From the IMG/VR virus record IMGVR_UViG_3300042197_002946, positions 1-64,000 of that record: 64,000 bases of DNA. The stretch is one strand, 5' to 3'. Every line of letters begins with the position of its first letter. The first letter of the stretch is position 1. This document shows, piece by piece, positions 1 through 64,000 of the stretch. Position numbers and translations under genes: made by a program. The stretch comes from a virus. The notes under the pieces are model-generated. The model had not been told where the DNA came from. It made no database searches and was given only the letters and a program-made list of their open reading frames with translations.

Positions 1-10
1 ATTTTGTTCG

Positions 11-88
11 TAAGTCGTTGTGGCATAAGCACTTACGACGCGGCGGGCCGGCCACCCTCGCCCTAAGTCATTGGCAGTCAACAACTTA
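11..88. repeat. 78-bp bipartite palindromic repeat, copy R1
   Basis: TAAGTCGTTG-N5-TAAGCACTTA (11-35), 28-bp GC-rich core, TAAGTCATTG-N5-CAACAACTTA (64-88). Confidence 0.95.
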
Positions 89-119
89 GAGCGATTGGCT
101 TTATTCGGCCTCAATAGGC

Positions 120-605
120 TCATCTTCTAAAAAACTCACCCATATTATATTCATCCCACAAACGCTTAGGAATCATATCGTGATGGGTATATTCCACATA
201 ATGATCCTCCCCATCCTGCCACAATCCACAGTAAGCCATACCCGGTTCCCAGTATGTAGCCTCAACCTTGAAGCCCAACTCTACCAGTCGCTCATACAAA
301 CCGATAGGAGGAGCCCAAGCACTATCAAAAGTCATACTGGCCTGATTGCCCACAATCGTAGGATTCAACCCATGAGCCTCATTATTATCACTACCAATAT
401 CCCACTTAGTACCCCAGTTATTCACACACCAGTTATACCAATAATCCGGGTGTTTATCGTCTGTAATCAACTCACCATTACCATCTCTTGGAACTGGCAA
501 ATAATGATCACAAACCTTACCTTCCTTATAGGCATGGACAAACTCCATTACCTTAGCCCTATCTTCATGCTCAATAGTCAGATTGTTAGAACACCAGTTT
601 GGCAT
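120..605 (-). CDS. Api92-like / DUF1281 ferredoxin-like domain protein
   Basis: MPNWCxN start, WYxW...NWGTKWD, FDSAWAPP, YWEPGM motifs; own promoter at 629-657. Confidence 0.75.
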   Translation of the reverse strand: MPNWCSNNLTIEHEDRAKVMEFVHAYKEGKVCDHYLPVPRDGNGELITDDKHPDYWYNWCVNNWGTKWDIGSDNNEAHGLNPTIVGNQASMTFDSAWAPPIGLYERLVELGFKVEATYWEPGMAYCGLWQDGEDHYVEYTHHDMIPKRLWDEYNMGEFFRR

Positions 606-659
606 TTTTCTTCCCTTTCTTTCCTTACATTCTATCTTACTATTATCGACTTGTCAACC

Positions 660-854
660 CTAGGACTTGAGAGTTTCGCTGACTACAGCCACCCCAGCCA
701 AATCCGTAGGATTAGCAGAGACTAGACTACGCTCCAGAAAAATATCACAACCATATTTATTGTTGGCTTTGATATAGGCGTCATATTCGCTATACGCCTC
801 AACATAACCCGCAATCCTACAGTTTTTCCACACAGTCCAACTATACATTTGCAT
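660..854 (-). CDS. hypothetical protein (probable start MQMYSW)
   Basis: GAGGTG SD before ATG at 854; promoter 873-901. Confidence 0.65.
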   Translation of the reverse strand: MQMYSWTVWKNCRIAGYVEAYSEYDAYIKANNKYGCDIFLERSLVSANPTDLAGVAVVSETLKS

Positions 855-920
855 TTCACACCTCATGAGCCTATCCTACCATAGTATCGGTAAACTGTCA
901 AGAGAAACTTGAACTAATCG

Positions 921-998
921 TAAAGTGTTGATAAATAAGGACTTACGATAAAAGCGGCCCCGCCGCCCCGCCCTAAGTCATTGGTATACAACAACTTA
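921..998. repeat. 78-bp repeat R2
   Basis: sites at 921-945 and 974-998, 53-bp offset. Confidence 0.9.
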
Positions 999-1028
999 GG
1001 GTCAGGGGTTAGGGCGAGCAGGATGATT

Positions 1029-1433
1029 TTACAGAAGATGGGCCAAACCCGCCTTAAAGAATGCACCAGCCAGCAACGGCTTACGGCAGTTCGTAGTACG
1101 CTCTGCATAGAAGTTACGCACACTGCCGTTAGGCATAGCACACGTTACCAGATGCGAGGTACGCTGAAACTGCGGATCATCACGACGATACCGGCTTCGG
1201 GCATTGAGCCTACGAATCGCAGCCTCGTCAAGGGTGTGAACGTCCAGCACCTTAGCCAGAAACCGCTCAGGATCACCCGCCAACGGCTGTTCATAAGTGA
1301 AGTTGAAAATATCTCCACGCTTGGCAGTCTTCATAGAGGCACGAACGCCACCATAAATACTATACGCACCAAACGCAACCAAACCAGCAGCAACCAAAGC
1401 AAACAAACCAGAAAGAACAATCCAATCGCTCAT
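1029..1433 (-). CDS. membrane-anchored hypothetical protein, possible WYL/SH3-like barrel
   Basis: N-terminal hydrophobic helix; FNFTY...R...RNFYAERT pattern; promoter 1472-1500. Confidence 0.65.
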   Translation of the reverse strand: MSDWIVLSGLFALVAAGLVAFGAYSIYGGVRASMKTAKRGDIFNFTYEQPLAGDPERFLAKVLDVHTLDEAAIRRLNARSRYRRDDPQFQRTSHLVTCAMPNGSVRNFYAERTTNCRKPLLAGAFFKAGLAHLL

Positions 1434-1496
1434 ACTAAACCCTTTCGTTTTGAAACCCTAAACCTACCATCAGTCTACCACAGGATCGACACCGTG

Positions 1497-1802
1497 TCAA
1501 CCCCCAACCAATACCATTTTGTCTTCAAACGGCGTACCATCACGCAGGAACCATTCATAGTTTTTCTGGTACACACTGACCGGACTATACTTGTTGATAC
1601 GCTTTTTGGTAGTGTGCGTCCGCCACCCGCCACTGTTCAACTGTACCAGTCCGTTTTCAAAAAGTCGCACCACTACCGTACCATGCAAGGCGATAGAAAC
1701 ACTACCATCATATTCGATATAGGCATAGGTGTTGTTTCCAATCTTTCGCTCTTTGCGATTAGTCTTACCACGAATCATCGAAACTGCTTCAGCGTGTGTC
1801 AT
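1497..1802 (-). CDS. phage hypothetical protein
   Basis: LHGT...LNSGGWRTHTTKKRIN motif familiar from phage hypotheticals; AAAGGG leader; promoter 1827-1855. Confidence 0.75.
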   Translation of the reverse strand: MTHAEAVSMIRGKTNRKERKIGNNTYAYIEYDGSVSIALHGTVVVRLFENGLVQLNSGGWRTHTTKKRINKYSPVSVYQKNYEWFLRDGTPFEDKMVLVGG

Positions 1803-1885
1803 ATTCTTTTCCCTTTCGTTTCACTAAGTCTACATCTATTATCGGCACTTGTCAAGCAGTATCTTTAGAAAAATCTTTTTTGTCG

Positions 1886-1963
1886 CAAGTCGTTGCAGCA
1901 TAAGCACTTACGTCGAGCGCGGCCGGCCCACTGCTATCTAAGTGCTTTAGCAGTAAGGGTTTA
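1886..1963. repeat. 78-bp repeat R3
   Basis: sites at 1886-1910 and 1939-1963. Confidence 0.95.
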
Positions 1964-1965
1964 CG

Positions 1966-2283
1966 TCAATCTTCTTTCCACGGATACCGATTCGCAGTTC
2001 CATAAAAATCATACAGATACTTGAATCGTTCATCTTTATAGCGCTCATATGTCTGTATCAGATCACGAACACCGCACTGATACAATATAGAGTTAGTCAT
2101 CTTATCCCAAGAATAGTTTCGGTAGCCATCCTTGGTAATCATGGTAACAAAGCCGTTACCAAACTTCATAATCGTACCCCACACATCCTTACCATGATAG
2201 GTAAAGTTTAGGGTATTGCTCAACCAATAAGGCCAATAAGGATTAGTACCGTTCATATTTGATATCTCCATCCGTTTCATCAA
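1966..2283 (-). CDS. hypothetical protein (start uncertain)
   Basis: ORF co-oriented with array; stop 2 bp from R3. Confidence 0.6.
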   Translation of the reverse strand: MMKRMEISNMNGTNPYWPYWLSNTLNFTYHGKDVWGTIMKFGNGFVTMITKDGYRNYSWDKMTNSILYQCGVRDLIQTYERYKDERFKYLYDFYGTANRYPWKED

Positions 2284-2467
2284 TACCCAATGCTGCGCCT
2301 ACCCCATAGTCGCCGTCAGCCACCCTAGCCTGTCGTCCAAGAATAAACTCCTGAGCATCCGCATAATTATCAAACCCATAAGGAGGATCTGGATAGAAAG
2401 CAATCCAACCATCCTTTCCAATGCGTTCACCATCATACTGTCCACCACAAACAGTCACCACAAACAT
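2243..2467 (-). CDS. hypothetical protein (probable start MFVVTV)
   Basis: AGGAG SD before ATG at 2467. Confidence 0.65.
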   Translation of the reverse strand: MFVVTVCGGQYDGERIGKDGWIAFYPDPPYGFDNYADAQEFILGRQARVADGDYGVGAALGIDETDGDIKYERY

Positions 2468-2468
2468 C

Positions 2469-2672
2469 TTATACTCCTGCTGGCCTATAGTGCTTTTGCA
2501 TAGCCATACGCACATCGTTCAATGTACGATAGTGACCAACATAGGTCAACGGCGGCTCCAAATAATACAACACAAAATGATTCCAATCAAGAGGCTTTTT
2601 GATGTATACTACCCTAAAACCCATCAATTGAGCATCAAATGTTAGATCGTCAATTTCTTGTTGTCTCAACAT
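2469..2672 (-). CDS. hypothetical protein
   Basis: AGGAG SD, tightly packed in operon. Confidence 0.65.
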   Translation of the reverse strand: MLRQQEIDDLTFDAQLMGFRVVYIKKPLDWNHFVLYYLEPPLTYVGHYRTLNDVRMAMQKHYRPAGV

Positions 2673-2681
2673 AATTATCTC

Positions 2682-2840
2682 CTAACCAAACAACTCATAT
2701 TCTTCATCGGTCAACGCTACTTCATCAGGACGATAGCAGTTATCACCATACAACTCACGATTAGTAGGACGCTTTTCCCACTCATCCATGAACCGATTGT
2801 ATTCTGCGATCAGTTCTCTTTCTTCTTCACTCTTACTCAT
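2682..2840 (-). CDS. 52-aa acidic protein, not in ORF track (MSKSEEERELIAEYNRF...)
   Basis: translated by hand; purine-rich leader; promoter 2875-2903. Confidence 0.65.
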   Translation of the reverse strand: MSKSEEERELIAEYNRFMDEWEKRPTNRELYGDNCYRPDEVALTDEEYELFG

Positions 2841-2924
2841 CTTTCACTTTCTTTCTTCTACTACTATTATCGACATTCTAGCATGGGAACTTTAGTTTGT
2901 CAAGCAGATTTTTCGGATTTGCTC

Positions 2925-3002
2925 TAAGTCGTTAGTGGATAAGCACTTACGTTAACGGCGGCCGGCCCGCTTCGCCGTAAGTGCTTACAGCGTAACGAGT
3001 TA
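2925..3002. repeat. 78-bp repeat R4
   Basis: sites at 2925-2949 and 2978-3002. Confidence 0.95.
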
Positions 3003-3006
3003 GATA

Positions 3007-3552
3007 CTAGATCACCTTACTAATATTGCTTTTGGTAAAGGGAACCCAGATACCTTCCTGGCCACGAGCCTTACAATGCCTACGATTTCTACTGAAAGCA
3101 ATACTGTAATCACTATCCCTCGCCACCCAAGTTGCCCAAGTAGAAATAAACTCTTTAGCCTTATCTCCACCGATCTGGATGCTAGTACCCTCTTTACCTA
3201 CAAAAACTAACACAATAAGATCAAACTGATTAGGCTTTATGTTCGGGAAAATATACTGTTTTCTTTCTTCTGATGATTTTACTTCCACGTTCAACCATTT
3301 GTCTTTGATTTTTACCAGCAGATCACAACTCTCTTGACCCTTCAACACTTGTGCAGGATAGCCCATTTTTCTAAATAAGTCGGCAACCAGAAATTCGCAC
3401 TTTCGCCCCTTCTGATGCCCACTACTATACAAATTTTGTGAGACAGGATCAATCACGCTATCATCGGCACCTTCTACAGAGTCATACCATTTCATGGCCT
3501 GCGTAAACTGACGCTGAGAAACAAAACCGGGAATTTTTGCTGTAGCGGGCAT
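3007..3552 (-). CDS. PD-(D/E)XK endonuclease-like protein
   Basis: GRKCE...CDLLV...VEVKSS...FDLIVLV; sole gene between R4 and R5. Confidence 0.65.
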   Translation of the reverse strand: MPATAKIPGFVSQRQFTQAMKWYDSVEGADDSVIDPVSQNLYSSGHQKGRKCEFLVADLFRKMGYPAQVLKGQESCDLLVKIKDKWLNVEVKSSEERKQYIFPNIKPNQFDLIVLVFVGKEGTSIQIGGDKAKEFISTWATWVARDSDYSIAFSRNRRHCKARGQEGIWVPFTKSNISKVI

Positions 3553-3647
3553 CTTACTTTCCTTTTTAGTGATGGCTCAATGCGGCTAGTATAATAGACA
3601 TATCGGTAATGTCAAGCACTAAAAATAAGAAAATTTAGAATTTGGCC

Positions 3648-3725
3648 TAAGTCGTTGTCGTATAAGCACTTACGTCAAAATCGGCCGGCCCGCCGCGTCG
3701 TAAGTCATTACGCAGCAAGGGTTTA
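3648..3725. repeat. 78-bp repeat R5
   Basis: sites at 3648-3672 and 3701-3725. Confidence 0.95.
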
Positions 3726-3727
3726 GG

Positions 3728-3799
3728 TCAACAGATAAAGTAAGCGAAAACCAACCCCAGGAAAAAGCCCGTACTAATGATCTTCTGTTCCGGTGTCAT
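3728..3799 (-). CDS. 23-aa hydrophobic microprotein (MTPEQKIISTGFFLGLVFAYFIC)
   Basis: GGAGG SD; stop 2 bp from R5. Confidence 0.5.
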   Translation of the reverse strand: MTPEQKIISTGFFLGLVFAYFIC

Positions 3800-3896
3800 T
3801 CTGTCCTCCATGAATAATATCGCAAAGACTCCACGCAAAGATAAACCCACACACATAACCGAAAATCACACTAATAAAGTCAATCTCAACTGGCAT
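3774..3896 (-). CDS. 40-aa single-TM microprotein (MPVEIDFISVIFGYVCGFIFAW...)
   Basis: GGAGG SD; translated by hand. Confidence 0.55.
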   Translation of the reverse strand: MPVEIDFISVIFGYVCGFIFAWSLCDIIHGGQNDTGTEDH

Positions 3897-4083
3897 AGGA
3901 AACCTCCGTGTAACTAAAACTTTCTACTTCACCTATAAGACTTTCCAACGCACCCGATACTGCCACAAGATTTTCGTATCGGTCAACTGCTTCGCTTAGG
4001 TCAATCGCTGGTACACTCACCACGCAACTGTTATAGGGTGTTCCATCCACAGTTTCAATATCGGTACACTTATAGTAACGCAT
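3886..4083 (-). CDS. hypothetical protein
   Basis: GGAG SD, TAATG coupling to upstream gene. Confidence 0.65.
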   Translation of the reverse strand: MRYYKCTDIETVDGTPYNSCVVSVPAIDLSEAVDRYENLVAVSGALESLIGEVESFSYTEVSYAS

Positions 4084-4484
4084 TAGAAATTCTCCGTAAA
4101 GTCAACACTAATCCCAAGTTGTTCTTGAACATCTGAGTCAGTAAGTATATCTTCGGAAATCATAAAGTCAAGGTCATCGAAAAATATTTCCAACTCCGGT
4201 TCACCATCATAGATCATTTGGAGTGCAAATTCGTACAGCATAAAATATGCCGTTGCCTGAACCCACGACGGCACTATACCCGAATGAAGTTCAATAGTGT
4301 CTCTATTAGAATAGACATACTCTATTGCGGCACATTTGGTATTATCATTCATATCACGCCATACTGGAATCCCTTTATTATATTTATTTAGTTCATAAGA
4401 TAACTGATTACGATTTTGCCAGTCTATATAGTCTGCGTATGTATACTCAATCATCGCCGTTGCTACTTTACGATAGTTCATCAA
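4083..4484 (-). CDS. hypothetical protein, acidic C-terminus
   Basis: overlaps stop of upstream gene, GGAGG SD. Confidence 0.7.
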   Translation of the reverse strand: MMNYRKVATAMIEYTYADYIDWQNRNQLSYELNKYNKGIPVWRDMNDNTKCAAIEYVYSNRDTIELHSGIVPSWVQATAYFMLYEFALQMIYDGEPELEIFFDDLDFMISEDILTDSDVQEQLGISVDFTENF

Positions 4485-4771
4485 TAGTCCTCCCCATAGT
4501 AACCGTAGTCCTCATCTGTTCCCCATCCAGCGTCACGCATGGCACTGTCAAAATCCCCATCCATACTATCATCATATTCATCACACCAAACATCATCTTC
4601 CTCCTCATCCCAACCATCATCATCCGTATGCGTCGAAAGTTCATGGGCCGCATCGGGATGATAGTTGCTACTGTCCTCGTCGAAAAAATCATCATGGTCA
4701 TCATAGTTATAGGCCATATCATCATCCTCGTAAGAGTTATCGGGATCGTAGCACGGGTCAGGATGGCTCAT
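4481..4771 (-). CDS. very acidic Asp-rich protein
   Basis: D/E-rich, C-terminal DGDFDSAMRDAGWGTDEDYG; promoter 4805-4833. Confidence 0.75.
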   Translation of the reverse strand: MSHPDPCYDPDNSYEDDDMAYNYDDHDDFFDEDSSNYHPDAAHELSTHTDDDGWDEEEDDVWCDEYDDSMDGDFDSAMRDAGWGTDEDYGYYGEDY

Positions 4772-4835
4772 TTTTTTCTCTCTCTTTCTTTCTTAGTTAT
4801 CGACAGTCTACCAGAAAAACTTTAGGTTGTCAAGA

Positions 4836-5045
4836 CTACCACCGATTGCGGCGGCACTCTTCTTGCCATGCCCGATCTTCTTCGATCTGGCGACGGGTTA
4901 CAGCCGGGCCGTATCCTTCTTCATATGCGTCACGGGCAGCATCATACCCGTCATCACTATTTTCCATCGGTTCGCAATGCTCCTTGCAACGCGAGCAAAT
5001 GTCACCACGATAGATCACAACTCCACAGCAATCACTCAACATCAT
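4836..5045 (-). CDS. small Cys-rich (zinc-finger-like) protein
   Basis: SDCCG...DICSRCKEHC; promoter 5068-5096. Confidence 0.7.
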   Translation of the reverse strand: MMLSDCCGVVIYRGDICSRCKEHCEPMENSDDGYDAARDAYEEGYGPAVTRRQIEEDRAWQEECRRNRW

Positions 5046-5127
5046 TCACCTTCTCTTTCTTACTCGTATCCTACAATACTATTATCGGCTTGTCAAGCAC
5101 TAAATCTTGAGAAAAATATTTTTGTTG

Positions 5128-5205
5128 TAAGTTGTTGGCAGATAAGCACTTACGTCGAGCGCGGCCGGCCCGCCGTTTCGTAAGTCCTTATTTATCAAGA
5201 CTTTA
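5128..5205. repeat. 78-bp repeat R6
   Basis: sites at 5128-5152 and 5181-5205. Confidence 0.95.
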
Positions 5206-5249
5206 CGCTGGCTATAGCCTATCTTGCCAGCCGGCAGGCTTAGGTAAGA

Positions 5250-5408
5250 CTACCAGCAGTCGTTAATAGCCTTACGATTCTGATCTTGGCGTGTGCGTTG
5301 TCGCTTAGGGCGACTGTCCATCTGTCCAGCACCGGACAAGTGTGCGTTGTGTCCCTTGCCCAGTTTCCACAGTGGACGCACGTTCAGTTTAAGTGTCTGC
5401 TTTTTCAT
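5250..5408 (-). CDS. 52-aa basic protein, not in ORF track (MKKQTLKLNVRPLWKLGKGH...RPKRQRTR...)
   Basis: TGATG coupling with upstream gene, GGAGG SD. Confidence 0.6.
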   Translation of the reverse strand: MKKQTLKLNVRPLWKLGKGHNAHLSGAGQMDSRPKRQRTRQDQNRKAINDCW

Positions 5409-5611
5409 CACTCCTCCCATCCGTAGTACGGGTCGTTATCCGGCTCATCATAGTAATCGTCCGGAAGGTCGATAGGTTCGTCGGCATCGTCCTCCCACCT
5501 GTCTGCCCACCAGTTATCTTCCGCTTCTTCGGCTTCGGGAACATACGGGTCTTCCGACCAGTTGCCGATATAGGATTCCATGTAGGAGTCGAGAAAGGAA
5601 TCTTCGTTCAT
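5408..5611 (-). CDS. very acidic protein (probable start MNEDSF)
   Basis: promoter 5652-5680 lies inside the longer called ORF; GGAGA SD before ATG at 5611. Confidence 0.7.
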   Translation of the reverse strand: MNEDSFLDSYMESYIGNWSEDPYVPEAEEAEDNWWADRWEDDADEPIDLPDDYYDEPDNDPYYGWEE

Positions 5612-5710
5612 AGCGAAACTCTCCAAAAGGTGGTGTTGTTGAACTGTGCCTAGTCTACACCTATTATCGTCGCTTGTCAAGTATCGTCTTTAGAAAAATA
5701 CCAATCGATG

Positions 5711-5788
5711 TAAGTCATTGATATATAAGTACTTAGGTCGAGCGCGGCCGGCCCGCCGCGTCGTAAGTCCTTACGCGGCAAGGGGTTA
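5711..5788. repeat. 78-bp repeat R7
   Basis: sites at 5711-5735 and 5764-5788; last 3 bp supply the TAA stop of 5786..5995. Confidence 0.95.
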
Positions 5789-5995
5789 CCGAACCTCTTC
5801 ACACCCGGCCCTACAATCCTGCATCACATTGCTCTGAATACACCTCCAGAGCCTGCCAGTTTCAAATGTGGCTACACAATTCATTGCCCCATGCACCTTA
5901 CAATGTGGTGTAGCGGCCACCTTATCGTGAGTGGTCTTGATTTCGACCAAATCGAAACGCGAGTTGTTATCGTTGATCGGCTTTATCTTCATCAT
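5786..5995 (-). CDS. small Cys/His (metal-binding) protein
   Basis: PHCKVHGAM...WRC...CRAGC. Confidence 0.65.
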   Translation of the reverse strand: MMKIKPINDNNSRFDLVEIKTTHDKVAATPHCKVHGAMNCVATFETGRLWRCIQSNVMQDCRAGCEEVR

Positions 5996-6128
5996 GAATA
6001 TACCATTGGTACAGAGTCGTACTGGCTAATTTCTTTAGATCGTCACTAAGGCTGTCGATAGCGAAAGTGGCTTCTTCGCTATCGACATCGGGGATTTCTG
6101 GAAAATCGAAGACGACATACACTTTCAT
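5967..6128 (-). CDS. 53-aa protein, not in ORF track (MKVYVVFDFPEIPDVDSEE...)
   Basis: AGGAGG SD; translated by hand. Confidence 0.6.
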   Translation of the reverse strand: MKVYVVFDFPEIPDVDSEEATFAIDSLSDDLKKLASTTLYQWYIHDEDKADQR

Positions 6129-6149
6129 TAGTGTTCCTCCTAGAGAGTA

Positions 6150-6242
6150 TCAGATACACTCACACTCATCGTGGTAGTGCCACCTACCGTCCGACCCGAA
6201 GTAATCGAACTCAACCCAAACGAACTCACTCTTCAGTCGCAT
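6150..6242 (-). CDS. 30-aa microprotein (MRLKSEFVWVEFDYFGSDGRWHYHDECECI)
   Basis: first ORF after promoter 6267-6295; GAGAGAG leader shared with other array genes. Confidence 0.5.
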   Translation of the reverse strand: MRLKSEFVWVEFDYFGSDGRWHYHDECECI

Positions 6243-6326
6243 CTTTCACTCTCTCTTTCTCTTCGTATTCTACACCCCTATTATCGTCCTGTCAATAGGG
6301 TGTTCTTGAGAAAATCTTTTTTGTCG

Positions 6327-6404
6327 CAAGTCGTTGGTACATAAGCACTTACGTCAAAATCGGCCGGCCCGCCGCGTCGTAAGTCCTTACGCAGCAAGGG
6401 GTTA
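6327..6404. repeat. 78-bp repeat R8
   Basis: sites at 6327-6351 and 6380-6404. Confidence 0.95.
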
Positions 6405-6406
6405 GG

Positions 6407-6670
6407 TTATCTCACAAGCCACGTTTCGCCGTGTTCGTCGATCATTTCCACAGCGTCGGCATACACTTCGTCGAAAATGTCCACACCCACCACTTCCGCC
6501 CAGTCAAGAGGGTGGCAAGTGTCCTCGTCGATAGGCTCCACAACCGGCTCCACAATTCCCTGCTCGGCCAGTTCGTCCAGAATCCGGTTCACATCTTCAA
6601 AATCGTTGAGCATCGTCTTCTCCCTGTGAAGTTCACCAATAAAGGCCATCATACTCGGAAAGTTGTTCAT
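6407..6670 (-). CDS. acidic hypothetical protein (start 6670 or 6613)
   Basis: stop 2 bp from R8; GGGAG SD before the 6613 ATG. Confidence 0.65.
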   Translation of the reverse strand: MNNFPSMMAFIGELHREKTMLNDFEDVNRILDELAEQGIVEPVVEPIDEDTCHPLDWAEVVGVDIFDEVYADAVEMIDEHGETWLVR

Positions 6671-6671
6671 G

Positions 6672-6758
6672 TCAACCCCTATCGTAAAGATAAACCGTAC
6701 AATAGAAAAATCCAACGTAAGACAATACAAAAGAGACACCGATCAGTATGTCGAGCAT
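6672..6758 (-). CDS. 28-aa single-TM microprotein (MLDILIGVSFVLSYVGFFYCTVYLYDRG)
   Basis: first ATG after promoter 6780-6808, AAGG leader. Confidence 0.5.
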   Translation of the reverse strand: MLDILIGVSFVLSYVGFFYCTVYLYDRG

Positions 6759-6797
6759 AACCTTTTCCTTTCTCTATTGATTCTACACACCTAAAAT

Positions 6798-6974
6798 CTA
6801 CTTGTCAATAGTTTTTTCCAAAATCGTATCCAAATAAATCTCCCGTTCAGTCACCACCCACCCATACTCACATCGAGGGGTATACACTCCAACATACAGT
6901 TTTCCACCATCCACACCTTCAAACCCCACACCATATCCTACCATACTGGCCAGCAAAAGCATAGTGATCATCAT
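6798..6974 (-). CDS. 58-aa protein with signal-peptide-like N-terminus, not in ORF track
   Basis: AAGGAG SD; MMITMLLLASMVG... Confidence 0.6.
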   Translation of the reverse strand: MMITMLLLASMVGYGVGFEGVDGGKLYVGVYTPRCEYGWVVTEREIYLDTILEKTIDK

Positions 6975-7037
6975 TTTTCTCCTTAGATATTATATCGGCC
7001 AACCCCCTAAATATCTTCACTAAAAATCCACAATCTC

Positions 7038-7115
7038 TAAGTCTTTATTCTGCAACAACTTACGTCGAGCGCGGCCGCGCCACCTTGCCGTAAGTGCTTT
7101 ACGGTCAAGGGTTTA
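7038..7115. repeat. 78-bp repeat R9
   Basis: sites at 7038-7062 and 7091-7115. Confidence 0.95.
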
Positions 7116-7117
7116 CG

Positions 7118-7330
7118 TCACGAAACTCCCATGTAAGAAGCATTTTCCGTACAATAGTCGTAGAACATATCGTTCAACACTTCTTCGTAGTTTTTGTCGG
7201 TCAAACGACGACGATCCATGGTAGACTCACACTCGGCAAAATACTTGCCGTTTTCTACCTCAAATACGATATTACAAGCATGGGCTTCACAACCCCAAAT
7301 CTTTCCTCTAGCCTTGATAAACTTCAACAT
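7118..7330 (-). CDS. hypothetical protein
   Basis: sole gene between R9 and R10; promoter 7357-7385; stop 2 bp from R9. Confidence 0.75.
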   Translation of the reverse strand: MLKFIKARGKIWGCEAHACNIVFEVENGKYFAECESTMDRRRLTDKNYEEVLNDMFYDYCTENASYMGVS

Positions 7331-7414
7331 CTGTTTCTCTCTTTCTGTGTGCTACGATTCTATACTACTTATCGGCCAATGTCAAGAGAATAGTTGAGAA
7401 AAAATTATTTGTGC

Positions 7415-7492
7415 TAAGTTGTTGCTATATAAGCACTTACAACAAAATCGGCCGCGCCGCCGTGTCGTAAGTCCTTACACGGCAAGAGTTTA
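7415..7492. repeat. 78-bp repeat R10
   Basis: sites at 7415-7439 and 7468-7492. Confidence 0.95.
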
Positions 7493-7495
7493 CGT

Positions 7496-7828
7496 TCAAT
7501 CCTTGAAAGCGAACGGGCTGATTTCCTCACCGTGTGCCATAATGGCAGCGTACTGTTCAGCCAGAGCATCTACCCTTTCCCGGCTTCCCGGCTTACCCAC
7601 CTTCACGATCATAGTATCATCACCCCCAATAAGGCGGGGATCGGCCTTCTCTGAACGTACCTTACCCAGACGACGCAATGCTTTGCGATTGAACTTCAAA
7701 ACTTTTTCCGATTGAATCGGGCCATACACACCATCGGCCAGCGTTGGCTGATGAGGAATAGCGATTCCAACAAAAGTCATACGGGCTTGAATCTTGGCGT
7801 TTTCGATGATGGGATACTTGGTTTTCAT
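7496..7828 (-). CDS. hypothetical protein (probable start MKTKYP)
   Basis: promoter 7854-7882 inside longer call; GAGAAAGAG leader. Confidence 0.7.
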   Translation of the reverse strand: MKTKYPIIENAKIQARMTFVGIAIPHQPTLADGVYGPIQSEKVLKFNRKALRRLGKVRSEKADPRLIGGDDTMIVKVGKPGSRERVDALAEQYAAIMAHGEEISPFAFKD

Positions 7829-7888
7829 CTCTTTCTCTCTTTCTTGTGAATGAAGTATAGACAGACAATCCGCAGGCGTCAATCCCCA

Positions 7889-8116
7889 CTATCGGGGGAT
7901 CGTGATATAACCCCTACAACCCACAAACGTGAGCGTCAAGGATCGACCGGGATACTTCCCGTCGATGTACCTTTGTGCAGTACGCTTGAGATTGTCGGTC
8001 GCACTAACACACTGTACGGGCGTACCGTTCTCATCCGTTACCATCCAGATTTTCTTTTCCACAACACGCGGAAGGCTAGCAATCCAACCATTCACACTCA
8101 TAACCTTTTCCATCAT
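7889..8116 (-). CDS. hypothetical protein
   Basis: promoter 8152-8180, GAGAGAG leader. Confidence 0.7.
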   Translation of the reverse strand: MMEKVMSVNGWIASLPRVVEKKIWMVTDENGTPVQCVSATDNLKRTAQRYIDGKYPGRSLTLTFVGCRGYITIPR

Positions 8117-8268
8117 TCACTCTCTCTTTCTCTCTTACTTCTTATATCGTCATTATACCAGCCCTATCTTGAACTTTCAAGAGAAATCTTTGGATTTTTG
8201 TGTCAAGAGATTTTGACAAAACTTTTTTGCATTTTTGGCATGATTGGTATACGGTTTGCTATGTGTTG

Positions 8269-8346
8269 TAAGTTGTTGTGTGATAAGCACTTACGTCAAA
8301 ATCGGCCGGCCCGCATCGTTGTAAGTACTTATACGACAAGGGTTTG
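8269..8346. repeat. 78-bp repeat R11
   Basis: sites at 8269-8293 and 8322-8346. Confidence 0.95.
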
Positions 8347-8352
8347 TGTCAA

Positions 8353-8577
8353 CTATTCAGCGTGAATGAACACCCGTTCACTCTTGGTTTGATTCGTCAC
8401 CGTCACAATCCAATTTTTTCCGCTACCGTCTTCACGCATGATGCCATTGATAAGGCCAACGTGAGCGTTACCCTTGGGGTCGAGAACGCAGTGATACTTT
8501 CCTGCCCTCATCGCACAGAAAATTTTGTCGAGGTTATTCGTGGTCACCCGGTACTGTGTTGCAAACATCATTTTCAT
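8353..8577 (-). CDS. phage hypothetical protein (REDGSG motif)
   Basis: IMREDGSGKNWIV; AAAGGG leader; promoter 8598-8626. Confidence 0.7.
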   Translation of the reverse strand: MKMMFATQYRVTTNNLDKIFCAMRAGKYHCVLDPKGNAHVGLINGIMREDGSGKNWIVTVTNQTKSERVFIHAE

Positions 8578-8632
8578 TTCCCTTTCGTGTTGGTTGTATT
8601 CTACAGAATCTTTTCGGGGTTGTCAATACTGT

Positions 8633-8881
8633 TCAGTAGTACAGGTAGTCTTCCAGAATACGTCCATCACGGTCAATGGTGATTCCCTCACCCTCATCAC
8701 CCATCGGAAAGAAATCCCCAATGTGGAAGGTACCATCCCTCAGATCGTGAGTAAGAGCCTCAGCCAGCAACTCTCCACCGATTCGAGCAACCCCAACCAA
8801 AGTATCGGGCGAAGTGCTGTCCGCACCATACAGGAACTCGACCAACTCATCTCGCGTGTTCAAGGTAACCATTTTCGTCAT
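8633..8881 (-). CDS. acidic hypothetical protein (probable start MTKMVT)
   Basis: GAGGAG SD; perfect promoter 8901-8929. Confidence 0.7.
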   Translation of the reverse strand: MTKMVTLNTRDELVEFLYGADSTSPDTLVGVARIGGELLAEALTHDLRDGTFHIGDFFPMGDEGEGITIDRDGRILEDYLYY

Positions 8882-8965
8882 CTCCTCTTGTGTTGAACGT
8901 ATTATACATATCGGCTTTTGTCGTGTCAATACCTTAGAAAATTTTTTTTTGGATTTTTTACTGAC

Positions 8966-8981
8966 TGCAAATACCGTGCCA
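8966..8981 (-). promoter_or_regulatory. sigma54 (-24/-12) consensus motif at head of array
   Basis: minus strand reads TGGCACGGTATTTGCA, matching TGGCACG-N4-TTGCW. Confidence 0.5.
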
Positions 8982-8998
8982 TTCAAGGGGTCTACATA

Positions 8999-9076
8999 TA
9001 AGTCCTTATATATCATATACTTACGTCAAAAATGGCCGCTCCGCTTAGCCGTAAGTCCTTATATTCCAGGCACTTA
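8999..9076. repeat. 78-bp repeat R12 (last, more diverged)
   Basis: sites at 8999-9023 and 9052-9076. Confidence 0.9.
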
Positions 9077-9184
9077 GGTCAAGGGGGTTTTTTCGTTTTT
9101 CAAAGGACTGCCCAAATTTTGCGATTTCGGCCACGGTGGTGCAAACATAATAGGCACAGATAAAATCGTAATGTACTACCTAAA

Positions 9185-10114
9185 CTATAAAGGTTGCCCT
9201 TTGTGTTCTCGATACCAGGATATAGTTTGTTGCAATCCATCTTTTAACGACACCATAGCTTTCCACCCTAGACAAGAATGAGCCAAAGTAGAATCTACAC
9301 ATCGTCTTGGTTGTCCGTCTGGCTTAGAATCATCCCAATCTATAGACCCTTCAAAATTCATTAGATCTGCTATGAGATTGGTCAAATCTTTAATGCTAAT
9401 TTCTATACCTCCACCCAGATTCATAGGATCGGACGAAGTGTTTTGTGATAAACTTAATACTATGGCCCGAGCAGCATCAGCAGCATATAAAAACTCACGA
9501 GTAGCTTTTCCGGTACCCCATACAGTGATCTTACTATGACCCATAGACTGCGCATCATGGATTTTTTTAATAAGAGCCGGTATCACATGACTAGATGATG
9601 GATCAAAATTATCATATGGTCCATATAAATTAGAAGGTACTACAATTGTGCTGTTCATCCCGTATTGTTCTTTATAGGCCCCCAACATTACATACAAAGC
9701 TTTCTTAGCCACCCCATATGGAGCATTAGTTTACTCAGGATACCCACTCCACATATCTTTTTCCTGGAAAGGAACAGTACAATACTTAGGATACGAACAC
9801 ACCGTCCCCACCTGCACAAATTTCTTGACATTATACAACCTACTGCCTTCAATAATATTTAAGCCCATCATCATATTATCGTAAAAGAATCGCCCAGGAT
9901 TTTCTTTGTTAGCTCCAATACCTCCTACCACAGCAGCTAAATGAATCACAGCATCAGGACCATGATCAGCAAACATACGATATGTGTCTTGACAAGATCT
10001 GAGATCATAATCTTTGGATCGTACAACTACAATATCATTATAGCTTTTATCTGCTAATTCTTTAATCACATATTTGCCTAAAAATCCAGCACCACCAGTA
10101 ACTAATACTTTCAT
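9185..10114 (-). pseudogene. fcl: GDP-L-fucose synthase interrupted by one in-frame TAA (9731-9733)
   Basis: GGAGFLG, HLAAVVGGIGAN, GYPE*TNAPYGVAKK, NLYGP, SHVIPALI, WGTGKATREF, KPDGQPRR; both halves are in the same frame. Confidence 0.85.
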
Positions 10115-10121
10115 AAAATTC

Positions 10122-11957
10122 TTATTCTACAGTTACGCTTTTAGCTAAGTTTTTGGGTTTGTCAATATTACAACCTCGTAATACTGCCATATGATAAGCA
10201 AATAACTGGGTAACCACAACTGATATAAATACTGACAAAGCATCTATACAAGATGGTACTTTAATACCATAGTCACCCACATAATCCTCACCACTATATA
10301 TTGTAATAACCTTGCCTGACCTAGCTCTTATTTCTTGTATATTATTTACTATTTTATCATAATTAGACTGAGTATTCGCAATAACCACCACTGGCATATT
10401 TTTATCTATTAACGCAATAGGACCGTGCTTCATTTCTGCCGCAGGATAACCCTCAGCATGAACATAACTAATTTCTTTGAGTTTCAATGCTCCTTCCAGA
10501 GCTATCGGAAAGTTGTAGCCACGCCCCAAAAACAAACAATGCTTGGACTTTTTAAACTTATTAGCCAATACCTCTATATTTTTATTTAAACCCAAGGCCT
10601 GGTCTATTAGTACATGTACATATTTTAATTCATCAATTAATGCTCTTCTATACTCAGGTATCATATGATAGCCCTTAACCTGATCGATCCACAAAGAGAG
10701 CAGAAGTAAACACGCTACCTGATTAGAAAAAGCTTTCGTACTAGCCACCCCTATTTCTGCACCAGCTCTTAGATACATTCCACATCTAGTAGCTCGTGCT
10801 AACGATGAATCTACAACATTACAAATACCCAATGTCAAAGCCCCTTTACTATTTGCTAATTCTATAGCGCTCAATGTATCTGCCGTTTCACCACTTTGAC
10901 TAATTCCTACTATAATATCTTGTGCAGATAAGACTGGCTTTCTATATCTAAATTCGCTAGCATATTCCACGCTAACTTTAATATTACAAAATTCTTCAAT
11001 ATAATATTTAGCTAATAATCCAGCGTGCCAGCTTGAACCACAAGCCACGATAGTCAAATGATTACAGTTTCTAAATTGATTTTCATAATTTAACAATCCC
11101 CCAAGCTGAATCCTATAACCATCAATTCGCCCACTCAAACAATTAGAGATACATTTGGGTTGTTCATAGATCTCTTTCAACATAAAATGATCATATTTCC
11201 CCTTCTCAATATCATACCACTGATGCTCCAATTTTTTAATGTTACATTTAGAAATTCTATCACCCGCCATAGAGTATATATCTAATTTAACATTTATTTC
11301 AGCCACAGTATTATCATCAAGATAAACCACCTTTTCTGCATAATTAATCAAGGCCCCAGCATCACTAGCCACATAAAAATCTTGATTATTTTTGCATAAC
11401 CCCACTACCAAAGGACTGCCCTTTCTGGCCAACACCAGTTTATTTCTATTATTTTTATTATTATCCATAACTACAATAGCATACGCCCCCACTACTCTTT
11501 CTAAAGCTAGTTGCACAGCTTCTCTTAAACTGGTAGTAGTATCTACTAAATAGTCATATATTAAATATAACAAAACCTCGGTATCTGTATCTGAGCGGAA
11601 AAAATATCCTTTATCTTTTAGTTCTGCTTTTAAAGTATCGTAATTTTCTATAATACCGTTATGAACAATAGCCAATCTACCATCCACCGATACATGAGGA
11701 TGAGCGTTGCGGCCACAAGGTTTACCATGAGTGGCCCATCTGGTATGCCCCATCCCTACAAAAGCTTCTGTCTCAAAATCAATACAATTATTCACCAAAT
11801 CAGTGACAGATCCTGGCTGCTTATGACAAGCTAGGGTATCTCCTATCTGATAGGCTACCCCAGCACTATCATAACCCCTATATTCTAGTCTTTTTAGACC
11901 ATCTATGATAAATGGTAAGCACTTTTTAGAACCTTTATAACCCACTATTCCGCACAT
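10122..11957 (-). CDS. glmS: glutamine--fructose-6-phosphate aminotransferase
   Basis: MCGIVG start at 11957, LEYRGYDSAG, GHTRWATHG, SQSGETADT, EGALKLKE, NLAKSVTVE. Confidence 0.97.
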   Translation of the reverse strand: MCGIVGYKGSKKCLPFIIDGLKRLEYRGYDSAGVAYQIGDTLACHKQPGSVTDLVNNCIDFETEAFVGMGHTRWATHGKPCGRNAHPHVSVDGRLAIVHNGIIENYDTLKAELKDKGYFFRSDTDTEVLLYLIYDYLVDTTTSLREAVQLALERVVGAYAIVVMDNNKNNRNKLVLARKGSPLVVGLCKNNQDFYVASDAGALINYAEKVVYLDDNTVAEINVKLDIYSMAGDRISKCNIKKLEHQWYDIEKGKYDHFMLKEIYEQPKCISNCLSGRIDGYRIQLGGLLNYENQFRNCNHLTIVACGSSWHAGLLAKYYIEEFCNIKVSVEYASEFRYRKPVLSAQDIIVGISQSGETADTLSAIELANSKGALTLGICNVVDSSLARATRCGMYLRAGAEIGVASTKAFSNQVACLLLLSLWIDQVKGYHMIPEYRRALIDELKYVHVLIDQALGLNKNIEVLANKFKKSKHCLFLGRGYNFPIALEGALKLKEISYVHAEGYPAAEMKHGPIALIDKNMPVVVIANTQSNYDKIVNNIQEIRARSGKVITIYSGEDYVGDYGIKVPSCIDALSVFISVVVTQLFAYHMAVLRGCNIDKPKNLAKSVTVE

Positions 11958-12387
11958 ATTTTTCCTCATGCCAAAGCAACACTTCTTTGCATAATGCAAT
12001 AAATTCTTCTGGCAATAAATCTCCCTTGGCCTGATTAGCCTCTCTACAAACTATTTGACAATTGTCTAAACTATTATCTCCCCCTTTATTTTTGGGAATA
12101 ATATGATCCAAATGATACGAAGGACCATCAGACAAATTAATAGGGCGACCAGTTAATTGACAAACAGGATCATCCCCTATCTTTTTCAATAAATCCTTAG
12201 CGTTAAATTTCATGGGACTGTATGTTCCTTCCTTTTTATTACGGCCAAATCTAATAATTTTAATACCCAGAATTTTACTAACAGATCTATCCTCAGATAT
12301 AAATTGTATAAACTTGGTCTTCTTTTTATAATTATCTCTATACCCCTTATAGTTCTCTATTTTCTTCACTATAGGATGCTTAGTCAT
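11935..12387 (-). CDS. HNH endonuclease
   Basis: CQLTG...HLDHIIP..KGG.NSLDN...C..AN.AK. Confidence 0.85.
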   Translation of the reverse strand: MTKHPIVKKIENYKGYRDNYKKKTKFIQFISEDRSVSKILGIKIIRFGRNKKEGTYSPMKFNAKDLLKKIGDDPVCQLTGRPINLSDGPSYHLDHIIPKNKGGDNSLDNCQIVCREANQAKGDLLPEEFIALCKEVLLWHEEKYVRNSGL

Positions 12388-12404
12388 GCTTGAACCATCC
12401 TATT

Positions 12405-12716
12405 TTAATATTTAACAACAATGGGTGGGTAATAAAACCGCCCCCATGGAAATAAACACGGATGATAAACAGGAAACGCAGGAACAGGCCCAATACAAGG
12501 AACCACCCTGACTACCGGCTGATACTGCACCATCGGCACAGAGACAGGAACCGTATAACTATGATATGTTGTTACAGGATAAACTTGTTGAACATATTGA
12601 ATTTGATTAGTAACCACAGGCACATATTCTTGAGTAACATAAACGGGCGATTGGCCATAAACCACAGAGCCCATAAAAACCACCATCATTACAATCGCAC
12701 TGGCTAATTTTATCAT
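12405..12716 (-). CDS. secreted Pro/Val/Tyr-rich small protein
   Basis: signal-peptide-like N-terminus, AAGGAG SD. Confidence 0.7.
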   Translation of the reverse strand: MIKLASAIVMMVVFMGSVVYGQSPVYVTQEYVPVVTNQIQYVQQVYPVTTYHSYTVPVSVPMVQYQPVVRVVPCIGPVPAFPVYHPCLFPWGRFYYPPIVVKY

Positions 12717-12745
12717 ATTAAATACTCCTTATTATTATGTTATAG

Positions 12746-12780
12746 AAAAAAGGGCAAGCGTTTTTGCCTGCCCCTTTTTA
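12746..12780. terminator. intrinsic terminator hairpin (A/T tracts on both sides)
   Basis: AAAAAAGGGCAAGC-loop-GCCTGCCCCTTTTT. Confidence 0.65.
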
Positions 12781-12803
12781 TCACCACACCCTAGTCCTAT
12801 ATT

Positions 12804-13037
12804 TTACAGTTGGCCAGTTTGTACAGCTTCAGGAACTGATACATTTTTGTTCTTGGGTCTGCGACCCTTTGGTTTTTGAATACCTAACTTGCGTCGTTGA
12901 CGACGAATCATAGCTGTTGTTACGCCAGATCCTGTCATTTGTCCTAGTTTTGCGGCCATTTCATCATCACTTAACAGCTGCTGATTATTGCGAATAAAGT
13001 CCAGTTCTGCTTCTGTCCACTTTTTATATGTTGCCAT
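12804..13037 (-). CDS. small HTH DNA-binding protein (probable start MATYKKW)
   Basis: KWTEAELDFI...SDDEMAAKL...IRRQRRKLGI; AAGGA SD. Confidence 0.75.
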   Translation of the reverse strand: MATYKKWTEAELDFIRNNQQLLSDDEMAAKLGQMTGSGVTTAMIRRQRRKLGIQKPKGRRPKNKNVSVPEAVQTGQL

Positions 13038-13110
13038 AAAATTGGTCCTTTCGATTATATTGTTGACTAAAGTGTATACAACCATATAATAGTATCAAGT
13101 TGGCTTTTTT

Positions 13111-13308
13111 ATGCAAGGAGAAAAAATGATCGATCAGAACAATCCACAATTTGTGCAAAGCGTGCTAAATGTCAAAGCAACCGCTAATTGTGAAGTCTCA
13201 GAAGCTGAACTGCATTTACCAGAAGGAAAAAGCATAGCCGAATTAATCTATGAAGAAAAAGAAAAAAGTAATCAAACCCAAGATCCAGAAAAAGAAGCGA
13301 ATTCCTAA
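13111..13308 (+). CDS. hypothetical protein
   Basis: first gene of the rightward block; AAGGAG SD before ATG at 13126. Confidence 0.6.
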   Translation: MQGEKMIDQNNPQFVQSVLNVKATANCEVSEAELHLPEGKSIAELIYEEKEKSNQTQDPEKEANS

Positions 13309-13954
13309 AGCTAAAGCTAAGATATCATCACTACCACACAATGTAGACGAACAAGAATTTGTAAGAGTAGTAGAGAATATTAGTAAAAGATTAGGATACA
13401 AATTTAAATTTGGCTATCATGATTTTGACGACATGAAGCAGCAGGCTTATATATTTGCTTTAGAAGGATTACAAAAGTACGATAATAAAAGACCACTAGA
13501 AAACTTCCTGTGGACCCATATTCGTAATCGATTGTTTAATTACAAAAGAAACAACTATCAACGACCTGACAAGCCTTGTTTTACATGTCCGCTATTCGAT
13601 AAGACATACTCATGCTCCAACAATCAATGCTCCAAATTTACGAATAAGCAAGATTGTGAATTGTATGCTAATTGGTCAACCAGAAATGAAACCAAAAAGA
13701 ATATTATGCAACCTTCTTATATTGATAAGGAGCCTGAGTCTTCTAAATTTGCTTCTAATAATTTAATTGACAATATTGAGAATAAAGAAATATTAGATTT
13801 CTTAGACAAAAATATATCACTAGAACATAGAGAAAACTATCTTAAGCTTAAACACGGACTCAAAATACCTAAACTTCAATTAGTTAAATTACAACAATAT
13901 ATTCAAACTCTTATAGAGCAAAAGTATCAATGCCCAAAAAACGCGGACAATTAA
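13250..13954 (+). CDS. phage sigma70-family factor (region 2) with Cys-rich insert
   Basis: DDMKQQAYIFALEGLQKYD...LENFLWTHIRNRLFNYKR; CFTC...CSNNQC...C. Confidence 0.75.
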   Translation: MKKKKKVIKPKIQKKKRIPKAKAKISSLPHNVDEQEFVRVVENISKRLGYKFKFGYHDFDDMKQQAYIFALEGLQKYDNKRPLENFLWTHIRNRLFNYKRNNYQRPDKPCFTCPLFDKTYSCSNNQCSKFTNKQDCELYANWSTRNETKKNIMQPSYIDKEPESSKFASNNLIDNIENKEILDFLDKNISLEHRENYLKLKHGLKIPKLQLVKLQQYIQTLIEQKYQCPKNADN

Positions 13955-14736
13955 GTCTTGATGAAGAAAAATTCATACGAGATAATATTAATACATTAAC
14001 TATAGATAATATTGCAGACCAACTAAATCGTGGAACTGCTCCTATTAAGCGCTATATTGATGAGAATTCTTTATTATTATCAGATAGCGAAAAAAGCGAT
14101 AATGATTATTTAAAACATAAATTACACAGCAAAACATTTTGGCATGAAATTAAAAGACAGTTTGATGAAGACAGTGGAGAGCTTCAGTATTTCGAGGATA
14201 CGTGGGTAGGACTTATCAAACAGTTTAGAGAAGACGTATTACCAGCAGAGGAACTACAAATTAAACAGTTTATTACTATAGATATTCTTATTAATCGTAG
14301 TATGAAAGAAAGGAAGCGCCACATAGCAGAAACCGAAAAACTTCAAAAACTGGTGGATAAAGAATATGAAAAACCAGAAGACCAAAGAGACATTCCTAAG
14401 CTCACTAACATGGAAACTCAGCTTGGTTTCGCCCGTAACAGTATCGCTAATTATACTAATGAGTATACCAAGCTCCTTAATGAACAGCAAAAAATTAGCA
14501 AAGATCTTAAAGCAACAAGAGAGCAAAGAATAAAACGTATAGAAGATGGTAAAAGTAGTTGGACTGGATTAATTAGATTACTAGAAGATGAAGAGTTTAG
14601 AGAAAAAGAAGGTAAAGAAATGGCTATTCTTGATTTAGCAGCTCAAAAAACTATGGAGAAAATGTCGGAATATCATAATTACCAAGATGGAGTCATAGAT
14701 AAACCCTTTTTAACCCCAGATACGGTGGACGAATGA
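13930..14736 (+). CDS. N-terminal HTH plus coiled-coil protein, possible terminase small subunit
   Basis: EEKFI...IADQLNR..PIKRYI HTH; helical body; upstream of TerL. Confidence 0.5.
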   Translation: MPKKRGQLSLDEEKFIRDNINTLTIDNIADQLNRGTAPIKRYIDENSLLLSDSEKSDNDYLKHKLHSKTFWHEIKRQFDEDSGELQYFEDTWVGLIKQFREDVLPAEELQIKQFITIDILINRSMKERKRHIAETEKLQKLVDKEYEKPEDQRDIPKLTNMETQLGFARNSIANYTNEYTKLLNEQQKISKDLKATREQRIKRIEDGKSSWTGLIRLLEDEEFREKEGKEMAILDLAAQKTMEKMSEYHNYQDGVIDKPFLTPDTVDE

Positions 14737-15287
14737 AAAACACAGCAGAGATAGATGGTTGGTTTAATTATCAAGACACCTTTGATGTTTTAATTAATAC
14801 TATTCCATACGAAGGTAAATTTGCAGAATGTGGAGCTTGGCTAGGTAAAAGCTCATCATATTTATGTGATACCATATCTAAGTATAGACCAGATATTACT
14901 CCATATATTATAGACAGCTGGCAAGCTTCTGATGACGAAACTGAAATGCTGGTAGTTACCAAAAATATTGACGTTTACCAGACATTTTTAAATAATATGG
15001 GTAATAGAAAATTTGAACATATTAAAGCATTATCTGTTGATGCTTGTAAACAATTTCCAGATAATTTTTTTGATGTAATTTTTATAGACATGTGTCATTT
15101 ATATGACTATGTGAAGCAAGACATTGAAGCCTGGTATCCGAAACTAAAACTCAACGGATATATGGCTGGTCACGACTTCTCTAGATCAGATGTTAATCGT
15201 GCAGTATATGAGAGCTTTTCTTACACTATAGTATCAACAGCTCCAGGAGACTGTTGGATAGTACAAAAAACTAAGGAAAACCTATAA
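14733..15287 (+). CDS. class I SAM-dependent methyltransferase (Methyltransf_24-like)
   Basis: ECGAWLGKS, IDSW, FDVIFID..H.Y..V..DI..W..KLK..G...GHD. Confidence 0.85.
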   Translation: MKNTAEIDGWFNYQDTFDVLINTIPYEGKFAECGAWLGKSSSYLCDTISKYRPDITPYIIDSWQASDDETEMLVVTKNIDVYQTFLNNMGNRKFEHIKALSVDACKQFPDNFFDVIFIDMCHLYDYVKQDIEAWYPKLKLNGYMAGHDFSRSDVNRAVYESFSYTIVSTAPGDCWIVQKTKENL

Positions 15288-16282
15288 TGAAAAATAAACT
15301 AGCATTAATTTCTGGTATAACAGGACAGGATGGATCATATTTAGCAGACCTATTATTATCTCAAGATTATACCGTAGTAGGGTTGCATCGTCGAAGTAGT
15401 GTTAATAACTTTGACAGAATACTTCATCTTACCAGTAATCCTAATTTTATCTTAGAAGAATTTGATTTAACAGATCCTGTGAATTGCATGAAGGTTATCG
15501 ATAATTATCAGCCAGATGAGTTTTATAATCTAGCAGCCCAAAGTCATGTGGGAACCAGTTTTAAGCAACCTACTACCACAGTACAAATAGACACTATAGG
15601 AGTTATCAATATTTTAGAAGCTATTCGTCATTGCTCTTCTGCTACTAAGTTTTATCAAGCTAGTACTAGCGAAATGTTTGGTAGTAGTTATAGTATTGAT
15701 ATTAATGGCAATAAGTATCAAGATGAAAATACTACATTTTTACCTCAAAGTCCTTATGGAGTAGCCAAATTAGCTAGCCATAGACTAGTTCAAATATATA
15801 GAGAAGCTTATGGTATGTTTGGTTGTAGTGGAATATTGTTCAATCATGAAAGTCCTCGCCGTGGCGAGAATTTTGTTACGCGCAAAATAACAAAATATAT
15901 CGGACAAGTCATGAATCATCAAATTAATACAACACTAAAGCTTGGCAATCTACATGCCGAAAGAGACTGGGGTCATGCTAAGGATTATGTATATGCTATG
16001 TACTTAATGATACAGGCAGACAAGCCTCAAGATTATGTGATTTGTACCGGTAAAACTTGGACTATTTTAGATTTTGTACGACGAGCATTTAGTTATGCAG
16101 GACTGGACTATAAGCAACATGTGGAGATTGATCCTGAATTATATAGACCAGCAGAAGTTGAGTATTTGTGCGGTCGTAATACTTTAGCTATGAATAATTT
16201 GGGATGGAGTCCATCCACTACATTTGATGATTTAGTACAAGATATGGTGGATAGCGATATTAAGGTATATGCTAATGTCTAG
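15287..16282 (+). CDS. gmd: GDP-mannose 4,6-dehydratase
   Basis: GITGQDGSYLA, YNLAAQSHV, YQASTSE, SPYGVAK, FNHESPRRG, RDWGHAKDYV. Confidence 0.97.
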   Translation: MKNKLALISGITGQDGSYLADLLLSQDYTVVGLHRRSSVNNFDRILHLTSNPNFILEEFDLTDPVNCMKVIDNYQPDEFYNLAAQSHVGTSFKQPTTTVQIDTIGVINILEAIRHCSSATKFYQASTSEMFGSSYSIDINGNKYQDENTTFLPQSPYGVAKLASHRLVQIYREAYGMFGCSGILFNHESPRRGENFVTRKITKYIGQVMNHQINTTLKLGNLHAERDWGHAKDYVYAMYLMIQADKPQDYVICTGKTWTILDFVRRAFSYAGLDYKQHVEIDPELYRPAEVEYLCGRNTLAMNNLGWSPSTTFDDLVQDMVDSDIKVYANV

Positions 16283-16547
16283 AAACTTTAAAGATCCAAT
16301 TTATAAAGAATGGAGAAAAAAAGTTTATACTAGAGATAGTTTTAAATGTCAATGGCCAGGATGTAACCAAACCAAAAAACTCAATGCTCATCACATTCAA
16401 CCATGGGCTCAATTCCCAGGATTACGTTTTGAGCCTCGCAACGGTATTACATTATGCAAAGATCATCACAAAATGATTACGGGAATGGAAGATATTTACA
16501 TGGCAGTATTTCTTAGAATTGTGGCTCAGCACTATGATAAAAAATGA
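16269..16547 (+). CDS. HNH endonuclease
   Basis: WRKKVYTRDSFKCQ..GC....LNAHHI...NGITLC..HH. Confidence 0.85.
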   Translation: MLMSRNFKDPIYKEWRKKVYTRDSFKCQWPGCNQTKKLNAHHIQPWAQFPGLRFEPRNGITLCKDHHKMITGMEDIYMAVFLRIVAQHYDKK

Positions 16548-17013
16548 TTTTACTATAATTGTTGATACTAGAGAACAGCAACCATGGTCTTTTGATCATT
16601 ATGCTACGGCTAATCGTAAGCTGGATACTGGAGACTATAGTATCGATGGACTAGAAAATGTGTTAGCTATAGAGCGCAAAAAAAGTATCAATGAAATAGC
16701 GAACAATATTGTAGAAAGTAGATTCAAGGATGTTATTACTAGACTTTCTCAAATGAAATATGCATATATTTTACTAGAGTTTGATTTAGATAATGTATTA
16801 AACTATCCTATTGGATCCTCTTTACCTAAGCACATGTGGGATAAAGTTAAGATTAGTCCTAGTTTTATTATGAAGCATATTTTAGAATGGCAAATGTTTC
16901 ATAATATTAAAGTAGTATTTTGCGGAGGAGCAACTAATGCAGAAAAAATGGCAGAATTCATAATGAACAAGGTATACTATCTTGAAGTCCACAGTAAAAA
17001 CAAAAAAGTTTGA
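16534..17013 (+). CDS. ERCC4-domain nuclease
   Basis: IIVDTREQ, LDTGDYSI, IERK. Confidence 0.85.
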   Translation: MIKNDFTIIVDTREQQPWSFDHYATANRKLDTGDYSIDGLENVLAIERKKSINEIANNIVESRFKDVITRLSQMKYAYILLEFDLDNVLNYPIGSSLPKHMWDKVKISPSFIMKHILEWQMFHNIKVVFCGGATNAEKMAEFIMNKVYYLEVHSKNKKV

Positions 17014-19015
17014 TGATGCATGGTTAGGTCTGGGTGACCTATCTCTATTATCTATTGATCAAAATATAATGATTCATAGAAAAAAAGAGGATATAGAAAA
17101 TCCAGATTTGCATTTAATGAGAATTATGAGAGACCCGAGATACTTGGGATCTACTTGTAAGCTATTATTTGATATAGAGTTACATCCTATGCAAATTTGT
17201 ATTTTACAAGAATTCTGGATACGAGCTTTCCCTATGTATATTGCTAGTCGAGGTTGGGGTAAGTCATTCTTACTAGCTTTGTATTGTGTATTAAGATGCA
17301 CCTTTTTTCCTGGAACCAAAATAGTTGTAGTAGGCGCAGCTTTTCGTCAGAGTAAAATTATCTTTGAGTACATGGAAACCATATGGAGAAACAGTCCTAT
17401 ATTACGCAGTATCTTTAATGGTAATGATGACGGTCCTCGCAGAGACGTAGACCGTTGTACGATGCGTCTGGGTGATAGCTGGACAATAGCCATTCCTATG
17501 GGTGACGGTAGTAAGATTAGAGGTTTACGCGCTCATATTATTATTGCGGACGAGTTTGCTTCTATTAGTCCAGAAATTTATGAAACGGTAGTCTCTGGCT
17601 TCGCAGCAGTAAGCGCCAGCCCCATTCAAAACGTTAAAGAACAAGCTAAACGACAAGCTATGATCGACTCCGGCTTGTGGGCCCCAGAATTAGATGAGAT
17701 AAATCACAAGATGGGTAATCAGGCTATTATCTCAGGTACCGCTGATTACGGATTCAAACACTTTGCAACCTATTGGAAAAGATATAAAGCTATTATAGAA
17801 AGTAGGGGAGACTCTAGAAAACTAGAAGAAATCTTCAAAGGCGAGGTGCCCAGTAATTTTAACTGGAAAGATTATAGTATTATTCGGATACCTTATGAAT
17901 TAATCCCTAAAGGGTTTATGGATGACAAACAAGTTAGTAGAGCAAAAGCAACAATCCACACTGGTATATATAATATGGAATACGCTGCTTGCTTTGTTAA
18001 TGATAGCGAAGGATTTTTTAGACGTAGTTTAATTGAAAGTTGTGTTACTACCGAAGCTAATAATATCATAATTAATAATAGACCTATAATCTTTGATTCT
18101 GTTGTGCAAGGCAACACTAATCATAAATACATTTATGGGATTGACCCGGCTAGTGAACAAGATAATTTTAGTATTGTTATACTAGAAATACATCCTGATC
18201 ATTCTCGTGTGGTTTATTGTTGGACAACTAATAGAAATAATTTTAAAGATAGGCAAAAAACAGGATTAGTTAATGAGTATGATTTTTATGGATTTTGCGC
18301 TCGGAAAATTCGTAATCTTATGAGGTCTTTTCCTCCGGCGCGCATAGGCATGGACGCTCAAGGAGGAGGGGTGGCTATCGAAGAAGCTTTGCACGATCCC
18401 AGCAAACTTGAAGAAGGAGAAGTATTGATATGGCCAATAATAGACGATAATAAAGCTAAAGATACCGATGATCAAGTAGGACTACATATACTAGAACTGG
18501 TACAATTTGCTAGAGCAGACTGGACTAGTCAAGCTAATCATGGTTTACGTAAAGATCTAGAAGATAAAGCATTATTATTTCCTCGTTTTGATAATTTAAC
18601 GCTAGGATTAGCATTAGATAAAGAAAATAAAGATATTATGGCTACAGATTTAAATCCTATTTACGATAGTCATAGTGAGTGCATCTTAGAGATAGAAGAA
18701 TTAAAGAATGAATTAACTACTATTGTTATGACACAAACTAGTACAGGACCTAACGCTAGAGATCGATGGGACACTCCAGAAGTAAAGATGCCAAACGGTA
18801 AACGAGGAAGACTAAGAAAAGATAGATATAGCGCATTAATTATAGCTAACATGCTAGCTAGACAAATGAATAGAACTCTTAAGCCAGTAGAATATAATAT
18901 GATTGGCGACTTTAGAAGCAATATAGTATCTCAACAGGATACTACAATGTATAAAGGGCCAGAATGGTTTACATCAGCTGCGAATGATGATATATATAAA
19001 GGAGTATATAAGTAA
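16982..19015 (+). CDS. terminase large subunit
   Basis: Walker A ASRGWGKS, Walker B IIIADE, nuclease YGIDPA and DRYSA. Confidence 0.9.
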   Translation: MKSTVKTKKFDDAWLGLGDLSLLSIDQNIMIHRKKEDIENPDLHLMRIMRDPRYLGSTCKLLFDIELHPMQICILQEFWIRAFPMYIASRGWGKSFLLALYCVLRCTFFPGTKIVVVGAAFRQSKIIFEYMETIWRNSPILRSIFNGNDDGPRRDVDRCTMRLGDSWTIAIPMGDGSKIRGLRAHIIIADEFASISPEIYETVVSGFAAVSASPIQNVKEQAKRQAMIDSGLWAPELDEINHKMGNQAIISGTADYGFKHFATYWKRYKAIIESRGDSRKLEEIFKGEVPSNFNWKDYSIIRIPYELIPKGFMDDKQVSRAKATIHTGIYNMEYAACFVNDSEGFFRRSLIESCVTTEANNIIINNRPIIFDSVVQGNTNHKYIYGIDPASEQDNFSIVILEIHPDHSRVVYCWTTNRNNFKDRQKTGLVNEYDFYGFCARKIRNLMRSFPPARIGMDAQGGGVAIEEALHDPSKLEEGEVLIWPIIDDNKAKDTDDQVGLHILELVQFARADWTSQANHGLRKDLEDKALLFPRFDNLTLGLALDKENKDIMATDLNPIYDSHSECILEIEELKNELTTIVMTQTSTGPNARDRWDTPEVKMPNGKRGRLRKDRYSALIIANMLARQMNRTLKPVEYNMIGDFRSNIVSQQDTTMYKGPEWFTSAANDDIYKGVYK

Positions 19016-19071
19016 TAATAGGTGTATTACTCAATAGCTTTCCATTCCTATTACAATACAATTAAAATATT

Positions 19072-21267
19072 ATGGCTAAAAAATATCCTAAAAGTGAGGC
19101 TATTCGCGATGCAGAAATGGCCAATATGCAGGCTTATGTAACGTGGGGCGACGACATAGATAGTCGTCAAAAAGCTTTAGACTCCACTTCAGGATCTTTA
19201 GAAGAATTTGTAGGAATACAAAAAGCAGAAGGTAGGCGTAGAGGATTTGATTATTCCAATTTGGACACTAATACATCTGGTCGTCCAGGATTAACTCGTA
19301 CCGACTATGACTATTTTAGACCAGAAGAAGCAGTTCCTACCAAGATTAAAGCCATTTTACGCAGAGCTGACGATATCTATCAGCGTGTAGGTTTAGTGAA
19401 AAATGTTATCGACCTTATGGGTGATTTCGCAGCCCAAGGTATTAGGTTGGTTCATAAAAACAAAAGAATCGAAAGATTTTATCGTCAATGGTTTAAAAAA
19501 ATACGAGGAAAAGATCGTAGTGAAAGATTTTTAAATAATCTCTATAAAACAGGTAATGTTGTTATTAATAGACAAACAGCAAAACTAAGCTTAAAAGTTG
19601 CAGATAAGCTTTATAGAGCAGTTGCAGCTCCTGATCTAATCATTAATGATTTAGACGAAACACAATTTGAAAAAAGAGAAATTCCTTGGAGATATACTTT
19701 TTTAGACCCTGTATTTGTAGAAGTGTCAGCAGGACAACTATCATCATTTGTTTCTGACAAAAGATATGAACTTGTTCTACCAGCACATTTACGTAAAGTT
19801 ATAAATAGTCCTAAAAATACCAATGAAAAAGATATTGTTTCTAAATTACCAGCCCAAATTCTTGAAGCAGCAAAAACAAGAAAACCCTATCCTTTAGATC
19901 CAGAAAAAATCTTAGTATTTCATTACAAGAAAGACGACTGGCAGACATGGGCGTTTCCAATGATTTATGCTATCATGGATGATATTACAGTGATAGAAAA
20001 ATTAAAGCTTGCGGATATGGCTGCATTGGATGGTGCAATAAGTAATATTCGTATTTTCAAATTAGGAAATTTAGAACATAAAATAGCTCCTACAAAAGCT
20101 GCCGCTGCTAAGCTATCTCAGATTTTAGGAAATAATGTTGGCGGCGGGACAATGGATTTAGTGTGGGGGCCCGATATAGAATTATTAGAAAGTAACACTA
20201 ATGTTCATCAATTTTTAGGCGAAGGGAAATATATTCCGCATCTTAATGCAGTATATGCTGGCCTAGGTATTCCTCCTACCCTCACAGGAACATATGGGGC
20301 GGCTGGAACAACCAACAATTTTATTAGCTTAAAAACACTTACTCAAAGACTTCAGTATGGCAGAGATATTTTGGTAGATTTTTGGGAAAAAGAGATAGCA
20401 GCTGTTCAGAAATCAATGGGATTTAAATATCCAGCTAAAATAGAATTCGATAGAATGGACCTTAGTAATGAAGAAGCAGAAAAAGCACTATTGATTCAAT
20501 TAGCTGATCGCAACCTTATTAGTGATGAGTTACTGCAAAGTCGTTTTGGTATGGATCCAGATATGGAAAAATACAGAATGAATAGAGAAAATAGAGATAG
20601 AGATGGAGATAGAATGATTAAGAAAGCAGGACCATGGCATGATCCACAGTTTGAAAATTCTCTTAAGAAAATAGCATTACAGTCAGGAATAGTTGCTCCG
20701 AGTGAAGTAGGTCTAGAACTAGAGAAGAAAAAAACTGGAGAACAGGCAGCTATGGATTTCAAGCAGAATATGATCTCTCAGAAAAGCCCAACGCAGTTGG
20801 CAAAGAAGCCCGAATCTTTGCCAGGCCAACCACAGCAAGGTAGGCCCAAAAATTCTACAGATACTGAGCAAAGAAAACCAAGACAATTTGCCCCACAAAC
20901 AGGAGCGAAGTTGATGATGTGGATTAATGATGCTCAGGAAAGAATTAATGCTTGTCTTAATCCTATTATATTAGAATTTTATCAGAAAAAGAATATGCGT
21001 AGTTTATCTAATAAAGAGTACGAAGAATTAGATACATTTAAGAATAAAGTTCTATTTAGTTTGACTCCATTCGCAGATCTTTCAGAAGACCACTTGGTTA
21101 GTCTATTAAACGAAATAGATCAAAAAAATACTAAAAATCTAGTTATGGGGTATAACATTTGGCTGAAAAATCTTAGCGCCGAGCTAGGCAAGCAGTTAAC
21201 AGTAGACGAACAAAAACAGGCCAAAGCCGCCTACTATATGCATATTTATTCACAACAAGAAAGTTAA
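19072..21267 (+). CDS. portal protein
   Basis: position after TerL; size; helical portal-like pattern (GIPPTL, IEFDRMDL). Confidence 0.75.
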   Translation: MAKKYPKSEAIRDAEMANMQAYVTWGDDIDSRQKALDSTSGSLEEFVGIQKAEGRRRGFDYSNLDTNTSGRPGLTRTDYDYFRPEEAVPTKIKAILRRADDIYQRVGLVKNVIDLMGDFAAQGIRLVHKNKRIERFYRQWFKKIRGKDRSERFLNNLYKTGNVVINRQTAKLSLKVADKLYRAVAAPDLIINDLDETQFEKREIPWRYTFLDPVFVEVSAGQLSSFVSDKRYELVLPAHLRKVINSPKNTNEKDIVSKLPAQILEAAKTRKPYPLDPEKILVFHYKKDDWQTWAFPMIYAIMDDITVIEKLKLADMAALDGAISNIRIFKLGNLEHKIAPTKAAAAKLSQILGNNVGGGTMDLVWGPDIELLESNTNVHQFLGEGKYIPHLNAVYAGLGIPPTLTGTYGAAGTTNNFISLKTLTQRLQYGRDILVDFWEKEIAAVQKSMGFKYPAKIEFDRMDLSNEEAEKALLIQLADRNLISDELLQSRFGMDPDMEKYRMNRENRDRDGDRMIKKAGPWHDPQFENSLKKIALQSGIVAPSEVGLELEKKKTGEQAAMDFKQNMISQKSPTQLAKKPESLPGQPQQGRPKNSTDTEQRKPRQFAPQTGAKLMMWINDAQERINACLNPIILEFYQKKNMRSLSNKEYEELDTFKNKVLFSLTPFADLSEDHLVSLLNEIDQKNTKNLVMGYNIWLKNLSAELGKQLTVDEQKQAKAAYYMHIYSQQES

Positions 21268-21271
21268 TTAT

Positions 21272-22807
21272 ATGATAATATATAATAGAGAAAAACAAGA
21301 CGGACTAGAAGCCGTATTACAATCATCTGCATCACTTTCTTATGCCTCCCATATACAACCATGTGATGCTGATCATACTTATGCTATGGCGAAAACTCTT
21401 CAAAGCTTAGCCTCTTATAAGGATGAAGATTTATATTATGTACAATCTATTTTAGTTAGTTCCACATGGAATAAAAATGATGATATTTTTGACAAAAAAG
21501 AAATTTGGGCAGCTAGAAATACTCCGGAAGACAAACCCACTAATTTGGAGCATGATGAGAGTATTATTATAGGTCACATTACTGCGAACTGGCCTATTAC
21601 TGAAGAAGGTATATTAATTGATGAAAATACACCTGTAGATAATTTACCAGAAAAATATCATATTTTAACAGGTTCTGTTATTTATAGGGCTTATACTAAT
21701 CCAGAATTAAAAAGTAGAGCAGAAAATCTTATCGAAGAAGTTAAAGCTGGGCAGAAATATGTTAGTATGGAATGTTTCTTTAAAGGATTCGATTATGGAC
21801 TATTAGATATAAGTACCGGTCAATATTCTATTCTTCCACGTAACGAAAGTACCGCTTATCTCACTAAACACCTTAGAGCTTATGGTGGTATGGGTCAACA
21901 TGAAAACTATAAAATAGGAAGAGTATTACGCAATATAACATTTTCTGGAAAAGGTTTTGTTGACAAACCAGCAAATCCCGATAGTATAATTTTTAATCTA
22001 GATAATTTATCTAATAGAAAAAATAGCGTTTTTGCAAATTTGGGTGTATTAAATAATCAGTTTAACTCTAACATGGAGAATAATACAATGAGCGTAGACT
22101 TAGAAACAGAAGTAGCTGAGCTTAAAAGTAAGGTAGAATCAGTTTCTGCGGGTTGCGCAGACACAGTTAAAGAAGCCTACGCTTTAGCTACCGAACTACA
22201 AACCAAAACACAAACACTAGAAGCAGCTATGACAGAAAAAGACAAAGAACTCAAGGATAAAGAAGAACATATGAAAAAGATGAAAGCCGAGTTCGACGAG
22301 ACTCTTTCTGTTAAAACTGCCGAAGCCGAAGAACTCATTAAGGCTAAAGAAGAAGAGCTTAGCAAAATGAAAGCAGAGCTTGACGCTTTAACCGAAGTGC
22401 TAGCTGGCTATAAGGCCAAAGAAGAAGAAATGATGAAGAAAGAGAAGAAGATGAAAAGAGTTGCCGAACTTATGGAAAATGGTTTGGAGCAAGAACTCGC
22501 TCTCTCGACAGCAGATCAGTTTGAAGCTTTGGACGATTCAACTTTTAGCGGCTTATCCGCCTTAATTACAGCTATGATGAAGCGTAAGGCAGAGACTCCA
22601 AAAGAAGACGAAGAAATGCTAGCCAAAAAGAAAGCTTCTGAGACAACTTCTATAGATGAAACAGTTCTAGATAGTGTTGAAGCAGAAGAAACAGTTGATC
22701 TTAGTGTTGGTGGCCAAGAGGCTGATACCTCAATGGAGTCAACACGTTCGGCTTTGATCGAATTTGTTTATAATAGATTAGGTAAAACACTCAATAAGGG
22801 AGAATAA
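21272..22807 (+). CDS. prohead protease fused to coiled-coil scaffold
   Basis: N.EH...IIGH, VSMEC, FSGKGFVDKPANP; acidic coiled-coil C-terminal half. Confidence 0.75.
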   Translation: MIIYNREKQDGLEAVLQSSASLSYASHIQPCDADHTYAMAKTLQSLASYKDEDLYYVQSILVSSTWNKNDDIFDKKEIWAARNTPEDKPTNLEHDESIIIGHITANWPITEEGILIDENTPVDNLPEKYHILTGSVIYRAYTNPELKSRAENLIEEVKAGQKYVSMECFFKGFDYGLLDISTGQYSILPRNESTAYLTKHLRAYGGMGQHENYKIGRVLRNITFSGKGFVDKPANPDSIIFNLDNLSNRKNSVFANLGVLNNQFNSNMENNTMSVDLETEVAELKSKVESVSAGCADTVKEAYALATELQTKTQTLEAAMTEKDKELKDKEEHMKKMKAEFDETLSVKTAEAEELIKAKEEELSKMKAELDALTEVLAGYKAKEEEMMKKEKKMKRVAELMENGLEQELALSTADQFEALDDSTFSGLSALITAMMKRKAETPKEDEEMLAKKKASETTSIDETVLDSVEAEETVDLSVGGQEADTSMESTRSALIEFVYNRLGKTLNKGE

Positions 22808-22809
22808 AC

Positions 22810-23262
22810 ATGGCTCTTAAACCAGATCGTATCGAGAATCAAACAGATATCTCTTTTTTCATGAACACTACTGCCGAGCGTGGTGGCGTAGCTTCTGTTG
22901 TCACAGGTGGCGTCGGAGCATCTATGGATGATGCTGATGCTGTTGTGGCATATGCGGCTGTTGCTTCAGGAGCAAAGCCAGTAGGAGTACTACTCAATGA
23001 TGTCGTAAATTTAGATCTTACCAGACAGCACATTAACTGGTACAAAGACGAAGTTCAAGTTGGAGGCAAGGTTACTCTCCTCCGTCATGGACAAGTCACA
23101 ACCAATATGCTTGTCGCCGGTATCACTCCATCCGCTGGTGTTGATGCTTACGTTGGAGTAAGTGGTCTAATTGGCACATCTAGCACCAATGCTGTTAAGA
23201 TCGGTCAGTTCTTAAGCGGCAAAGATGCTGACGGCTACGCAAAAGTATCAGTTAATCTATAA
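22810..23262 (+). CDS. capsid decoration/cement protein
   Basis: small beta-rich protein between scaffold and MCP. Confidence 0.6.
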   Translation: MALKPDRIENQTDISFFMNTTAERGGVASVVTGGVGASMDDADAVVAYAAVASGAKPVGVLLNDVVNLDLTRQHINWYKDEVQVGGKVTLLRHGQVTTNMLVAGITPSAGVDAYVGVSGLIGTSSTNAVKIGQFLSGKDADGYAKVSVNL

Positions 23263-23288
23263 TCTAAAAAATCCTAAGGAGAAAAACC

Positions 23289-24299
23289 ATGACAGGTAAC
23301 AGTAAAGCTTTTCAACCAACACCGGAGCTAACCGATCTTTTGGTTCGTTCTGGTTCTATGAACCGTGAGACAGCTCTGGCTGCAAATGCTGAATTTGCTA
23401 AAGCTTTAGAGCTACCATTACGTCAAGGTATTATGAGTGGTGATATTCTTGATAGTATCTTCGAGCCAATTCGTTTGGCTCAAAGTGCTACTCCTGAGTT
23501 TCCCCTTGACTTTCTTGCCCCTGGCACAGAAAAAGACTTTGTGGCATATACCATTCCTAATCATGGATATATCCCAGAACGTCATATCGAGAGTGATTAC
23601 GTTATGGTGCCAACATATGATATTGGCGCTAGTATCGACTGGCTATTAAAGTATGCCAGAGATGCCCGTTGGGACGTAGTTGGTCGCGCTATGGAAGTTC
23701 TCGAAGGTCAATTTGTCAAGAAGATGAATGACGATGGCTGGCACACACTATTAGCTGCTGGTGTTGATCGTAACATCATCGTATTTGATAGCGATGCCGG
23801 TGCTGGTCAATTCACAAAGAGACTTGTTAGTCTCATGAAGACAGTTATGCGTCGAAATGGTGGTGGTAACAGCGCCAGCAACAATCGTGGCATGTTAACT
23901 GATCTTTATGTTTCTCCTGAGGCTATGGAAGACATTCGTAATTGGGGTGTCGATCAGGTAGACGAGGTGACTCGTAGAGAAATCTACACAGCTGCCGATG
24001 GTACTCTTAACAGGGTCTTTGGTATTAATCTACATGACCGTGATGAACTAGGTGAAGGTCAAGAATACCAGCTATTCTTTGAAAATGTTCTTAACGGCTC
24101 TGTTCCATCTGGCGATGCAGAAGTCGTAGTTGGCTTAGATATGCGTAAGAGAGATAGCTTTATTATGCCTGTTCGTGAAGAAGTTCAAATTTTTGAGGAT
24201 GATACACTTCATCGTCAGAAGAGAGCTGGCTTCTACGGTTGGGGTGAGCAAGGCTTTGCAGTTCTAGATAACCGCAGAGTACTTATCGGCTCTCTCTAA
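23289..24299 (+). CDS. major capsid protein
   Basis: position, 336 aa, strong SD, followed by terminator. Confidence 0.8.
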   Translation: MTGNSKAFQPTPELTDLLVRSGSMNRETALAANAEFAKALELPLRQGIMSGDILDSIFEPIRLAQSATPEFPLDFLAPGTEKDFVAYTIPNHGYIPERHIESDYVMVPTYDIGASIDWLLKYARDARWDVVGRAMEVLEGQFVKKMNDDGWHTLLAAGVDRNIIVFDSDAGAGQFTKRLVSLMKTVMRRNGGGNSASNNRGMLTDLYVSPEAMEDIRNWGVDQVDEVTRREIYTAADGTLNRVFGINLHDRDELGEGQEYQLFFENVLNGSVPSGDAEVVVGLDMRKRDSFIMPVREEVQIFEDDTLHRQKRAGFYGWGEQGFAVLDNRRVLIGSL

Positions 24300-24327
24300 T
24301 AGTCAACTAGTAATAGTAGTTTTTAAG

Positions 24328-24357
24328 AAAAGGCTGGCATTTTGCCGGCCTTTTTTT
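24328..24357 (+). terminator. intrinsic terminator
   Basis: AAAAGGCTGGCA-TTT-TGCCGGCCTTTTTTT. Confidence 0.85.
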
Positions 24358-24410
24358 ATATCTTGTTATAAAGGTGTATAATGAAATGAGTATAAACAGG
24401 AGGCAATACT

Positions 24411-24932
24411 ATGTCTTGGCAGAAAGAAATAACCACAATTGTAAGAATTTTAATTAATGACTATACCTCTCCATATACATACAGCGATTCAAGAATCGCA
24501 CAGACTATTCTGGTAGCAGCACAATATGTTCAGTTTGATGTAAATTTAGATAATAAATATACTGTCAATTTATCTACTGGTACTTTATCTCCCGATCCAA
24601 CAACATTGCCAGACAAAGATAATATTTTTATTAATCTAACAGGATTGAAAGCAGCTTGTATTGTTGATCAAAGTACTTTTCGAACCAAAGCAGCGCTAGA
24701 AGGCATCAGGGCGGTGCTGGGACCTGCTTCTTTAAGCATAGCAGGAAACCTTGCTCCTTTAAAAACCATCATAGAGATGGGCCCTTGTGCAACATACGAA
24801 GAGTTAACATCTCACTGGGATGTGGCCAATGCTAATGCTGTTAGAGCTATCTTTAGTCCTTTTGTTGGTAATAGATTTGATCCATCAGCCATTCCCTACA
24901 ATGGTGATCGTGGCAGGAACCTATTTTCATAG
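24411..24932 (+). CDS. head-tail adaptor-like protein
   Basis: VRILIND...YSD..I pattern; directly after MCP. Confidence 0.55.
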   Translation: MSWQKEITTIVRILINDYTSPYTYSDSRIAQTILVAAQYVQFDVNLDNKYTVNLSTGTLSPDPTTLPDKDNIFINLTGLKAACIVDQSTFRTKAALEGIRAVLGPASLSIAGNLAPLKTIIEMGPCATYEELTSHWDVANANAVRAIFSPFVGNRFDPSAIPYNGDRGRNLFS

Positions 24933-24948
24933 GAGTATAAAATAAATT

Positions 24949-25353
24949 ATGCCAGCATCAAAATATAATTTTTCCATAGAAAAAGGAACATCTTTTAAGT
25001 TTGCGTTAACACATAAAGAACAAGACGGAACTATTATTGATTTAAGTAATTGGTGTGCTAGGCTAGTCTGGATTACTGACGAAGGCGTGACTCAAACCTT
25101 TTTAACAACAAATACTGACTATAGTGTCTATAAATTTACATTAGATGGCCCTAATGGCAAACTACTATTATTGCTTCCGGCTAATACCACTAACAGTTTT
25201 TATTTTCAGAATGCTAAATACGATCTTGAGCTTCAAAGCCCAGATGATCTATATGCTGGAGGAGGCAAGTATACCATACGTTTATTGTCTGGTGCAATTA
25301 CGATAGTGCCTAGAAACTCTGAATCAGACTCCCCATTTAGTTGTGCAACATGA
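24949..25353 (+). CDS. virion beta-sandwich protein (paralog of N-terminus of 32845..34278)
   Basis: Y.F.IE.GT.F...IDLSN...G...L.LPA.TTNS....A.Y.LE..SPD..Y.GG....RLL.G shared by both. Confidence 0.65.
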   Translation: MPASKYNFSIEKGTSFKFALTHKEQDGTIIDLSNWCARLVWITDEGVTQTFLTTNTDYSVYKFTLDGPNGKLLLLLPANTTNSFYFQNAKYDLELQSPDDLYAGGGKYTIRLLSGAITIVPRNSESDSPFSCAT

Positions 25354-25643
25354 ATAATTTAAGTATTGTAGAGGTACAGAGCGGATTATTTATAGAAGTA
25401 GAGACTGGTACAGAAACATCGATATATAATCAAACTTTACTAGAGATAGAAAGTGGAAATACAGTTAATCTACCTAATATTAATTTAGAAATTACAACAG
25501 ATAATATAATTAAAAATATAACTATAGATGATTTACCTAATAATATTCCTATTACTAAAATTATTGGCAATTTAGATGTTGGTAGAATTTCTGGATTGTC
25601 AGATTTTTTAGATTCTTACGTTTTCGATTGTGGAACCCCATAA
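25350..25643 (+). CDS. virion structural protein, C-terminal DCGTP
   Basis: ATGA overlap; ends like the next gene (DGGTP). Confidence 0.6.
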   Translation: MNNLSIVEVQSGLFIEVETGTETSIYNQTLLEIESGNTVNLPNINLEITTDNIIKNITIDDLPNNIPITKIIGNLDVGRISGLSDFLDSYVFDCGTP

Positions 25644-25676
25644 AACATACCCGCATAATTCAAGAAAGGCTTTATC

Positions 25677-27014
25677 ATGAGTGTTCAAACTTTAATACAA
25701 GTTCGTAGAGGTTCTGCCTCAACATGGACCGCAGTTAATCCTATACTTAGCTCTGGAGAATGGGGCTATGAGACAGATACTGGTAGATATAAAATTGGCG
25801 ATGGCATCACAGTATGGACAAGCTTGGATTATGCAGCGGTTACTCCTGATTCTTTCTCTGCCGGTAGTGGTATCTCAGTAACTACGGGGGTTCTAGGGTC
25901 TACTCTTAGCATTTCTGTCACAGGAATACCTTCTACTCTTGTTACAGACTTTGGTAGTGCTGTCAATAGTTTAATTACTAGTGCTGCCATAGATATAGAA
26001 ACAATACAAGATATTATTGGTAATAGTGGGGTTGTTGGCGGTTTTGGCGCTCAAACAACATACAATGACACCGCAGGACTAACAACCGTTGCTGTCACAG
26101 GTATGGCTCTTAGAGTTGTCCAAGGTAGCGGCATCAATATTATATCTTCTGTAGAAAACAATAATAATATTTATACAGTAGGACTAAGTGATCCGACAAT
26201 ACAAGCATCTGATGTTACGGACTTTAGTAGTAGTGTAAGTGGATTATTGCCATCATTTAGTGCTGGTAATTATGTTGATTTACAAATTAATAATAATACA
26301 TATACTATTAGCGTTACCGGAGTAGCTACAGAGACACACAGCCATGTTTGGACAGACATAGACGCATCAACGATTGCTACGACAGGCGATCTTAGTAGAC
26401 TTTCTGGGGTTACAGACGGAACAGCTAGTGCCAATAAAGTTTTAGTGGTTGATGGCAATAAAGATATTAGTGGTATTGGCTCAATTTCCACCACAGGTAA
26501 TATTACGGTTGGTGGGAATTTGGTTGTGCAGGGTACCACAACAACAGTGAATAGTTCTACTATCAATATTGGAGATAATATTATTAGGGTTAATACTTCT
26601 GGATTACCCACAGGAGGATTGGAAGTTTATGATGGTTCTGGTGTCAAATCAATCGTCTGGGATACTGTTGATAATCGTTGGGAATTCAGTGGTGGTAATG
26701 TGTATACCAGCGGTAATTTTATTGGCAACTTAACTGGCAATGCGGATACTGTAACTAATGGACTATATACTACTGATGTAGGCACTATTACTAGCACAAT
26801 GATTGCAGATGGAACGATTACCAATGGAGACATTAGCTCAATAGCAGGTATTGATGTTGCAAAATTAGCTGCTAGTGGTATTACTTTAGGTTCTACCAAT
26901 ATTATATTAGGACAATCCTCATCTAATATTGTTGGACTAACAGCCATTAGCGGAGCAAGCTCTAACAGTCCAACATATCTATACAATTGTGCTATAGATG
27001 GCGGAACGCCCTAA
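25677..27014 (+). CDS. fibre protein with Mtd N-terminal-like domain
   Basis: IQVRRG...W...NPIL..GE.GYETDT...KIGDG...W..L. Confidence 0.75.
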   Translation: MSVQTLIQVRRGSASTWTAVNPILSSGEWGYETDTGRYKIGDGITVWTSLDYAAVTPDSFSAGSGISVTTGVLGSTLSISVTGIPSTLVTDFGSAVNSLITSAAIDIETIQDIIGNSGVVGGFGAQTTYNDTAGLTTVAVTGMALRVVQGSGINIISSVENNNNIYTVGLSDPTIQASDVTDFSSSVSGLLPSFSAGNYVDLQINNNTYTISVTGVATETHSHVWTDIDASTIATTGDLSRLSGVTDGTASANKVLVVDGNKDISGIGSISTTGNITVGGNLVVQGTTTTVNSSTINIGDNIIRVNTSGLPTGGLEVYDGSGVKSIVWDTVDNRWEFSGGNVYTSGNFIGNLTGNADTVTNGLYTTDVGTITSTMIADGTITNGDISSIAGIDVAKLAASGITLGSTNIILGQSSSNIVGLTAISGASSNSPTYLYNCAIDGGTP

Positions 27015-27039
27015 ACCATTAATTTTTAGATATATTATA

Positions 27040-27861
27040 ATGCCAATCAATGATCTGGTTCAATTTAGAAAAGGTACTGCATCTGCGTGGACTACTGCCA
27101 ATCCTGTGTTGGCCAGTGGAGAGCCGGGCTTTGATGTTACAAACAATATACTTAAAGTAGGAACAGGATCATCTCCTTGGTCTTCCTTAAGTCCTTTATT
27201 TAGTGGATTATATATTAGTGGAACTGGAACGTCTGGATACTTAAATAAGTGGAACTCAACATCATCAATCACAAATTCTATTGTATATGACAATGGAACC
27301 AATATTGGAATAGGAACAAATAATCCTGCATATAAGCTAGATGTTGCTGGTAGTGGTAGTTTTTATAGTCTTAATATCAATAATCAGTTTACGCTCCCCT
27401 CAACAGATGGTTCTATTGGTCAATTTTTGTCAACTAATGGATCAGGAGTTGTTAGCTGGACCAATCCGTCTTCCACGGTCAGAGGATATGAGATCTTATC
27501 TAGCGGAAAGAGTGTATTTAATGTTAGTCCTGGATATGATACTGGTAATTTGGATGTTTATTATAATGGTTTAAAATTATTAGTTAATGACGACTATACC
27601 GCATCAAATGGAACCTCCTTTTCTTTAAATAATCCTGCTGCTAGCGGAGATATCATTGAGTGGATAGGATCCTCAACGATTGGCGCTAGCTTTGCATTAT
27701 CTCAACATACTCATCTGTCCAGCGAGATTACGTTTGCTTCTGGCACACCTGCTAGTGCCACAGCTGTGGGAATTAAAGGACAGATATTATGGGACAATAA
27801 TTATTTATATGTTTGTGTAAATACTAATACTTGGAAAAGATCAGCTATAACATCATGGTAA
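27040..27861 (+). CDS. fibre protein with Mtd N-terminal-like domain (paralog)
   Basis: VQFRKG...W...NPVL..GEPG; NIGIGTNNP..KLDV.G; WD.NYLYVC..TNTWKR. Confidence 0.75.
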   Translation: MPINDLVQFRKGTASAWTTANPVLASGEPGFDVTNNILKVGTGSSPWSSLSPLFSGLYISGTGTSGYLNKWNSTSSITNSIVYDNGTNIGIGTNNPAYKLDVAGSGSFYSLNINNQFTLPSTDGSIGQFLSTNGSGVVSWTNPSSTVRGYEILSSGKSVFNVSPGYDTGNLDVYYNGLKLLVNDDYTASNGTSFSLNNPAASGDIIEWIGSSTIGASFALSQHTHLSSEITFASGTPASATAVGIKGQILWDNNYLYVCVNTNTWKRSAITSW

Positions 27862-27873
27862 AAGAGTTATTAT

Positions 27874-30800
27874 ATGTCTAAAATATTTAAACATGCACAA
27901 CTAATACAGAATATTAAAAATAATAATATTTTAATAAATGGTAATTTTAATATATGGGAACGAGGTTCTAGCTTCTCTTATTCTGGATACACAGCAGACA
28001 GATGGGCAGCCATAGCATTCAATTCCAACGATCAGCTTTCTGTACAAAAAATTACTACTGGAGGATTTTTAGACAATAATATTTATTCTATTAGATTGAA
28101 AACTGTCAAAAATAATTCTTATATTATCCTTACTCAGATTATTGAGACATTAGACCTATTACCCCTCAAGGGAGATGTGGTTACCCTGAGCTTCTATGCT
28201 AGATCGCCGGTAACAACCCCCACTAACAATTTTGCTGGTAATATTTCAGCTAGATGTGTTTATACAACAATTCCAGATAATATAGTGACAAATAAAACAG
28301 TTGTTGCTGGATCAGAGATAAATTCTACAATCGATTCCTCATGGAAACAATACTTGATATCCTTCACCATTCCTTCTAATGCTCAAACAGTAGCAGTAGA
28401 GATTTATCCCACCAATACTCAAACTTTACCGAGCAATGCTATAATAGACATTACTCAAATTAAGCTAGAAACAGGACCTGTAGCAACATCCTTTGCCGAT
28501 GTGTCATATACTACGGAGCTATTGCAATGCCAAAGATATTATCAAAAAACTAGCTCAGAATTGTCTCCAGGAGGAGCGCTTAAGCCTCTTGGTCATCAAA
28601 TTAGACTATCTACTAAAATCAGATCGCCCAAAGCTAGCATATCTCTACAAGACCAATCGGAAAACTTAAGTAATTTACAAGCTTCTTTGGATAGTAATAC
28701 TGACAGCCTGAACATCAAAGGAGTTGCCCAAGGAACATATAGCAATATCAAGCTGCCTGCTATTTTTATCGATGGAGAAGTTCCATACGCTCTACCTCCA
28801 TCTAAAGTATCAGGAGTTTACATTACCAGGTCATCATCTACAGCAAACATTTATTGGCAAGCAGCTAATAATAATAATTCTGATATCGAATCCTATCATA
28901 TATTGTATGGAGATAACATTGCTAATTTAGATAATTCTTTAGTTGTATCTGGAAACTCTACTCTGTCTGGTACAGTCACCGAACTCAAGGAATATATCCC
29001 ATACTACTTTAGCATTTATGCAAAAAATATCATGGGGGCCGGACCTGCTTCTGATACTATAACCTCAGGACCTGTAGCTACGGTACCGTCATCCCCAATA
29101 TCAGTAACTGGAGCATGGGGTTTTGGACAATCTACTATTTCATGGGTAGCTCCGTCAGATAATGGAGGCGTGGCTATAACAGGATATCTGATCCAAAGAG
29201 ATGTGGTAATGTCGTTTGATTCTGCTAATCTATTTCGTGCTAGCTTTAATTTATCTAATCAAAATAACATATTAAATGCTGTTATAAATAATGGTACAGA
29301 TACTGGTAGTATTTATTATTATCGTGTAGCAGCTATTAATATGATGGGTTTGGGACCATGGAGTTCTACTTTTTCTCTAAATAAAGCAGTACCTTCATCG
29401 CCATTAAGACCATCTCTAGTTAGCGGAAATACAAATGCTGTCTTTTCATGGTCAGCCCCAGTGACAGATAATGGAGGATCTATTACAGGAACTATTATAC
29501 AATATCACAATAATAATGATGCTTCTAATTTTACTGGTGCTATTACTATTAATAACGGGATAGGAAGAAGTCGTCGAGTCGATAATCTTATCAATAATAC
29601 CACATATTATTTTCGCGCAGCAGAATTGAATATCTATGGAACAGGAGCATGGTCCAACTCGGCTTCTGTTGTACCATTCAGACCAGTTACTCCACCAGGA
29701 CCTCCGAGAAGCTTAACTGCCTCATGGTCTAAAAATATTATGTCAGACAACAACAAAATATACATAGATTGGGACACCCCATTAGATAATGGAGGAGCCA
29801 CTATTTCCAATTATAGAGTTCAAATTGATACAAATAATACTTTTGCTTCTAATAATTTACGAACATTCACAACACTAGCCAGCGATACAGAGTACCGAGT
29901 CCCATCGCTAAATAATGGGTCAACATACCATGTTCGAGTGGCTGGAATTAATACTAGCGGAATAGGAATATATGCTTCTGGCGTCTCTTTAGCAGAAACA
30001 ACTCCAGACGCTCCATTTAATGTGAGCGCCACAGCAGGAAATACCGCAGTTAATATAACATGGTCACAACCATTTTCTAATGGTGCAGACATATCCAGTT
30101 ATACGATCAGAAGATCTGTTAGTGCAAACATGTCTTCTCCAGTATCTATTACTGGTATAGCATCAACATCTGTCAATTATACTGTTACCTCTTTAACAAA
30201 CGATACGACATATTACTTTGATATAGTAGCTATAAATAGAAATGGTTCTGGTATAGCCTCTCAGACTGTATTTGCCACACCCAGAGCACCGGCTACTATC
30301 CCATCAGCGCCTTCCGATCTAACACTCAGCAGACCAAGCATATCCAGCATTATAGCATCTGTTAAAGCCCCGATCAATAACGGTAATTCTGCTATTACAG
30401 GATATAGATTAGAATATGCTACAAATAATAGCTTTTCTGGCGCTACTACTTCGATTCAGCCATCTAATATTTTTACTGTTAATAACGTATCTAATGTCTC
30501 TTACTATGTAAGAGTAGCGGCTTTAAATAGTGTAGGGGTCAGTCCCTATGTTTCGGGATATATCCCCCAAACCATCATTTCTCCACAACTACCTTCCAAT
30601 ATCGCAGTAACCCCATATAATACTTCGGGCGTGATAACATGGACACCCCCATCTACTGGTATCGGATATGGCTATGCTGATTCTGTATCTTATAGACTAA
30701 CTCTACAAGGAGCTACTACGGTATCGACAATCAATAATAACTATACTTTTAGTGAACTATCTCCTGGTACACAATATTATGTAGATATACAAACAGTTAA

Positions 30801-31347
30801 TGCTCCTCCAGTACCTTTAGCTCCCCAGTATTCTCCATCTCAGAGAGTAGAATTTACTACTACTGGAACATCGCTCAAAACTAATTTTATCTATACAATA
30901 TCCTGTAATTGTAATCCCTATTCGGCCTCTCAGAATACTAGTAGATACCCCACCCCTGCTGGATGGCCAACCATGAACCGCACCTGCATCAGATGTGATG
31001 GAGATGTAAAAAAGACAAGATCTTTGTATATTTCTTTTAATAATGGCCCATGGATACTAGTGGGCGGTAATAGATGGGTTCAAGGAGCACCAAACTGCTT
31101 TAAAGCCACTCCCATTACTGTTGCATCTATGATTAGACCACTACCGTTTACGAATGTGATGAGAATACGAGCAGTAGGTAACGATGGTAAAGATCAGATT
31201 TATAGAACTTCGGGAAGTTGGGATATTAGAAACCAAGGGAATGGTCAAATCTTCATTATGTATAATCCTGGATATGGAGGAGCTTATCCATGGGATATGA
31301 ACATAGCGCTTAAAATAGATCCAGCATTATATAAGTATACAATATAG
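27874..31347 (+). CDS. virion protein with carbohydrate-binding-like N-domain and multiple fibronectin type III repeats
   Basis: NILINGNF.IW.RG...ADRW...ELLQCQRYY; repeated W.AP.DNGG..I..Y...Y.RVAA.N..G.G. Confidence 0.85.
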   Translation: MSKIFKHAQLIQNIKNNNILINGNFNIWERGSSFSYSGYTADRWAAIAFNSNDQLSVQKITTGGFLDNNIYSIRLKTVKNNSYIILTQIIETLDLLPLKGDVVTLSFYARSPVTTPTNNFAGNISARCVYTTIPDNIVTNKTVVAGSEINSTIDSSWKQYLISFTIPSNAQTVAVEIYPTNTQTLPSNAIIDITQIKLETGPVATSFADVSYTTELLQCQRYYQKTSSELSPGGALKPLGHQIRLSTKIRSPKASISLQDQSENLSNLQASLDSNTDSLNIKGVAQGTYSNIKLPAIFIDGEVPYALPPSKVSGVYITRSSSTANIYWQAANNNNSDIESYHILYGDNIANLDNSLVVSGNSTLSGTVTELKEYIPYYFSIYAKNIMGAGPASDTITSGPVATVPSSPISVTGAWGFGQSTISWVAPSDNGGVAITGYLIQRDVVMSFDSANLFRASFNLSNQNNILNAVINNGTDTGSIYYYRVAAINMMGLGPWSSTFSLNKAVPSSPLRPSLVSGNTNAVFSWSAPVTDNGGSITGTIIQYHNNNDASNFTGAITINNGIGRSRRVDNLINNTTYYFRAAELNIYGTGAWSNSASVVPFRPVTPPGPPRSLTASWSKNIMSDNNKIYIDWDTPLDNGGATISNYRVQIDTNNTFASNNLRTFTTLASDTEYRVPSLNNGSTYHVRVAGINTSGIGIYASGVSLAETTPDAPFNVSATAGNTAVNITWSQPFSNGADISSYTIRRSVSANMSSPVSITGIASTSVNYTVTSLTNDTTYYFDIVAINRNGSGIASQTVFATPRAPATIPSAPSDLTLSRPSISSIIASVKAPINNGNSAITGYRLEYATNNSFSGATTSIQPSNIFTVNNVSNVSYYVRVAALNSVGVSPYVSGYIPQTIISPQLPSNIAVTPYNTSGVITWTPPSTGIGYGYADSVSYRLTLQGATTVSTINNNYTFSELSPGTQYYVDIQTVNAPPVPLAPQYSPSQRVEFTTTGTSLKTNFIYTISCNCNPYSASQNTSRYPTPAGWPTMNRTCIRCDGDVKKTRSLYISFNNGPWILVGGNRWVQGAPNCFKATPITVASMIRPLPFTNVMRIRAVGNDGKDQIYRTSGSWDIRNQGNGQIFIMYNPGYGGAYPWDMNIALKIDPALYKYTI

Positions 31348-31357
31348 GAATTTTATT

Positions 31358-32086
31358 ATGATATGTGGTTATGAAAATATCGATACTTTATGCTTATCTA
31401 ATAAATACCAGTATCAATATCTACAAACAGTATCTGTAAACGGAATCGCTGTTAATAGATCAGATATCGATGCTCCCGTATTGCGTACCGATAGTGATAC
31501 AGGTGAGACATTGGTTCTATATAGCACATCTTCTGATCAGATTTTGCCTTGCGATACATACGATGAAGCAGAAATAGTGTCTGCTTGGGAGTGTTATCAA
31601 AAATGGCTTAGTGCTGGAAATATACCAGAGGATGCTCCCTTGTTATCGTTTAAAGAAACACAAAAAAATATTATTGCCTCCTCATATAATGATGCTTTAC
31701 AAAGAGGTTACTCTACTACTATTAATGATGTTAACATTAATTTACCTAGAGATGAGCAGTACCAATTAAATTTGACATCCACTATGCTTAAAGCTACTAT
31801 AGACTATACTGTTAATAACAAAGATACCATTCCAACCATTATAGATTCTGAGGGGAATACCATAGAAATACCATACACATCTTTATTAGATGAATATGAA
31901 AAATATAATACTGAAATTAGTAGATTAAATAATCTTAAAAATCAATTATTTAATGAAGTAAATAATGCGATTGATAAACAATCTATTACTAATAATATTT
32001 GGGATACGACAAAACTCATTGATCAAGATGGTTGTGGTGCTGGTTATGGTGTTGCTGCCGATGGAAAGTGTACTTCTTATGAGTGA
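31358..32086 (+). CDS. fibre assembly chaperone-like protein
   Basis: YQKWL..GN.P motif; follows fibre gene. Confidence 0.45.
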   Translation: MICGYENIDTLCLSNKYQYQYLQTVSVNGIAVNRSDIDAPVLRTDSDTGETLVLYSTSSDQILPCDTYDEAEIVSAWECYQKWLSAGNIPEDAPLLSFKETQKNIIASSYNDALQRGYSTTINDVNINLPRDEQYQLNLTSTMLKATIDYTVNNKDTIPTIIDSEGNTIEIPYTSLLDEYEKYNTEISRLNNLKNQLFNEVNNAIDKQSITNNIWDTTKLIDQDGCGAGYGVAADGKCTSYE

Positions 32087-32831
32087 TAAAACTAAAATAG
32101 CAGTATTGTTATGGTTATATCATTCAGATTTATGTTTTAGTTTTTTTAATTATTTATATCCATTAAGGCACCATATTAAATTATTTTTGGGACTATGTAA
32201 AGATAATAATAATCAAATAGTGATTGATTTATTTACTAAATATTTTAATAGTGATCAGCTTTTTATAACATATCACGAAAATAAAGGCGCAGATATTTTG
32301 CCTTTTATACAACAGCTATCATTTCTATCTTATAAAAAATATCCAAATTTTATTAAGCTTCATTCTAAAAAATCAGAATTATCTTTTACCAAAAAATGGA
32401 GAACAGAACTCTGCGACTACTATATCTCGTCCGAAAAAAGATTTTTGACTATTAAAAAACTACTCAATAGTAAAAATGTCGGTTCTGTAGGACACCCATC
32501 CTTTATTTTGCAAAAATGTGAGTTTGTTCATTCTGATTATATATATCAACTTTGTAATCATATGCATATCTCTATACCAGCAAAAAGACCATTTGTAGCT
32601 GGTTGTATGTTTGCTGGTAAAACTCAACTATATCAAAAATATATATTACCACATTCTGGCTATTTTGAGCAGTTGTGCCGCGATGAGACTGGAAAAATTA
32701 ATGATTTAAATGGACCAACATACACACATTCATTAGAGAGGGTGCTCGGATATATAGCATGTCAGGACAATTATCAATTATGTTCATTGAAAGAACAGCG
32801 GTGTATAGATCATATATCTCTATCTAATTAA
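32079..32831 (+). CDS. RgpF (rhamnan synthesis F)-like glycosyltransferase
   Basis: ENKGADILPF, KLHSKKS, WR, FVAGCMF, HSLER. Confidence 0.75.
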   Translation: MSDKTKIAVLLWLYHSDLCFSFFNYLYPLRHHIKLFLGLCKDNNNQIVIDLFTKYFNSDQLFITYHENKGADILPFIQQLSFLSYKKYPNFIKLHSKKSELSFTKKWRTELCDYYISSEKRFLTIKKLLNSKNVGSVGHPSFILQKCEFVHSDYIYQLCNHMHISIPAKRPFVAGCMFAGKTQLYQKYILPHSGYFEQLCRDETGKINDLNGPTYTHSLERVLGYIACQDNYQLCSLKEQRCIDHISLSN

Positions 32832-32844
32832 ATAAGGCTAAATT

Positions 32845-34278
32845 ATGGCAGCCACAGAATATAGTTTCGCTATCGAACAAGGCACAATCTTTGCTATAGA
32901 CTTTCGTTATTTGAATAGTCAACAAATACCTATAGATCTCTCTAATCACTGTATTATTATGAGAATACAGCCGTTGGATGGTCCAGATCTAAATTTGATA
33001 ACTTTAACTACCACAGGAAATACAACCGCTCCTTCTTACTCTTTTAGGTTAGTTCCTCCAGAAGGCCGTATTCAGCTTAGATTACCCGCAGAGACCACTA
33101 ACTCCTACTCTTGGGCTAGCGCTAATTATGAACTAGAGATCATATCTCCAGATTTATTTTATAACGGAGGATCTAGAGTAGTAAAGAGACTTTTGCAAGG
33201 AACAATCGCCATTAGACCAAGATTAATTCCAGCAGCTTCTTTACCATCTTGTACAGTATCAGAAGAAGGTACAGATCAAGTGTATGGATCGGAGCTGGAC
33301 TTGTCGTCTTATAGCATTGCTGATAGTTGTATAGGATCTCCTTGTGAATTTATTGGAGGAAATGCTGTTGTCTACAATATGACTAATCCTGCTAATGATT
33401 TGCCTATTATGTATTTGCAAGATCGTGTTTTGGCCAATAATGAAAATATTTTTGGAAAAAGCAATCCATTTCCTTTGACGGTAAGTGTTACAGAGTCTAG
33501 AATTATAGAAAGAATAGATGTATTTTTTGATGGATTTACTCATTCTAATCCCACTGATTTGAGACTAATGTTAGCTCATAATGGCAGCGGAGTACTATTA
33601 TTGGATCAAAATAAATTTCCAGAAAACAATAAGCCTCGCAGTTTGAGTTTTATTTTATCAGACTATGCTGTCCCTAGACAGGACGGATCAGCCCCTACTA
33701 TCACTAATGTAATGAATTATAATAATCCATTGATAGCTAATAAAAATTTAGCTTCGGCACTACCTGGTTGTTCCAATCCGTCGTCTTTATCATATCCTTT
33801 GCCTTCGGGGGCCTTTAGTGCTTCGGATAGCAACAAAAATATTAATATTTATGGTAGCGGATTGAAAACATTCGAAGGTATGAATATTTTTGGAGACTGG
33901 AAACTCTATGCTATAGACTATAATGAAAAAGACTCTGGTCTTATTGGTTCAGTCAAGCTAATTGCATATTTTCAAAATGAGTCTTCTAATAGCACATTAA
34001 ATTTTAATGCTTGCGGTAATATTCATCGAGATATTACTTTGTCTGGAACATCTGTGACTATCAATGGCGATTTAACTTATGGGCTAGATAATAATGATAT
34101 CGTTATTATTGAGTATGACAATGGTTCAGGAACTGTGGCCACTACTAGAACAATATCTACGGCGCCATCATATAATACGCAAACGGCCACCACAACCTTT
34201 ATTATAGACAGCGCTATCAGCGGAACAGTGAACAACCCCAAGATACTCAAATACAATGCATCATCCGGAGAAGTATAA
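32845..34278 (+). CDS. virion protein: beta-sandwich plus proprotein-convertase P-domain-like module
   Basis: IDV...FTHSNPTDLRLML...G..VLL...L..FEG.NI.GDWKLYAID....DSG.I. Confidence 0.6.
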   Translation: MAATEYSFAIEQGTIFAIDFRYLNSQQIPIDLSNHCIIMRIQPLDGPDLNLITLTTTGNTTAPSYSFRLVPPEGRIQLRLPAETTNSYSWASANYELEIISPDLFYNGGSRVVKRLLQGTIAIRPRLIPAASLPSCTVSEEGTDQVYGSELDLSSYSIADSCIGSPCEFIGGNAVVYNMTNPANDLPIMYLQDRVLANNENIFGKSNPFPLTVSVTESRIIERIDVFFDGFTHSNPTDLRLMLAHNGSGVLLLDQNKFPENNKPRSLSFILSDYAVPRQDGSAPTITNVMNYNNPLIANKNLASALPGCSNPSSLSYPLPSGAFSASDSNKNINIYGSGLKTFEGMNIFGDWKLYAIDYNEKDSGLIGSVKLIAYFQNESSNSTLNFNACGNIHRDITLSGTSVTINGDLTYGLDNNDIVIIEYDNGSGTVATTRTISTAPSYNTQTATTTFIIDSAISGTVNNPKILKYNASSGEV

Positions 34279-34820
34279 TGGCAGAATTTATATCTGTTAA
34301 TGATGCTGAAAGATTATCTGTTATAGATAATTTTATTGAATCTAGCATCATAGAGATTACCACAGGATTTCCTGGCCCTCCAGGCAAGGATGGATCACAA
34401 GGACTGCCAGGTCCAAGAGGGCCACGAGGTCGTACTGGTCCAGCATCACAACCCAATGAAATTGTTAAACTTACTGGTACCACCACCAATTCATCATCAT
34501 ATATACTTAACGCTGGAGAAACTAGTCTATATTTAAAAAATGGCTCTATAGTTTCGTTTTATGCGTCTATATCTGCATATAATATTACCGATGACACAGC
34601 AGCAGCATTTAACATAGAGGGAGCTGCTAAGCGAAATTTATCTGGAGCGGTATCTTTGGTTGGATCGTTAAATACTACTAATTTTAGTGATAACGGAATG
34701 GGAGGAGTTACTGTTTCTACAGAGACAGACAGCCCTAATGGATCGTTTGTATTCGTTGTCACAGGATTAGAGTCCAAGAACATTATATGGACAGGAACCG
34801 TTTTTATTAATAAAGCATGA
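34278..34820 (+). CDS. short collagen-repeat virion protein
   Basis: GFPGPPGKDGSQGLPGPRGPRGRTGPA. Confidence 0.75.
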   Translation: MAEFISVNDAERLSVIDNFIESSIIEITTGFPGPPGKDGSQGLPGPRGPRGRTGPASQPNEIVKLTGTTTNSSSYILNAGETSLYLKNGSIVSFYASISAYNITDDTAAAFNIEGAAKRNLSGAVSLVGSLNTTNFSDNGMGGVTVSTETDSPNGSFVFVVTGLESKNIIWTGTVFINKA

Positions 34821-35758
34821 AAGTAGCAGTAATCCTTTATCTATACAATTCTGCATTATTATCTGAATATATTTCTTTATTAGCCCCTATTAAAAAAGAT
34901 ATTCATTTATTTATTGGAGTATGTCTTGATAATGAAGCAGATATATTCTTAATAGAAAAAACTTTGATGTCTAATCATATAGATTATACATTATCTACAC
35001 ATCACAATATTGGTTTGGATATAGGTCCTTTTTTACAACAGATCCAGACGGTAGATTCCTCCAAATATAAAACATTTATCAAACTGCATTCCAAACAATC
35101 CTTGTGGGGTTATTACAAGAATATTCCTTGGAGAATTCCTTTAGTAAATTCTTTAATAGGTAGTGATATAATTTTTAAGACCAATCGTCAACATATACAA
35201 AACAATAAACATGTTGGAATGATAGCCAATACCGGATTTATGCTAGGCAGAGATAAAGAAGGTAGAAACTCCAATATTATTAAAGATATATGTACAAACT
35301 TTTTATCTATTAATATCGAAGAAATTAACAGAACAGACATATCGTTTGTGGCTGGAAGTATTTTTTGGTCGCATACTGAGATTTTTCAAAAATATTTTAC
35401 TCCATCTGTTATTCATAAGCTGTATTCGTTATTGGAGAGTAAAAGATTTAATGACTCTAAACAAGGGACATATGCACACTCTTTAGAAAGAATCTTTGGA
35501 TATATTATAGGACTGTCTGGATATCACATTATTGACGGTTTTGTGGATAAAACTATAGACATCACCAATACAAAATCAAATTATTCTTATAAATTAATAC
35601 AATGCTATAATAAAGTATGTTATGTTGATATTGATGTTCTTACAGCGGGTATACACTATCACATAGGAGACTCTCTACTGATCAATTGGAAGCACAAGAG
35701 CTACAATGGGTTTTGGAAAAAATACCACAAGATCACAGACCTATCATACATAAGTTGA
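34817..35758 (+). CDS. RgpF-like glycosyltransferase (paralog)
   Basis: NIGLDIGPF, KLHSK, WR, FVAGSIFW, HSLERIFG. Confidence 0.75.
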   Translation: MKVAVILYLYNSALLSEYISLLAPIKKDIHLFIGVCLDNEADIFLIEKTLMSNHIDYTLSTHHNIGLDIGPFLQQIQTVDSSKYKTFIKLHSKQSLWGYYKNIPWRIPLVNSLIGSDIIFKTNRQHIQNNKHVGMIANTGFMLGRDKEGRNSNIIKDICTNFLSINIEEINRTDISFVAGSIFWSHTEIFQKYFTPSVIHKLYSLLESKRFNDSKQGTYAHSLERIFGYIIGLSGYHIIDGFVDKTIDITNTKSNYSYKLIQCYNKVCYVDIDVLTAGIHYHIGDSLLINWKHKSYNGFWKKYHKITDLSYIS

Positions 35759-35810
35759 TTACTTTTATCGGTGTATGTTGTATTAACAGTTGTTTTTATA
35801 GGGAGTATTT

Positions 35811-36323
35811 ATGAGTATATTCAGTGGTATAATTTCACCCCAACTCAAAGAAATATACAACCAAGCCATAGACGCTTTGTTGGAAGATAACGCCTTAACA
35901 ATTCCATGCACAATCAAATATGGCTCTACTAAGCCAGTATATTGTACTAATTGCGAGATTGATCCTATATCTAATAGATCATCTAATTTATATAACAATA
36001 CTGGACCAAATCCTTTTGAAGATAATACTATGTGTCCTGTATGTTTAGGTAAAGGGTATATTGACACCAATAAAAATGAAATTATATACATGGCAGTATT
36101 ATTTAATGGGGCGGGGTGGTTGCAGTGGGGTTCCAAAACTGTACAGATACCAGATGGAATGGCCCAGACTCTGTGCAAATCAGAATTAATGCCTAAATTA
36201 AAAAATGCTGACTATATTATGTTTAATAATGATGAATCTAATATATATACCTTGGCAGGAGATCCCGAACTAGTCGGTTTAGGAGATACAAATTATGCCA
36301 TCGCTATGTGGAAAAGACAATGA
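35811..36323 (+). CDS. head-closure/neck-like protein with CxxC...CxxC
   Basis: CTNC...CPVCLGKG; position. Confidence 0.55.
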   Translation: MSIFSGIISPQLKEIYNQAIDALLEDNALTIPCTIKYGSTKPVYCTNCEIDPISNRSSNLYNNTGPNPFEDNTMCPVCLGKGYIDTNKNEIIYMAVLFNGAGWLQWGSKTVQIPDGMAQTLCKSELMPKLKNADYIMFNNDESNIYTLAGDPELVGLGDTNYAIAMWKRQ

Positions 36324-36967
36324 AATATTCTTTAAAATTACTTGAGTCCAATTCATCGATTAGGAAAATGATACTAGAAGCCTTACAAGAGGATGTATCT
36401 CAGACTATTAATAGGGCTATTCCTCTCATTTCTAAACAAATACAAGATTTGGTTAGGTCTGCCATTAGATCCTCCAATGAATATCAGTCATTATTAAGTG
36501 GAAAACTTAGATTTGAATTTGGCATACCAGATACTAGTGTGGTTGATCAAGTTATTGATGCTTGGGTTAATAATATTAATGTTGACATTAAAAAAATATC
36601 TATTACTAATACTGGATTATCTGGAGGTTTTTCTGTTGGGATGATAGCCTCAGATTTTCAAGACGTATTATCTTTAGCGGGCTCTCAGGTGACCGATACA
36701 GAAAAAGGATACTCTCTACCTTGGTTACAATGGTTGTTGTTAGATGGAAATAAGGTATTAGTCAAAGACTATAAGGTAGTACTAGGCCCTAATCCATATT
36801 CTCGTACAGGATATGCTCTTATGAGAGAAAACTCATCGTCAGGCTGGAGAGTTCCTGCTGAATTTGCGGGTACAGTTTCTAATAACTGGGTTACCAGAGC
36901 TATAGACTCTTTATCAGATGATATCAATAATATTTTTATACAAGAAATAGAAAAGGCTATTATATGA
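36320..36967 (+). CDS. neck/tail completion-like protein
   Basis: position; WLQWLL, NNWVTRAI. Confidence 0.5.
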   Translation: MKYSLKLLESNSSIRKMILEALQEDVSQTINRAIPLISKQIQDLVRSAIRSSNEYQSLLSGKLRFEFGIPDTSVVDQVIDAWVNNINVDIKKISITNTGLSGGFSVGMIASDFQDVLSLAGSQVTDTEKGYSLPWLQWLLLDGNKVLVKDYKVVLGPNPYSRTGYALMRENSSSGWRVPAEFAGTVSNNWVTRAIDSLSDDINNIFIQEIEKAII

Positions 36968-37914
36968 GCTGTAATTATTCACCTAATTTTCAAGCTGTAA
37001 ACAGTATGGGGGAATATCATCTATATACTCAATTAGAGCACAATCTGAAAACTTTTCTAGATTGGGGTTTTGTTAATATAGGCGGTTTTGTAAATATAAC
37101 CAGACCCACAGCAAATATTAATAATTCAGCTAATTTTCATAAATTATCTTCTAGACAGGATCCTGCTTATCCCAAAAACAGAGTATGGGAAACTTTTAAA
37201 AAGCAATGGGTATATGAGTCAGGAGTGTCCTATAATACTACTAATCCTATTCCTATTAGTGGCGTTTATATTAACAATGCTTTCGTGCCGGGCCCCACAG
37301 GAAATGTTCAGTATCCTTTTACTTTAAATTATGACTTGGGTAGAGTGATTTTTGCTAGTGGATTACCGTCTAATACTTCGGTAGAAATGGATTTTTCTTT
37401 CAGAACTGTACAAACATATAAAGCTAATGATGCTTTGAGTCAGTGGAAGCAGCTACAAGAACTAACATATAAGACTGGCTCAGTAGACGCTATTGTAACA
37501 TCAAATCATAGAGCTCAAATGCCGTGTATTATTATTGAACCTACTTCTAATGCTATATTTAAACCCTATGAACTTGGCACCAAAAAACAAATAGTCAATC
37601 AAAATATTCTATTGCATATTTTTTCAGAAAATTATGTTGAAAAAAATAATATAGTAGACATTATTCGTTTTCAAAAAGATAAAGAGCTTAGGCTATATGA
37701 TGTTAAACAGGTGGTATCGGACAAGGTTTATCCTTTAAATCCTAATGGGTCTAAAAATATATATGGTCAAAATTATAATCAATTATTAGATGATTCTAGC
37801 GCATATTTATGGAGAACATCGTATATTGATGATGTTTCTGTTATGGATATGGAATCATTAAATAACAATATTTACTACTCTACAGTACGTTTGGATGTTC
37901 AGATTTTTATGTAA
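36964..37914 (+). CDS. tail terminator-like protein
   Basis: immediately upstream of tail tube; MPCIIIE...LLHIFSE. Confidence 0.5.
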   Translation: MSCNYSPNFQAVNSMGEYHLYTQLEHNLKTFLDWGFVNIGGFVNITRPTANINNSANFHKLSSRQDPAYPKNRVWETFKKQWVYESGVSYNTTNPIPISGVYINNAFVPGPTGNVQYPFTLNYDLGRVIFASGLPSNTSVEMDFSFRTVQTYKANDALSQWKQLQELTYKTGSVDAIVTSNHRAQMPCIIIEPTSNAIFKPYELGTKKQIVNQNILLHIFSENYVEKNNIVDIIRFQKDKELRLYDVKQVVSDKVYPLNPNGSKNIYGQNYNQLLDDSSAYLWRTSYIDDVSVMDMESLNNNIYYSTVRLDVQIFM

Positions 37915-38003
37915 TTTGAGAAAATATGGTGTACAATAATTTGGTTATCTAACAACACAATCGATTAACAACTCAATTATAAAATCAAACCAAGAGGTGT
38001 AAA

Positions 38004-39257
38004 ATGGCAAGTGCAAATAGAATTTATTACGCCGTACAAGCTGTGCAAATGCAGGGTGTCAATGGTCCAGGTATTGACTCTAGTAACCCAGATGGCGTTG
38101 CAGCAGCATATAGAAGCGTTTTCGGCGTTCAAAGTGTTGGTATTTCTACCAATTTTAATCTAGAAAATGTTTTCCAGCTTGGCGAATTAGATACATACGA
38201 TGTGTTAGATGATAATCCAGAGATTGAGGTTACTCTCAATAAGATTATTGACTACACAGATCCTCTTTATAAGCTTGCTTGTGGTGGATCTAGCTATTCC
38301 ACAACGGATAAAAACGTTCTAGAACTAGCTTCTCGTAGATGCAATGTTAAGTTGTTAGTTGGTAGTGATGTTGATAACCAAAACGTGACCGAAGCGATGC
38401 CGTTTTATGTTAAGATGACCGGCATGTATCTATCTTCTGTCACTTATACCTTTGCTACTGATGGTAATTTTACCGAAGAAGTAACTCTTGTTGGAAATAA
38501 TAAGGTGTGGTATAATACTGCTGATAGTGTTAGCAACAACACTACAACTGGTGAGCAGATTCATCCAACCGCTGGCACTACAACCGCTTTTAATAACTTA
38601 AGAGCAACAGGTATTGCTCGTAGATGGAATCTTGATCTGGCATCATCAGTGCTACCGTCTGGAACCACATCTTGGGACGGCGGTATTGTATTACCTCATG
38701 ATGGTAGCAAGTTCGTTAACCCCCATATCACAAGTCTAACAGTAAGTTGTGATCTTGGTCGTGAGCCCTTGTTTCAGCTTGGTAGTCGCAATCCCTATAC
38801 TCGTTTCGTGAATGTTCCTCTTGAAGTTACTAGCGAGTTCGAAGTTGTTGCTACTGAGCACGATGTGAGTGCAAGCGACTTTGCTTCTGCGGATGCTTGT
38901 CGTGCAGATACCCGCAACCTTAAGCCAAGAGAAATTTATCTCAGACTTTGCGGACCCACAGCGGCCGGCGGCGATGCTGTAAAGGGTATGAATTTCTACC
39001 TTGGTAAGAATAACAGACTTACTAGTGTTAACTATAGTGGTGGAGATACTGGTGGTGGAAACGTTACAGTTACATACAGCTTCACAGGATACAACGTATT
39101 CTACGTTGATCAGGGAGCTGCATTAACAGTTACTGCCAGTCCATATAACGGTGTTGGCTTCAATGCTTGTGGTCGTACCGCTACTGGTCTGGAGACTGAT
39201 TCTCCAAGCTTTGGGAGTAGTAGTCCAACAGCCAACAGCACGGGTAGTACTGCCTGA
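38004..39257 (+). CDS. major tail (tube) protein
   Basis: GVQSVG...NLE.VFQLG with an internal repeat REPLFQLG; GAGGTG SD; downstream terminator. Confidence 0.7.
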   Translation: MASANRIYYAVQAVQMQGVNGPGIDSSNPDGVAAAYRSVFGVQSVGISTNFNLENVFQLGELDTYDVLDDNPEIEVTLNKIIDYTDPLYKLACGGSSYSTTDKNVLELASRRCNVKLLVGSDVDNQNVTEAMPFYVKMTGMYLSSVTYTFATDGNFTEEVTLVGNNKVWYNTADSVSNNTTTGEQIHPTAGTTTAFNNLRATGIARRWNLDLASSVLPSGTTSWDGGIVLPHDGSKFVNPHITSLTVSCDLGREPLFQLGSRNPYTRFVNVPLEVTSEFEVVATEHDVSASDFASADACRADTRNLKPREIYLRLCGPTAAGGDAVKGMNFYLGKNNRLTSVNYSGGDTGGGNVTVTYSFTGYNVFYVDQGAALTVTASPYNGVGFNACGRTATGLETDSPSFGSSSPTANSTGSTA

Positions 39258-39288
39258 TAGTTAGTGTAATTCAAAAGATATTAGGAAT

Positions 39289-39322
39289 GCTTACCCCCGG
39301 TAATTGCCGGGGGAAAGCTTTT
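39289..39322 (+). terminator. intrinsic terminator
   Basis: GCTTACCCCCGGTA-AT-TGCCGGGGGAAAGC-TTTT. Confidence 0.7.
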
Positions 39323-39352
39323 ACAAACGGATAACGGATAAAAGGAGACAAA

Positions 39353-39520
39353 ATGGATGACTTATTTGCTATTATAGGAAGACTATATGTTGATGTTTCT
39401 CAGGCTCAAAAGATCTTAGAAAATTTTCAACAAAAACTCAAAGAAAAAGATCAAGAAATACAGGAATTAAAGAAGAAACTATCAAAGGATAGTTCGTATA
39501 ACGATGATTCGGACCAATAA
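39353..39520 (+). CDS. 55-aa coiled-coil protein, not in ORF track (MDDLFAIIGRLYVD...)
   Basis: AAGGAG SD; translated by hand. Confidence 0.65.
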   Translation: MDDLFAIIGRLYVDVSQAQKILENFQQKLKEKDQEIQELKKKLSKDSSYNDDSDQ

Positions 39521-40562
39521 TGATAAATTACTCTCTAGGATTATTGCTGGTTTTTTGTATATTGAGCACGAAGAAAAACTGTATATACTCAAGAAACCTT
39601 CTTCAGCATTAAAATACAGAGCAGATTTATTGTATGAAAAAGCATATCAGGACAATTTGTATAGCGATTGGTTTTTGATGCAGGATGTTGAGTACATATT
39701 GGTGGACAATGGTGTTTGGCGATTACAAAATAACGAAGTACTAAAACAAATAGATAAACAATTAGAAAATCTTAAAGTTGAATTATATCAAAACTATATT
39801 CAACCAAATAAAAGAAAAGATATTAAAAAACAAATTAGCAGCATGAATATGCAAAAGGAAAGAATTTTAAACGTTAAGCATTCCTTAGATCAATATACTT
39901 TGGAAGCTTATGCTGGACGAATTAGAAATGAATTTATTATTATGAATACTTTATATTACAAAAACAAAAAAGTATTTAAAAACAAAACTAAAAAAAGTTC
40001 TGTACTTTTAAATAATATAGCTTCTAAAATAGCTCTATCATTACCATCAATATCTGATATCAGAGAGTTGGCTAGATCAGAAATGTGGAAATCCTATTGG
40101 TCAGCCTCGGGCAAAACTCATGTTTTTAGAGGATCGGTATTTGATTGGACAGATGAACAACGAGCATTGGTTAATTTGTCTAAGATGTTTGATTCCGTGT
40201 ATGAGCATCCAGAGTGTCCTCCAGAAAATATTATTGACGATGAGGATGCTTTAGAAGGTTGGATGATTGTTCAAAAGAGAAAAAATGAACAGTCTAAGAG
40301 CAAACAAAAAACAGATAATATGTTGAACAGTGCCAAGATGAAAAAAGCTAATGAAGTTTTTATTATGAGTAATTCTGCAGAAGAAACCGCTGAGATTATT
40401 AATAATAATGATCCTTTAGCTAGACATCGAATGAAAGAAAAATTTAGCGCAATTAAATCTTCAGACTCAGAAGGTATATCCGAAGCACAGCTACCGGATG
40501 TACAGAGAGAACTAATTGATCAGTTAAATCAAAAAAGAAACGCTACTATGAATAGGAAATAA
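39504..40562 (+). CDS. hypothetical protein, probable tail assembly chaperone
   Basis: between tube and TMP; YEHPECP...IIDDEDALEGW. Confidence 0.55.
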   Translation: MIRTNNDKLLSRIIAGFLYIEHEEKLYILKKPSSALKYRADLLYEKAYQDNLYSDWFLMQDVEYILVDNGVWRLQNNEVLKQIDKQLENLKVELYQNYIQPNKRKDIKKQISSMNMQKERILNVKHSLDQYTLEAYAGRIRNEFIIMNTLYYKNKKVFKNKTKKSSVLLNNIASKIALSLPSISDIRELARSEMWKSYWSASGKTHVFRGSVFDWTDEQRALVNLSKMFDSVYEHPECPPENIIDDEDALEGWMIVQKRKNEQSKSKQKTDNMLNSAKMKKANEVFIMSNSAEETAEIINNNDPLARHRMKEKFSAIKSSDSEGISEAQLPDVQRELIDQLNQKRNATMNRK

Positions 40563-40564
40563 TT

Positions 40565-40882
40565 ATGAATCACGAAAATGAGATTTACTATAATCTTGAA
40601 AAAAGATTTCAAACTACTATGATCGGTGCTTTAGCTAAGTTCGAAGATGCTTTCGGTAATCTATGGGGACATAATAAGCATGATAATGAACTAACAGATA
40701 AAGAATTAGATTTTAGAGACTTGTGGGAACGTACTAGAATGCTTATATTAAATAACGGCAATCATCAGATGCGTTCGGCTATTTCAGAGTTAACTAAACA
40801 TATTAGATCTAAATACAGGTATAACTATAAATTTTATGTGAAACCAAACTATCCAGAAAGAGGAGAAGACTATGAAGGCTAA
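40565..40882 (+). CDS. hypothetical protein
   Basis: operonic ORF. Confidence 0.7.
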   Translation: MNHENEIYYNLEKRFQTTMIGALAKFEDAFGNLWGHNKHDNELTDKELDFRDLWERTRMLILNNGNHQMRSAISELTKHIRSKYRYNYKFYVKPNYPERGEDYEG

Positions 40883-41801
40883 GACTTTTAAGATTAAGAT
40901 ACAAGATAATGAAGTGGAATTCTTAGTTAAGACACCATCCATCAACGACCAAAGAGAAGCTCAGAAGATTTATAATCAAGCTTTTACAGACGCTATTAAA
41001 TCTAAATGCGTGGTTAGAGCTAAGATGGACGATCTCCTAGAGGAACAAGGACTATGGAATCAGGACAAGCAGATAAAGTTCAATAAGCTGCAACAGGATA
41101 TTTTGGATTCTGAGAGAAAACTCGCCAAAGGCGGTATCTCACTGAAAGAAGCTAGAAATATTGCTATTCAGATGAAAAGAGATAGAGATGAAATTCGTTC
41201 ACTAATCGCCGTACGAACCTCACTAGATAATCATAGCGCAGAAGGACAGGCAGATAATGCTAGGTTTAACTACTTGGTATCTGTCTGCTTGGTGTATAAT
41301 AATGTCGAGAAACAACCATATTTTAATAATATGGAGGACTATCTAAATAGGTCAAATGAAGAGGTAGCTATCGTAGCTGCTCAGCATCTGGCTTCTATGT
41401 TGTATGGTTTGGATAACGACTATGAATTAAACTTGCCAGAAAATAAGTTTTTGAAGAAGTACAAATTTATTGATGATAAACTAAGATATATTAATAAAGA
41501 AGGTAAGCTTACTGATGCCGATGGTCGATTGGTTGATGAGAATGGAAGGTATGTGGATGAACAAGGTAACTTTGTTGATAAGTTTGGTAACAGAGTGGAC
41601 AAGGACGGAGAGTACGTTGTTGAGACTCAACCATTTTTAGATGATGATGGACAACCTGTTATTTTAGATGAAGATAAAAAAGATGAACCAACACCACAAC
41701 CTATATTGCCAGCTTCAGAACCAGTTACCCAATCTACTGAATCTGCCAAGGCTACACCAGAAACCCCAGCAGCTGTTTCCGAAACAGTTGTCGGTACTTG
41801 A
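40872..41801 (+). CDS. probable tail assembly chaperone with DxxG hairpin repeats
   Basis: directly before TMP; DADGRLVDENGRYVDEQGNFVDKFGNRVDKDG. Confidence 0.55.
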   Translation: MKAKTFKIKIQDNEVEFLVKTPSINDQREAQKIYNQAFTDAIKSKCVVRAKMDDLLEEQGLWNQDKQIKFNKLQQDILDSERKLAKGGISLKEARNIAIQMKRDRDEIRSLIAVRTSLDNHSAEGQADNARFNYLVSVCLVYNNVEKQPYFNNMEDYLNRSNEEVAIVAAQHLASMLYGLDNDYELNLPENKFLKKYKFIDDKLRYINKEGKLTDADGRLVDENGRYVDEQGNFVDKFGNRVDKDGEYVVETQPFLDDDGQPVILDEDKKDEPTPQPILPASEPVTQSTESAKATPETPAAVSETVVGT

Positions 41802-41904
41802 TAGTTTGTTGTTAGTTAACTCCTGTATCTGTATACAGCTAATAGCACCAGCAGATTTCGGTCTGTTGGTGTTATTTTTTGCATAGATAGGATTTTTATT
41901 ATAT

Positions 41905-44900
41905 ATGGCTAAAGCTTTTAATCTTACAGCAGAATTAAATCTTAGAGGCCCATCTAATCTCAAGCAGATAGCAGCGTCCATTCGTAGAGAGATCGGGACC
42001 GTAGACGCTACTGTTAATGTTAAGATAGACAGAGCGGCCGAAAGATCCATACTTAATAGTGCTAATGCTCTAAATAGATTAAATAGAGAACTTCAGACAA
42101 CAGCAACAGCCTCAGCCTCATCCACCAATAACATCAACAACCTTGTCGCATCATTAAATAGCCTAAGTAATGCTTTGACTGGATCTAATAATTCTATGCA
42201 GCGCATAGTTTCTACATCAGAGCAAACAGCCAGACAAATGTCTCGAATTAGAAAGACGACAGCAGTAGCGCGAGATGAGATGGAAGAGTTTGGTCGTCAA
42301 TCAGCTTTGGCTGTGCGACGTTTTGCTGCCTTTAATTTTGCTACCGGAGTTATTTATGGTTTTTATAATGCAATTTCCAAAGCTTTGGGAGAATTTACAG
42401 AGTTTGATAGACAGTTGGTGCGATTAACGCAAATTACTGGAGAATCTTATAGCGAGCTAAGCAGGATAACAGAAACAATTACTGGATTATCAACCGGCTT
42501 GGGTGTTGCATCAGGAGACCTTATCCGCATATCGGATACATTAGCTCAGGCTGGCTTGAGTGCCAGAGAAACAGACCAAGCATTGAGGGCTTTGGCTTTG
42601 ACGGCTCTAGCTCCGTCCTTCGATGACCTGAATAACACTGTCGAAGGATCTATTGCATTAATGAGACAGTTTAAAATCGGTACTGATGATTTAGCTGGCG
42701 CTCTAGGTTCTATTAACGCAGTAGCTGCTGGTTTTGCTGTTGAGGCCGGTGATATTATTACAGCTATTCAGCGTACTGGTGGTGTGTTTGCCGCAGCTAG
42801 TAAAGGGGTTAGCGAAGGCACCGATGCGTTAAATGAATTTATTGCGGTATTTACTAGTGTAAGAGCCACAACTCGTGAAAGCGCAGAAACAATTGCTACA
42901 GGCTTGAGAACTATTTTTACTCGTATTCAACGAGAAGATACTATTGAGGCATTAAAAGAATATGGAGTTAATCTATTGGATGTAGAAGGTAAATTCGTTG
43001 GAGCTTATCGAGCTGTACAATTACTAAGCGAAGGTCTTGGCAAACTAGATCCTAGAGACGTAAGCTTTTCTAGAATAGTAGAAGAGCTTGGTGGATTTAG
43101 ACAGATTGGTAAGGTGCTTCCGTTGATTCAAGAATTCAGCACAGCACAACAAGCTTTAACAGTAGCTCAAAGAGGGCAAAATTCATTAGCGGCAGATGCA
43201 GCCAAAGCTCAGTCAGCATTAACAGTACAGTTTACCAAGACTAGAGAGTCATTTGTTGCTTTAATTCGAGATATTGGCAGTAGCGATAGCTTTAAAACAC
43301 TTATTAGTTTAGGCTTGACACTAGCTAATACATTCATCAAAGTAGCTGATTTCGCCAAGCCTCTACTTCCCATCCTAACAACCATCGCAGCATTACAAGG
43401 AGCTAAATCGTTAACGAGTTTTGTTGGTGGTTTCGTAGGGGGATTGCGTAAAGTACGTCCGGGAGAAGACGGAGGGGGCGGTGGAGGACCAGCTAATAGG
43501 GCTAGAACTGAAAGATCAGCCGCAGACATTACAGATAACTCTAGATATTTAGACGCCAACACCACAGCTTTGATGGGTCTGGGTACAGCTATGGGGGGTC
43601 TAACAGCAGTTATTAGTCCATTACAAGCTTCTATAGATAATTTGGGTAATGCAGCTATAGCTCAATTAAATAATGAGATTGTTGCTCTGAACAACACTAT
43701 GAGCAGTATTGATCTAGGCGGAGCCGCAACAGCTAAAGATGGTGGCAGAATATTACGTTTTGCTAGAGGAGGAGCTGTTCCTGGTAGCGGACGAGGAGAC
43801 AAAGTTCCGGCCATGCTGGAACCCGGTGAAGTTGTTATGAGCAATCGGGCTGTTAGTAAGTATGGAAGAGGTAATTTGGTAAGGATGAATAAGTATGCAA
43901 AAGGAGGAAAACCAAAAAGAGGAGTTCCTAATCAAGTTAATACTACGGATGTGGTTGATGGAGATACAATTGGTGCAGACATTTTCACCAATCTAACATT
44001 TAGATTTAGCGGAATTGACGCTCCAGAAAAATCTGAACCGCTTGGTGACAAAGCGACATCGGTATTGACTAACAAGAAGTTGAGCTACTTTAATAACAAA
44101 ATCACAAGTGGCGTCGGAGGTAAATCCAGGGGCTTATTTAAAGACGATGCATTAGCTGGCCAAATGATTCGTAGTGGTTTGGCAGTTCCAGATATAAGAT
44201 ATGCTAAGAACAAATTTAGTAGTGATGTTGAAGCAGGTAGAGCAGCAGGACAGGGCTTATGGAATAGTTCGTATGCTAATCATCCTAAAAGATTACAGTT
44301 TAAAGAGCAATACGGATATAGTTTTGGGGGTCAAATTCAAAAATTTATGAGCGGATCAGCCGGAGGAGTTAAGTCTAAACCCGAACCATTCGGTACAGGA
44401 GTCACCAAATTTCCTCGTCGTATAAGTAATGCCTACGCTAAACAGACGGAAAAGGAAAAGACAGATAGACATTTTGATAGACTCATACAAAACAGTCCTA
44501 TTAATGAAAGAATCATGGTTGATGAGGCTATGGAACAGCAGATATCCCAAGGGATGCAGCAGCCATTAGATCGTGAAAAATTTGCAGCGTCTTTTAGACG
44601 AGCTGTTTTAAGAGACGAAATAGCATCCAACATATCTAATTTTGCTAAATTGGTTGGACTTCCACAAGAAGATTTGTCTGTAGTATTACCAAGACAACTA
44701 GATTTTGGCTCTGGTTCTGGTCCTATAGGATCTCGTGGAGGTAGAGATGTTTTAGGTGGGGCTTTTACAACCATTAGTCCTTATGGTAGTCGTGGAGCAG
44801 AAGGCTGGGATCTTAGTGAGTTTGGTTATACTAAGCAGGACGAACAAGACCTATTCGGCTTAGAAAAACTGTTAGAAGAAAAGAAAAAAGAACGTGATAA

Positions 44901-47900
44901 AATACGCAAAACTCCAACACGTACTTTTGATGATGGTAGTTTTAGCTATGATTTGCAAGCCGCTGATAAGGCTAGCGATGAATATAATGCATTAAATAAA
45001 CAGATATATGATATTAGAAAAAAAAGAGATACTGCTATTTCTGCGGCCAACAAAGCTAGAGAAGAAGAAGTTGCATCATCTGGTAGAGCCACATTAGGTT
45101 TTGGTACTAGATTTGGTAAGGCTCAGAACCCTGTATTTTATCACGAATTAACACATCAACTATTCAAAGGATTAAGAGCAAAATCTGCTGATAGTTTTGA
45201 AAAATACAAGCAAAGAGTAACAACATTATTTGAAACCGACAACGATGGTTTGGCAGATGCTTTTGATGCTCTAGGTGCCGGTTATAGTAGTGCTGATGTT
45301 GTTTATGGACGAGCATATAAGCTAGATTTATTAGGAGCTAGACAAAGAGAAGAAATTAGAAAAGATCCAGCAGGAGAAGATGTTAAAAATCTGTCATCTA
45401 TTATTAAGTCTGGAAGTGCAGCTAAAAAAGCAACACAATTTCGCCCAATCAATCCAAGTTTCAATGAGGCTATGCTTAAGTTTTATAGCCAAGAGCATTT
45501 GGATAAGGTTGAAGATAATGGCAAAGAAGAATTCTTAACGACTCTTGTAGAAAAAATGCCGGTGTTGGACCAGCGTTTACAGGGCATATTGGACTCCACG
45601 ATGACAGAATTGTTGGGTGGAGCAGGAATACAGAGACAACAATATTTTGATGGTGGTTGGGTAGAAAGAATGAAAACACAACCAGACGACATATTACGTC
45701 GAGAGCTGCAGATGTTGCATTCTGGCAGTTTTATGCTATCGGTAGGAGAACGAAAAGTTTTAGCAAGTACTTTTGCTGGTCTTGGCAAATATGAAGATAT
45801 TGGAAAAAGAGAATTAGTAGCACGTATGCAGGCTATAAAAGATTATTTAGACGAAAGAGCTATTAACCAAAAAACAAAGTACGCAAAACGCAGAGGTCCT
45901 GGTCTACAAGCTACTGAAAAGTACAATGAACAAGAAATGTTGGATGCTGTTAACTACTATGCTGCTGGTAGTGGTCCTTTCACAAAGGCATTGGTTTCTG
46001 GCGCCAAAACGTTTAAGGAGCCCAGAGGAGAGACCTATAAAACAAAAGATATTAAAGATAGGCTATTAGCAGCTAGTCAATTTACAATCCCAAAGAAAAC
46101 CTATAGTGGTTTAGGACGAAGTCAATTTAGAGAAATATTGAGCGATACAAATACCACTCCCAAAAAACTTGCCACCAAAACAGACGAGACTTTACGAGGT
46201 TTGGTTGGTCAGACTATAGATTTTCCGACATTTTTATCCGTTAGCGCACAAAAAGATCAAGCAGAAGCTTTCGTACAAAATCCTGGAGCATTATTAAGTA
46301 TCGATGGTAGTAGTACAAGTCAAAAAACTATTGATGTTGTCAAAGCAAGAAGAAAAACACAAATTGATGACAGTGCGATTAAATCTAGCAGAAGATTAAA
46401 GGGCATAGAAAACATTAGCGAAAAAAAATTAGATATATACGAAGAAGAACAAGAGTTTATTGTTCCTCCTAATGTTGGTTTTAAAATCACCAAAGCCACA
46501 GGCACAGTTTACCAAGACCTTTCTGCTAAAGACTTAAAATCAAAATCTAAAAAAGCATTATCAGTATTTGATGATATCGATATGTTTTCTGATCCGGATA
46601 TTGATGATTTTGACAAGACTAGGCTCGATATTAAAGTGAATATGTTGAGATCGGGAGGTATTGTTCAAAAGTTCATGGACGGTGGAGTTGCTCAACGTAA
46701 GCTTGGTTATATAGACTATGATGTGATAGCTAATCCGGCTAATGAAGCTGTTGTAGCTAAAGGTATGGAAGCTACTGGAGTTAGCGGTCCTAGATTATAT
46801 ACTGATAAATTAATTGAAATGGCAGTCAAAGCCAGAAAAGAGCAGAGCTTAAATAAGCTTCGAGCTATTTATGGTGTTGCCGGAGCAGGAAAAACCACTA
46901 TGGCTCGTGGACAAGGTACCGACAAAGGAACTCTGCGAGAAACAACAAGATTTCCTATATTAAGTCCAGAGGATATTCATAGAGCCAATGAAATTATTCT
47001 ATTAAGTAGTAGTGTATCGCAAGATAAGTTGGATACACTATTTGCTGATGTAGATAGAGCTTATACTCTTAGTAGTACCACATCTGAAGAAAAAGAAAGA
47101 ATTAAAAGCCAAAGAGCAAGTCGAGACGCGACTGGAGTTGGTTTAGAGGGTCGTACTCCAGGATCAACTACTGGAGTTGCTAGGGATACTGTGGTAGGAG
47201 AAGCATTACTTGCTGATCGTTTAGGCGATAGGTCGGTTGTTCTAGGTCGTACGGAAAGTGGTAGACTAAGACGAAAAAGAGGGGACGAGCTTGTTGAAAT
47301 AGTTAAAAAGCGCATAGGAATGACTTGGGGCGGTTTTGCTCCTATGACAGCAGGACATGAAAGCATATTAGATGCTGCTGCTGCTATGGGCATATCTCCA
47401 GAAGACTTTGTATTTTTAGTAGGTTCTAATGAAAGCATAAAGCTTGGTGATCCATCTTCCTATAGAACAGCAATATTTAATCAAGACGCAAGAGTATTAT
47501 TAGCTAAAGCCGGAGCCGGAGCACGAGGAGCTACCGTAGTACCAAAAGCAGCAGATTTTGAGGTTCCTCTTGGTATAGATATTTCTGAACAAGAAGGCCG
47601 CAGAAAAGTGTTGTTGCCGGGCGAGGGCAGCACAGTTTTTGTTGCAGACAAAACAGAACAACAAACTGCAAAATATCGAGAAGCAGGATATAAGGTTAGT
47701 CATATAGAGCGCACGGGCGGAATTAGCGGCACTATGGTGAGAGATTTGATCATGAGCGGCAACATGGCCGAACTACAAAAGGTCTTAAGTCCAGGAGTTT
47801 ATGACTTAATTTCTAATAATATTGGGCGAATTCAGAATAGAGCTAATGTTTTACCAGATATTATAGAGCAGGTAAAACAAAGTCAGGGAGTTAAATTAGC

Positions 47901-50900
47901 AGAAGTTGAGAGAGCCATTAAGGCTGTGGGTATTAGCAGAATAGACCCAAAGAAGATGGAAGATCCAGAGTATGCTGCTAAAGTGCAAGTTTTAGAAGAG
48001 TTAAGATCACAAAGAGATAAGATTAAAAGATCAGCAGCTTTTGAGCCATACAGATTATTAGATAAATTAGCAGCTTCACAACCAGAACAATACGCTCTTG
48101 ATTTTAGTCAATCTCAGATAGCAACACCAGCGCCAGTACGTACAGTTAAAGACAGAGCCATGGCAGCAGTTGCAGCAGAAACCTCATCGTTGACATCGGT
48201 GTCTTCTGGGGATGCTGGTATCGGTACGGGACAATCCTTATTAGATAATTTGGCCACTAGACTTAAAGCACTAGGAGGAGAATCTGGTCTAAAAGCACTT
48301 CTCAAAGAAGTTGGAGAAGGTATTCCTTTGAATTTACAGAAACAATTACGCACAGACCAGATCAAACGGGGTGTTCTAGATACTGCTCGTGTTACTGGTC
48401 TTATTGAAAAAGCCGAAGAGAGACAGAGACAGAAAAAAGCTGAAAGAGAAGGCACAAGACATGTGGCTATGGCTGGACTACAGCCGTTAGATTATAGCTG
48501 GGACCCTGAATGGGAACTTGCTGATGGACGCAAATATATTGCTACTATTAGAGGATTTAAAAGCTCATATTTACAAGATATACAAAGATTTAGAGATAGA
48601 CAAAAAGCAGCCGCACTAGAATTTGGTAAAGATACAACAGCTACCGAGGCACTAGATCTATTAGGACAAAACACAGTACAAGGACCATCACGACCTCTGG
48701 CTATAGATTTTGATGAGACGTTAGCATTTGGCACAAAAATGTTAGACTCATCAGGTCAAGAAGATATCAGCGCTTATTATGATGAAGCCAGAGTGCGAGA
48801 GGTTTTATCTAAAGCAACACCCACAAGATTAGCACAAAGATTATTAGAGATAGAGAAAGATCAACCTGGTACTGTCAGAGCATATACACGAGTATTAACC
48901 GCACGAGCAGAATCATTAAAGCATTTAGTAACAGAAACACTGAATCGGTTCGGATTACCATATACTGATAGCGATATTACTGGAGTAGGACAAAGGGGAG
49001 ACAACGATAGAGCGATAGCTCGTAAAAAAGCCGATAATCTTAGCACAATAGAAAGATTTATTGACGATAATGAAAAGAACATCTCTGCTGCACAACAAAA
49101 AGGCATACAGTCTTACAGATACTCGGAACCTAAAGCTTTTGAGAATGCCTCCGACTATGAACCTTTTGGCGCTGGTAATATTGAGGGAGCTTTATTAGAA
49201 CAAACTTTGGCTATGAAAATTGGTCGGCCTATAGATTTTGAAGCTCTTGAACAAAATCGTGCTTTAGATTTTCCTAATGGTCTTGGAGCTGCTGCGTCGT
49301 TGTTTGGGCTACCACCCAATATAGAAACAGAAGTTAAGCGCACACTAAATAAGGATAGTTTTACAAAAGCTCGTAGTGAATTCAACAGATACTTTAAAGA
49401 AAATCCCGATAAGTATAATGCTGGTGGGGTTGCAGGATTTGCCGACGGAGGAACTGTACCAGCATTAGTTAGTAACGGAGAAGCTTATGTTCCTCCAAAA
49501 CTTGCTAAAAAAATAGGTTATGGCAAGCTAAACAGAATGAATCAAGCTGACCGTAATGGCATGGGTCGCTTCGCTGATGGGGGCATTAGCGTATTTAAAG
49601 GTCCAGGCAGTGGCACTAGCGATAGTATTCCAACCAGTTTACCAGTAGGAAGTTTCGTTATTAGAGCAAAGGCCACCAAGGCTTTGGGTCTTAATAGAGG
49701 AGGTAGCGTAGGAGTTACATCGCCTCAAAGATTTGAAATGGGCGGAGAAGTACTAACGGCCGCCGAAATGCAAAGACTAGAGTTGGACATGCGTAAAGTT
49801 TTTGAGTCTTTACCTGAACAATTACGAGACTCTATACGCAATTTAGACTTGCCGGATGTTGATACCAGCACATGGAATACCATAGATATTTCTTTAAGAA
49901 AAGTTTTCTTATCAGTAAATAGAAATGTTGATACTCTAGGTAAGGATGTTGTTGAGGCTATGAGAGCCATGACAACTGCTGGTCAAAATGCTTTGCAAAG
50001 TATCGATTTAGATAGAGTGCGCACTAGACAGTCGGAGATAGCTAGTGACAGAGGATATACTCAAGTAGATAAAGATAGGATGAAAGCAGATGTTTCCTTA
50101 GCTAAAGATGCTAGAGGAGCGGTATCAGATCGTAAAAGAAAAAATAGAGAACGACAGGAACAAGGAAAAGCTCCATTTCCGATGTTGGATTTGATGGAGA
50201 TGATGAGATCATCTGTTGGTAGATCTCCAGACCCTATCAGTGTCACTGCCGCTACTCCAGTTCCAGAAGTACAGTCACCATCAAGAGATGCTGAATATTA
50301 TCGTCAGCGCATGAATTATAGTGATGTGTCTGGAAATAAAAATACCCCTATTAGTGATAGAGGCATGGCATATGCTGGAGAATTGACTAAACAAGATGAC
50401 TCTAAAGTTGATGCTCTAGTTAAACAAATGAGAGATATGTTTTCTTCTGCTATGGCTGGGATAGGACAAACTCCGAGCGCTGCTGGACAGAGTGAGAGCT
50501 GGGCAACATGGGATATTGGTAAACAATTATTCATGAATCAGAATCCAGATCAAAGTTCTGACAAGTACCAACTTGGTAATCCTATGCAAGATCCTAAGCT
50601 AGTACTACAAATGGTACAACGCATGGTGGGTTATGAGGTTAGTGGTGGTGGGCAAAGAGAAGGGAAAGCCAACAACATACCATCTTTTGAATTAGTAGAA
50701 ATTGGCGCCAAAGCAATGGCTGAAAGTTTAGGTAAAAACCAAGCAGCTTTGGATGCGTTTTTGAGCTTAGTGAGCGGTATAACCGTAGACGATATTGTCG
50801 GACCAGCATCACCAGGAGCGCCAACGTCACCAACGCCACCAACAGCACCAATTCCACCCACTCCTCCGACTCCTCCATCTGGAGGCTCTCCACCTTCAGG

Positions 50901-53900
50901 TGGCGGAAGTCCTCCAGTTCCTCCGAGTAGTCCTCCTTCTGGCGACACTGAGGCTATGATTCAACGATATATGATGGAGCTTGAAACTGCTGCAAAAGCA
51001 ACTAAGCTACAAACATATCAGACAGAAAGACTAGCCGGAGCTACTGCTTCTGAAGCTAAGGCACGAGCAGACGCAGCCGCTTTCGCAGCCTATCAAGCAT
51101 TAGCTCAACAAAGACTAACAACAGCAACTACTGAAGAAGCTTCAGCAATCAATGAGGCTAGAAGTAGAATGGCTGCTACCAGAGGAGGAGCTACGGTTAC
51201 TGCTCAAGAATTTACCCCAGTAGCGCAATCTTTGAGCAGAGGAGGAGCCCCGGCACCAGACACTACAGACTACAGAAAACTAGCTCAAGACAATATTCAA
51301 GCATTGCAAGAAATGAATACTAGCGCATTAGCTTGGGCTGGAGGATCAGTCCTTGCCATTAAGGGACTAAGTGGGTTGGTAGGATCTTCCACTGCTTTAG
51401 GTAGCGCACTAGATGGAGTTTCCAATAGTGTTGGCAATACCCAAGCATTATTTTTAGGATTTAATAAGGTTCTTCGATTTGCATCAGAGATAGGAGTATC
51501 CGAAGAAGCATCCAAGAAAATAGAGGACTTTTCTGCCAAATTAATAGATGCTGGTCGTATGGTAAATAATTGGGCAGCTAAATTACCGGATGGACTATTT
51601 AAAAATTTAGCATCCAAATTAGGGGGAGGTATAGATTTGGGTGGAGGTCAATTAGGTAAACTAGGAGCTAAATTACCACAAGTTATTAGCAGTGTTACAT
51701 CATCGCTAACGGCTATTATGCCAACAGCTCAATTAGTTGTTGGTGGTCTCAATGCGGCAGCACAAGCGTTTATTGCTTATACTGATGCTATTCGAAATAA
51801 TAAAGTAGAGAATGCTACCAAAGCTTTGGATACTAGTTTAAAAAATGCCAGCAGTGCTTTGGATCTATATAATAAAAATACAGTAGATAATGCTAATCAG
51901 CTATCAGTAATGAATGCTGAGATTGGTAGAGCAGCCGCAGCAGCTAAAACTTTAGCAGACATAGATAAAACCAATCAAAAATGGAGTACTACTAATCTTA
52001 TTGGCGAAACACTAGCGATGGGTGGAGGAGGAGCAGAAAGCCGAGCCCAACGAGCAGAAATTTTGGACAAGAAAGGAACTATGGCATACGTTGGGTCACT
52101 ATTAGATTTTACAGGAGGTACTCAACAAAGATATTCCCAAGAATTAGCTCCACAGCAAGCTATCAAATCTTCTGAACAGTTCGCCAAGGTTGCCACTCTT
52201 ATTCAGCAGCAAAATCAAGCTAGATTTAAGGCTGGTGAAAGTTCATCAGATATTATGAATAGTCCTGAATGGGCACAACAAGCAGAAGTGATCGCAAGAG
52301 CTAATGCTGCTACAGAAGAAAGGCTACGATTAATAGATGCTGATATAAGCTTGTCTAAATCAGCTAGAGAAGCACGAAAGCAAGAATTGATACAATTCGC
52401 AGCAGCGGGAGCGGTAAGAAGTCAAGAAATTCAAGCCATTAGACAGGCAAATAATGACAGAGCCAATCAGGAGAGCGGAGCCCTCCTATACAGCTTAGAG
52501 CGAATGTTGAACAATATGGAACAGAGCATCAGTTCTGTAACATATTCATTAAGTAAGCTTGCCGATCAAACAGATTTACTTAGATCGTCTATGACGGGAG
52601 AGGCCAAAATAGGGTCTTCAAGAGTGGATGCTATTAATGTTTTACAAAATCCCAATGTATCTAGCGATGTAGAAAGAGCACAAGCATCTAAGACAGCTTC
52701 TCAGTTTTTTGGTGCTCAAGGGAAAGATATTGAGGGATTATTAAATTTTGGTCCTAAATTAGAAGAAACTATTTTGTCTTCCATCAATAGAACAGTTAAA
52801 GAAGATCCCAATGCTGGAAGCGGCAAAATCGAGGCTAGAATATCACAGAATTTGGAAAAAGAATTAGGCAAGCTAAATATTGATGCTGGACTTAGACAAG
52901 TTGTATCTAAACAAATGGCAGGATCCATCACTGACTCTAGAACAAAGGGTGATGATAAAACAGACTTTAAGACTCTTTTCAGTGAAACGGCAGCATTTGG
53001 AAAGATTGTTCAGTCAACTAAGAGAGCACAAGAAGCTGCTGTGAAAGCTTTAGAATTCTATCAGCAGTCAGTAAATAACTATGCTCAGTCAATGAATGAG
53101 ATGGTTAGTTTACAAATATCGTCTAACGAAAAATTTAGAAGAGCATCAGATATTCGTGCTCGTGGAGAGTTAGATCTAGCTAAAACTTTAGGAAAGAGCG
53201 TTTCATTCGAAAAATCAAAACAAGTGGCACAAGCTGGAGTTATCAGTCAAGCAGGCACAGCTGACCCAACAGCAATCTTTAATAATATAGGTCGTTTGGA
53301 ACAAGTTAGACAAAGTCAACAAGGAGCCTTAAACTCAGCAGTTCAAGGAGGACCACGTAATCAAAAAGATATAATAGCTTTCAATAGAGAGTTAGCTTCT
53401 ACAACAATGGGACTTAGAGAAAACTATGCCGCACTCAAGGGATTAGCAGAGAGTACGGAAGTAGCGCAAGCTGCTATGACCAAAATTGGAGAATTAAAAG
53501 CTAAAAATGAAGCAGGTCTTAATATTCTAGAAAGATTCGTAACATCTTCTCCAAAAGATCAAGCTAAATTAAGTGGCGCTTTTGAACGTTTAGATCGTAA
53601 TATGAATGGTCAAATTAATAATATGTGGGATTCTGCAAGAGTGCAAGAAGCATACAATGAAGCGCTACAAAGTGGCGCTAGTATGCAAGAAGCCCAAGAT
53701 GCAGCAGATTCGGCAGCTGCACAAGATAGAGGGGATACTCTAGAAGCGTTCAGAATGTTGGCTCCTATGCTTGGAGAAAATCAAAACGAATTAAAAGCCA
53801 ATATGCTTGAATCTATGATGAGAGAGTCTGGTACTGAAACCAGCCCAATGTTTAGTAAGGTTATCGAAGGACTCAGAAATCCCGAGCAAGATCCCCAGAT

Positions 53901-56900
53901 GGCAGAAGCTATCAATCAATACAAACAGGCTATCGAATTGCAGTCTCAAGCTAATCGTTACTTAGCTATGTTAGACGGTAGATTAGCTATAGACATTGGA
54001 CAGCAGTCTCAAGCAGCCTTTACTAACGCACTAAATGGTGTTGGTCAAGCTTTCGCTAATACCAATACAGCAGACATGGCTAAGGGTATTCAGCAATTAA
54101 ACGATCATCTCAGAGGCGGAGTTACCAAAGTTACAAATGTTGGCGGAGGTGGAGCCCTGCCTTTTGCTAGAGGAGGTAAGGTTGAATACCGAGCTGTTGG
54201 TGGGTCTATCTTCCAACCAAAAGGAACTGATACAGTACCAGCTATGTTAACTCCGGGAGAATTCGTAGTCAATAAGAGAGCCGCTTCTGCTAACAAAGGA
54301 ATTTTAACAGCTATTAATAATGGATACTCTAAAGGAGGTAGTGTCAAATATCTTGCTGAAGGCGGCTGGGTATCTGATATGTTAACTCCTGAAACCGATA
54401 GGTTCGGAGACGCTAAACCAGGGGAACTATATACCAAATGGGATGATTTTTCTAAGTTTGCCTCTGGCAATGATGTAAAAGCCAATATAGAAAAAATTAA
54501 AGCTAATAGTAAAGATATTTACTTTTATAAACCACACTCTTACCCAACATTCTCTGCTAGAGAAACTGAGAGTTCAGAATTGTTGTCTCAATTGAAATCT
54601 GGCATGGATGGAGATAATTCCTTTTTTGGTTTTCTTCCAGACTTTAGTATGAGTTTACTGAATACCGCAGGGAATATTATTGGAGCAACAGCACAAGGAG
54701 TTGGCACAGGGGCTGTGGGAGGCGCTGCTATGGCAGCTAATCCGGCTCAATTTGTATCTGCTACTGCTGCTGGTAATTTTTCACAAGGACAAAATACTGC
54801 CGGAGCTTTGTTGGGTAATGGTAAATTAGGAACAGCTGCGAGCTGGATATGGGAAGCTATGAAGTTTGTCCCAGGTTTAGGTGGAGTTGTTTCTGGTATA
54901 GACGCTTTTAAGAAATTAGTTTTTGATTATGATCTGATCGGTGGAGCACTAGAAGCCGTTAATGCTGTGTTCTCTCTAATACCATTTCCTGGAGCTGGCT
55001 TGCTTGGCAAGGGAATAAGTAAAGGATTGGGATGGATGATGAAAATTTTTGGAAAAGGTAGAGTAGCCACAATGGGTAAAACCTGGATACCTAAATTAAT
55101 AGAAGCCACTGGCGCAACAAGACTAATGAATACAGTAAAAGGATGGCTAGGTCAGGGGCCTGCTAATTTAGTGGAAAAATTACTACCAGATGTTGTTAAG
55201 AAAAAGCTTGGTCTAAATTTAGCTGGGGCTGGTAAATCTGGCGCAACGTTGGCTAGAGAAGGCATTGAACAAATGTCTCCTGATGTTTTGGATGCCTATA
55301 AAGCATATAGAAAAGCAGGAATGGCGGCTGATGAAGCTTTGGCTAGAGCTAAAGGCAGACTGAATTATGTGGGATCATCAACTAGCGGTATGCAAGCTTC
55401 GGCAGCACAAGCAGCAGCTAGAAATGCTAGCGATGCTGGGCTTGCTGGTAGAGCTACAATTAATGATATGGCCGCTAGGGCTGTCACAGGATCAGCATAC
55501 GGAGCCGGGGCTATGGGTACCGCCGCCGCTGGTACTGCATATATGCAGGGTCGAACACCCAGCGCAACCATGAGCGGGGCAGATAAACTGAAAAGTATCA
55601 CAGAAGCTCTTGGATTCAAGATCCCAGATCAGTTCAGAAGTCCAGAGACAACATCAAAAATCTTTGATGAAAATTTAGATAATTTAGCTCTGTCGGAGGC
55701 ACAGATGCAGTTATCTGCTGTTGAAATGTGGATCAAGGCTATAGATGAGGCTAATAAATGGTCAGAGACCAATAAGCCACCCAAAGCAAAGGCTTCGTAT
55801 TCCAATGGTTCTTATAATTTTACATCTGAACCAGTAAATAAAAAAGAGTATATGTATGCCACTATTGGAGAAGCACTAAGTACAGATGCTATCATGGGTG
55901 ATTTGAAACCCAATATAATTAAATTCTACAAGAGCGGTAATCCTACTTTATCTAATAGTCCAGACACCAATCAAATCAGCGCAGCTGCCGAGAGTTTCAT
56001 CAAGTCACAAGGTCGAGATTTTGATCAGTTATTAAGTACAGATAACTATAATAGATTTCAAGACATTAACAGTATCAAAGACTATTTACAAGATTACTAT
56101 GATAGTTTAAGAGAAATTAACACTGCAACCACGACACCAGAAAAATATAACTCCGCACACTGGAGTCCTGCTCAACCATCTAAACAAAAAGAAGGCAGAA
56201 TCTCCTCTATCTTAGGGTCTTTGCAGGCCGGTACTAGATATAGCTATGATTTTAAGAAATCTGAATTAGCCAAAGTCAGTGATTTCCAATGGGGGTCATC
56301 CGCACCAGCACCCGCTAAGGATGGAGAAAAACCCGCAGAATCCAAAGATACTGGAGATGTATTAACCGTTTATGGTACCGAAATGAGGGCGATTTGGTCA
56401 AATATTAGAGATGCTGAAGATGAAACTATCAAAGAGGCCATAAAGAATAAAAATATATGGGATGGAAAAGCAGAGAACGCTTTTAGAATTTACAAACAGG
56501 GATCATCTCCTGATCAATATGATCCTCTACCATGGACAACCAATCCGTCTTTAATTACAGCTGGAATGAGACAATTAGCTCAACAGTCTACGGAAGATAA
56601 TATAGCAAGTACTATAGGATTAAAAATGGGAACAGTGTCTCGTTTTGATAAAGTCATCGACCTGCCGAAAGCAAAAAGAGAACTACCAGTAAGCTTTAGC
56701 TACCAACCCTTCCAACAAATCCCACTATTAGATCCAGCGACTACAGATATTGATAGTGCTGTTAATCAATTTTTACCAGGAGCAACTTCAACAGAACCTA
56801 GTCCCACCCCTGTTCCTGGTGTGTTTATTAAATACAGAGCTACCGAAGCGGCAGACCCAACCCTCAGCCCATTCTCATCAATGGCTCCTGGGGCAGATAA

Positions 56901-59718
56901 GCTTATGCCTTATTATAGTAGTGTAGCTAATATGGAGAAAGCTGTCAACGATTGGGCATTAGGTAATTTTGATAGGGTGGCCGACTGGAGCTTGCTCGGA
57001 GTATCTCTTGCATCGGGATATTCGCCCATCAAGGCAGAAGCAGCAATGAAAAGCGCCGAGAGTATCAGAGGAGCCAGAACAAAAAGAAAGAGCAAAGAAG
57101 GATCTGTACCAGATAAAGAATCATCTATTAATAGTGCTACAGAATATTTATTTAAAAAAGATGCATTATTCTATAAGGATGATTTCTTATCGGCGGTGGA
57201 ACCATCATATCCAGAAGCTGGAAATATTGCAGGAGCTAAAATACCTAACCTTGTTGATATTATGCAGAGACGTGCGGCTAGGCAAATAGCTGGCAATAAA
57301 GATGCGAAAAAGGCAGAGATATCAGCTAAGGCCAGTTTAGTTAATTTCAAGAGCGAAGAAGTTCCTTTATTAGGTGATATTGTTTGGCAAAAAATTAAAG
57401 AATCATCACTAGCTGCTGGACCAGCATTATCTAGTGCTGCTGATTGGCAAAATGCAGCAACTGCTGACGGTGTTCCACCACCAGCTAAAATTAGTGGTCA
57501 AGACGATTTAATGGCAGCTGTGGACTATATAGCTTGGATTCAGGCTAAGGTACTAAGACTAAGAGATAAGGCCACAGAACAAAATAATAGAGAGTCTGTT
57601 GAAAATCTAGGCTCTGAAGCTGAATTTGGTAAGTACATGAGTGCTGGAAGATTTTTAAGTCAACTAGCTTCTGATTCTGAAAGGCCAGTAACAGCTAGTA
57701 CCACCATAGGACAAGCCAGTGAGAGACTGTACAGTAAATATATGAACGAGAATAAACTAGATAAATATATCAAAAAGTCTGCATTCAAGGACAAAGACTC
57801 TGGGAAAGATATAGAACAACAGTTCTGGGATGTTCCTAAAATTATCAATGAAGACAAAAGTTTTGTAGATTATATTCTTGGTTTTGCTAATCAGACTCGC
57901 ACAGCTCAAAGATTCAGACAAGCTGTCACAGGCAACGGTAGGGCAGAGCTGGGTGGTGAGCAGAAAGCGCTACTGCAAGGACAATTCAAAGCTTTTGGTC
58001 AATCAAAGAGCGCTACTGCTATGATGGGATCTGGAGCTAAAGATGCTGCTCAAACAACGATGAAAGTAGCTAGTGCTGATGGTATAGAAGAAATTGCTAT
58101 TCCAACAGAAATAGATAATGTTATTGATCAATTTTTAGATACTAGTAAGGTTTATGAACCACTATACAGAGAAACTTTAGGCAAAATACTTGAGACTAAC
58201 GGTAGAACATACGCAGAAAAATGGACAAAAAGCGGAGACCCAGGCACTGCTGGATGGGCTTCTATATGGGGAGAGTATTCAGAGCAACTCACAGCTTTAA
58301 CTGACTTTTTAGTTAATAGAGACAGATTATTAATGAGACCCATAGCAACCGAAGGGTCTTCTTTATATCCTCCAGCCGTCTTGCCATCTATCTCAGAAAG
58401 CTTATTGCCCACTTTACAATCTGTTGCTCAGGTTTCTGGCATTAAGCCCCCAGAAGATGTCACGGCCGAAACGCTATTGGGAGCTATTAATGATAGAGCA
58501 TTGATGATGGAGCAGATCAAGAGATTTATGGCCTCGGTTTCTCCCACTGCCCCAGAGGACTACGAGAAACGCGATCAAATGAAGAAAATAGCCAAACAAG
58601 CGATGGATTTTTATGAAAACAATCTGTCCCCATCTTCGTTACCTAGAGTCTTTACTCAAGAGGGTAATGAGATATGGAATAAATTACGAGAAAATTATAA
58701 AGCTGCAAATGAAGCGTATATGGGTTTTGCTGCTGATGGTAGCGATGTCTCTGTAGGACTAGGATCTTTGGAGGATATTTATAACCCATCACAAATGCCA
58801 TATGCACAAAATACATTATACGGTTTATATTATAGACTTAATAAACAAGCAGGTACTAATAATACAGTAGAGGCTCTTATGAATGAGAAGGCTGCTAAAG
58901 ACAAGGCAGCAGCAGCAGGAGCAACACCAAAACCAGAAACACAAACCCAAGACGTACCAGCACAAGCGGCAGCCGCTGCTCCCAAAGAGCCGGAACCAGG
59001 AATACCTCCAGAACCAACCAGAGAAGAAGCAGAAAGAAAAGTACAGGCCAGAGCTAAGGGTGGTCTAATTTATAGAGCTGATGGAGGAGCAGCTCCTGTG
59101 AATTGGAGCCCAAGAGGCACTGATACTGTACCAGCCATGTTAACTCCTGGCGAATTTGTGATCAATAGAGGAGCTACACAGAAATACTTACCAATTTTAG
59201 AAGCTATTAATAATGGCAGTACAACAGCTGGTCAAATTGTTACATATGCTAATCGTGGTGGAGTAATTAAACCTAAATATTTCCAAGTGGGTGGAAGTGT
59301 TGAAGGAGCCTCAAGTGGTGTATCTACTTCATATAGTATGGGGTTTGATAGTGCCACATTGGCCGCTATTAAGCAATTTGATAGCAGTGTTCAATCTCTT
59401 GGAGATGCTTTATCCGGATTACAACTTGGCAACATCAAAATAGATGAGGCTGCATTAAGTGCATTGGGGGATTTTGCTACACGATTTGATCAGTTTACAC
59501 AAAGCTTATTGAAACTCAATGTACCACCAGTTATTAGCATCACAGGACAACATGAGGTCAATGTGAATATTAATGGCACATCTGTATTTAATAATATGGA
59601 AGAGAAAATGAAGCAGCTTATTAGTCAAGAAGTGGATAAGGCTTTCACTCAGCTATCTAAGGAAACAGAAGGTAACATTACTATGAATTATAAGCCACCA
59701 CAATCACCCATGGGTTAA
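41905..59718 (+). CDS. giant (5937 aa) multidomain tape measure protein with embedded enzyme domains
   Basis: TP901-type TMP core in first ~500 aa (LAQAG...TRESAETIATGLRTIFTRI); GTDTVPAMLTPGEFV modules; SNase, HExxH, ART, P-loop, TxGH NTase and HAD motifs. Confidence 0.9.
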   Translation: MAKAFNLTAELNLRGPSNLKQIAASIRREIGTVDATVNVKIDRAAERSILNSANALNRLNRELQTTATASASSTNNINNLVASLNSLSNALTGSNNSMQRIVSTSEQTARQMSRIRKTTAVARDEMEEFGRQSALAVRRFAAFNFATGVIYGFYNAISKALGEFTEFDRQLVRLTQITGESYSELSRITETITGLSTGLGVASGDLIRISDTLAQAGLSARETDQALRALALTALAPSFDDLNNTVEGSIALMRQFKIGTDDLAGALGSINAVAAGFAVEAGDIITAIQRTGGVFAAASKGVSEGTDALNEFIAVFTSVRATTRESAETIATGLRTIFTRIQREDTIEALKEYGVNLLDVEGKFVGAYRAVQLLSEGLGKLDPRDVSFSRIVEELGGFRQIGKVLPLIQEFSTAQQALTVAQRGQNSLAADAAKAQSALTVQFTKTRESFVALIRDIGSSDSFKTLISLGLTLANTFIKVADFAKPLLPILTTIAALQGAKSLTSFVGGFVGGLRKVRPGEDGGGGGGPANRARTERSAADITDNSRYLDANTTALMGLGTAMGGLTAVISPLQASIDNLGNAAIAQLNNEIVALNNTMSSIDLGGAATAKDGGRILRFARGGAVPGSGRGDKVPAMLEPGEVVMSNRAVSKYGRGNLVRMNKYAKGGKPKRGVPNQVNTTDVVDGDTIGADIFTNLTFRFSGIDAPEKSEPLGDKATSVLTNKKLSYFNNKITSGVGGKSRGLFKDDALAGQMIRSGLAVPDIRYAKNKFSSDVEAGRAAGQGLWNSSYANHPKRLQFKEQYGYSFGGQIQKFMSGSAGGVKSKPEPFGTGVTKFPRRISNAYAKQTEKEKTDRHFDRLIQNSPINERIMVDEAMEQQISQGMQQPLDREKFAASFRRAVLRDEIASNISNFAKLVGLPQEDLSVVLPRQLDFGSGSGPIGSRGGRDVLGGAFTTISPYGSRGAEGWDLSEFGYTKQDEQDLFGLEKLLEEKKKERDKIRKTPTRTFDDGSFSYDLQAADKASDEYNALNKQIYDIRKKRDTAISAANKAREEEVASSGRATLGFGTRFGKAQNPVFYHELTHQLFKGLRAKSADSFEKYKQRVTTLFETDNDGLADAFDALGAGYSSADVVYGRAYKLDLLGARQREEIRKDPAGEDVKNLSSIIKSGSAAKKATQFRPINPSFNEAMLKFYSQEHLDKVEDNGKEEFLTTLVEKMPVLDQRLQGILDSTMTELLGGAGIQRQQYFDGGWVERMKTQPDDILRRELQMLHSGSFMLSVGERKVLASTFAGLGKYEDIGKRELVARMQAIKDYLDERAINQKTKYAKRRGPGLQATEKYNEQEMLDAVNYYAAGSGPFTKALVSGAKTFKEPRGETYKTKDIKDRLLAASQFTIPKKTYSGLGRSQFREILSDTNTTPKKLATKTDETLRGLVGQTIDFPTFLSVSAQKDQAEAFVQNPGALLSIDGSSTSQKTIDVVKARRKTQIDDSAIKSSRRLKGIENISEKKLDIYEEEQEFIVPPNVGFKITKATGTVYQDLSAKDLKSKSKKALSVFDDIDMFSDPDIDDFDKTRLDIKVNMLRSGGIVQKFMDGGVAQRKLGYIDYDVIANPANEAVVAKGMEATGVSGPRLYTDKLIEMAVKARKEQSLNKLRAIYGVAGAGKTTMARGQGTDKGTLRETTRFPILSPEDIHRANEIILLSSSVSQDKLDTLFADVDRAYTLSSTTSEEKERIKSQRASRDATGVGLEGRTPGSTTGVARDTVVGEALLADRLGDRSVVLGRTESGRLRRKRGDELVEIVKKRIGMTWGGFAPMTAGHESILDAAAAMGISPEDFVFLVGSNESIKLGDPSSYRTAIFNQDARVLLAKAGAGARGATVVPKAADFEVPLGIDISEQEGRRKVLLPGEGSTVFVADKTEQQTAKYREAGYKVSHIERTGGISGTMVRDLIMSGNMAELQKVLSPGVYDLISNNIGRIQNRANVLPDIIEQVKQSQGVKLAEVERAIKAVGISRIDPKKMEDPEYAAKVQVLEELRSQRDKIKRSAAFEPYRLLDKLAASQPEQYALDFSQSQIATPAPVRTVKDRAMAAVAAETSSLTSVSSGDAGIGTGQSLLDNLATRLKALGGESGLKALLKEVGEGIPLNLQKQLRTDQIKRGVLDTARVTGLIEKAEERQRQKKAEREGTRHVAMAGLQPLDYSWDPEWELADGRKYIATIRGFKSSYLQDIQRFRDRQKAAALEFGKDTTATEALDLLGQNTVQGPSRPLAIDFDETLAFGTKMLDSSGQEDISAYYDEARVREVLSKATPTRLAQRLLEIEKDQPGTVRAYTRVLTARAESLKHLVTETLNRFGLPYTDSDITGVGQRGDNDRAIARKKADNLSTIERFIDDNEKNISAAQQKGIQSYRYSEPKAFENASDYEPFGAGNIEGALLEQTLAMKIGRPIDFEALEQNRALDFPNGLGAAASLFGLPPNIETEVKRTLNKDSFTKARSEFNRYFKENPDKYNAGGVAGFADGGTVPALVSNGEAYVPPKLAKKIGYGKLNRMNQADRNGMGRFADGGISVFKGPGSGTSDSIPTSLPVGSFVIRAKATKALGLNRGGSVGVTSPQRFEMGGEVLTAAEMQRLELDMRKVFESLPEQLRDSIRNLDLPDVDTSTWNTIDISLRKVFLSVNRNVDTLGKDVVEAMRAMTTAGQNALQSIDLDRVRTRQSEIASDRGYTQVDKDRMKADVSLAKDARGAVSDRKRKNRERQEQGKAPFPMLDLMEMMRSSVGRSPDPISVTAATPVPEVQSPSRDAEYYRQRMNYSDVSGNKNTPISDRGMAYAGELTKQDDSKVDALVKQMRDMFSSAMAGIGQTPSAAGQSESWATWDIGKQLFMNQNPDQSSDKYQLGNPMQDPKLVLQMVQRMVGYEVSGGGQREGKANNIPSFELVEIGAKAMAESLGKNQAALDAFLSLVSGITVDDIVGPASPGAPTSPTPPTAPIPPTPPTPPSGGSPPSGGGSPPVPPSSPPSGDTEAMIQRYMMELETAAKATKLQTYQTERLAGATASEAKARADAAAFAAYQALAQQRLTTATTEEASAINEARSRMAATRGGATVTAQEFTPVAQSLSRGGAPAPDTTDYRKLAQDNIQALQEMNTSALAWAGGSVLAIKGLSGLVGSSTALGSALDGVSNSVGNTQALFLGFNKVLRFASEIGVSEEASKKIEDFSAKLIDAGRMVNNWAAKLPDGLFKNLASKLGGGIDLGGGQLGKLGAKLPQVISSVTSSLTAIMPTAQLVVGGLNAAAQAFIAYTDAIRNNKVENATKALDTSLKNASSALDLYNKNTVDNANQLSVMNAEIGRAAAAAKTLADIDKTNQKWSTTNLIGETLAMGGGGAESRAQRAEILDKKGTMAYVGSLLDFTGGTQQRYSQELAPQQAIKSSEQFAKVATLIQQQNQARFKAGESSSDIMNSPEWAQQAEVIARANAATEERLRLIDADISLSKSAREARKQELIQFAAAGAVRSQEIQAIRQANNDRANQESGALLYSLERMLNNMEQSISSVTYSLSKLADQTDLLRSSMTGEAKIGSSRVDAINVLQNPNVSSDVERAQASKTASQFFGAQGKDIEGLLNFGPKLEETILSSINRTVKEDPNAGSGKIEARISQNLEKELGKLNIDAGLRQVVSKQMAGSITDSRTKGDDKTDFKTLFSETAAFGKIVQSTKRAQEAAVKALEFYQQSVNNYAQSMNEMVSLQISSNEKFRRASDIRARGELDLAKTLGKSVSFEKSKQVAQAGVISQAGTADPTAIFNNIGRLEQVRQSQQGALNSAVQGGPRNQKDIIAFNRELASTTMGLRENYAALKGLAESTEVAQAAMTKIGELKAKNEAGLNILERFVTSSPKDQAKLSGAFERLDRNMNGQINNMWDSARVQEAYNEALQSGASMQEAQDAADSAAAQDRGDTLEAFRMLAPMLGENQNELKANMLESMMRESGTETSPMFSKVIEGLRNPEQDPQMAEAINQYKQAIELQSQANRYLAMLDGRLAIDIGQQSQAAFTNALNGVGQAFANTNTADMAKGIQQLNDHLRGGVTKVTNVGGGGALPFARGGKVEYRAVGGSIFQPKGTDTVPAMLTPGEFVVNKRAASANKGILTAINNGYSKGGSVKYLAEGGWVSDMLTPETDRFGDAKPGELYTKWDDFSKFASGNDVKANIEKIKANSKDIYFYKPHSYPTFSARETESSELLSQLKSGMDGDNSFFGFLPDFSMSLLNTAGNIIGATAQGVGTGAVGGAAMAANPAQFVSATAAGNFSQGQNTAGALLGNGKLGTAASWIWEAMKFVPGLGGVVSGIDAFKKLVFDYDLIGGALEAVNAVFSLIPFPGAGLLGKGISKGLGWMMKIFGKGRVATMGKTWIPKLIEATGATRLMNTVKGWLGQGPANLVEKLLPDVVKKKLGLNLAGAGKSGATLAREGIEQMSPDVLDAYKAYRKAGMAADEALARAKGRLNYVGSSTSGMQASAAQAAARNASDAGLAGRATINDMAARAVTGSAYGAGAMGTAAAGTAYMQGRTPSATMSGADKLKSITEALGFKIPDQFRSPETTSKIFDENLDNLALSEAQMQLSAVEMWIKAIDEANKWSETNKPPKAKASYSNGSYNFTSEPVNKKEYMYATIGEALSTDAIMGDLKPNIIKFYKSGNPTLSNSPDTNQISAAAESFIKSQGRDFDQLLSTDNYNRFQDINSIKDYLQDYYDSLREINTATTTPEKYNSAHWSPAQPSKQKEGRISSILGSLQAGTRYSYDFKKSELAKVSDFQWGSSAPAPAKDGEKPAESKDTGDVLTVYGTEMRAIWSNIRDAEDETIKEAIKNKNIWDGKAENAFRIYKQGSSPDQYDPLPWTTNPSLITAGMRQLAQQSTEDNIASTIGLKMGTVSRFDKVIDLPKAKRELPVSFSYQPFQQIPLLDPATTDIDSAVNQFLPGATSTEPSPTPVPGVFIKYRATEAADPTLSPFSSMAPGADKLMPYYSSVANMEKAVNDWALGNFDRVADWSLLGVSLASGYSPIKAEAAMKSAESIRGARTKRKSKEGSVPDKESSINSATEYLFKKDALFYKDDFLSAVEPSYPEAGNIAGAKIPNLVDIMQRRAARQIAGNKDAKKAEISAKASLVNFKSEEVPLLGDIVWQKIKESSLAAGPALSSAADWQNAATADGVPPPAKISGQDDLMAAVDYIAWIQAKVLRLRDKATEQNNRESVENLGSEAEFGKYMSAGRFLSQLASDSERPVTASTTIGQASERLYSKYMNENKLDKYIKKSAFKDKDSGKDIEQQFWDVPKIINEDKSFVDYILGFANQTRTAQRFRQAVTGNGRAELGGEQKALLQGQFKAFGQSKSATAMMGSGAKDAAQTTMKVASADGIEEIAIPTEIDNVIDQFLDTSKVYEPLYRETLGKILETNGRTYAEKWTKSGDPGTAGWASIWGEYSEQLTALTDFLVNRDRLLMRPIATEGSSLYPPAVLPSISESLLPTLQSVAQVSGIKPPEDVTAETLLGAINDRALMMEQIKRFMASVSPTAPEDYEKRDQMKKIAKQAMDFYENNLSPSSLPRVFTQEGNEIWNKLRENYKAANEAYMGFAADGSDVSVGLGSLEDIYNPSQMPYAQNTLYGLYYRLNKQAGTNNTVEALMNEKAAKDKAAAAGATPKPETQTQDVPAQAAAAAPKEPEPGIPPEPTREEAERKVQARAKGGLIYRADGGAAPVNWSPRGTDTVPAMLTPGEFVINRGATQKYLPILEAINNGSTTAGQIVTYANRGGVIKPKYFQVGGSVEGASSGVSTSYSMGFDSATLAAIKQFDSSVQSLGDALSGLQLGNIKIDEAALSALGDFATRFDQFTQSLLKLNVPPVISITGQHEVNVNINGTSVFNNMEEKMKQLISQEVDKAFTQLSKETEGNITMNYKPPQSPMG

Positions 59719-59734
59719 ATAAAAAGAGAGAACT

Positions 59735-62700
59735 ATGAGTATCAAATTTTATGATTTAGTTGGCGAACTAGGTACGGTGTCACTAGACGGATCAGGCAAT
59801 CCGATAGCTGTATCACTAATTCAAGATGGATTAGGCTTAACAGGCTATAGATTATTTCTAAATAATGTAGTAGACAACGACAGACTCTATCTTAAACTGC
59901 AACAAACAGCACAAAATGCTTTTGCTATTATTATTGGTAAATATGATGTTAATGAGTTTGGTTCAAGATCCATTATTGTTGAAAGAGTATTATCTAAATT
60001 TGGTACTTTAAGTTCTGGAGTTTATGTAGAAACTATTTCATTTAATGATATATCTATTAACCATAATGTTTCTGCCAATCAATTATTAGTTAAAAACAAC
60101 TCTTTTGTTCCCGAGTCCCAGACCTCGGATTATGTTGTAGCATTAAGTGGTAATGTTACGGTTACTTTACCATTAGCAAATATTGATTCTGAAAATATCA
60201 AATATGGATTTTTATTATCCAGCAAATATAGTGGTAGCGATACTCTCATTATTAATGCATCTGGTAGTAATAATATAATAGTCAATAATAATAATGTTTC
60301 TAGTATCTCTATGACAGGCGTGGGTTCGTATATTGAACTCATGGCAACATCGGGAGGAAATTGGTATCGACTTTATTCTACAGAGTTGCTTGGGGGAGAA
60401 TCTGCTAGTTCGGTAGTGGGTGGAGTATCAAAGAGCTTACAGTTTAATAATGCAGGGTCTATTTCTGGTGGCAAAGTTTTTTGGGATGACAATAGTAAAA
60501 CATTATATTTTGGAGATACTAATAATGTTGTTAATGCTGATTTGGTAGTAAGTGCTTCTCAAAATAAAGCGTCTGGTATATATCCATTATATGTAAGATT
60601 AAATAATGGTAACTTCTTTGCTTTGACTAAAGACGGTAAAGTATCTATCAATACTCCTAGTTTGCCATTGTATGAATCATCTCCCAATTTCCATATGGTT
60701 GGTAGATGTGCCGTATTCGAAGGTAATTGTGGATCAGCTGGAGTAGCCTTGACCTTATTTAATAATCCGGATGTTGTGCCATTAGCTGGTAGTGTTGGTG
60801 GTTCATTTAATATGTCCGCCAGAAATAGTAATCGTAATGTAGTAAATTATGCTCAGGTACAGTCTAAGATTCTTAATCCCAATAAAGGAGTATCGAGCGG
60901 TCAATTCTTAGTGAACGTTGATGTGTCTGGCAGTCCATACAATGTGATGATGTTGGATCTTGCTAATTTGGTTATGGGTAATAATGATGTTGCCAAATCC
61001 ATCGACTCTGCTGTAATAGGTAAAAATAATGATTTAACATCAATCTCTGGGGCTAAAGTCTTAGGAAATAACAATACAATAGATCGCGTTAACAACCTTT
61101 ATGTTATTGGATCTGATAATAGTATAGATTTTATCAAAAATAGTGCTAGATATATTTTGTCTGAACCTAATATTAGTACATTGTCTGGTCTAGATTGGAA
61201 CGATTTGGACGATCTACAGGCTGGAGACATCGTACAAGTTACCAACAATAATGTATTAAATGGCTATTATATAGCAAGAGAATTAGCCTGGACACCCATA
61301 GACGATAGTGTTGCTGTTGGCTATTTCGGCAATGCTAATTTCGTAATGGGTAGCGACAGCACCCTGTCTGGCAATAATCTTATAGCTATTGGTAGTAATA
61401 GTATTGCTAGTGGTAATAATTTATCTGTCTTTGGTAATTTCAATAATGTAAAAACTCAGTCTATATCTGATATTATACAAAATAATTTTCAACCCGATTA
61501 CTCTACCGTAATTGGTAATGTGAATACGTTCGATGCTAGTGGCGTAGTTATACTAGGTAACCGCAATGCAGGCAGCGGTATTAGGGCCCTGATGCTCAAT
61601 GGTTCTTTAAATACCATAGGTTCTGGCACTATAGACAGCGTAGTGATCGGAAACAACAATAATATTACAGTAGTTAGCGGATTAGTAATTGGTAATCGTA
61701 ATTTTGGAATACAATCTTTATCTACTATCATTGGACTTAATAATACTGTTAATGGCGCTAATAACATTGTGGTAGGTTCGGACAGTACTGTTAGTGGCAA
61801 TAACAATGTGCTTAGTGGAGATAGTTTAATATCTAGTGGTAGTTCATCTATTCTTTATGGGTTTAACCATGCGTCATCAGGACTGAATAATTTACTAGTA
61901 GGTTCAGATATTGTTGCAACAGGTAATAGGACTATTGGATTGGGGCAAAATCTCAACGTATCTGGTGATGATAATCTAATTGTCGGTATTAATAATAGAA
62001 CAACAGGTTCGGGTAATGTAGTGCTTAGCTATAATACTGTAGCCTCAGGCACCCTGCTCAATACTACTGTTTATGGCGCCAATAATAGATTGGTAGATAA
62101 TAGTAGTCATAGCTATACTAATATATTTGGACAAAATAATACCCTAGCCTCAGGAACATTACATAATTTAATTGTTGGTACCACTAATACAGTGACCAAT
62201 AGATACAATTTTACGCTTACGCCTATAACATTTGCAATATCAGATAATGGTACAAAATTTACAAATATAGAAGCCGCTGCATTTATTAATAATTATAGAG
62301 CCGGAGATAGTATAGTATATTCTAGTGAAAATGTTGTTGTTGGTTCTGGAGTTATTCAATCTGTTTATATTCCTAATAATGGTCCTTCGGTACTAATTAT
62401 AGAACCGGCTACGGCATTTAATACGACTCTAACCAGCGTATCTATATTATCAACTACTAAACAGCAAGAAATTATTGAGACATATGCGCGCCCAGTATCC
62501 GTTATCGGTAATGAAAATGAAGTTGTAGGGTTGTCTGGGGTAGTATTAGGACACAATAATGCTGTTAGTGGGTATAATAATACTATTATTGGTAGCGATA
62601 ATATTTATGGCGGTAATAATGCTATTATTATAGGTCAGGGTTTTGCTGGTAGCGGATTTAATAATATTGTTAATGTAGGATTTAATAATGTGGGAGGATT

Positions 62701-64000
62701 GTCTGGTTCTGTTATAGTCGGACAAAATAATTTAGGTACCGGTTTTGAAAATAATTTCATAGGCCGTAATAATATTGCAGCTGGCGATTCTGATGTTGTA
62801 GGCAACAACAATAGATTGATAAATGGAGACGTATCAGCCTTAGGAAAAGATAACACAGTTACAGGAAAAGGTCAAAGAGCACTAGGTACCATCTCTGATA
62901 TTTTTGATACCAACAACAGATTGGATTTTAGTGGGATAGGGTCACTACCAGTAGCTAGTGGTTATTATAGCGTCACTTATCAGTGTTTATTATTAGATAA
63001 TGAATTCTCATGGCAATTTGGTCAGAGAGACCAGGTTTCTGTACAATTATACAATAACGGCATTTTGTTGCCTACATATGTTGGTATGATTACTAACAAT
63101 CCTATTATTGTTAATGGATTTAGGGCTGTATTTTTAGACAACGTGATTAGAGATGGAGACAATGAAATATTAGCTAATCCCGTATCTATTAATGAATTCG
63201 TAGAAAACTATTTTCCCAACCAGATTCCTCCTTCTATTAGATTTAGTATACAACATAAAATAGATGGGGCTTCTTTAGTCGCTGGTAGTGGTAATTTAGT
63301 AATTGCTTCCCCGTATAGTACTGTGCTTGGCAATAAAAATCAAGTAGGTATCGACTGGAGTAATCCTACTCATGTAGTATCGTCCTCTGGCTTAGTAGTG
63401 GGTAATAATAATCAAATTTATCATCCTTTAAAGTTCACTAAAGATCAGAGAGGTAATATCACTAGCGTAGAGCCAGAATATCCAAATGCTACCGGATTAT
63501 TTCAAGCAGCAATAGGTTTTGATCTACGTAATGCAGATCCCAACTCTATTAAACTAGGGTTTGATCAGAACACCATAAAGATTTTTGATCTGGGCGGTAA
63601 AAAAGATGGAAGTGTTGTTTCTGTAGTTGACCCTAATGTTACTCCTCCTCAGACTAGTACTGTAGATGCTGAAAGAATTGGAGACGGTCTTTTTGAAAGA
63701 GGTATTGTAATTAATGCTGATAATATTAGCAATTCATTCCATGTATTGAATAATAATAAAAACAAACAGTCCGTACTATCGGTACTATCCAAAGATGCTG
63801 GTTTTGTTGGTGTTAATAAAACAGTTCCTCAATTCTCTCTAGATGTTTCAGGAACTATCAACGCTAATAGAGTACAAACCGGCTCAGCATCTATCAATAA
63901 TCTACAACTACAAAGCGGTGCCGCTCCAGGATACTTTTTATCATCATCAGATGGCATAGGCAATGCTGAGTGGGTAGCTGGTGTCAGGGTTGATGTTAGT
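59735..64000 (+). CDS. large tail fibre/adhesin-like protein, truncated by window end
   Basis: ATG at 59735 (MSIKFYDLVGE...); many (I/V)GxxN beta-roll repeats; no + ORF in the track here, consistent with an unterminated frame; not every codon was checked. Confidence 0.7.
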   Translation, partial: MSIKFYDLVGELGTVSLDGSGNPIAVSLIQDGLGLTGYRLFLNNVVDNDRLYLKLQQTAQNAFAIIIGKYDVNEFGSRSIIVERVLSKFGTLSSGVYVETISFNDISINHNVSANQLLVKNNSFVPESQTSDYVVALSGNVTVTLPLANIDSENIKYGFLLSSKYSGSDTLIINASGSNNIIVNNNNVSSISMTGVGSYIELMATSGGNWYRLYSTELLGGESASSVVGGVSKSLQFNNAGSISGGKVFWDDNSKTLYFGDTNNVVNADLVVSASQNKASGIYPLYVRLNNGNFFALTKDGKVSINTPSLPLYESSPNFHMVGRCAVFEGNCGSAGVALTLFNNPDVVPLAGSVGGSFNMSARNSNRNVVNYAQVQSKILNPNKGVSSGQFLVNVDVSGSPYNVMMLDLANLVMGNNDVAKSIDSAVIGKNNDLTSISGAKVLGNNNTIDRVNNLYVIGSDNSIDFIKNSARYILSEPNISTLSGLDWNDLDDLQAGDIVQVTNNNVLNGYYIARELAWTPIDDSVAVGYFGNANFVMGSDSTLSGNNLIAIGSNSIASGNNLSVFGNFNNVKTQSISDIIQNNFQPDYSTVIGNVNTFDASGVVILGNRNAGSGIRALMLNGSLNTIGSGTIDSVVIGNNNNITVVSGLVIGNRNFGIQSLSTIIGLNNTVNGANNIVVGSDSTVSGNNNVLSGDSLISSGSSSILYGFNHASSGLNNLLVGSDIVATGNRTIGLGQNLNVSGDDNLIVGINNRTTGSGNVVLSYNTVASGTLLNTTVYGANNRLVDNSSHSYTNIFGQNNTLASGTLHNLIVGTTNTVTNRYNFTLTPITFAISDNGTKFTNIEAAAFINNYRAGDSIVYSSENVVVGSGVIQSVYIPNNGPSVLIIEPATAFNTTLTSVSILSTTKQQEIIETYARPVSVIGNENEVVGLSGVVLGHNNAVSGYNNTIIGSDNIYGGNNAIIIGQGFAGSGFNNIVNVGFNNVGGLSGSVIVGQNNLGTGFENNFIGRNNIAAGDSDVVGNNNRLINGDVSALGKDNTVTGKGQRALGTISDIFDTNNRLDFSGIGSLPVASGYYSVTYQCLLLDNEFSWQFGQRDQVSVQLYNNGILLPTYVGMITNNPIIVNGFRAVFLDNVIRDGDNEILANPVSINEFVENYFPNQIPPSIRFSIQHKIDGASLVAGSGNLVIASPYSTVLGNKNQVGIDWSNPTHVVSSSGLVVGNNNQIYHPLKFTKDQRGNITSVEPEYPNATGLFQAAIGFDLRNADPNSIKLGFDQNTIKIFDLGGKKDGSVVSVVDPNVTPPQTSTVDAERIGDGLFERGIVINADNISNSFHVLNNNKNKQSVLSVLSKDAGFVGVNKTVPQFSLDVSGTINANRVQTGSASINNLQLQSGAAPGYFLSSSDGIGNAEWVAGVRVDVS

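Follow-up and report, generated by a model that had tools for sequence, protein, structure and literature searches.

A repeated double-dyad module in the early-gene array of an uncultured freshwater phage: a probable regulator docking site with a second role as a recombination joint

In integrons, the attC site is conserved as a folded single strand with paired R and L boxes and requires IntI, and the cassettes themselves are promoterless and served by a common Pc promoter. Among phages, a close parallel to the locus described here is the PeSL (promoter-early stem-loop) cassette of the T4-type phages RB49/phi1, PST, and nt-1 (PMC2839356, PMC4122927). Another is phi29, in which the p4 binding regions (sites 1–4) lie at promoters A2c, A2b, and A3, and inverted repeats upstream of or over host-RNAP promoters act as dimer sites for a multimeric complex that bends the DNA (PMC3100819).

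The 64,000-nt window that we analyzed (positions 1 to 64,000 of IMG/VR record IMGVR_UViG_3300042197_002946) belongs to an uncultured freshwater phage with a ~150-kb genome, and it contains an early-gene array that resembles each of these systems in part. As in PeSL cassettes, an intergenic module of ~100–130 bp that combines a GC-rich palindrome with an A/T-rich stretch and a strong sigma70-like early promoter recurs between ORFans in a plastic region. Relatives' indels join inside the module, and there is no dedicated recombinase, only a general phage recombination system. The preliminary description of this DNA had drawn the PeSL comparison, and it fits a plastic ORFan array whose joints fall at the repeat or its promoter. 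As in the early-to-late switch region of phi29, paired imperfect inverted repeats accompany host-RNAP promoters, here as two 37-bp repeats phased with the promoter. The array also shares with integrons a row of small unrelated genes, all on one strand, with an imperfect four-arm palindrome beside the stop codon as the boundary, and with REP/BIME elements and their RAYT many-times-repeated intergenic palindrome pairs after stop codons.

The array (5–9082, minus strand) comprises 12 modules, about 18 sigma70-type promoters, and about 25 small ORFan genes, with genes and near-consensus promoters on the minus strand throughout. It holds 17 of the genome's 25 strong sigma70-type promoters, and its GC content is 44.7% vs. 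36.4% in the rest of the genome. Twelve repeat copies had been reported previously; an nhmmer profile search of the whole 150,336-bp contig recovered all of them at the same starts (E-values 1e-18 to 2e-26) and found no further copies outside the array. Copy-to-copy spacings are 910, 965, 1039, 723, 1480, 583, 616, 711, 377, 854, and 730 bp, in agreement, as are the strand calls, with the earlier account of one-stranded units of 377–1480 bp carrying genes and promoters. That account had also supposed that the array runs on to the left of position 1, and in a near-identical relative the sequence past this point does continue with an A/T stretch, a promoter, and a further gene.

We redefine the module as 90 bp. 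The four-arm layout first proposed (10-N5-10, twice, in 78 bp) stands, but its size does not: each arm reaches 6 bp further out, so that the unit is a 16-bp motif present four times (consensus TTGnCGTAAGTCCTTA) and the core is 16 bp rather than 28. The module thus consists of two 37-bp inverted repeats (16-5-16) flanking a 16-bp GC-rich core, with TAAGT, ACTTA, TTG, and CTTA as its conserved letters. The 16-bp motif carries 14.9 bits of information, and 41 of its 46 genomic matches lie inside the array. Because the 12 copies align without gaps, the 53-bp offset between the repeats is exact in all 12, as had been claimed, and it equals five helical turns between the centers of the two inverted repeats. 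The imperfect dyad that had been noted across the whole element is also real, since every copy matches the profile on the opposite strand too.

On the minus strand, the copies (start given previously in parentheses) occupy 5–94 (11; the contig ends 4 nt beyond this first copy), 915–1004 (921), 1880–1969 (1886), 2919–3008 (2925), 3642–3731 (3648), 5122–5211 (5128), 5705–5794 (5711), 6321–6410 (6327), 7032–7121 (7038), 7409–7498 (7415), 8263–8352 (8269), and 8993–9082 (8999), the twelfth being transcriptionally first. The upstream gene's stop codon lies within 6 bp of the repeat, or inside it, at the copies starting at 1886, 2925, 3648, 5711, 6327, 7038, 7415, and 8269, which bears out the earlier statement for eight units; the stop of gene 1966–2283, for example, falls inside the first motif of copy 3. 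This first motif often supplies the stop itself, with TAA in 81% of copies and TGA in 31%.

Read along the minus strand, the order is stop codon, module, A/T-rich stretch, and near-consensus sigma70-type promoter. The array promoters match TTGACA-17-TAGAAT at 10–12 of 12 positions, and the A/T-rich stretch in front of the −35 box is 13–26 nt long. Module-linked promoters, all on the minus strand, lie 13 nt past copy 2 (873–901), 24 nt past copy 3 (1827–1855), 15 nt past copy 4 (2875–2903), 26 nt past copy 5 (3588–3615), 25 nt past copy 6 (5068–5096), 24 nt past copy 7 (5652–5680), 25 nt past copy 8 (6267–6295), and 23 nt past copy 10 (7357–7385). Promoters follow copy 11 at about 83 nt (8152–8180) and copy 12 at 63 nt (8901–8929, matching the consensus at 12/12), and downstream of copy 9 there is only GCCGATATAAT, without a canonical −35/−10 pair. 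Internal minus-strand promoters without a module occur at 629–657, 1472–1500, 4144–4171, 4805–4833 (its counterpart in relative G001 lies directly after a module), 6648–6675, 6780–6808, 7854–7882, and 8598–8626. The sigma70-type promoter (13063–13090) of the phage sigma-like gene (13250–13954) has no module either. With this promoter and 8 of the about 18 array promoters lacking one, the module is dispensable for promoter activity as such.

The profile search of related contigs that had been proposed earlier yielded at least 586 module copies in at least 76 related IMG/VR phage contigs, which are 100–240 kb long and carry from 10 to more than 20 modules per genome. Family-wide, 374/393 copies have the 53-bp offset, and 409/414 have an inner distance of 33 bp from ACTTA to TAAGT. 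Although cassette proteins in these at least 76 contigs have diverged below 60% identity, the invariant and the freely varying columns of the module are the same throughout. Polarity relative to the promoter strand is constant in 528/584 copies, and 331/561 copies have a strict promoter no more than 84 nt downstream on the same strand, compared to 1/561 upstream. The gap from module to −35 box peaks at 14, 24–25, 35, 46, and 58 nt, a periodicity of about 11 bp (Rayleigh R 0.61–0.68), with a minor out-of-phase series at 29, 39–40, and 50 nt. Using one modal gap for each of 69 downstream gene families, R is 0.55–0.58 (p about 1e-10), although these statistics are not fully independent because the copies are related by descent. 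Together, the conserved letters, spacing, polarity, and ~11-bp gap steps suggest an operator that is bound by protein and shares the helical register of its promoter. Neither the fixed polarity nor the helical register with the promoter directly downstream had been remarked on in the preliminary description.

These features also separate the module from its phage parallels. Where PeSL elements have a simple GGGG...CCCC stem, the module here is built from four motifs in a rigid double dyad whose letters are conserved, it always precedes the UP stretch and keeps helical register with the promoter, and terminator activity is not indicated. The phage also belongs to an unrelated lineage, its TerL being only 23–26% identical to siphovirus terminases. 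Compared to the one such region in phi29, there are 12 here and 20 or more in relatives; half-sites are arranged as 16-5-16 rather than CTTTTT-15-AAAATG, with a different motif; the sites stay clear of the −35 box; and the phage genome has no match to a p4 homolog (PF05464).

We consider it unlikely, by contrast, that the module acts primarily as RNA, as a transcribed 3′-end hairpin that would terminate transcription without a U-tract, be processed by an RNase III-type enzyme, or stabilize the 3′ end, in the manner of the PeSL stem-loop. A stop codon does directly precede the module in 8 of 12 copies, the predicted fold is about −26 kcal/mol, at least four T follow the core in 12% of copies on the transcribed strand vs. 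3.6% on the other, and PeSL stem-loops terminate transcription (PMC2839356). However, no base-pair covariation was found in any register among 477 distinct copies, in which Watson-Crick fractions equaled expectation and G-T and A-C mismatches were equally common. Pairing among 116 copies did not exceed that of shuffled sequences, either as a global hairpin (61.7% vs. 63.7%) or as a local cruciform (66.5% vs. 66.6%). The mean minimum free energy was −26.0 vs. −26.3 on the two strands, folding z-scores on the transcribed strand were only −0.8 to −2.2, and the module matched no Rfam family. An RNA function would also leave unexplained the letter-by-letter conservation of four motifs, two of which are read as their complement in RNA, and the helical phasing with the next promoter. 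A classical intrinsic terminator is not supported either, given U-tracts in only 12% of copies, no terminator-like site predicted inside any module of the array, and the missing covariation. Still, the module can fold as an RNA hairpin, so an additional RNA-level role may exist.

Comparison of relatives revealed that they differ by whole cassettes, with joints in the module or its promoter. This bears out the proposal of a modular platform whose units are gained and lost. In 18 of 20 clean indels, a module or promoter lay at one end or both, and in 10 of them at both. In one case, a 707-bp unit between two modules in one phage is replaced by a single hybrid module in the other. Ends of homology blocks (≥88% identity) were enriched 2.3-fold in modules; half of all block ends fell within genes, one joint mapped to a −35 box, and module-free junctions broke almost as often as module-bearing ones. 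The absence of a visible recombinase from the window holds genome-wide, as the tyrosine recombinase search suggested earlier was also empty: the whole 150-kb genome had no match to PF00589, which matched in all control genomes, and it contained no serine recombinase or resolvase and no RAYT/HUH protein (PF01797). With no covariation, equal stability on both strands, rare U-tracts, and no integrase, resolvase, or RAYT, neither an attC-like folded site nor a classical terminator is supported. The integron analogy drawn previously is therefore not supported, since conservation resides in the letters rather than the pairing, the genome has no integrase, the units carry promoters of their own, and half of the block ends lie in genes. 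Unlike REP/BIME elements, the modules form one array with fixed polarity rather than being dispersed, and they have neither a RAYT nor structural covariation. Judging from these sequence comparisons, small early genes are most likely gained and lost at the module by ordinary recombination rather than by an integron-like enzyme.

Our preferred explanation is that the module is probably a double-stranded DNA docking site for a putative regulator of early promoters, with a second role as a recombination joint. The earlier view of the repeat as chiefly a shuffling platform for early genes is right about plasticity but less so about primary role, for which fixed polarity and helical register with the downstream promoter make regulator docking more likely. 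We infer that a sequence-specific protein, probably encoded by the phage, binds the module; in the simplest arrangement, each inverted repeat would hold a dimer and the two dimers would form a tetramer. Bound along a single face of the helix, immediately ahead of the A/T-rich, UP-like stretch, the complex would regulate the host sigma70-type early promoter that follows. Its effect would most likely be to silence or insulate the early units after the phage sigma-like factor has taken over. It could instead activate, though promoters this close to consensus and preceded by a UP-like stretch would have little use for an activator. Against this reading, no binding protein was found: the genome has neither an HU/IHF nor a phi29 p4 homolog, and no DNA-binding fold is recognizable in the most conserved array protein. 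Module and promoter together make up about 130 bp that repeat at intervals of 0.4–1.5 kb, so general homologous recombination, served by the RecA/UvsX-like gene (G000:132267–133088), would cross over there, and small early genes would be swapped, gained, and lost as ready-made units in a PeSL-like manner.

Three other explanations deserve mention. It is quite unlikely that the module has no specific reader and is only a PeSL-like patch of homology whose uniformity is maintained by gene conversion and recombination, both between copies and between co-infecting phages. Module recombination is documented in the indels, and GC3 is 46% in cassette genes vs. 26% in structural genes, as would be expected of a shared mobile gene pool. 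Yet conversion would even out whole tracts within a genome, rather than produce a motif-wise pattern or an 11-bp promoter register, and the column pattern and spacing persist across the diverged contigs. Also quite improbable is a protein-bound but non-transcriptional role, in which a host or injected protein on the incoming DNA end would serve entry pausing, nuclease protection, compaction, partition, or replication. Such a role would suit multiple, strong, regularly spaced sites at one contig end, in a region whose host-type promoters make it probably the first DNA expressed. However, the array spans the contig ends in one 229-kb relative (L059, L008, L041) and is mid-contig in other relatives, so lying at an end is not characteristic of the family; each module is also linked to its promoter by helical phasing and polarity, and the genome encodes no HU/IHF homolog. 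Finally, dedicated site-specific recombination, with an unrecognized recombinase acting on four half-sites (res, dif-type, or folded attC) and cutting the GC core of a true cassette platform, is very unlikely: the rigid dyad does look like a synaptic site, and in indels where one phage has two flanking modules and the other a single hybrid module, similarity switches near the core, but the genome is 100% complete by CheckV and lacks the enzymes searched for, joints are scattered, and fixed polarity and promoter phasing would have no role.

It is likewise highly improbable that the four-motif module is the synapsis and crossover site of an unrecognized recombinase family, or that its regulator doubles as a recombination-directing factor. 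If so, operator-defined cassette exchange would be an integron counterpart without an integrase in a large clade of uncultured aquatic phages. If, instead, regulator docking is the correct reading, large uncultured freshwater phages across an entire clade would run their host-takeover-type early genes from one shared operator design, and the 90-bp double dyad would be a defined DNA bait for the putative master regulator of the early-to-late switch. In metagenomic phage contigs, the module marks early promoters and an accessory gene pool made up almost entirely of ORFans, and it carries over to a lineage unrelated to T4 the PeSL principle that a regulatory repeat can also serve as a recombination joint.

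The twelve repeats in the window (positions 5-9082, minus strand) align without gaps. When the full genome was searched with a profile built from them, these 12 copies were the sole matches (E-values 1e-18 to 2e-26). They lie exactly where the preliminary description had placed its twelve double-palindrome sites. Its view that each site is also an imperfect inverted repeat overall held as well, since every copy matches the profile on the opposite strand. We define the module as 90 bp long. Read in the direction of transcription, the first half consists of a 16-bp motif (consensus TTGnCGTAAGTCCTTA) and its inverted copy with a 5-bp spacer between them. A 16-bp GC-rich core around GGCCGGCC comes next, and the second half is again made of motif, spacer, and inverted motif. 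Downstream, an A/T-rich, UP-like stretch of 13-26 nt separates the module from the -35 and -10 boxes, beyond which lie a purine-rich ribosome site and a small gene. The stop codon of the upstream gene falls inside the first motif or within 6 bp of it in 8 of the 12 copies, in line with the earlier observation that units tend to end at the repeat.

A pattern scan of IMG/VR returned at least 116 stretches holding at least 574 modules. With stretches merged by contig and the window's 12 copies included, the family amounts to at least 586 modules, which lie in the window and in 85 segments from 76 contigs. Among the matches listed, module-bearing contigs reach 244 kb, 409 of 414 copies have an inner distance of 33 bp and 374 of 393 an offset of 53 bp, and the first motif holds TAA in 81% and TGA in 31% of family copies. 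One 229-kb contig carries at least 23 modules in an array spanning the contig ends. Every segment has sigma70-type promoters almost all on one strand (e.g., 26 vs. 0), and, again among the matches listed, the promoter strand agrees with the majority module orientation in 83 of 86 segments and with module-by-module orientation in 528 of 584 copies. We found no published description of the element in the literature searched, which need not mean that none exists.

The module pattern was also sought in 185,579 species genomes, where 9 stretches were returned and 4 proved to be true modules. Because these four lie on short MAG contigs from three unrelated taxa, they are probably phage DNA that was mis-binned. 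All are of freshwater origin: contigs L119 and L122 (Alphaproteobacteria MAG LLD_269), L123 (a Methylococcaceae MAG), and L118 (a Flavobacteriales MAG). No chromosomal host regulon was seen in the 185,579 genomes, and no host could be named.

The preliminary description likened the repeats to the foldable attC sites of integrons, an analogy that fails the defining tests on this array, with neither conservation of pairing nor an integrase. Pairing was tested over all column pairs, among them those of the global hairpin and of the two local cruciforms. Across 477 distinct copies, the Watson-Crick frequency at variable positions equaled the expectation for independent columns, and column pairs with excess pairing occurred only inside the A/T stretch. 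When 116 copies were aligned with MAFFT, pairing in the global hairpin was 61.7% vs. 63.7% after shuffling and in the local cruciforms 66.5% vs. 66.6%, and no covariation score exceeded the shuffles. Predicted RNA stability was equal on both strands (-26.0 vs. -26.3 kcal/mol), G-T and A-C mismatches were equally frequent, and transcribed-strand fold z-scores ranged from -0.8 to -2.2. At least four T followed the core in just 12% of copies, and an Rfam search with the module gave no match. What is conserved in the module is its letters and geometry. Such a layout is not one that an RNA or single-strand fold would require; four motif copies in alternating orientation, spaced at a constant five helical turns, would suit a dimer-of-dimers DNA-binding protein, and the design of the repeat suggests above all a control site bound by protein. 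The nearest functional analogue of such a site design is the p4 region of phi29, where imperfect inverted repeats occur in pairs at both early and late promoters (PMC3100819). A p4 homologue is absent from the genome of the phage studied here.

The association with promoters is directional. Among the matches listed, a strict promoter occurred no more than 84 nt downstream of the module in 331 of 561 copies and upstream on the same strand in 1 of 561. The gap from module end to -35 box clusters at 14, 24-25, 35, 46, and 58 nt; a second, smaller series falls at 29, 39-40, and 50 nt. The Rayleigh vector is strongest at a period close to 11 bp (R = 0.61-0.68), and the remaining gaps keep phase with the main peak after its removal. 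When each of 69 downstream gene families was represented by one modal gap, R was still 0.55-0.58 (p ~1e-10). Assuming a transcript start 7 nt past the -10 box, the promoter-proximal dyad centre would fall at about -67, -78, -88, and so on. Dependence on the face of the helix is a textbook mark of a factor that contacts RNA polymerase or loops DNA, as class I activators and looping repressors do, and we infer that the phasing reflects one of these two arrangements.

Within the array, ~18 minus-strand promoters match TTGACA-17-TAGAAT at 10-12 of 12 positions, and eight array promoters have no module. A further module-less sigma70-type promoter (13063-13090) stands ahead of a phage sigma-like gene. 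Promoter activity as such thus does not depend on the module. On that ground we favor shut-off or insulation of the early units, rather than activation, as the more likely effect of a bound module.

The sigma-like gene (13063-13954 including its promoter, plus strand; Sigma70_r2, E 5.5e-5; PHROG 1740) faces away from the early array, its promoter scores 11 of 12 matches, and it is likely the switch to middle and late transcription. A CCGATAA-type element recurs in promoter spacers of the window (629-8929, minus strand) and in 236 of 282 module-linked promoters of relatives. In nearly all of these sigma70-type promoters, the spacer (16-17 nt) carries (G)CCGATAA or (G)CCGATAT at 3-5 nt past the -35 box, a sequence that is the -10 box of sigma28/sigmaD-type promoters. 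It may mark a nested second promoter or serve as a contact within the spacer.

The search for a binding protein yielded no candidate. The best-conserved array protein (7496-7828), present in 42 of 76 contigs among the matches listed, had no lead in Pfam, PHROG, PDB profiles, or the ESM Atlas, and its AlphaFold model (pLDDT 72, pTM 0.35) had no fold match; it was set aside as module binder on that account. Ten more conserved array families were likewise without annotation, and the HU/IHF family is absent from the genome. The arms slightly resemble a CIRCE arm, T4 MotA box, or IHF core, with mismatched spacing or orientation, and we rest no claim on the likeness.

The window covers the opening 64 kb of a single viral contig of 150,336 bp, which IMG/VR classes as linear and to which CheckV assigns a completeness of 100%. 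Megablast found no near relative among isolated phages, and the best TerL identities are 23-26%, to Microcystis phage MaeS and Bacillus siphoviruses. This contig and G001, a 140-kb relative with 90% identity, share an identical first base, 4 nt past a module (window 1; L094:1); the shared start may be a genuine end or a break in assembly at the repeat. A third contig (G002) continues beyond window position 1 (L029:1-320), where it has an A/T stretch, a promoter, and a gene resembling GP88/DUF7227, the last of which is absent from the whole genome studied here. Genes are on the minus strand throughout 1-12.4 kb. Next to the array, an NAD-dependent epimerase/dehydratase gene is split over adjacent minus-strand ORFs (9185-9712 and 9731-10114) into a C-terminal piece of 175 aa and an N-terminal piece of 127 aa, which may be a frameshift, pseudogene, or sequencing error. 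A GlmS-like glutamine-fructose-6-phosphate aminotransferase (10122-12387, minus strand, 625 aa) shares ~43% identity with copies from phage records, and an HNH endonuclease gene ahead of it overlaps its start. Farther on, a giant plus-strand ORF of 5937 aa (41905-59718) adjoins another of >1422 aa (59735-64000, plus strand) that runs off the window.

To follow gene order among relatives, genes were called on the promoter strand only, and the downstream neighbour of homologous genes was compared between two contigs. The neighbour was conserved less often with a module at the junction than without: 62% vs. 83% at protein identities of at least 95%, 51% vs. 60% at 80-95%, 34% vs. 56% at 60-80%, and 25% vs. 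32% below 60%. Ends of blocks with at least 88% identity exceeded expectation 2.3-fold in modules and 1.5-fold in promoters. Half of these ends fall within genes. Of 20 clean indels of at least 300 bp, partly the same events counted repeatedly because two query contigs are near-identical, a module or promoter contains one end or both in 18 cases, and both in 10. In contig L074 (889-1819, minus strand), a 707-bp unit comprising a promoter and a 181-aa ORF is flanked by two modules, where L092 has a single hybrid module (9009-9228); near-identity between the two extends to the GC core and resumes at the UP stretch. Compared with G001, the window has three additional units (4835-6295), joined at the -35 box.

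Cassette gain and loss at the module is real. Tyrosine and serine recombinases, RAYT, RecT, and ERF are absent from the whole genome, and a RecA/UvsX-like gene lies outside the window (132267-133088 of the full contig, minus strand; PF00154, 60 bits). These findings on recombination match the promoter-early stem-loop (PeSL) model, defined and tested in PMC2839356, which the preliminary description had also named, and do not match an integron. Its reading of the array as a modular platform stands with respect to cassette turnover and falls with respect to attC, and the primary role of the repeat would rather be that of a protein-bound control site. The first 9 kb carries 17 of the genome's 25 near-consensus sigma70-type promoters, and positions 1-9100 are its most GC-rich 9 kb (44.7% vs. 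36.4% elsewhere). The array proteins are nearly all ORFans, with a single Pfam match (Kyano_Gp96), and GC3 is 46% in array genes vs. 26% in structural genes, a contrast consistent with a gene pool exchanged among phages.

Follow-up and report, generated by a model that had tools for sequence, protein, structure and literature searches.

What does a train of enzymes do inside the tape measure protein (TMP) of a phage? TMPs are usually seen as rulers and DNA channels that carry, at most, one cell-wall enzyme. The stretch of DNA considered here, referred to as the window, covers the opening 64 kb of a viral record made of a single 150,336-bp contig, which originates from an uncultured lake phage (freshwater). 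An initial sequence-only reading had proposed that one of its open reading frames (ORFs) encodes a TMP loaded with several enzymes destined for injection. The evidence reviewed below makes it probable that the host receives, through the tail, a set of enzymes that can be exchanged.

Tape measure protein and genomic setting

The ORF at 41905-59718 is free of stops over its 5937 aa, and its product is a TMP: TIGR01760 matches the N-terminal part with 84.7 bits (cut-off 28.8), and PF10145 matches the core with an E-value of 5e-22 (79.2 vs. a cut-off of 33.2). It is the longest tail gene, located 3' of the putative tube and chaperone genes and 5' of the putative tip genes, and it is preceded by a conserved head-completion-like block, a candidate tube gene and three candidate chaperone genes. 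The gene order around it is kept in 56-59 of the 59 loci compared. Terminase and portal genes (PHROG matches) are present in the genome and point to portal-terminase packaging. The TMP outside its enzyme-bearing part and the genes just upstream are organized as follows.

38004..39257, plus strand: candidate tail tube protein, internally duplicated, in 57/59 loci
39504..41801, plus strand: three genes (352, 105, and 309 aa) 5' of the TMP gene, in 59/59 loci
41905..59718, plus strand: tape measure protein, cysteine-free, 5937 aa (ORF, TIGR01760)
41905..43758, plus strand: N-terminal TMP core (aa 1-618; PF10145, TIGR01760), in 59/59 related TMPs
49747..54162, plus strand: variable stretch, Pro-rich hinge and second conserved helical core (aa 2615-4086)
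54367..59049, plus strand: variable region with no assigned function (aa 4155-5715), including a Gly-rich, mildly hydrophobic part (aa 4258-4360)
59296..59718, plus strand: C-terminal piece (aa 5798-5937), candidate tail-tip plug equivalent to gpHC by analogy (PMC12617516)

The candidate tail tube protein has no match in library searches, and its two halves align with each other (hhalign probability 89.8, E-value 1.8e-6). The tail tube of T5 is a tandem-domain protein, which these two homologous halves resemble. The position of the three pre-TMP genes makes them candidate tail assembly chaperones; the first and the third (39504-40562 and 40872-41801) are N-terminal paralogues (blastp E-value 9e-7). 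These paralogues exceed usual tail chaperones in size, and the second of the two (40872-41801) ends in a repeated D-x-x-G tract. No sheath is detected among the tail-region genes scanned, many of which match nothing, and, among cultured phages, the terminase and the TMP come closest to those of Bacillus siphoviruses (~25% identity); a long non-contractile tail of the siphovirus type is therefore likely. Regarding the host, the search returned three GTDB matches that resemble phage contigs binned into unrelated MAGs.

Within the TMP gene there is no excess of promoters or terminators, and no 19-residue window of the protein exceeds a Kyte-Doolittle value of 1.5. The Pro-rich hinge lies at about aa 2967-3013 (about 50803-50943). 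By eye, the segment aa 4258-4360 (window 54676-55000) looks like pre-toxin translocation segments, and Pfam gives no match for it. Several other features of the record can be mentioned. Beyond the TMP, record positions 59735-109036 (L081-L083) are taken up over 50 kb by tail-region genes of very large size (1,100-2,500 aa). RCC1 repeats, F5/8 lectin and beta-roll domains are found among their products, and most of these genes are without family match. Two RgpF-like glycosyltransferase genes lie within the structural block (window 31965-32831 and 34817-35758), and a head-tail region gene with CxxC motifs (window 35811-36323) is conserved in 56/59 loci. Window positions 1-12000 have a higher GC content than the rest, a strongly negative GC skew and many short minus-strand ORFs; the GC skew flips at about 13 kb, at the transcription strand switch.

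The same layout recurs in 59 distinct IMG/VR TMPs, and at least 129 TMP representatives below 50% identity share it, with lengths of 1,508-7,279 aa. In each of two runs from a sample that is possibly the source, a single unitig covers 45492-60100 with zero differences, while 5' of 45492 only short exact unitigs are found, the graph being broken by coexisting strains. The joint between the ADP-ribosyltransferase (ART) and the P-loop domain described below is bridged by a unitig from another study at ~93% identity. A chimeric ORF, which the sequence-only reading had named as fatal to its proposal, is thus unlikely in view of the spanning unitigs and of this bridge.

Enzyme domains of the cargo zone

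The cargo zone (residues 669-2503) of the TMP harbors seven domains in a row, i.e., SNase, HExxH, ART, P-loop, HIGH-type nucleotidyltransferase (NTase), HAD and PD-(D/E)XK-like domains.

43909..44358, plus strand: SNase-like nuclease cassette (aa 669-818), profile match
44359..45657, plus strand: HExxH (zincin-like) cassette with a long coiled-coil insert (aa 819-1251), from its motif
45658..46686, plus strand: VIP2/ModB-like ART cassette (aa 1252-1594), fold and PF03496
46687..47289, plus strand: P-loop kinase-like domain (aa 1595-1795), Walker A, always adjoining the NTase
47290..48189, plus strand: HIGH-type NTase of NMNAT/PPAT fold, plus helical extension (aa 1796-2095)
48190..49149, plus strand: N-terminal extension and T4 Pnkp-type HAD phosphatase (HAD core aa 2256-2415)
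49150..49413, plus strand: small PD-(D/E)XK-like domain (aa 2416-2503), triad present, often degenerate in relatives

All the motifs first listed sit at the residues given for them, namely DGDT (685), GIDAPE (703), HELTH (1080), EQEF (1515), GVAGAGKT (1657), TAGH (1815), DFDET (2268), and EVK (2476). In comparisons with folds and profiles, the assignments hold by fold for the ART, NTase, and HAD domains and by profile for the SNase, whereas the HExxH, P-loop and PD-(D/E)XK-like domains have conserved motifs and no convincing library or fold match, so that these assignments stay at the level of motifs.

Regarding the fold-supported domains, the ART is matched by PF03496 in 7/7 homologues (best E-value 1.2e-8), and its model matches ARTs of the VIP2/C3 type and of the phage ModA/ModB type (VIA: Z 12.1, rmsd 3.4, 157 aligned). 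It keeps an STS-like FxS strand and the ExE motif; the position of the first-strand Arg is occupied by Ser or Thr in all copies where this strand is readable. It is thus not filed as a canonical R-S-E member and would work like that family at best, its activity not being assured given this replacement across the family. The AlphaFold2 model of aa 1595-2505 is confident (mean pLDDT 82.7). There, the NTase superimposes on NMNAT (Z 13.2, rmsd 2.7, 154 aligned) and is matched to PPAT too; with its (H/T)xGH and SxT motifs, the modelled domain can be assigned to the NMNAT/PPAT type, the substrate class being left wide. The HAD domain resembles the T4 Pnkp 3'-phosphatase (Z 11.3, rmsd 3.3, 125 aligned) and has all of the DxD, T, K, and DD motifs; the profile search by sequence missed the PDB, and it is the fold search that found the Pnkp match. 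The SNase has a Pfam E-value of 0.002, below the Pfam cut-off, together with DGDT and GIDxPE motifs, and in the ESM Atlas it scores 0.92, with 28/30 matches to PF00565; the SNase part of the AlphaFold2 model (two rows only) is not confident.

The HExxH cassette is a unit of 427-446 aa found in 11 TMPs at differing positions; HE[LM]THQ and, further downstream, EEF are kept without change in 9 homologues. It is unmatched in Pfam, PDB and protein searches, scores 0.79 in the ESM Atlas (low recognition) and is not listed in the fold searches, which the ART dominated. Its model has the strand-helix order of zincins, and its motif suggests a zincin-like peptidase. The P-loop domain has a conserved Walker A and weak profile matches, including one to a gluconate-kinase-like chain (E-value 0.013); neither it nor the small C-terminal domain is listed in the fold searches, which were dominated by the NTase and the HAD. 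In the PD-(D/E)XK-like domain, the E..D..(D/E)xK triad is present in the window copy, an ExK or DxK is found in 64/134 copies, and the PDB search gave no match. This ~80-aa domain is found in 37/59 TMPs, where it sits in many cassette families that are unrelated to one another, for the most part close to their C-terminal end. Among its best 150 library matches, nearly all are TMP-like proteins of great length, and the domain may serve as a structural or handling tag and not as a nuclease. Since this domain is often degenerate and the ART lacks its first-strand Arg, some of the cargo may be non-catalytic.

Further cassettes of relatives, read by eye from consensus sequences, comprise GNAT-like, H-Y-type ART-like, a second SNase-like family, and two PD-(D/E)XK-like families, and Pfam gave no match for most of them. 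A length-limited search found no stand-alone close homologues of the P-loop or HAD cassettes, and the P-loop/NTase/HAD unit is unmatched among cultured phages. The P-loop and NTase domains are found in the same 17 related TMPs, adjacent each time, and the HAD separately in 24. The pairing of P-loop and HAD as a fixed Pnkp unit was rejected since the two travel separately, and a NadR-like kinase/adenylyltransferase pair is favored instead.

GG modules and the [FY]AxGG junction

Most cassettes end at a short motif, [FY]AxGG, which thereby bounds them. In the window TMP, about 20 copies of this type are found, some at the borders of cassettes and others within four longer GG modules.

43759..43908, plus strand: GG module 1 (aa 619-668), opens the cargo zone, homologous to lambda gpH 751-785
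49414..49746, plus strand: GG module 2, doubled (aa 2504-2614), closes the cargo zone
54163..54366, plus strand: GG module 3 (aa 4087-4154)
59050..59295, plus strand: GG module 4 (aa 5716-5797), 140 aa from the C terminus, as in lambda gpH

Conservation of the motif is seen in the protein sequence (aromatic, Ala, x, Gly, Gly). In 60 TMPs, [FY]xxGG occurs 560 times against 91 expected, i.e., six-fold over composition, and in 129 further TMPs 1348 times against 227 expected. Within aa 1595-2503 the window protein is free of it, whereas relatives have some copies there; four of its domains are fused without motif. A profile of the GG module matches lambda gpH 751-785 (E-value 5.5e-4), the TMP of phage Douge twice (E-value 2.9e-8) and 399 cultured phage records, mostly TMPs and often twice per TMP; a PDB search with one single module sequence yielded noise only, the matches coming from the profile. 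Judged by these profile matches, the long GG module is an ordinary TMP element, and the [FY]AxGG motif derives from the GG module, which in lambda gpH is located close to the C-terminal region that is cut. The best cultured matches are proteins of T4-like cyanophages (KM359505.1, NC_047838.1, and MK867354.2, one of them annotated as a lysozyme), so that the module is not confined to siphovirus TMPs.

Exchange of cassettes at the junction

Splitting the related TMPs at the motif yields discrete cassette families in varying order and number, within cargo zones of 274-2,300 aa (median 1,262). Internal homology between TMPs tends to end at the junction: 239 of the 608 ends fall within 30 aa of the masked motif, compared with a random mean of 100.5 and maximum of 129, and equally masked decoys attract 68-87 ends vs. 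222-240 for the motif. The same can be seen among strains of a single sample, which may be the source, where variants branch off in frame from the reference at aa 665 and at aa 1246. Each of these points is at a motif, after which the variant goes on with another motif and an unlike sequence; one variant, which leaves at the first motif of the SNase cassette, rejoins the reference 435 nt later at the last one, at the end of this cassette. Cargo swapping, which had been predicted as something to look for in the TMPs of relatives, is thus found both as cassettes shuffled at the motif in the 59 related TMPs and among co-occurring strains that branch exactly at motifs. Sequence comparison hence shows that cassettes are exchanged between phages at the motif.

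Selection, cysteine content and tail length

The cargo is under purifying selection, with dN/dS values of 0.05-0.24 for 21 cassette pairs. In copies taken from 50%-identity representatives, the catalytic motifs are kept at 92-98%, namely HExxH in 19/20, HAD in 56/57, P-loop in 35/37 and NTase in 34/37.

There is no cysteine in the window TMP, nor in 56,014 cargo residues of its relatives. Over 500,957 TMP residues, 46 cysteines are found and 109/129 TMP representatives have none, while cysteine makes up 1.76% of the non-structural proteins of the same genome and occurs in traces in most of its other structural proteins. The His content of the cargo is low as well (0.47% vs. 2.57%). The captured enzymes have therefore been purged to the standard of the ruler itself. 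Such a loss fits a chain of which an extracellular particle contains 3-6 unfolded copies and which has to cross the envelope. It is a constraint common to cargo and ruler and says nothing of arrival in the cytoplasm.

Cargo length correlates with total TMP length (rho 0.70) and not with the rest of the protein (0.27, n.s.; n = 19), so that cargo adds to the total without compensation. Together with the absence of cysteine, this supports, indirectly, packaging in the tail. Phage Douge has a tail of 269.6 nm for a TMP of 1699 aa (PMC13033339), i.e., a scale of 0.15-0.16 nm per residue, by which a tail of 0.89-0.94 µm is predicted for the full chain and one of 0.62-0.65 µm for a cargo-free chain. 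The tail lumen had been pictured as a magazine in the sequence-only reading; as folded domains in 3-6 copies are too large for a 3-4 nm channel, such a magazine must hold unfolded chains.

Proposed mechanism and alternatives

It can be hypothesized that ruler segments and enzyme cassettes are joined in the TMP as parts of one polyprotein. Chaperones would hold the whole chain extended while it is threaded, cargo included, into a tail tube of ~0.9 µm. Cutting at or near each motif would follow tail assembly, in the manner of lambda gpH and T5 pb2. At infection, the pieces would exit C terminus first, the helical parts building a trans-envelope channel and the cassettes passing unfolded to the cytoplasm before the DNA, to refold where NAD+, ATP and nucleic acids are found and to act in the first minutes of infection. 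The P-loop and NTase domains would form a NadR-like pair rebuilding NAD+ or a related nucleotide, the HAD would heal nucleic-acid ends or remove signalling phosphates, the ART and HExxH domains would modify or cut host proteins, and the SNase and PD-(D/E)XK domains would cut nucleic acids, while swapping at the motif would allow the phage to adapt its set of enzymes to the defences of local hosts. Phages have NAD-rebuilding pathways, and by analogy the P-loop/NTase pair could counter NAD-depleting defences. Delivery to the cytoplasm, enzyme activity and a role against defences are what we infer from this arrangement. A TMP that is unfolded when packed, is cut at the motifs, leaves the particle before the DNA and refolds in the cytoplasm seems to us slightly better than an even bet. 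The wider proposition, in which the tail lumen of a widespread group of aquatic siphoviruses is a programmable injection magazine whose cassettes are packed unfolded, cut at the motif shared with gpH, and brought to the cytoplasm before the DNA, the motif marking the gpH cut as well, is evenly balanced.

The cutting step is where this model meets its main rival, which keeps delivery and drops cutting: the cargo would be packed and ejected uncut, the motif being a flexible joint and a stretch of recombination homology, and the enzymes would stay tethered to the TMP channel and guard the incoming DNA. TMP cutting is known for lambda and T5 only, and the cut site and protease of gpH are still called unknown (PMC12617516). 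No candidate for a general processing protease was found, with no JAB or NlpC/P60 match among the tail-region genes scanned, many of which are matchless; the HExxH cassette was rejected for this function, being present in only 19/129 TMPs. Douge has two GG modules, and its tail length gives no hint of events there (PMC13033339). All the evidence on swapping needs nothing beyond a recombination joint, the four domains fused here without motif suit an uncut chain, and a ManZ-fused proximity enzyme, at the inner membrane, labels the lambda TMP during injection (10.1101/2025.11.03.685801). However, the conservation of the motif at the protein level is tighter than a recombination joint requires, and the motif derives, by its profile matches, from a module in the gpH cut region. 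Uncut delivery consequently appears unlikely, if still a serious contender.

The remaining readings, i.e., late action, spacers or decoys, and artefact, fit worse than either the cut-and-delivered model or its uncut rival. Cassettes could be released in the producing cell, during or before assembly, and act late or be packed elsewhere, e.g., in the head, the tail then containing only ruler segments. Such an early release would do away with the difficulty of fitting folded domains into the tube, and has a precedent in DdrB of phage P1, a polyvalent protein that is processed before packaging (PMC5512222). Yet the ruler must stay continuous during tube growth, and in lambda it is cut only after assembly (PMC12617516); moreover, the total loss of Cys and the low His are unexpected for enzymes that remain cytoplasmic, and a separate late gene would be a simpler route to the same job, which makes this reading improbable. 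Quite improbable, too, is the idea that catalysis is irrelevant and that the cassettes are captured spacers, decoys against TMP-sensing defences or selfish inserts targeting the motif. Host defences that bind TMPs do exist (SNIPE), and the degenerate PD-(D/E)XK-like copies and the atypical ART site would suit inert inserts, but catalytic motifs are nearly invariant among proteins less than 50% identical, dN/dS is in the purifying range (0.05-0.24) and kinase and NTase are always paired. Lastly, an assembly chimera or chance motifs can be practically dismissed: the region 5' of 45492 rests on short unitigs from several coexisting strains and the core-to-SNase joint is bridged with fewer than 31 letters on one side, but a single unitig runs from the ART to the C terminus, a second study bridges ART and P-loop, and the layout is common to at least 129 TMPs below 50% identity.

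With regards to the cut-and-delivered model, several implications can be drawn. Enzymes of cytoplasmic type, in changing sets and with many of them belonging to no named family, are present in hundreds of divergent TMPs of up to 7,279 aa, and these cassettes would constitute a library of candidate anti-defence or host-takeover proteins whose action precedes the expression of any phage gene. For the cleavage site of lambda gpH, the junction motif is a concrete candidate. Tails close to one micrometre, with a length varying with cargo load, are predicted.

Comparison with known systems

Contractile machines provide one precedent for the use of the tail lumen. In extracellular contractile injection systems and the T6SS, effectors are loaded inside the lumen of the tail tube; these are separate effectors in contractile bacterial machines, whereas here the cargo is part of the ruler and no sheath is detected. 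The ART model of the window TMP matches phage ARTs of the ModA/ModB type, and the T4 ART Alt is delivered by the virion, but the T4 enzymes are stand-alone proteins from the head or from early genes and not cassettes of a tail lumen.

Among TMPs, those of mycobacteriophages and T5 that contain a peptidoglycan hydrolase also have the enzyme inside the TMP, but it acts on the cell wall. In lambda gpH, the same GG module is found close to the C terminus, and a piece of ~14 kDa is removed from this Gly-rich region once the tail is assembled (PMC12617516); cleavage of T5 pb2 frees a muralytic enzyme domain (PMC10038345). In both cases there is one cut and at most one cell-wall enzyme, in contrast to the four module sites and ~20 motifs of the window TMP, whose cargo would have cytoplasmic substrates.

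The closest architecture is that of polyvalent proteins, chains of phages and conjugative elements for which delivery at invasion and processing have been proposed (Iyer et al., 2017, PMC5512222). The analogy, already drawn in the first reading, is borne out in that unrelated enzymes are combined in one chain of variable architecture, encoded by a phage with portal-terminase packaging, with a putative zincin-like peptidase and an ART in common, and GNAT-like and H-Y-type ART-like cassettes in relatives. The hallmark Pfam families MPTase-PolyVal, ART-PolyVal, LPD, and MuF are not found in the window protein; ART-PolyVal reaches an E-value of 0.0026, below cut-off, in one analysed sequence (L021). 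Polyvalent proteins have been proposed to be packed in capsids or transferred by T4SS, whereas here the chassis is a TMP and the joints are marked by a fixed motif. The words "tape", SNase, NMNAT, PNKP, and HAD family occur nowhere in the text of PMC5512222, and a literature search that covered only a minority of subscription papers found no description of multi-enzyme TMPs. The TMP family, the gpH module, and the polyvalent-type architecture are thus known, and what appears to be new is a TMP chassis with a defined joint for trains of enzymes that would be delivered by the virion.

What the first reader, a model, noticed from the sequence alone, without database searches (positions are those of the whole stretch)
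43741..59295. [FY]xxGG linkers punctuate the TMP exactly at cargo boundaries
Seen: FARGG (43759) and YAKGG (43894) before the SNase; YSFGG/FMSGS (44317-44358) after it; YFDGG (45643) between peptidase and ART; LRSGG/FMDGG (46645-46686) after the ART; YNAGG, FADGG twice and FEMGG (49414-49746); FARGG to LAEGG (54163-54366); RAKGG to FQVGG (59050-59295). Four clusters include a VPAML.PGE.V-type mini-domain. Inference: these are proteolytic release sites or threading signals, and possibly homology points for module exchange. This would be a protein-level cassette system paralleling the DNA array.
Basis: partly seen in the sequence, partly recalled or inferred. Interest (0 to 1): 0.76.

Follow-up and report, generated by a model that had tools for sequence, protein, structure and literature searches.

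The report
Junction peptides delimit swappable tape-measure cargo
The 5,937-residue tail "ruler" protein of this 150-kb uncultured phage is a string of enzyme-like modules joined by one short conserved glycine-marked peptide, and related phages have added, dropped and reordered modules exactly at that peptide, so the tail may carry a changeable set of ready-made enzymes, though cutting at the joints is untested.

Summary
Observation confirmed. All listed motifs lie at the stated coordinates in one ORF (41905-59718, 5,937 aa, PF10145 tape measure core). [FY]xxGG occurs 12 times against 2.7 expected (0 of 2,000 shuffles).

The motif is half of something larger. It forms both ends of a 14-residue junction (Φ-x-x-G-G-x-[VI]-Q-[KR]-F-x-x-G-G). 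It also flanks a ~65-aa mini-domain, present five times here and once in lambda gpH (residues 732-786).

The module-exchange reading is strongly supported. Across 120 giant relatives, 40% of major homology breakpoints lie within 12 aa of a motif (6% expected), and 61% of motifs sit on a breakpoint (9% expected). Empty and filled sites differ by one cassette plus one junction. Flanking homology stops at the first GG and resumes after the second.

The constraint is on the protein, not the DNA: junction codon usage equals the gene-wide usage.

Cleavage and threading remain untested. Hints: the mapped T5 pb2 cut lies inside an RAEGG, and lambda gpH is cut near its mini-domain. The embedded HExxH module cannot be the general protease (40 of 237 relatives have it).

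This scan found the same architecture before on at least eight other genomes. I found no paper describing it.

The parts
41905..59718 (+). Giant tape measure protein gene, 5,937 aa (P0001)
   Evidence: Single ORF. PF10145 E 3.4e-21 and tape-measure PHROGs. More than 620 relatives of 3,300-7,700 aa.
42475..43056 (+). PF10145 tape measure core (aa 191-384), inside the conserved N frame aa 1-~500
   Evidence: All 119 relatives cover aa 1-500.
43732..43950 (+). Mini-domain copy 1 (aa 610-682), flanked by FARGG and YAKGG
   Evidence: Breakpoint clusters at aa 610 (51 relatives) and 671 (79 relatives).
43957..44304 (+). Cargo module a, SNase-like (aa 685-800)
   Evidence: PF00565 E 0.025, below cut-off; PHROG 452 endonuclease E 5e-4. 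Present in about 27 of 119 relatives.
44317..44358 (+). Junction peptide 1 (aa 805-818; YSFGG ... FMSGS, second GG degenerate)
   Evidence: Breakpoint cluster at aa 812 (26 relatives). pLDDT about 31 in the model. Identity to P0002 switches from 71% to 44% here.
44383..45654 (+). Cargo module b, HExxH (zincin-like) module (aa 827-1250)
   Evidence: AF2 confident region is model residues 48-471, equal to aa 827-1250. HExxH invariant in 17 homologues. No PDB fold match. Present in 40 of 237 relatives.
45643..45657 (+). YFDGG, the single junction motif that ends module b
   Evidence: Per-column identity among 16 non-redundant instances is 0.65 upstream and 0.10 from +3 after the GG. Breakpoint cluster at aa 1255.
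45682..46629 (+). Cargo module c, ADP-ribosyltransferase-like (aa 1260-1575)
   Evidence: Aligns with P0038 residues 1413-1687, which hold PF03496 (E 1.3e-7). Present in about 15 of 119 relatives.
46645..46686 (+). Junction peptide 2 (aa 1581-1594; LRSGG ... FMDGG), canonical double-GG form
   Evidence: Breakpoint cluster at aa 1584 (43 relatives).
46702..49389 (+). Cargo modules d, e, f (aa 1600-2495): P-loop/nucleotidyltransferase-like, then HAD-like
   Evidence: PF16581 E 0.005. Internal breakpoints at aa 2094, 2260 and 2419 lack the motif. The start of module d follows a junction in 43 instances with 33 different upstream families.
49411..49755 (+). Mini-domain copies 2a and 2b (aa 2503-2617) with YNAGG, FADGG x2, FEMGG. 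YNAGG-VAG-FADGG is an empty insertion site.
   Evidence: L002 has 415 aa inserted between the two motifs, and P0029 has 662 aa there. Breakpoint clusters at aa 2508 (103 relatives), 2555 and 2616.
51832..54129 (+). Conserved central frame 'h' (aa 3310-4075)
   Evidence: Covered by 75-111 of 119 relatives.
54136..54399 (+). Mini-domain copy 3 (aa 4078-4165) with FARGG, YSKGG, LAEGG
   Evidence: Coverage by relatives falls from 110 to 47 between aa 4150 and 4170. Breakpoint cluster at aa 4159 (98 relatives).
59047..59304 (+). Mini-domain copy 4 (aa 5715-5800) with RAKGG, RADGG, FQVGG
   Evidence: Coverage rises from 47 to 111 between aa 5700 and 5720. Breakpoint cluster at aa 5712 (97 relatives).
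59305..59715 (+). Conserved C-terminal frame (aa 5801-5937)
   Evidence: Covered by about 80-100 of 119 relatives.

Best explanation
Shown: the [FY]xxGG motifs are the two halves of a universal junction peptide. The stand-alone form is Φ-x-x-G-G-x-[VI]-Q-[KR]-F-x-x-G-G. The expanded form has a ~65-aa mini-domain between the two GG motifs. These junctions separate exchangeable cargo modules strung inside a giant tape measure protein, between three conserved frames: the N core, a central block and the C end. Modules have been gained, lost, replaced and reordered at these junctions many independent times. An insertion adds one module plus one junction. The junction is conserved as protein, not as DNA. 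The mini-domain is an old tape-measure element, found as a single copy in lambda gpH and in the tape measures of many cultured siphophages. Here it has been multiplied so that copies bracket the inserted blocks.

Inferred (about 0.45): the junctions are maturation sites. During or after tail assembly a protease that is not the embedded HExxH module cuts at or beside them. The ruler then becomes a set of separate pieces stored in the tail lumen and expelled ahead of the DNA. This would match the cuts that free T5 pb2C and lambda gpHC.

Inferred: exchange works because any in-frame join inside the shared junction gives a functional protein. Selection, helped by short similarity of the junction coding sequence, therefore concentrates surviving recombinants there.
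For: Enrichment and coordinates.

Junction form: GG-to-GG spacing peaks at 9 (959 cases) and 8 (476 cases) against about 100-200 for neighbouring spacings in 237 proteins, with V/I at +3 and F/Y at +6.

Mini-domain:
- Five copies here.
- 19,965 cluster representatives at E <= 1e-3, with up to 11 copies per protein.
- Always under annotated tape measure genes in cultured phages.
- Lambda gpH 732-786 matches the family HMM (24 bits, E 1e-9 for one target), hhalign gives 82.8% and E 9e-6, and the profile hits PDB chain 8iyk_H.

Boundaries:
- This protein's breakpoints.
- Family-wide: 40% against 6.1%, and 61% against 8.9%.
- 603 insertion events, 162 with the motif at all three points where about 0.0004 is expected.
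- Flanking homology ends at -2/-1 and resumes at +11 to +14.
- Identity falls from 0.65 to 0.10 right after the GG.
- The AF2 fold ends at YFDGG and the junction is disordered.

Shuffling: module order varies. 377 junctions link 247 upstream and 235 downstream families in 326 pairings, and one module start has 33 different upstream partners. Identity is mosaic, 71% / 44% / none / 86%.

Protein-level constraint: junction codon entropy equals gene-wide, and two mini-domain copies are only 82% identical in DNA.

Cleavage hints: the T5 pb2 cut after R1127 (PMC10038345) lies inside RAEGG, one of three loose motifs in 1,219 aa. Lambda gpH is cut in its Gly-rich stretch at an unknown site by an unknown protease (PMC12617516), and a 14-kDa fragment implies a cut near residues 712-722, 10-25 residues before the mini-domain.
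Against: No direct evidence of cleavage, of virion location of the cargo or of delivery exists for any member.

- 60% of major breakpoints are not at a motif. In this protein these are aa ~515, 2094, 2260, 2419 and 3281. 119 of 603 insertions have no motif.
- T5 pb2 is not a detectable homologue of the mini-domain (HMM negative; hhalign 0.5%). Its cut follows Arg, not an aromatic residue, so the match is one post-hoc pattern (chance about 1-2%).
- The lambda fragment size fits a cut before the motif better than a cut at FATGG, which would give 12.2 kDa.
- No protease candidate was found. The HExxH module is in only 40 of 237 relatives, with equal motif density with or without it. No JAB/MPN domain was found in the genome.
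- Breakpoints and insertion events are not phylogenetically independent, so the percentages overstate the number of events. The 33-partner count is the better guide.
Confidence: 0.55

Rival explanations
1. The junctions are uncut structural joints. The 9-residue G-G-x-V-x-x-F-x-x units and the mini-domains would be docking or register elements. They might fold only in the trimer or hexamer, or against the tube lumen, the tail assembly chaperones or the tip hub. They would hold the chains together between bulky cargo modules. Modules are exchanged at them simply because they are the only places where the chain tolerates a join.
For: - Position-specific conservation (aromatic at -3, V/I at +3 from the first Gly, that is two residues after the GG) across unrelated neighbours suggests recognition by a partner rather than a floppy linker.
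- As a monomer the mini-domain is predicted largely disordered (pLDDT 59, one helix), as expected for a segment that folds on binding.
- In lambda the corresponding stretch (~690-817) stays with the particle but is unresolved (PMC12617516).
- No protease candidate was found.
Against: The two tape measures whose processing is known are both cut in or next to such a stretch (PMC10038345, PMC12617516). No partner has been identified. Monomer disorder fits a protease site equally well.
Confidence: 0.33
2. The embedded HExxH module is a self-processing protease that cuts the GG junctions in cis. This is the MPTase idea proposed for polyvalent proteins.
For: HExxH is invariant in 17 homologues of the module. 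Autoprocessing by embedded metallopeptidases has been proposed for phage polyvalent proteins (PMC5512222).
Against: Only 40 of 237 family proteins carry the module. Motif density is the same with it (2.77 per 1,000 aa) and without it (2.73). Lambda has the mini-domain but no such module. No zincin fold match was found by Foldseek or VIA-align, though the search of a 511-residue helical model is inconclusive.
Confidence: 0.07
3. The motifs are DNA-level recombination signals. The conserved coding sequence would serve as a crossover or integrase-like site, and the amino-acid motif would be a by-product. This would parallel a DNA cassette array.
For: Exchange points coincide with the motif. AT-biased codon use gives some nucleotide similarity between junctions.
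Against: - Codon choice at the junction Gly, Gln, Lys and Phe positions matches gene-wide usage, with entropies 1.39-1.65 against 1.74 for Gly and 0.77 against 0.82 for Gln.
- The two most similar mini-domain copies share only 82% over 65 nt, with synonymous differences.
- There is no tandem DNA array in the window.
- The motif is kept in lambda, where there are no cassettes.
Confidence: 0.04
4. Chance or compositional artefact: Gly-rich flexible linkers with no specific role, with BLAST alignments merely stopping at low-complexity stretches.
For: The protein is Gly-rich (8.7%). GG dipeptides are somewhat over-represented overall (65 against 45 expected).
Against: - No shuffle reached the observed count.
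- There is a sharp 9-residue spacing peak and position-specific residues.
- Breakpoints were counted only where 60 aa or more is gained or lost, so simple alignment drop-outs are excluded.
- Empty and filled sites are explicit.
Confidence: 0.01

Closest known systems
Phage lambda gpH and its maturation to gpH* plus gpHC (PMC12617516)
   Same: gpH residues 732-786 are one copy of the same mini-domain, flanked by FATGG and YATGG. It lies in the Gly-rich C-terminal region where gpH is cut. As here, it follows a hydrophobic and Gly-rich stretch and precedes a short C-terminal part that binds the tip.
   Different: Lambda has one copy, no cargo and 853 aa. The cut site and protease are unknown, and the fragment size suggests a cut 10-25 residues before the motif. 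The mini-domain region is unresolved in the cryo-EM maps.
Phage T5 pb2, cut after R1127 into pb2* and the muralytic pb2C (PMC10038345)
   Same: A tape measure cut during assembly so that an enzyme domain is separated from the ruler body. The cut lies inside an RAEGG pentapeptide. That form also occurs here (RAKGG, RADGG, RAVGG).
   Different: There is no detectable homology to the mini-domain. T5 has one site and one cargo. The residue before the cut is Arg rather than Phe or Tyr.
Thermus phage P23-45 gp96, a 5,002-aa tape measure fused to a virion RNA polymerase (PMC10770324)
   Same: A giant tape measure with an experimentally shown enzymatic cargo that acts in the infected cell.
   Different: gp96 has no mini-domain, no [FY]xxGG enrichment (2 observed, 1.7 expected) and no double-GG junction. 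It carries a fixed cargo, not an exchangeable array.
Polyvalent proteins of phages and conjugative elements (Iyer et al. 2017, PMC5512222)
   Same: Very large virion-associated proteins that combine many unrelated enzyme domains (ART, kinase, nucleotidyltransferase, nuclease, metallopeptidase). Processing into units has been proposed for them.
   Different: That paper does not mention tape measure proteins (0 occurrences) and describes no common junction peptide. Here the carrier is the tail ruler, and the units are fenced by one conserved motif.
Pre-toxin demarcation motifs of polymorphic toxins, such as PT-VENN of CdiA (PMC3482391)
   Same: It works alike: a short conserved motif sits exactly at the border between constant and exchangeable parts. 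It is proposed both as a recombination point and as a processing site.
   Different: Those are unrelated sequences in bacterial secreted toxins, with a single C-terminal cassette and a linked immunity gene. Here there is an internal multi-cassette array in a phage structural protein. This is an analogy only.

Membership tests
Phage tail tape measure protein (TP901 / PF10145 type) | PF10145 core region | tested here: met
   PF10145 E 3.4e-21, 76.5 bits against a cut-off of 33.2, at aa 191-384. Tape-measure PHROGs 4211 and 28 also match.
Phage tail tape measure protein (TP901 / PF10145 type) | Position in a tail gene block of a tailed phage | tested here: inconclusive
   Terminase, portal and tail-fibre genes lie upstream on the same strand, in a 150-kb virus record. 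The small ORFs just upstream and the large ORF downstream match no named family.
Phage tail tape measure protein (TP901 / PF10145 type) | Sets tail length and occupies the tube lumen | not testable with these tools
   Needs virions.
Lambda gpH-type C-terminal mini-domain | FxxGG, then G.D..PA.L..GE[FY]V, a short helix ending L...N, then YxxGG | tested here: met
   Five copies here. Lambda gpH 732-786 matches the family HMM at E 1e-9 for one target. hhalign gives 82.8% probability, E 9.4e-6.
Lambda gpH-type C-terminal mini-domain | Proteolytic maturation in the adjacent Gly-rich stretch | not testable with these tools
   Known for lambda only, with site and protease unknown (PMC12617516).
T5 pb2-type cleaved tape measure | Sequence homology around the mapped cut | tested here: not met
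   The mini-domain HMM is negative on pb2. hhalign gives 0.5% probability, E 0.12. Only the pentapeptide pattern RAEGG is shared.
Polyvalent proteins (Iyer et al. 2017) | Several unrelated enzymatic domains in one giant phage protein | tested here: met
   SNase-like (weak), ART-like (transitive), nucleotidyltransferase-associated and HExxH modules. They vary in a combinatorial way among relatives.
Polyvalent proteins (Iyer et al. 2017) | Embedded MPTase-type metallopeptidase for self-processing | tested here: inconclusive
   HExxH is invariant, but there is no fold match. The module is present in only 40 of 237 relatives.
Polyvalent proteins (Iyer et al. 2017) | Packaged in the virion and delivered into the host | not testable with these tools
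   Inferred only from the protein being the tape measure.
P23-45 gp96-type cargo-fused tape measure | Shared junction or mini-domain architecture | tested here: not met
   gp96 has no mini-domain, 2 motifs against 1.7 expected and no double-GG junction.
Polymorphic toxin systems (pre-toxin motif plus cassette) | C-terminal toxin cassette with adjacent immunity gene | not tested
   Considered as a functional analogy only. The array is internal and sits in a phage structural gene.

The most novel reading that the evidence does not exclude
The junction peptide and mini-domain are the recognition sites of a general, still unidentified tape-measure maturation protease. Giant tape measures of this family would then be true polyproteins. 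They would be cut into a ruler and tip part plus a plug-and-play set of free enzymes (nuclease, ADP-ribosyltransferase, kinase/phosphatase and others) that are expelled into the host ahead of the DNA. The same site would explain the fifty-year-old unknown of where lambda gpH is cut to give gpH*.
Probability: 0.35. Interest if true: 0.85.

Novelty: new variant of a known kind. Interest (0 to 1): 0.68.

Why it matters
Cargo-bearing tape measures are known from single cases: lytic domains, T5 pb2C and the P23-45 virion RNA polymerase. Multi-enzyme polyvalent proteins are known from other virion proteins. What is new here is a rule.

- In a family of more than 620 giant tape measures, one short peptide marks every place where a module can be added, dropped or moved. 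The same element sits once in lambda gpH, beside its unmapped maturation cut.
- This gives a precise, cheap test for an old open question: the site and mechanism of gpH processing.
- It gives a way to read the payload of uncultured siphophages by splitting at the junctions.
- It offers a natural design rule for fusing payloads into a phage tail protein.
- If the pieces are released, siphophage tails would be a second route, beside the head, for injecting host-takeover and counter-defence enzymes.

Tried and rejected
- PDB sequence search with the five-copy profile found nothing. With 69 copies it gave only a marginal lambda hit (E 0.67), later firmed up with a 1,290-copy HMM and hhalign.
- Pfam has no family for the mini-domain.
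- AF2 of one mini-domain as a monomer gave pLDDT 59, so no fold search was warranted.
- Foldseek and VIA-align on the HExxH module matched only generic helical hairpins. The zincin fold is neither shown nor excluded.
- I tested whether a lambda gpK-like JAB/MPN peptidase, which would cut after Gly-Gly, is encoded here. Neither PF14464 nor PF01398 is in the 150-kb genome. The lambda gpK connection is from my own recollection and was not checked.
- DNA-level signal rejected.
- T5 pb2 as a homologue rejected; only a pattern match remains.
- P23-45 gp96 as a member rejected.
- The search for related loci with the 5-copy alignment failed for lack of a conserved stretch.
Extra loci therefore came from viral-contig scans.
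- A long multi-module AF2 run was dropped because alignment depth from the loci was only 0-7.
- Six literature searches found no description of the junction.
Full report
WHAT IS THERE. The finding lies inside one open reading frame, window 41905-59718 on the + strand, encoding 5,937 residues. Residues 191-384 match the tape measure core PF10145 (E 3.4e-21), and the N-terminal third matches tape-measure PHROGs. Upstream on the same strand are a large terminase, a portal and tail-fibre genes. The window belongs to a 150,336-bp virus record rated complete. The gene is therefore the tape measure of a large uncultured tailed phage and takes up about 12% of its genome.

THE OBSERVATION. [FY]xxGG occurs 12 times against 2.7 expected, and none of 2,000 shuffles reached 12. 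The narrower F[AM][RDE]GG occurs 5 times against 0.04. Five copies of a ~65-residue mini-domain lie in four clusters, at aa 610-682, 2503-2555, 2548-2617, 4078-4165 and 5715-5800. Its pattern is FxxGG, a loop, G.D.VPAML.PGE.V, a short helix ending L...N, then YxxGG.

THE MOTIF IS HALF OF A LARGER UNIT. In 237 family proteins the distance between successive GG dipeptides peaks sharply at 9 (959 cases) and 8 (476 cases), against roughly 100-200 for neighbouring spacings. V/I is preferred at +3 and F/Y at +6. The stand-alone junction is thus Φ-x-x-G-G-x-[VI]-Q-[KR]-F-x-x-G-G. In this protein the examples are aa 805-818 and 1581-1594. The mini-domain is the same frame with about 45 residues between the two GG motifs. 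Across the family there are 3,038 [FY]xxGG against 506 expected, and 69% lie in or beside a mini-domain.

HOW WIDESPREAD.
- A search with residues 1-700 found more than 620 tape measures of 3,300-7,700 residues.
- A profile of the mini-domain found 19,965 cluster representatives at E <= 1e-3 among 1.84 billion proteins. The top hits carry up to 11 copies.
- In cultured phages the mini-domain was found only under annotated tape measure genes. Hosts include Gordonia, Nodularia, Brevundimonas, Rhizobium, Burkholderia, Ralstonia, Paracoccus, Shewanella, Erythrobacter and Clavibacter. Examples are a 3,404-aa protein in Nodularia phage 2AV2 and a 2,441-aa protein in Brevundimonas phage Domovoi.
- In this genome it occurs only in the tape measure.

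Yes, far more often than chance.
- Against L002 (5,109 aa), homology at 81% identity ends at YAKGG (aa 664-668). The adjacent pair YNAGG-VAG-FADGG (aa 2504-2516) is an empty site where L002 carries 415 extra residues between the same two motifs.
- Against 119 relatives, 10 of the 15 major breakpoint clusters of this protein lie within 12 residues of a listed motif. The exceptions are a Gly run at aa ~515 and aa 2094, 2260, 2419 and ~3281.
- In an all-against-all comparison of 120 proteins, 40% of 2,285 major breakpoints lie within 12 residues of [FY]xxGG, against 6.1% expected. Only gaps of 60 residues or more were counted. Conversely, 61% of 1,716 motifs have a major breakpoint within 12 residues, against 8.9% of random positions.
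- Of 603 distinct pure insertions, 162 have the motif at both ends of the insert and at the empty site. The chance per point is 0.075. 119 insertions have none. In the clearest pairs the empty site is a single junction and the filled site is junction, module, junction.
- At residue resolution on 374 stand-alone junctions, homology of the upstream module ends at -2/-1 before the first GG. Homology of the downstream module begins at +11 to +14, just after the second GG. The junction itself is common to all.
- For the HExxH module, column identity among 16 non-redundant instances is 0.65 before the closing GG and 0.10 from three residues after it. At least six different neighbours follow it in independent contigs.

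INDEPENDENT STRUCTURAL CHECK. An AlphaFold model of aa 780-1290 (17 sequences, pTM 0.70) is confident from aa 827 to 1250. It ends at YFDGG (aa 1247-1251). The junction at aa 805-818 has pLDDT about 31. The flanks beyond the junctions had little alignment depth, so their low confidence is expected. The junction itself was covered.

IT IS A CASSETTE SYSTEM. An N frame, a central frame (aa ~3310-4075) and a C frame are kept in most relatives. The modules between them are present or absent in many combinations. They are sometimes in a different order, for example the HExxH module after the HAD-like module, or the kinase-like module before the ART-like one. 377 stand-alone junctions link 247 upstream and 235 downstream sequence families in 326 pairings. 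The start of the kinase/nucleotidyltransferase-like module follows a junction in 43 instances with 33 different upstream families. That figure is the best guide here to independent events. Identity to the closest relative is mosaic: 71%, 44%, none and 86%. It switches at aa 808-822, at 2516 and at a Pro-rich tract near aa 3014.

PROTEIN OR DNA SIGNAL? Codon choice at the junction Gly, Gln, Lys and Phe positions matches gene-wide usage. The two most similar mini-domain copies share only 82% over 65 nt, with synonymous differences. There is no tandem DNA array in the window. The constraint is on the peptide.

LINK TO KNOWN TAPE MEASURES.
- Lambda. gpH residues 732-786 are one copy of the mini-domain, flanked by FATGG and YATGG. 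The family HMM scores 24 bits (E 1e-9 for a single target), hhalign gives 82.8% and E 9e-6, and there is a marginal profile hit to PDB chain 8iyk_H. gpH is cut in this Gly-rich region into gpH* and a ~14-kDa gpHC. Site and protease are unknown, and residues ~690-817 are unresolved (PMC12617516). A 14-kDa fragment implies a cut near residues 712-722, whereas a cut after FATGG would give 12.2 kDa.
- T5. pb2 is cut after R1127, which frees the muralytic C-terminal piece (PMC10038345). In the sequence that cut lies inside RAEGG, one of three loose motifs in 1,219 residues. pb2 is not a detectable homologue of the mini-domain, so this is a single post-hoc pattern match.
- P23-45. gp96 is the one giant tape measure with a proven cargo (PMC10770324). 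It has no mini-domain, no motif enrichment and no double-GG junction.
- The polyvalent-protein paper does not mention tape measures.

MECHANISM. Shown: the junctions are the module borders and the exchange points, and they are conserved as peptide. Inferred: position-specific conservation across unrelated neighbours and across distant phages points to recognition by some partner.

I favour maturation cleavage at or beside the junctions (about 0.45), because the only two tape measures with known processing are cut in or next to such a stretch. The main rival is an uncut docking or register element that folds only in the oligomer or against tube, chaperone or hub (about 0.33). The monomer model of the mini-domain is mostly disordered, which fits either view.

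The embedded HExxH module is not the general protease. It is present in 40 of 237 relatives, and motif density is equal with and without it. No JAB/MPN peptidase is encoded in the genome.

CAVEATS.
- Breakpoint and insertion counts are pairwise and not corrected for shared ancestry.
- 60% of breakpoints are not at a motif.
- The cargo labels SNase, ART and peptidase are weak or transitive.
- Nothing here shows that the cargo is in the virion lumen or reaches the host.

EARLIER NOTES OF THIS SCAN. First-reader notes on the same gene named the five mini-domain copies and the zincin idea. Follow-up reports on at least eight other genomes describe the same architecture and gave me the T5 and P23-45 leads. 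I tested both myself. Six literature searches found no published description of the junction.

Noticed in passing
window 25677-27014 (+): [quoted passage not shown] It could be a DGR target protein. I did not look for a template repeat or a reverse transcriptase.
   Followed up: no
window 59735-64000 (+), open at the window end: The gene directly after the tape measure is also very large: at least 1,422 aa here and 2,488 aa in relatives L002 and L003. It contains an LbR_Ice_bind beta-roll (PF21300, E 5.5e-8) and matches no PHROG.
   Followed up: no
window 1-12000: G+C is 0.42-0.46 against 0.33-0.37 in the next 28 kb. GC skew is negative and most ORFs are on the minus strand, so this is a differently composed genome module.
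   Followed up: no
window ~50830-50930 (aa ~2975-3010 of the tape measure): A Pro-rich tract is a mosaic breakpoint without the GG motif. Identity to the closest relative jumps from none to 86% at aa 3014. A second kind of boundary therefore exists.
   Followed up: partly
window ~43400-43500 (aa ~500-530): The end of the conserved N core is a hydrophobic stretch and then a Gly run (FVGG twice, then six Gly). It is the most used non-motif breakpoint (62 relatives). It resembles the hydrophobic and Gly-rich stretch that precedes the mini-domain in lambda gpH. Residues 1-680 thus look like a complete ordinary tape measure up to its mini-domain.
   Followed up: partly
window 44383-45654 (aa 827-1250): The HExxH module gives a confident, mostly helical AlphaFold model (pTM 0.70) with no significant match in the PDB by Foldseek or VIA-align. 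It may be a fold not yet solved, or a zincin too divergent or too embedded to be found in a 511-residue search.
   Followed up: partly
window 27874-31347 (+): A 1,157-aa tail-fibre-like protein has at least six fibronectin type III repeats (PF00041, E 4e-56).
   Followed up: no
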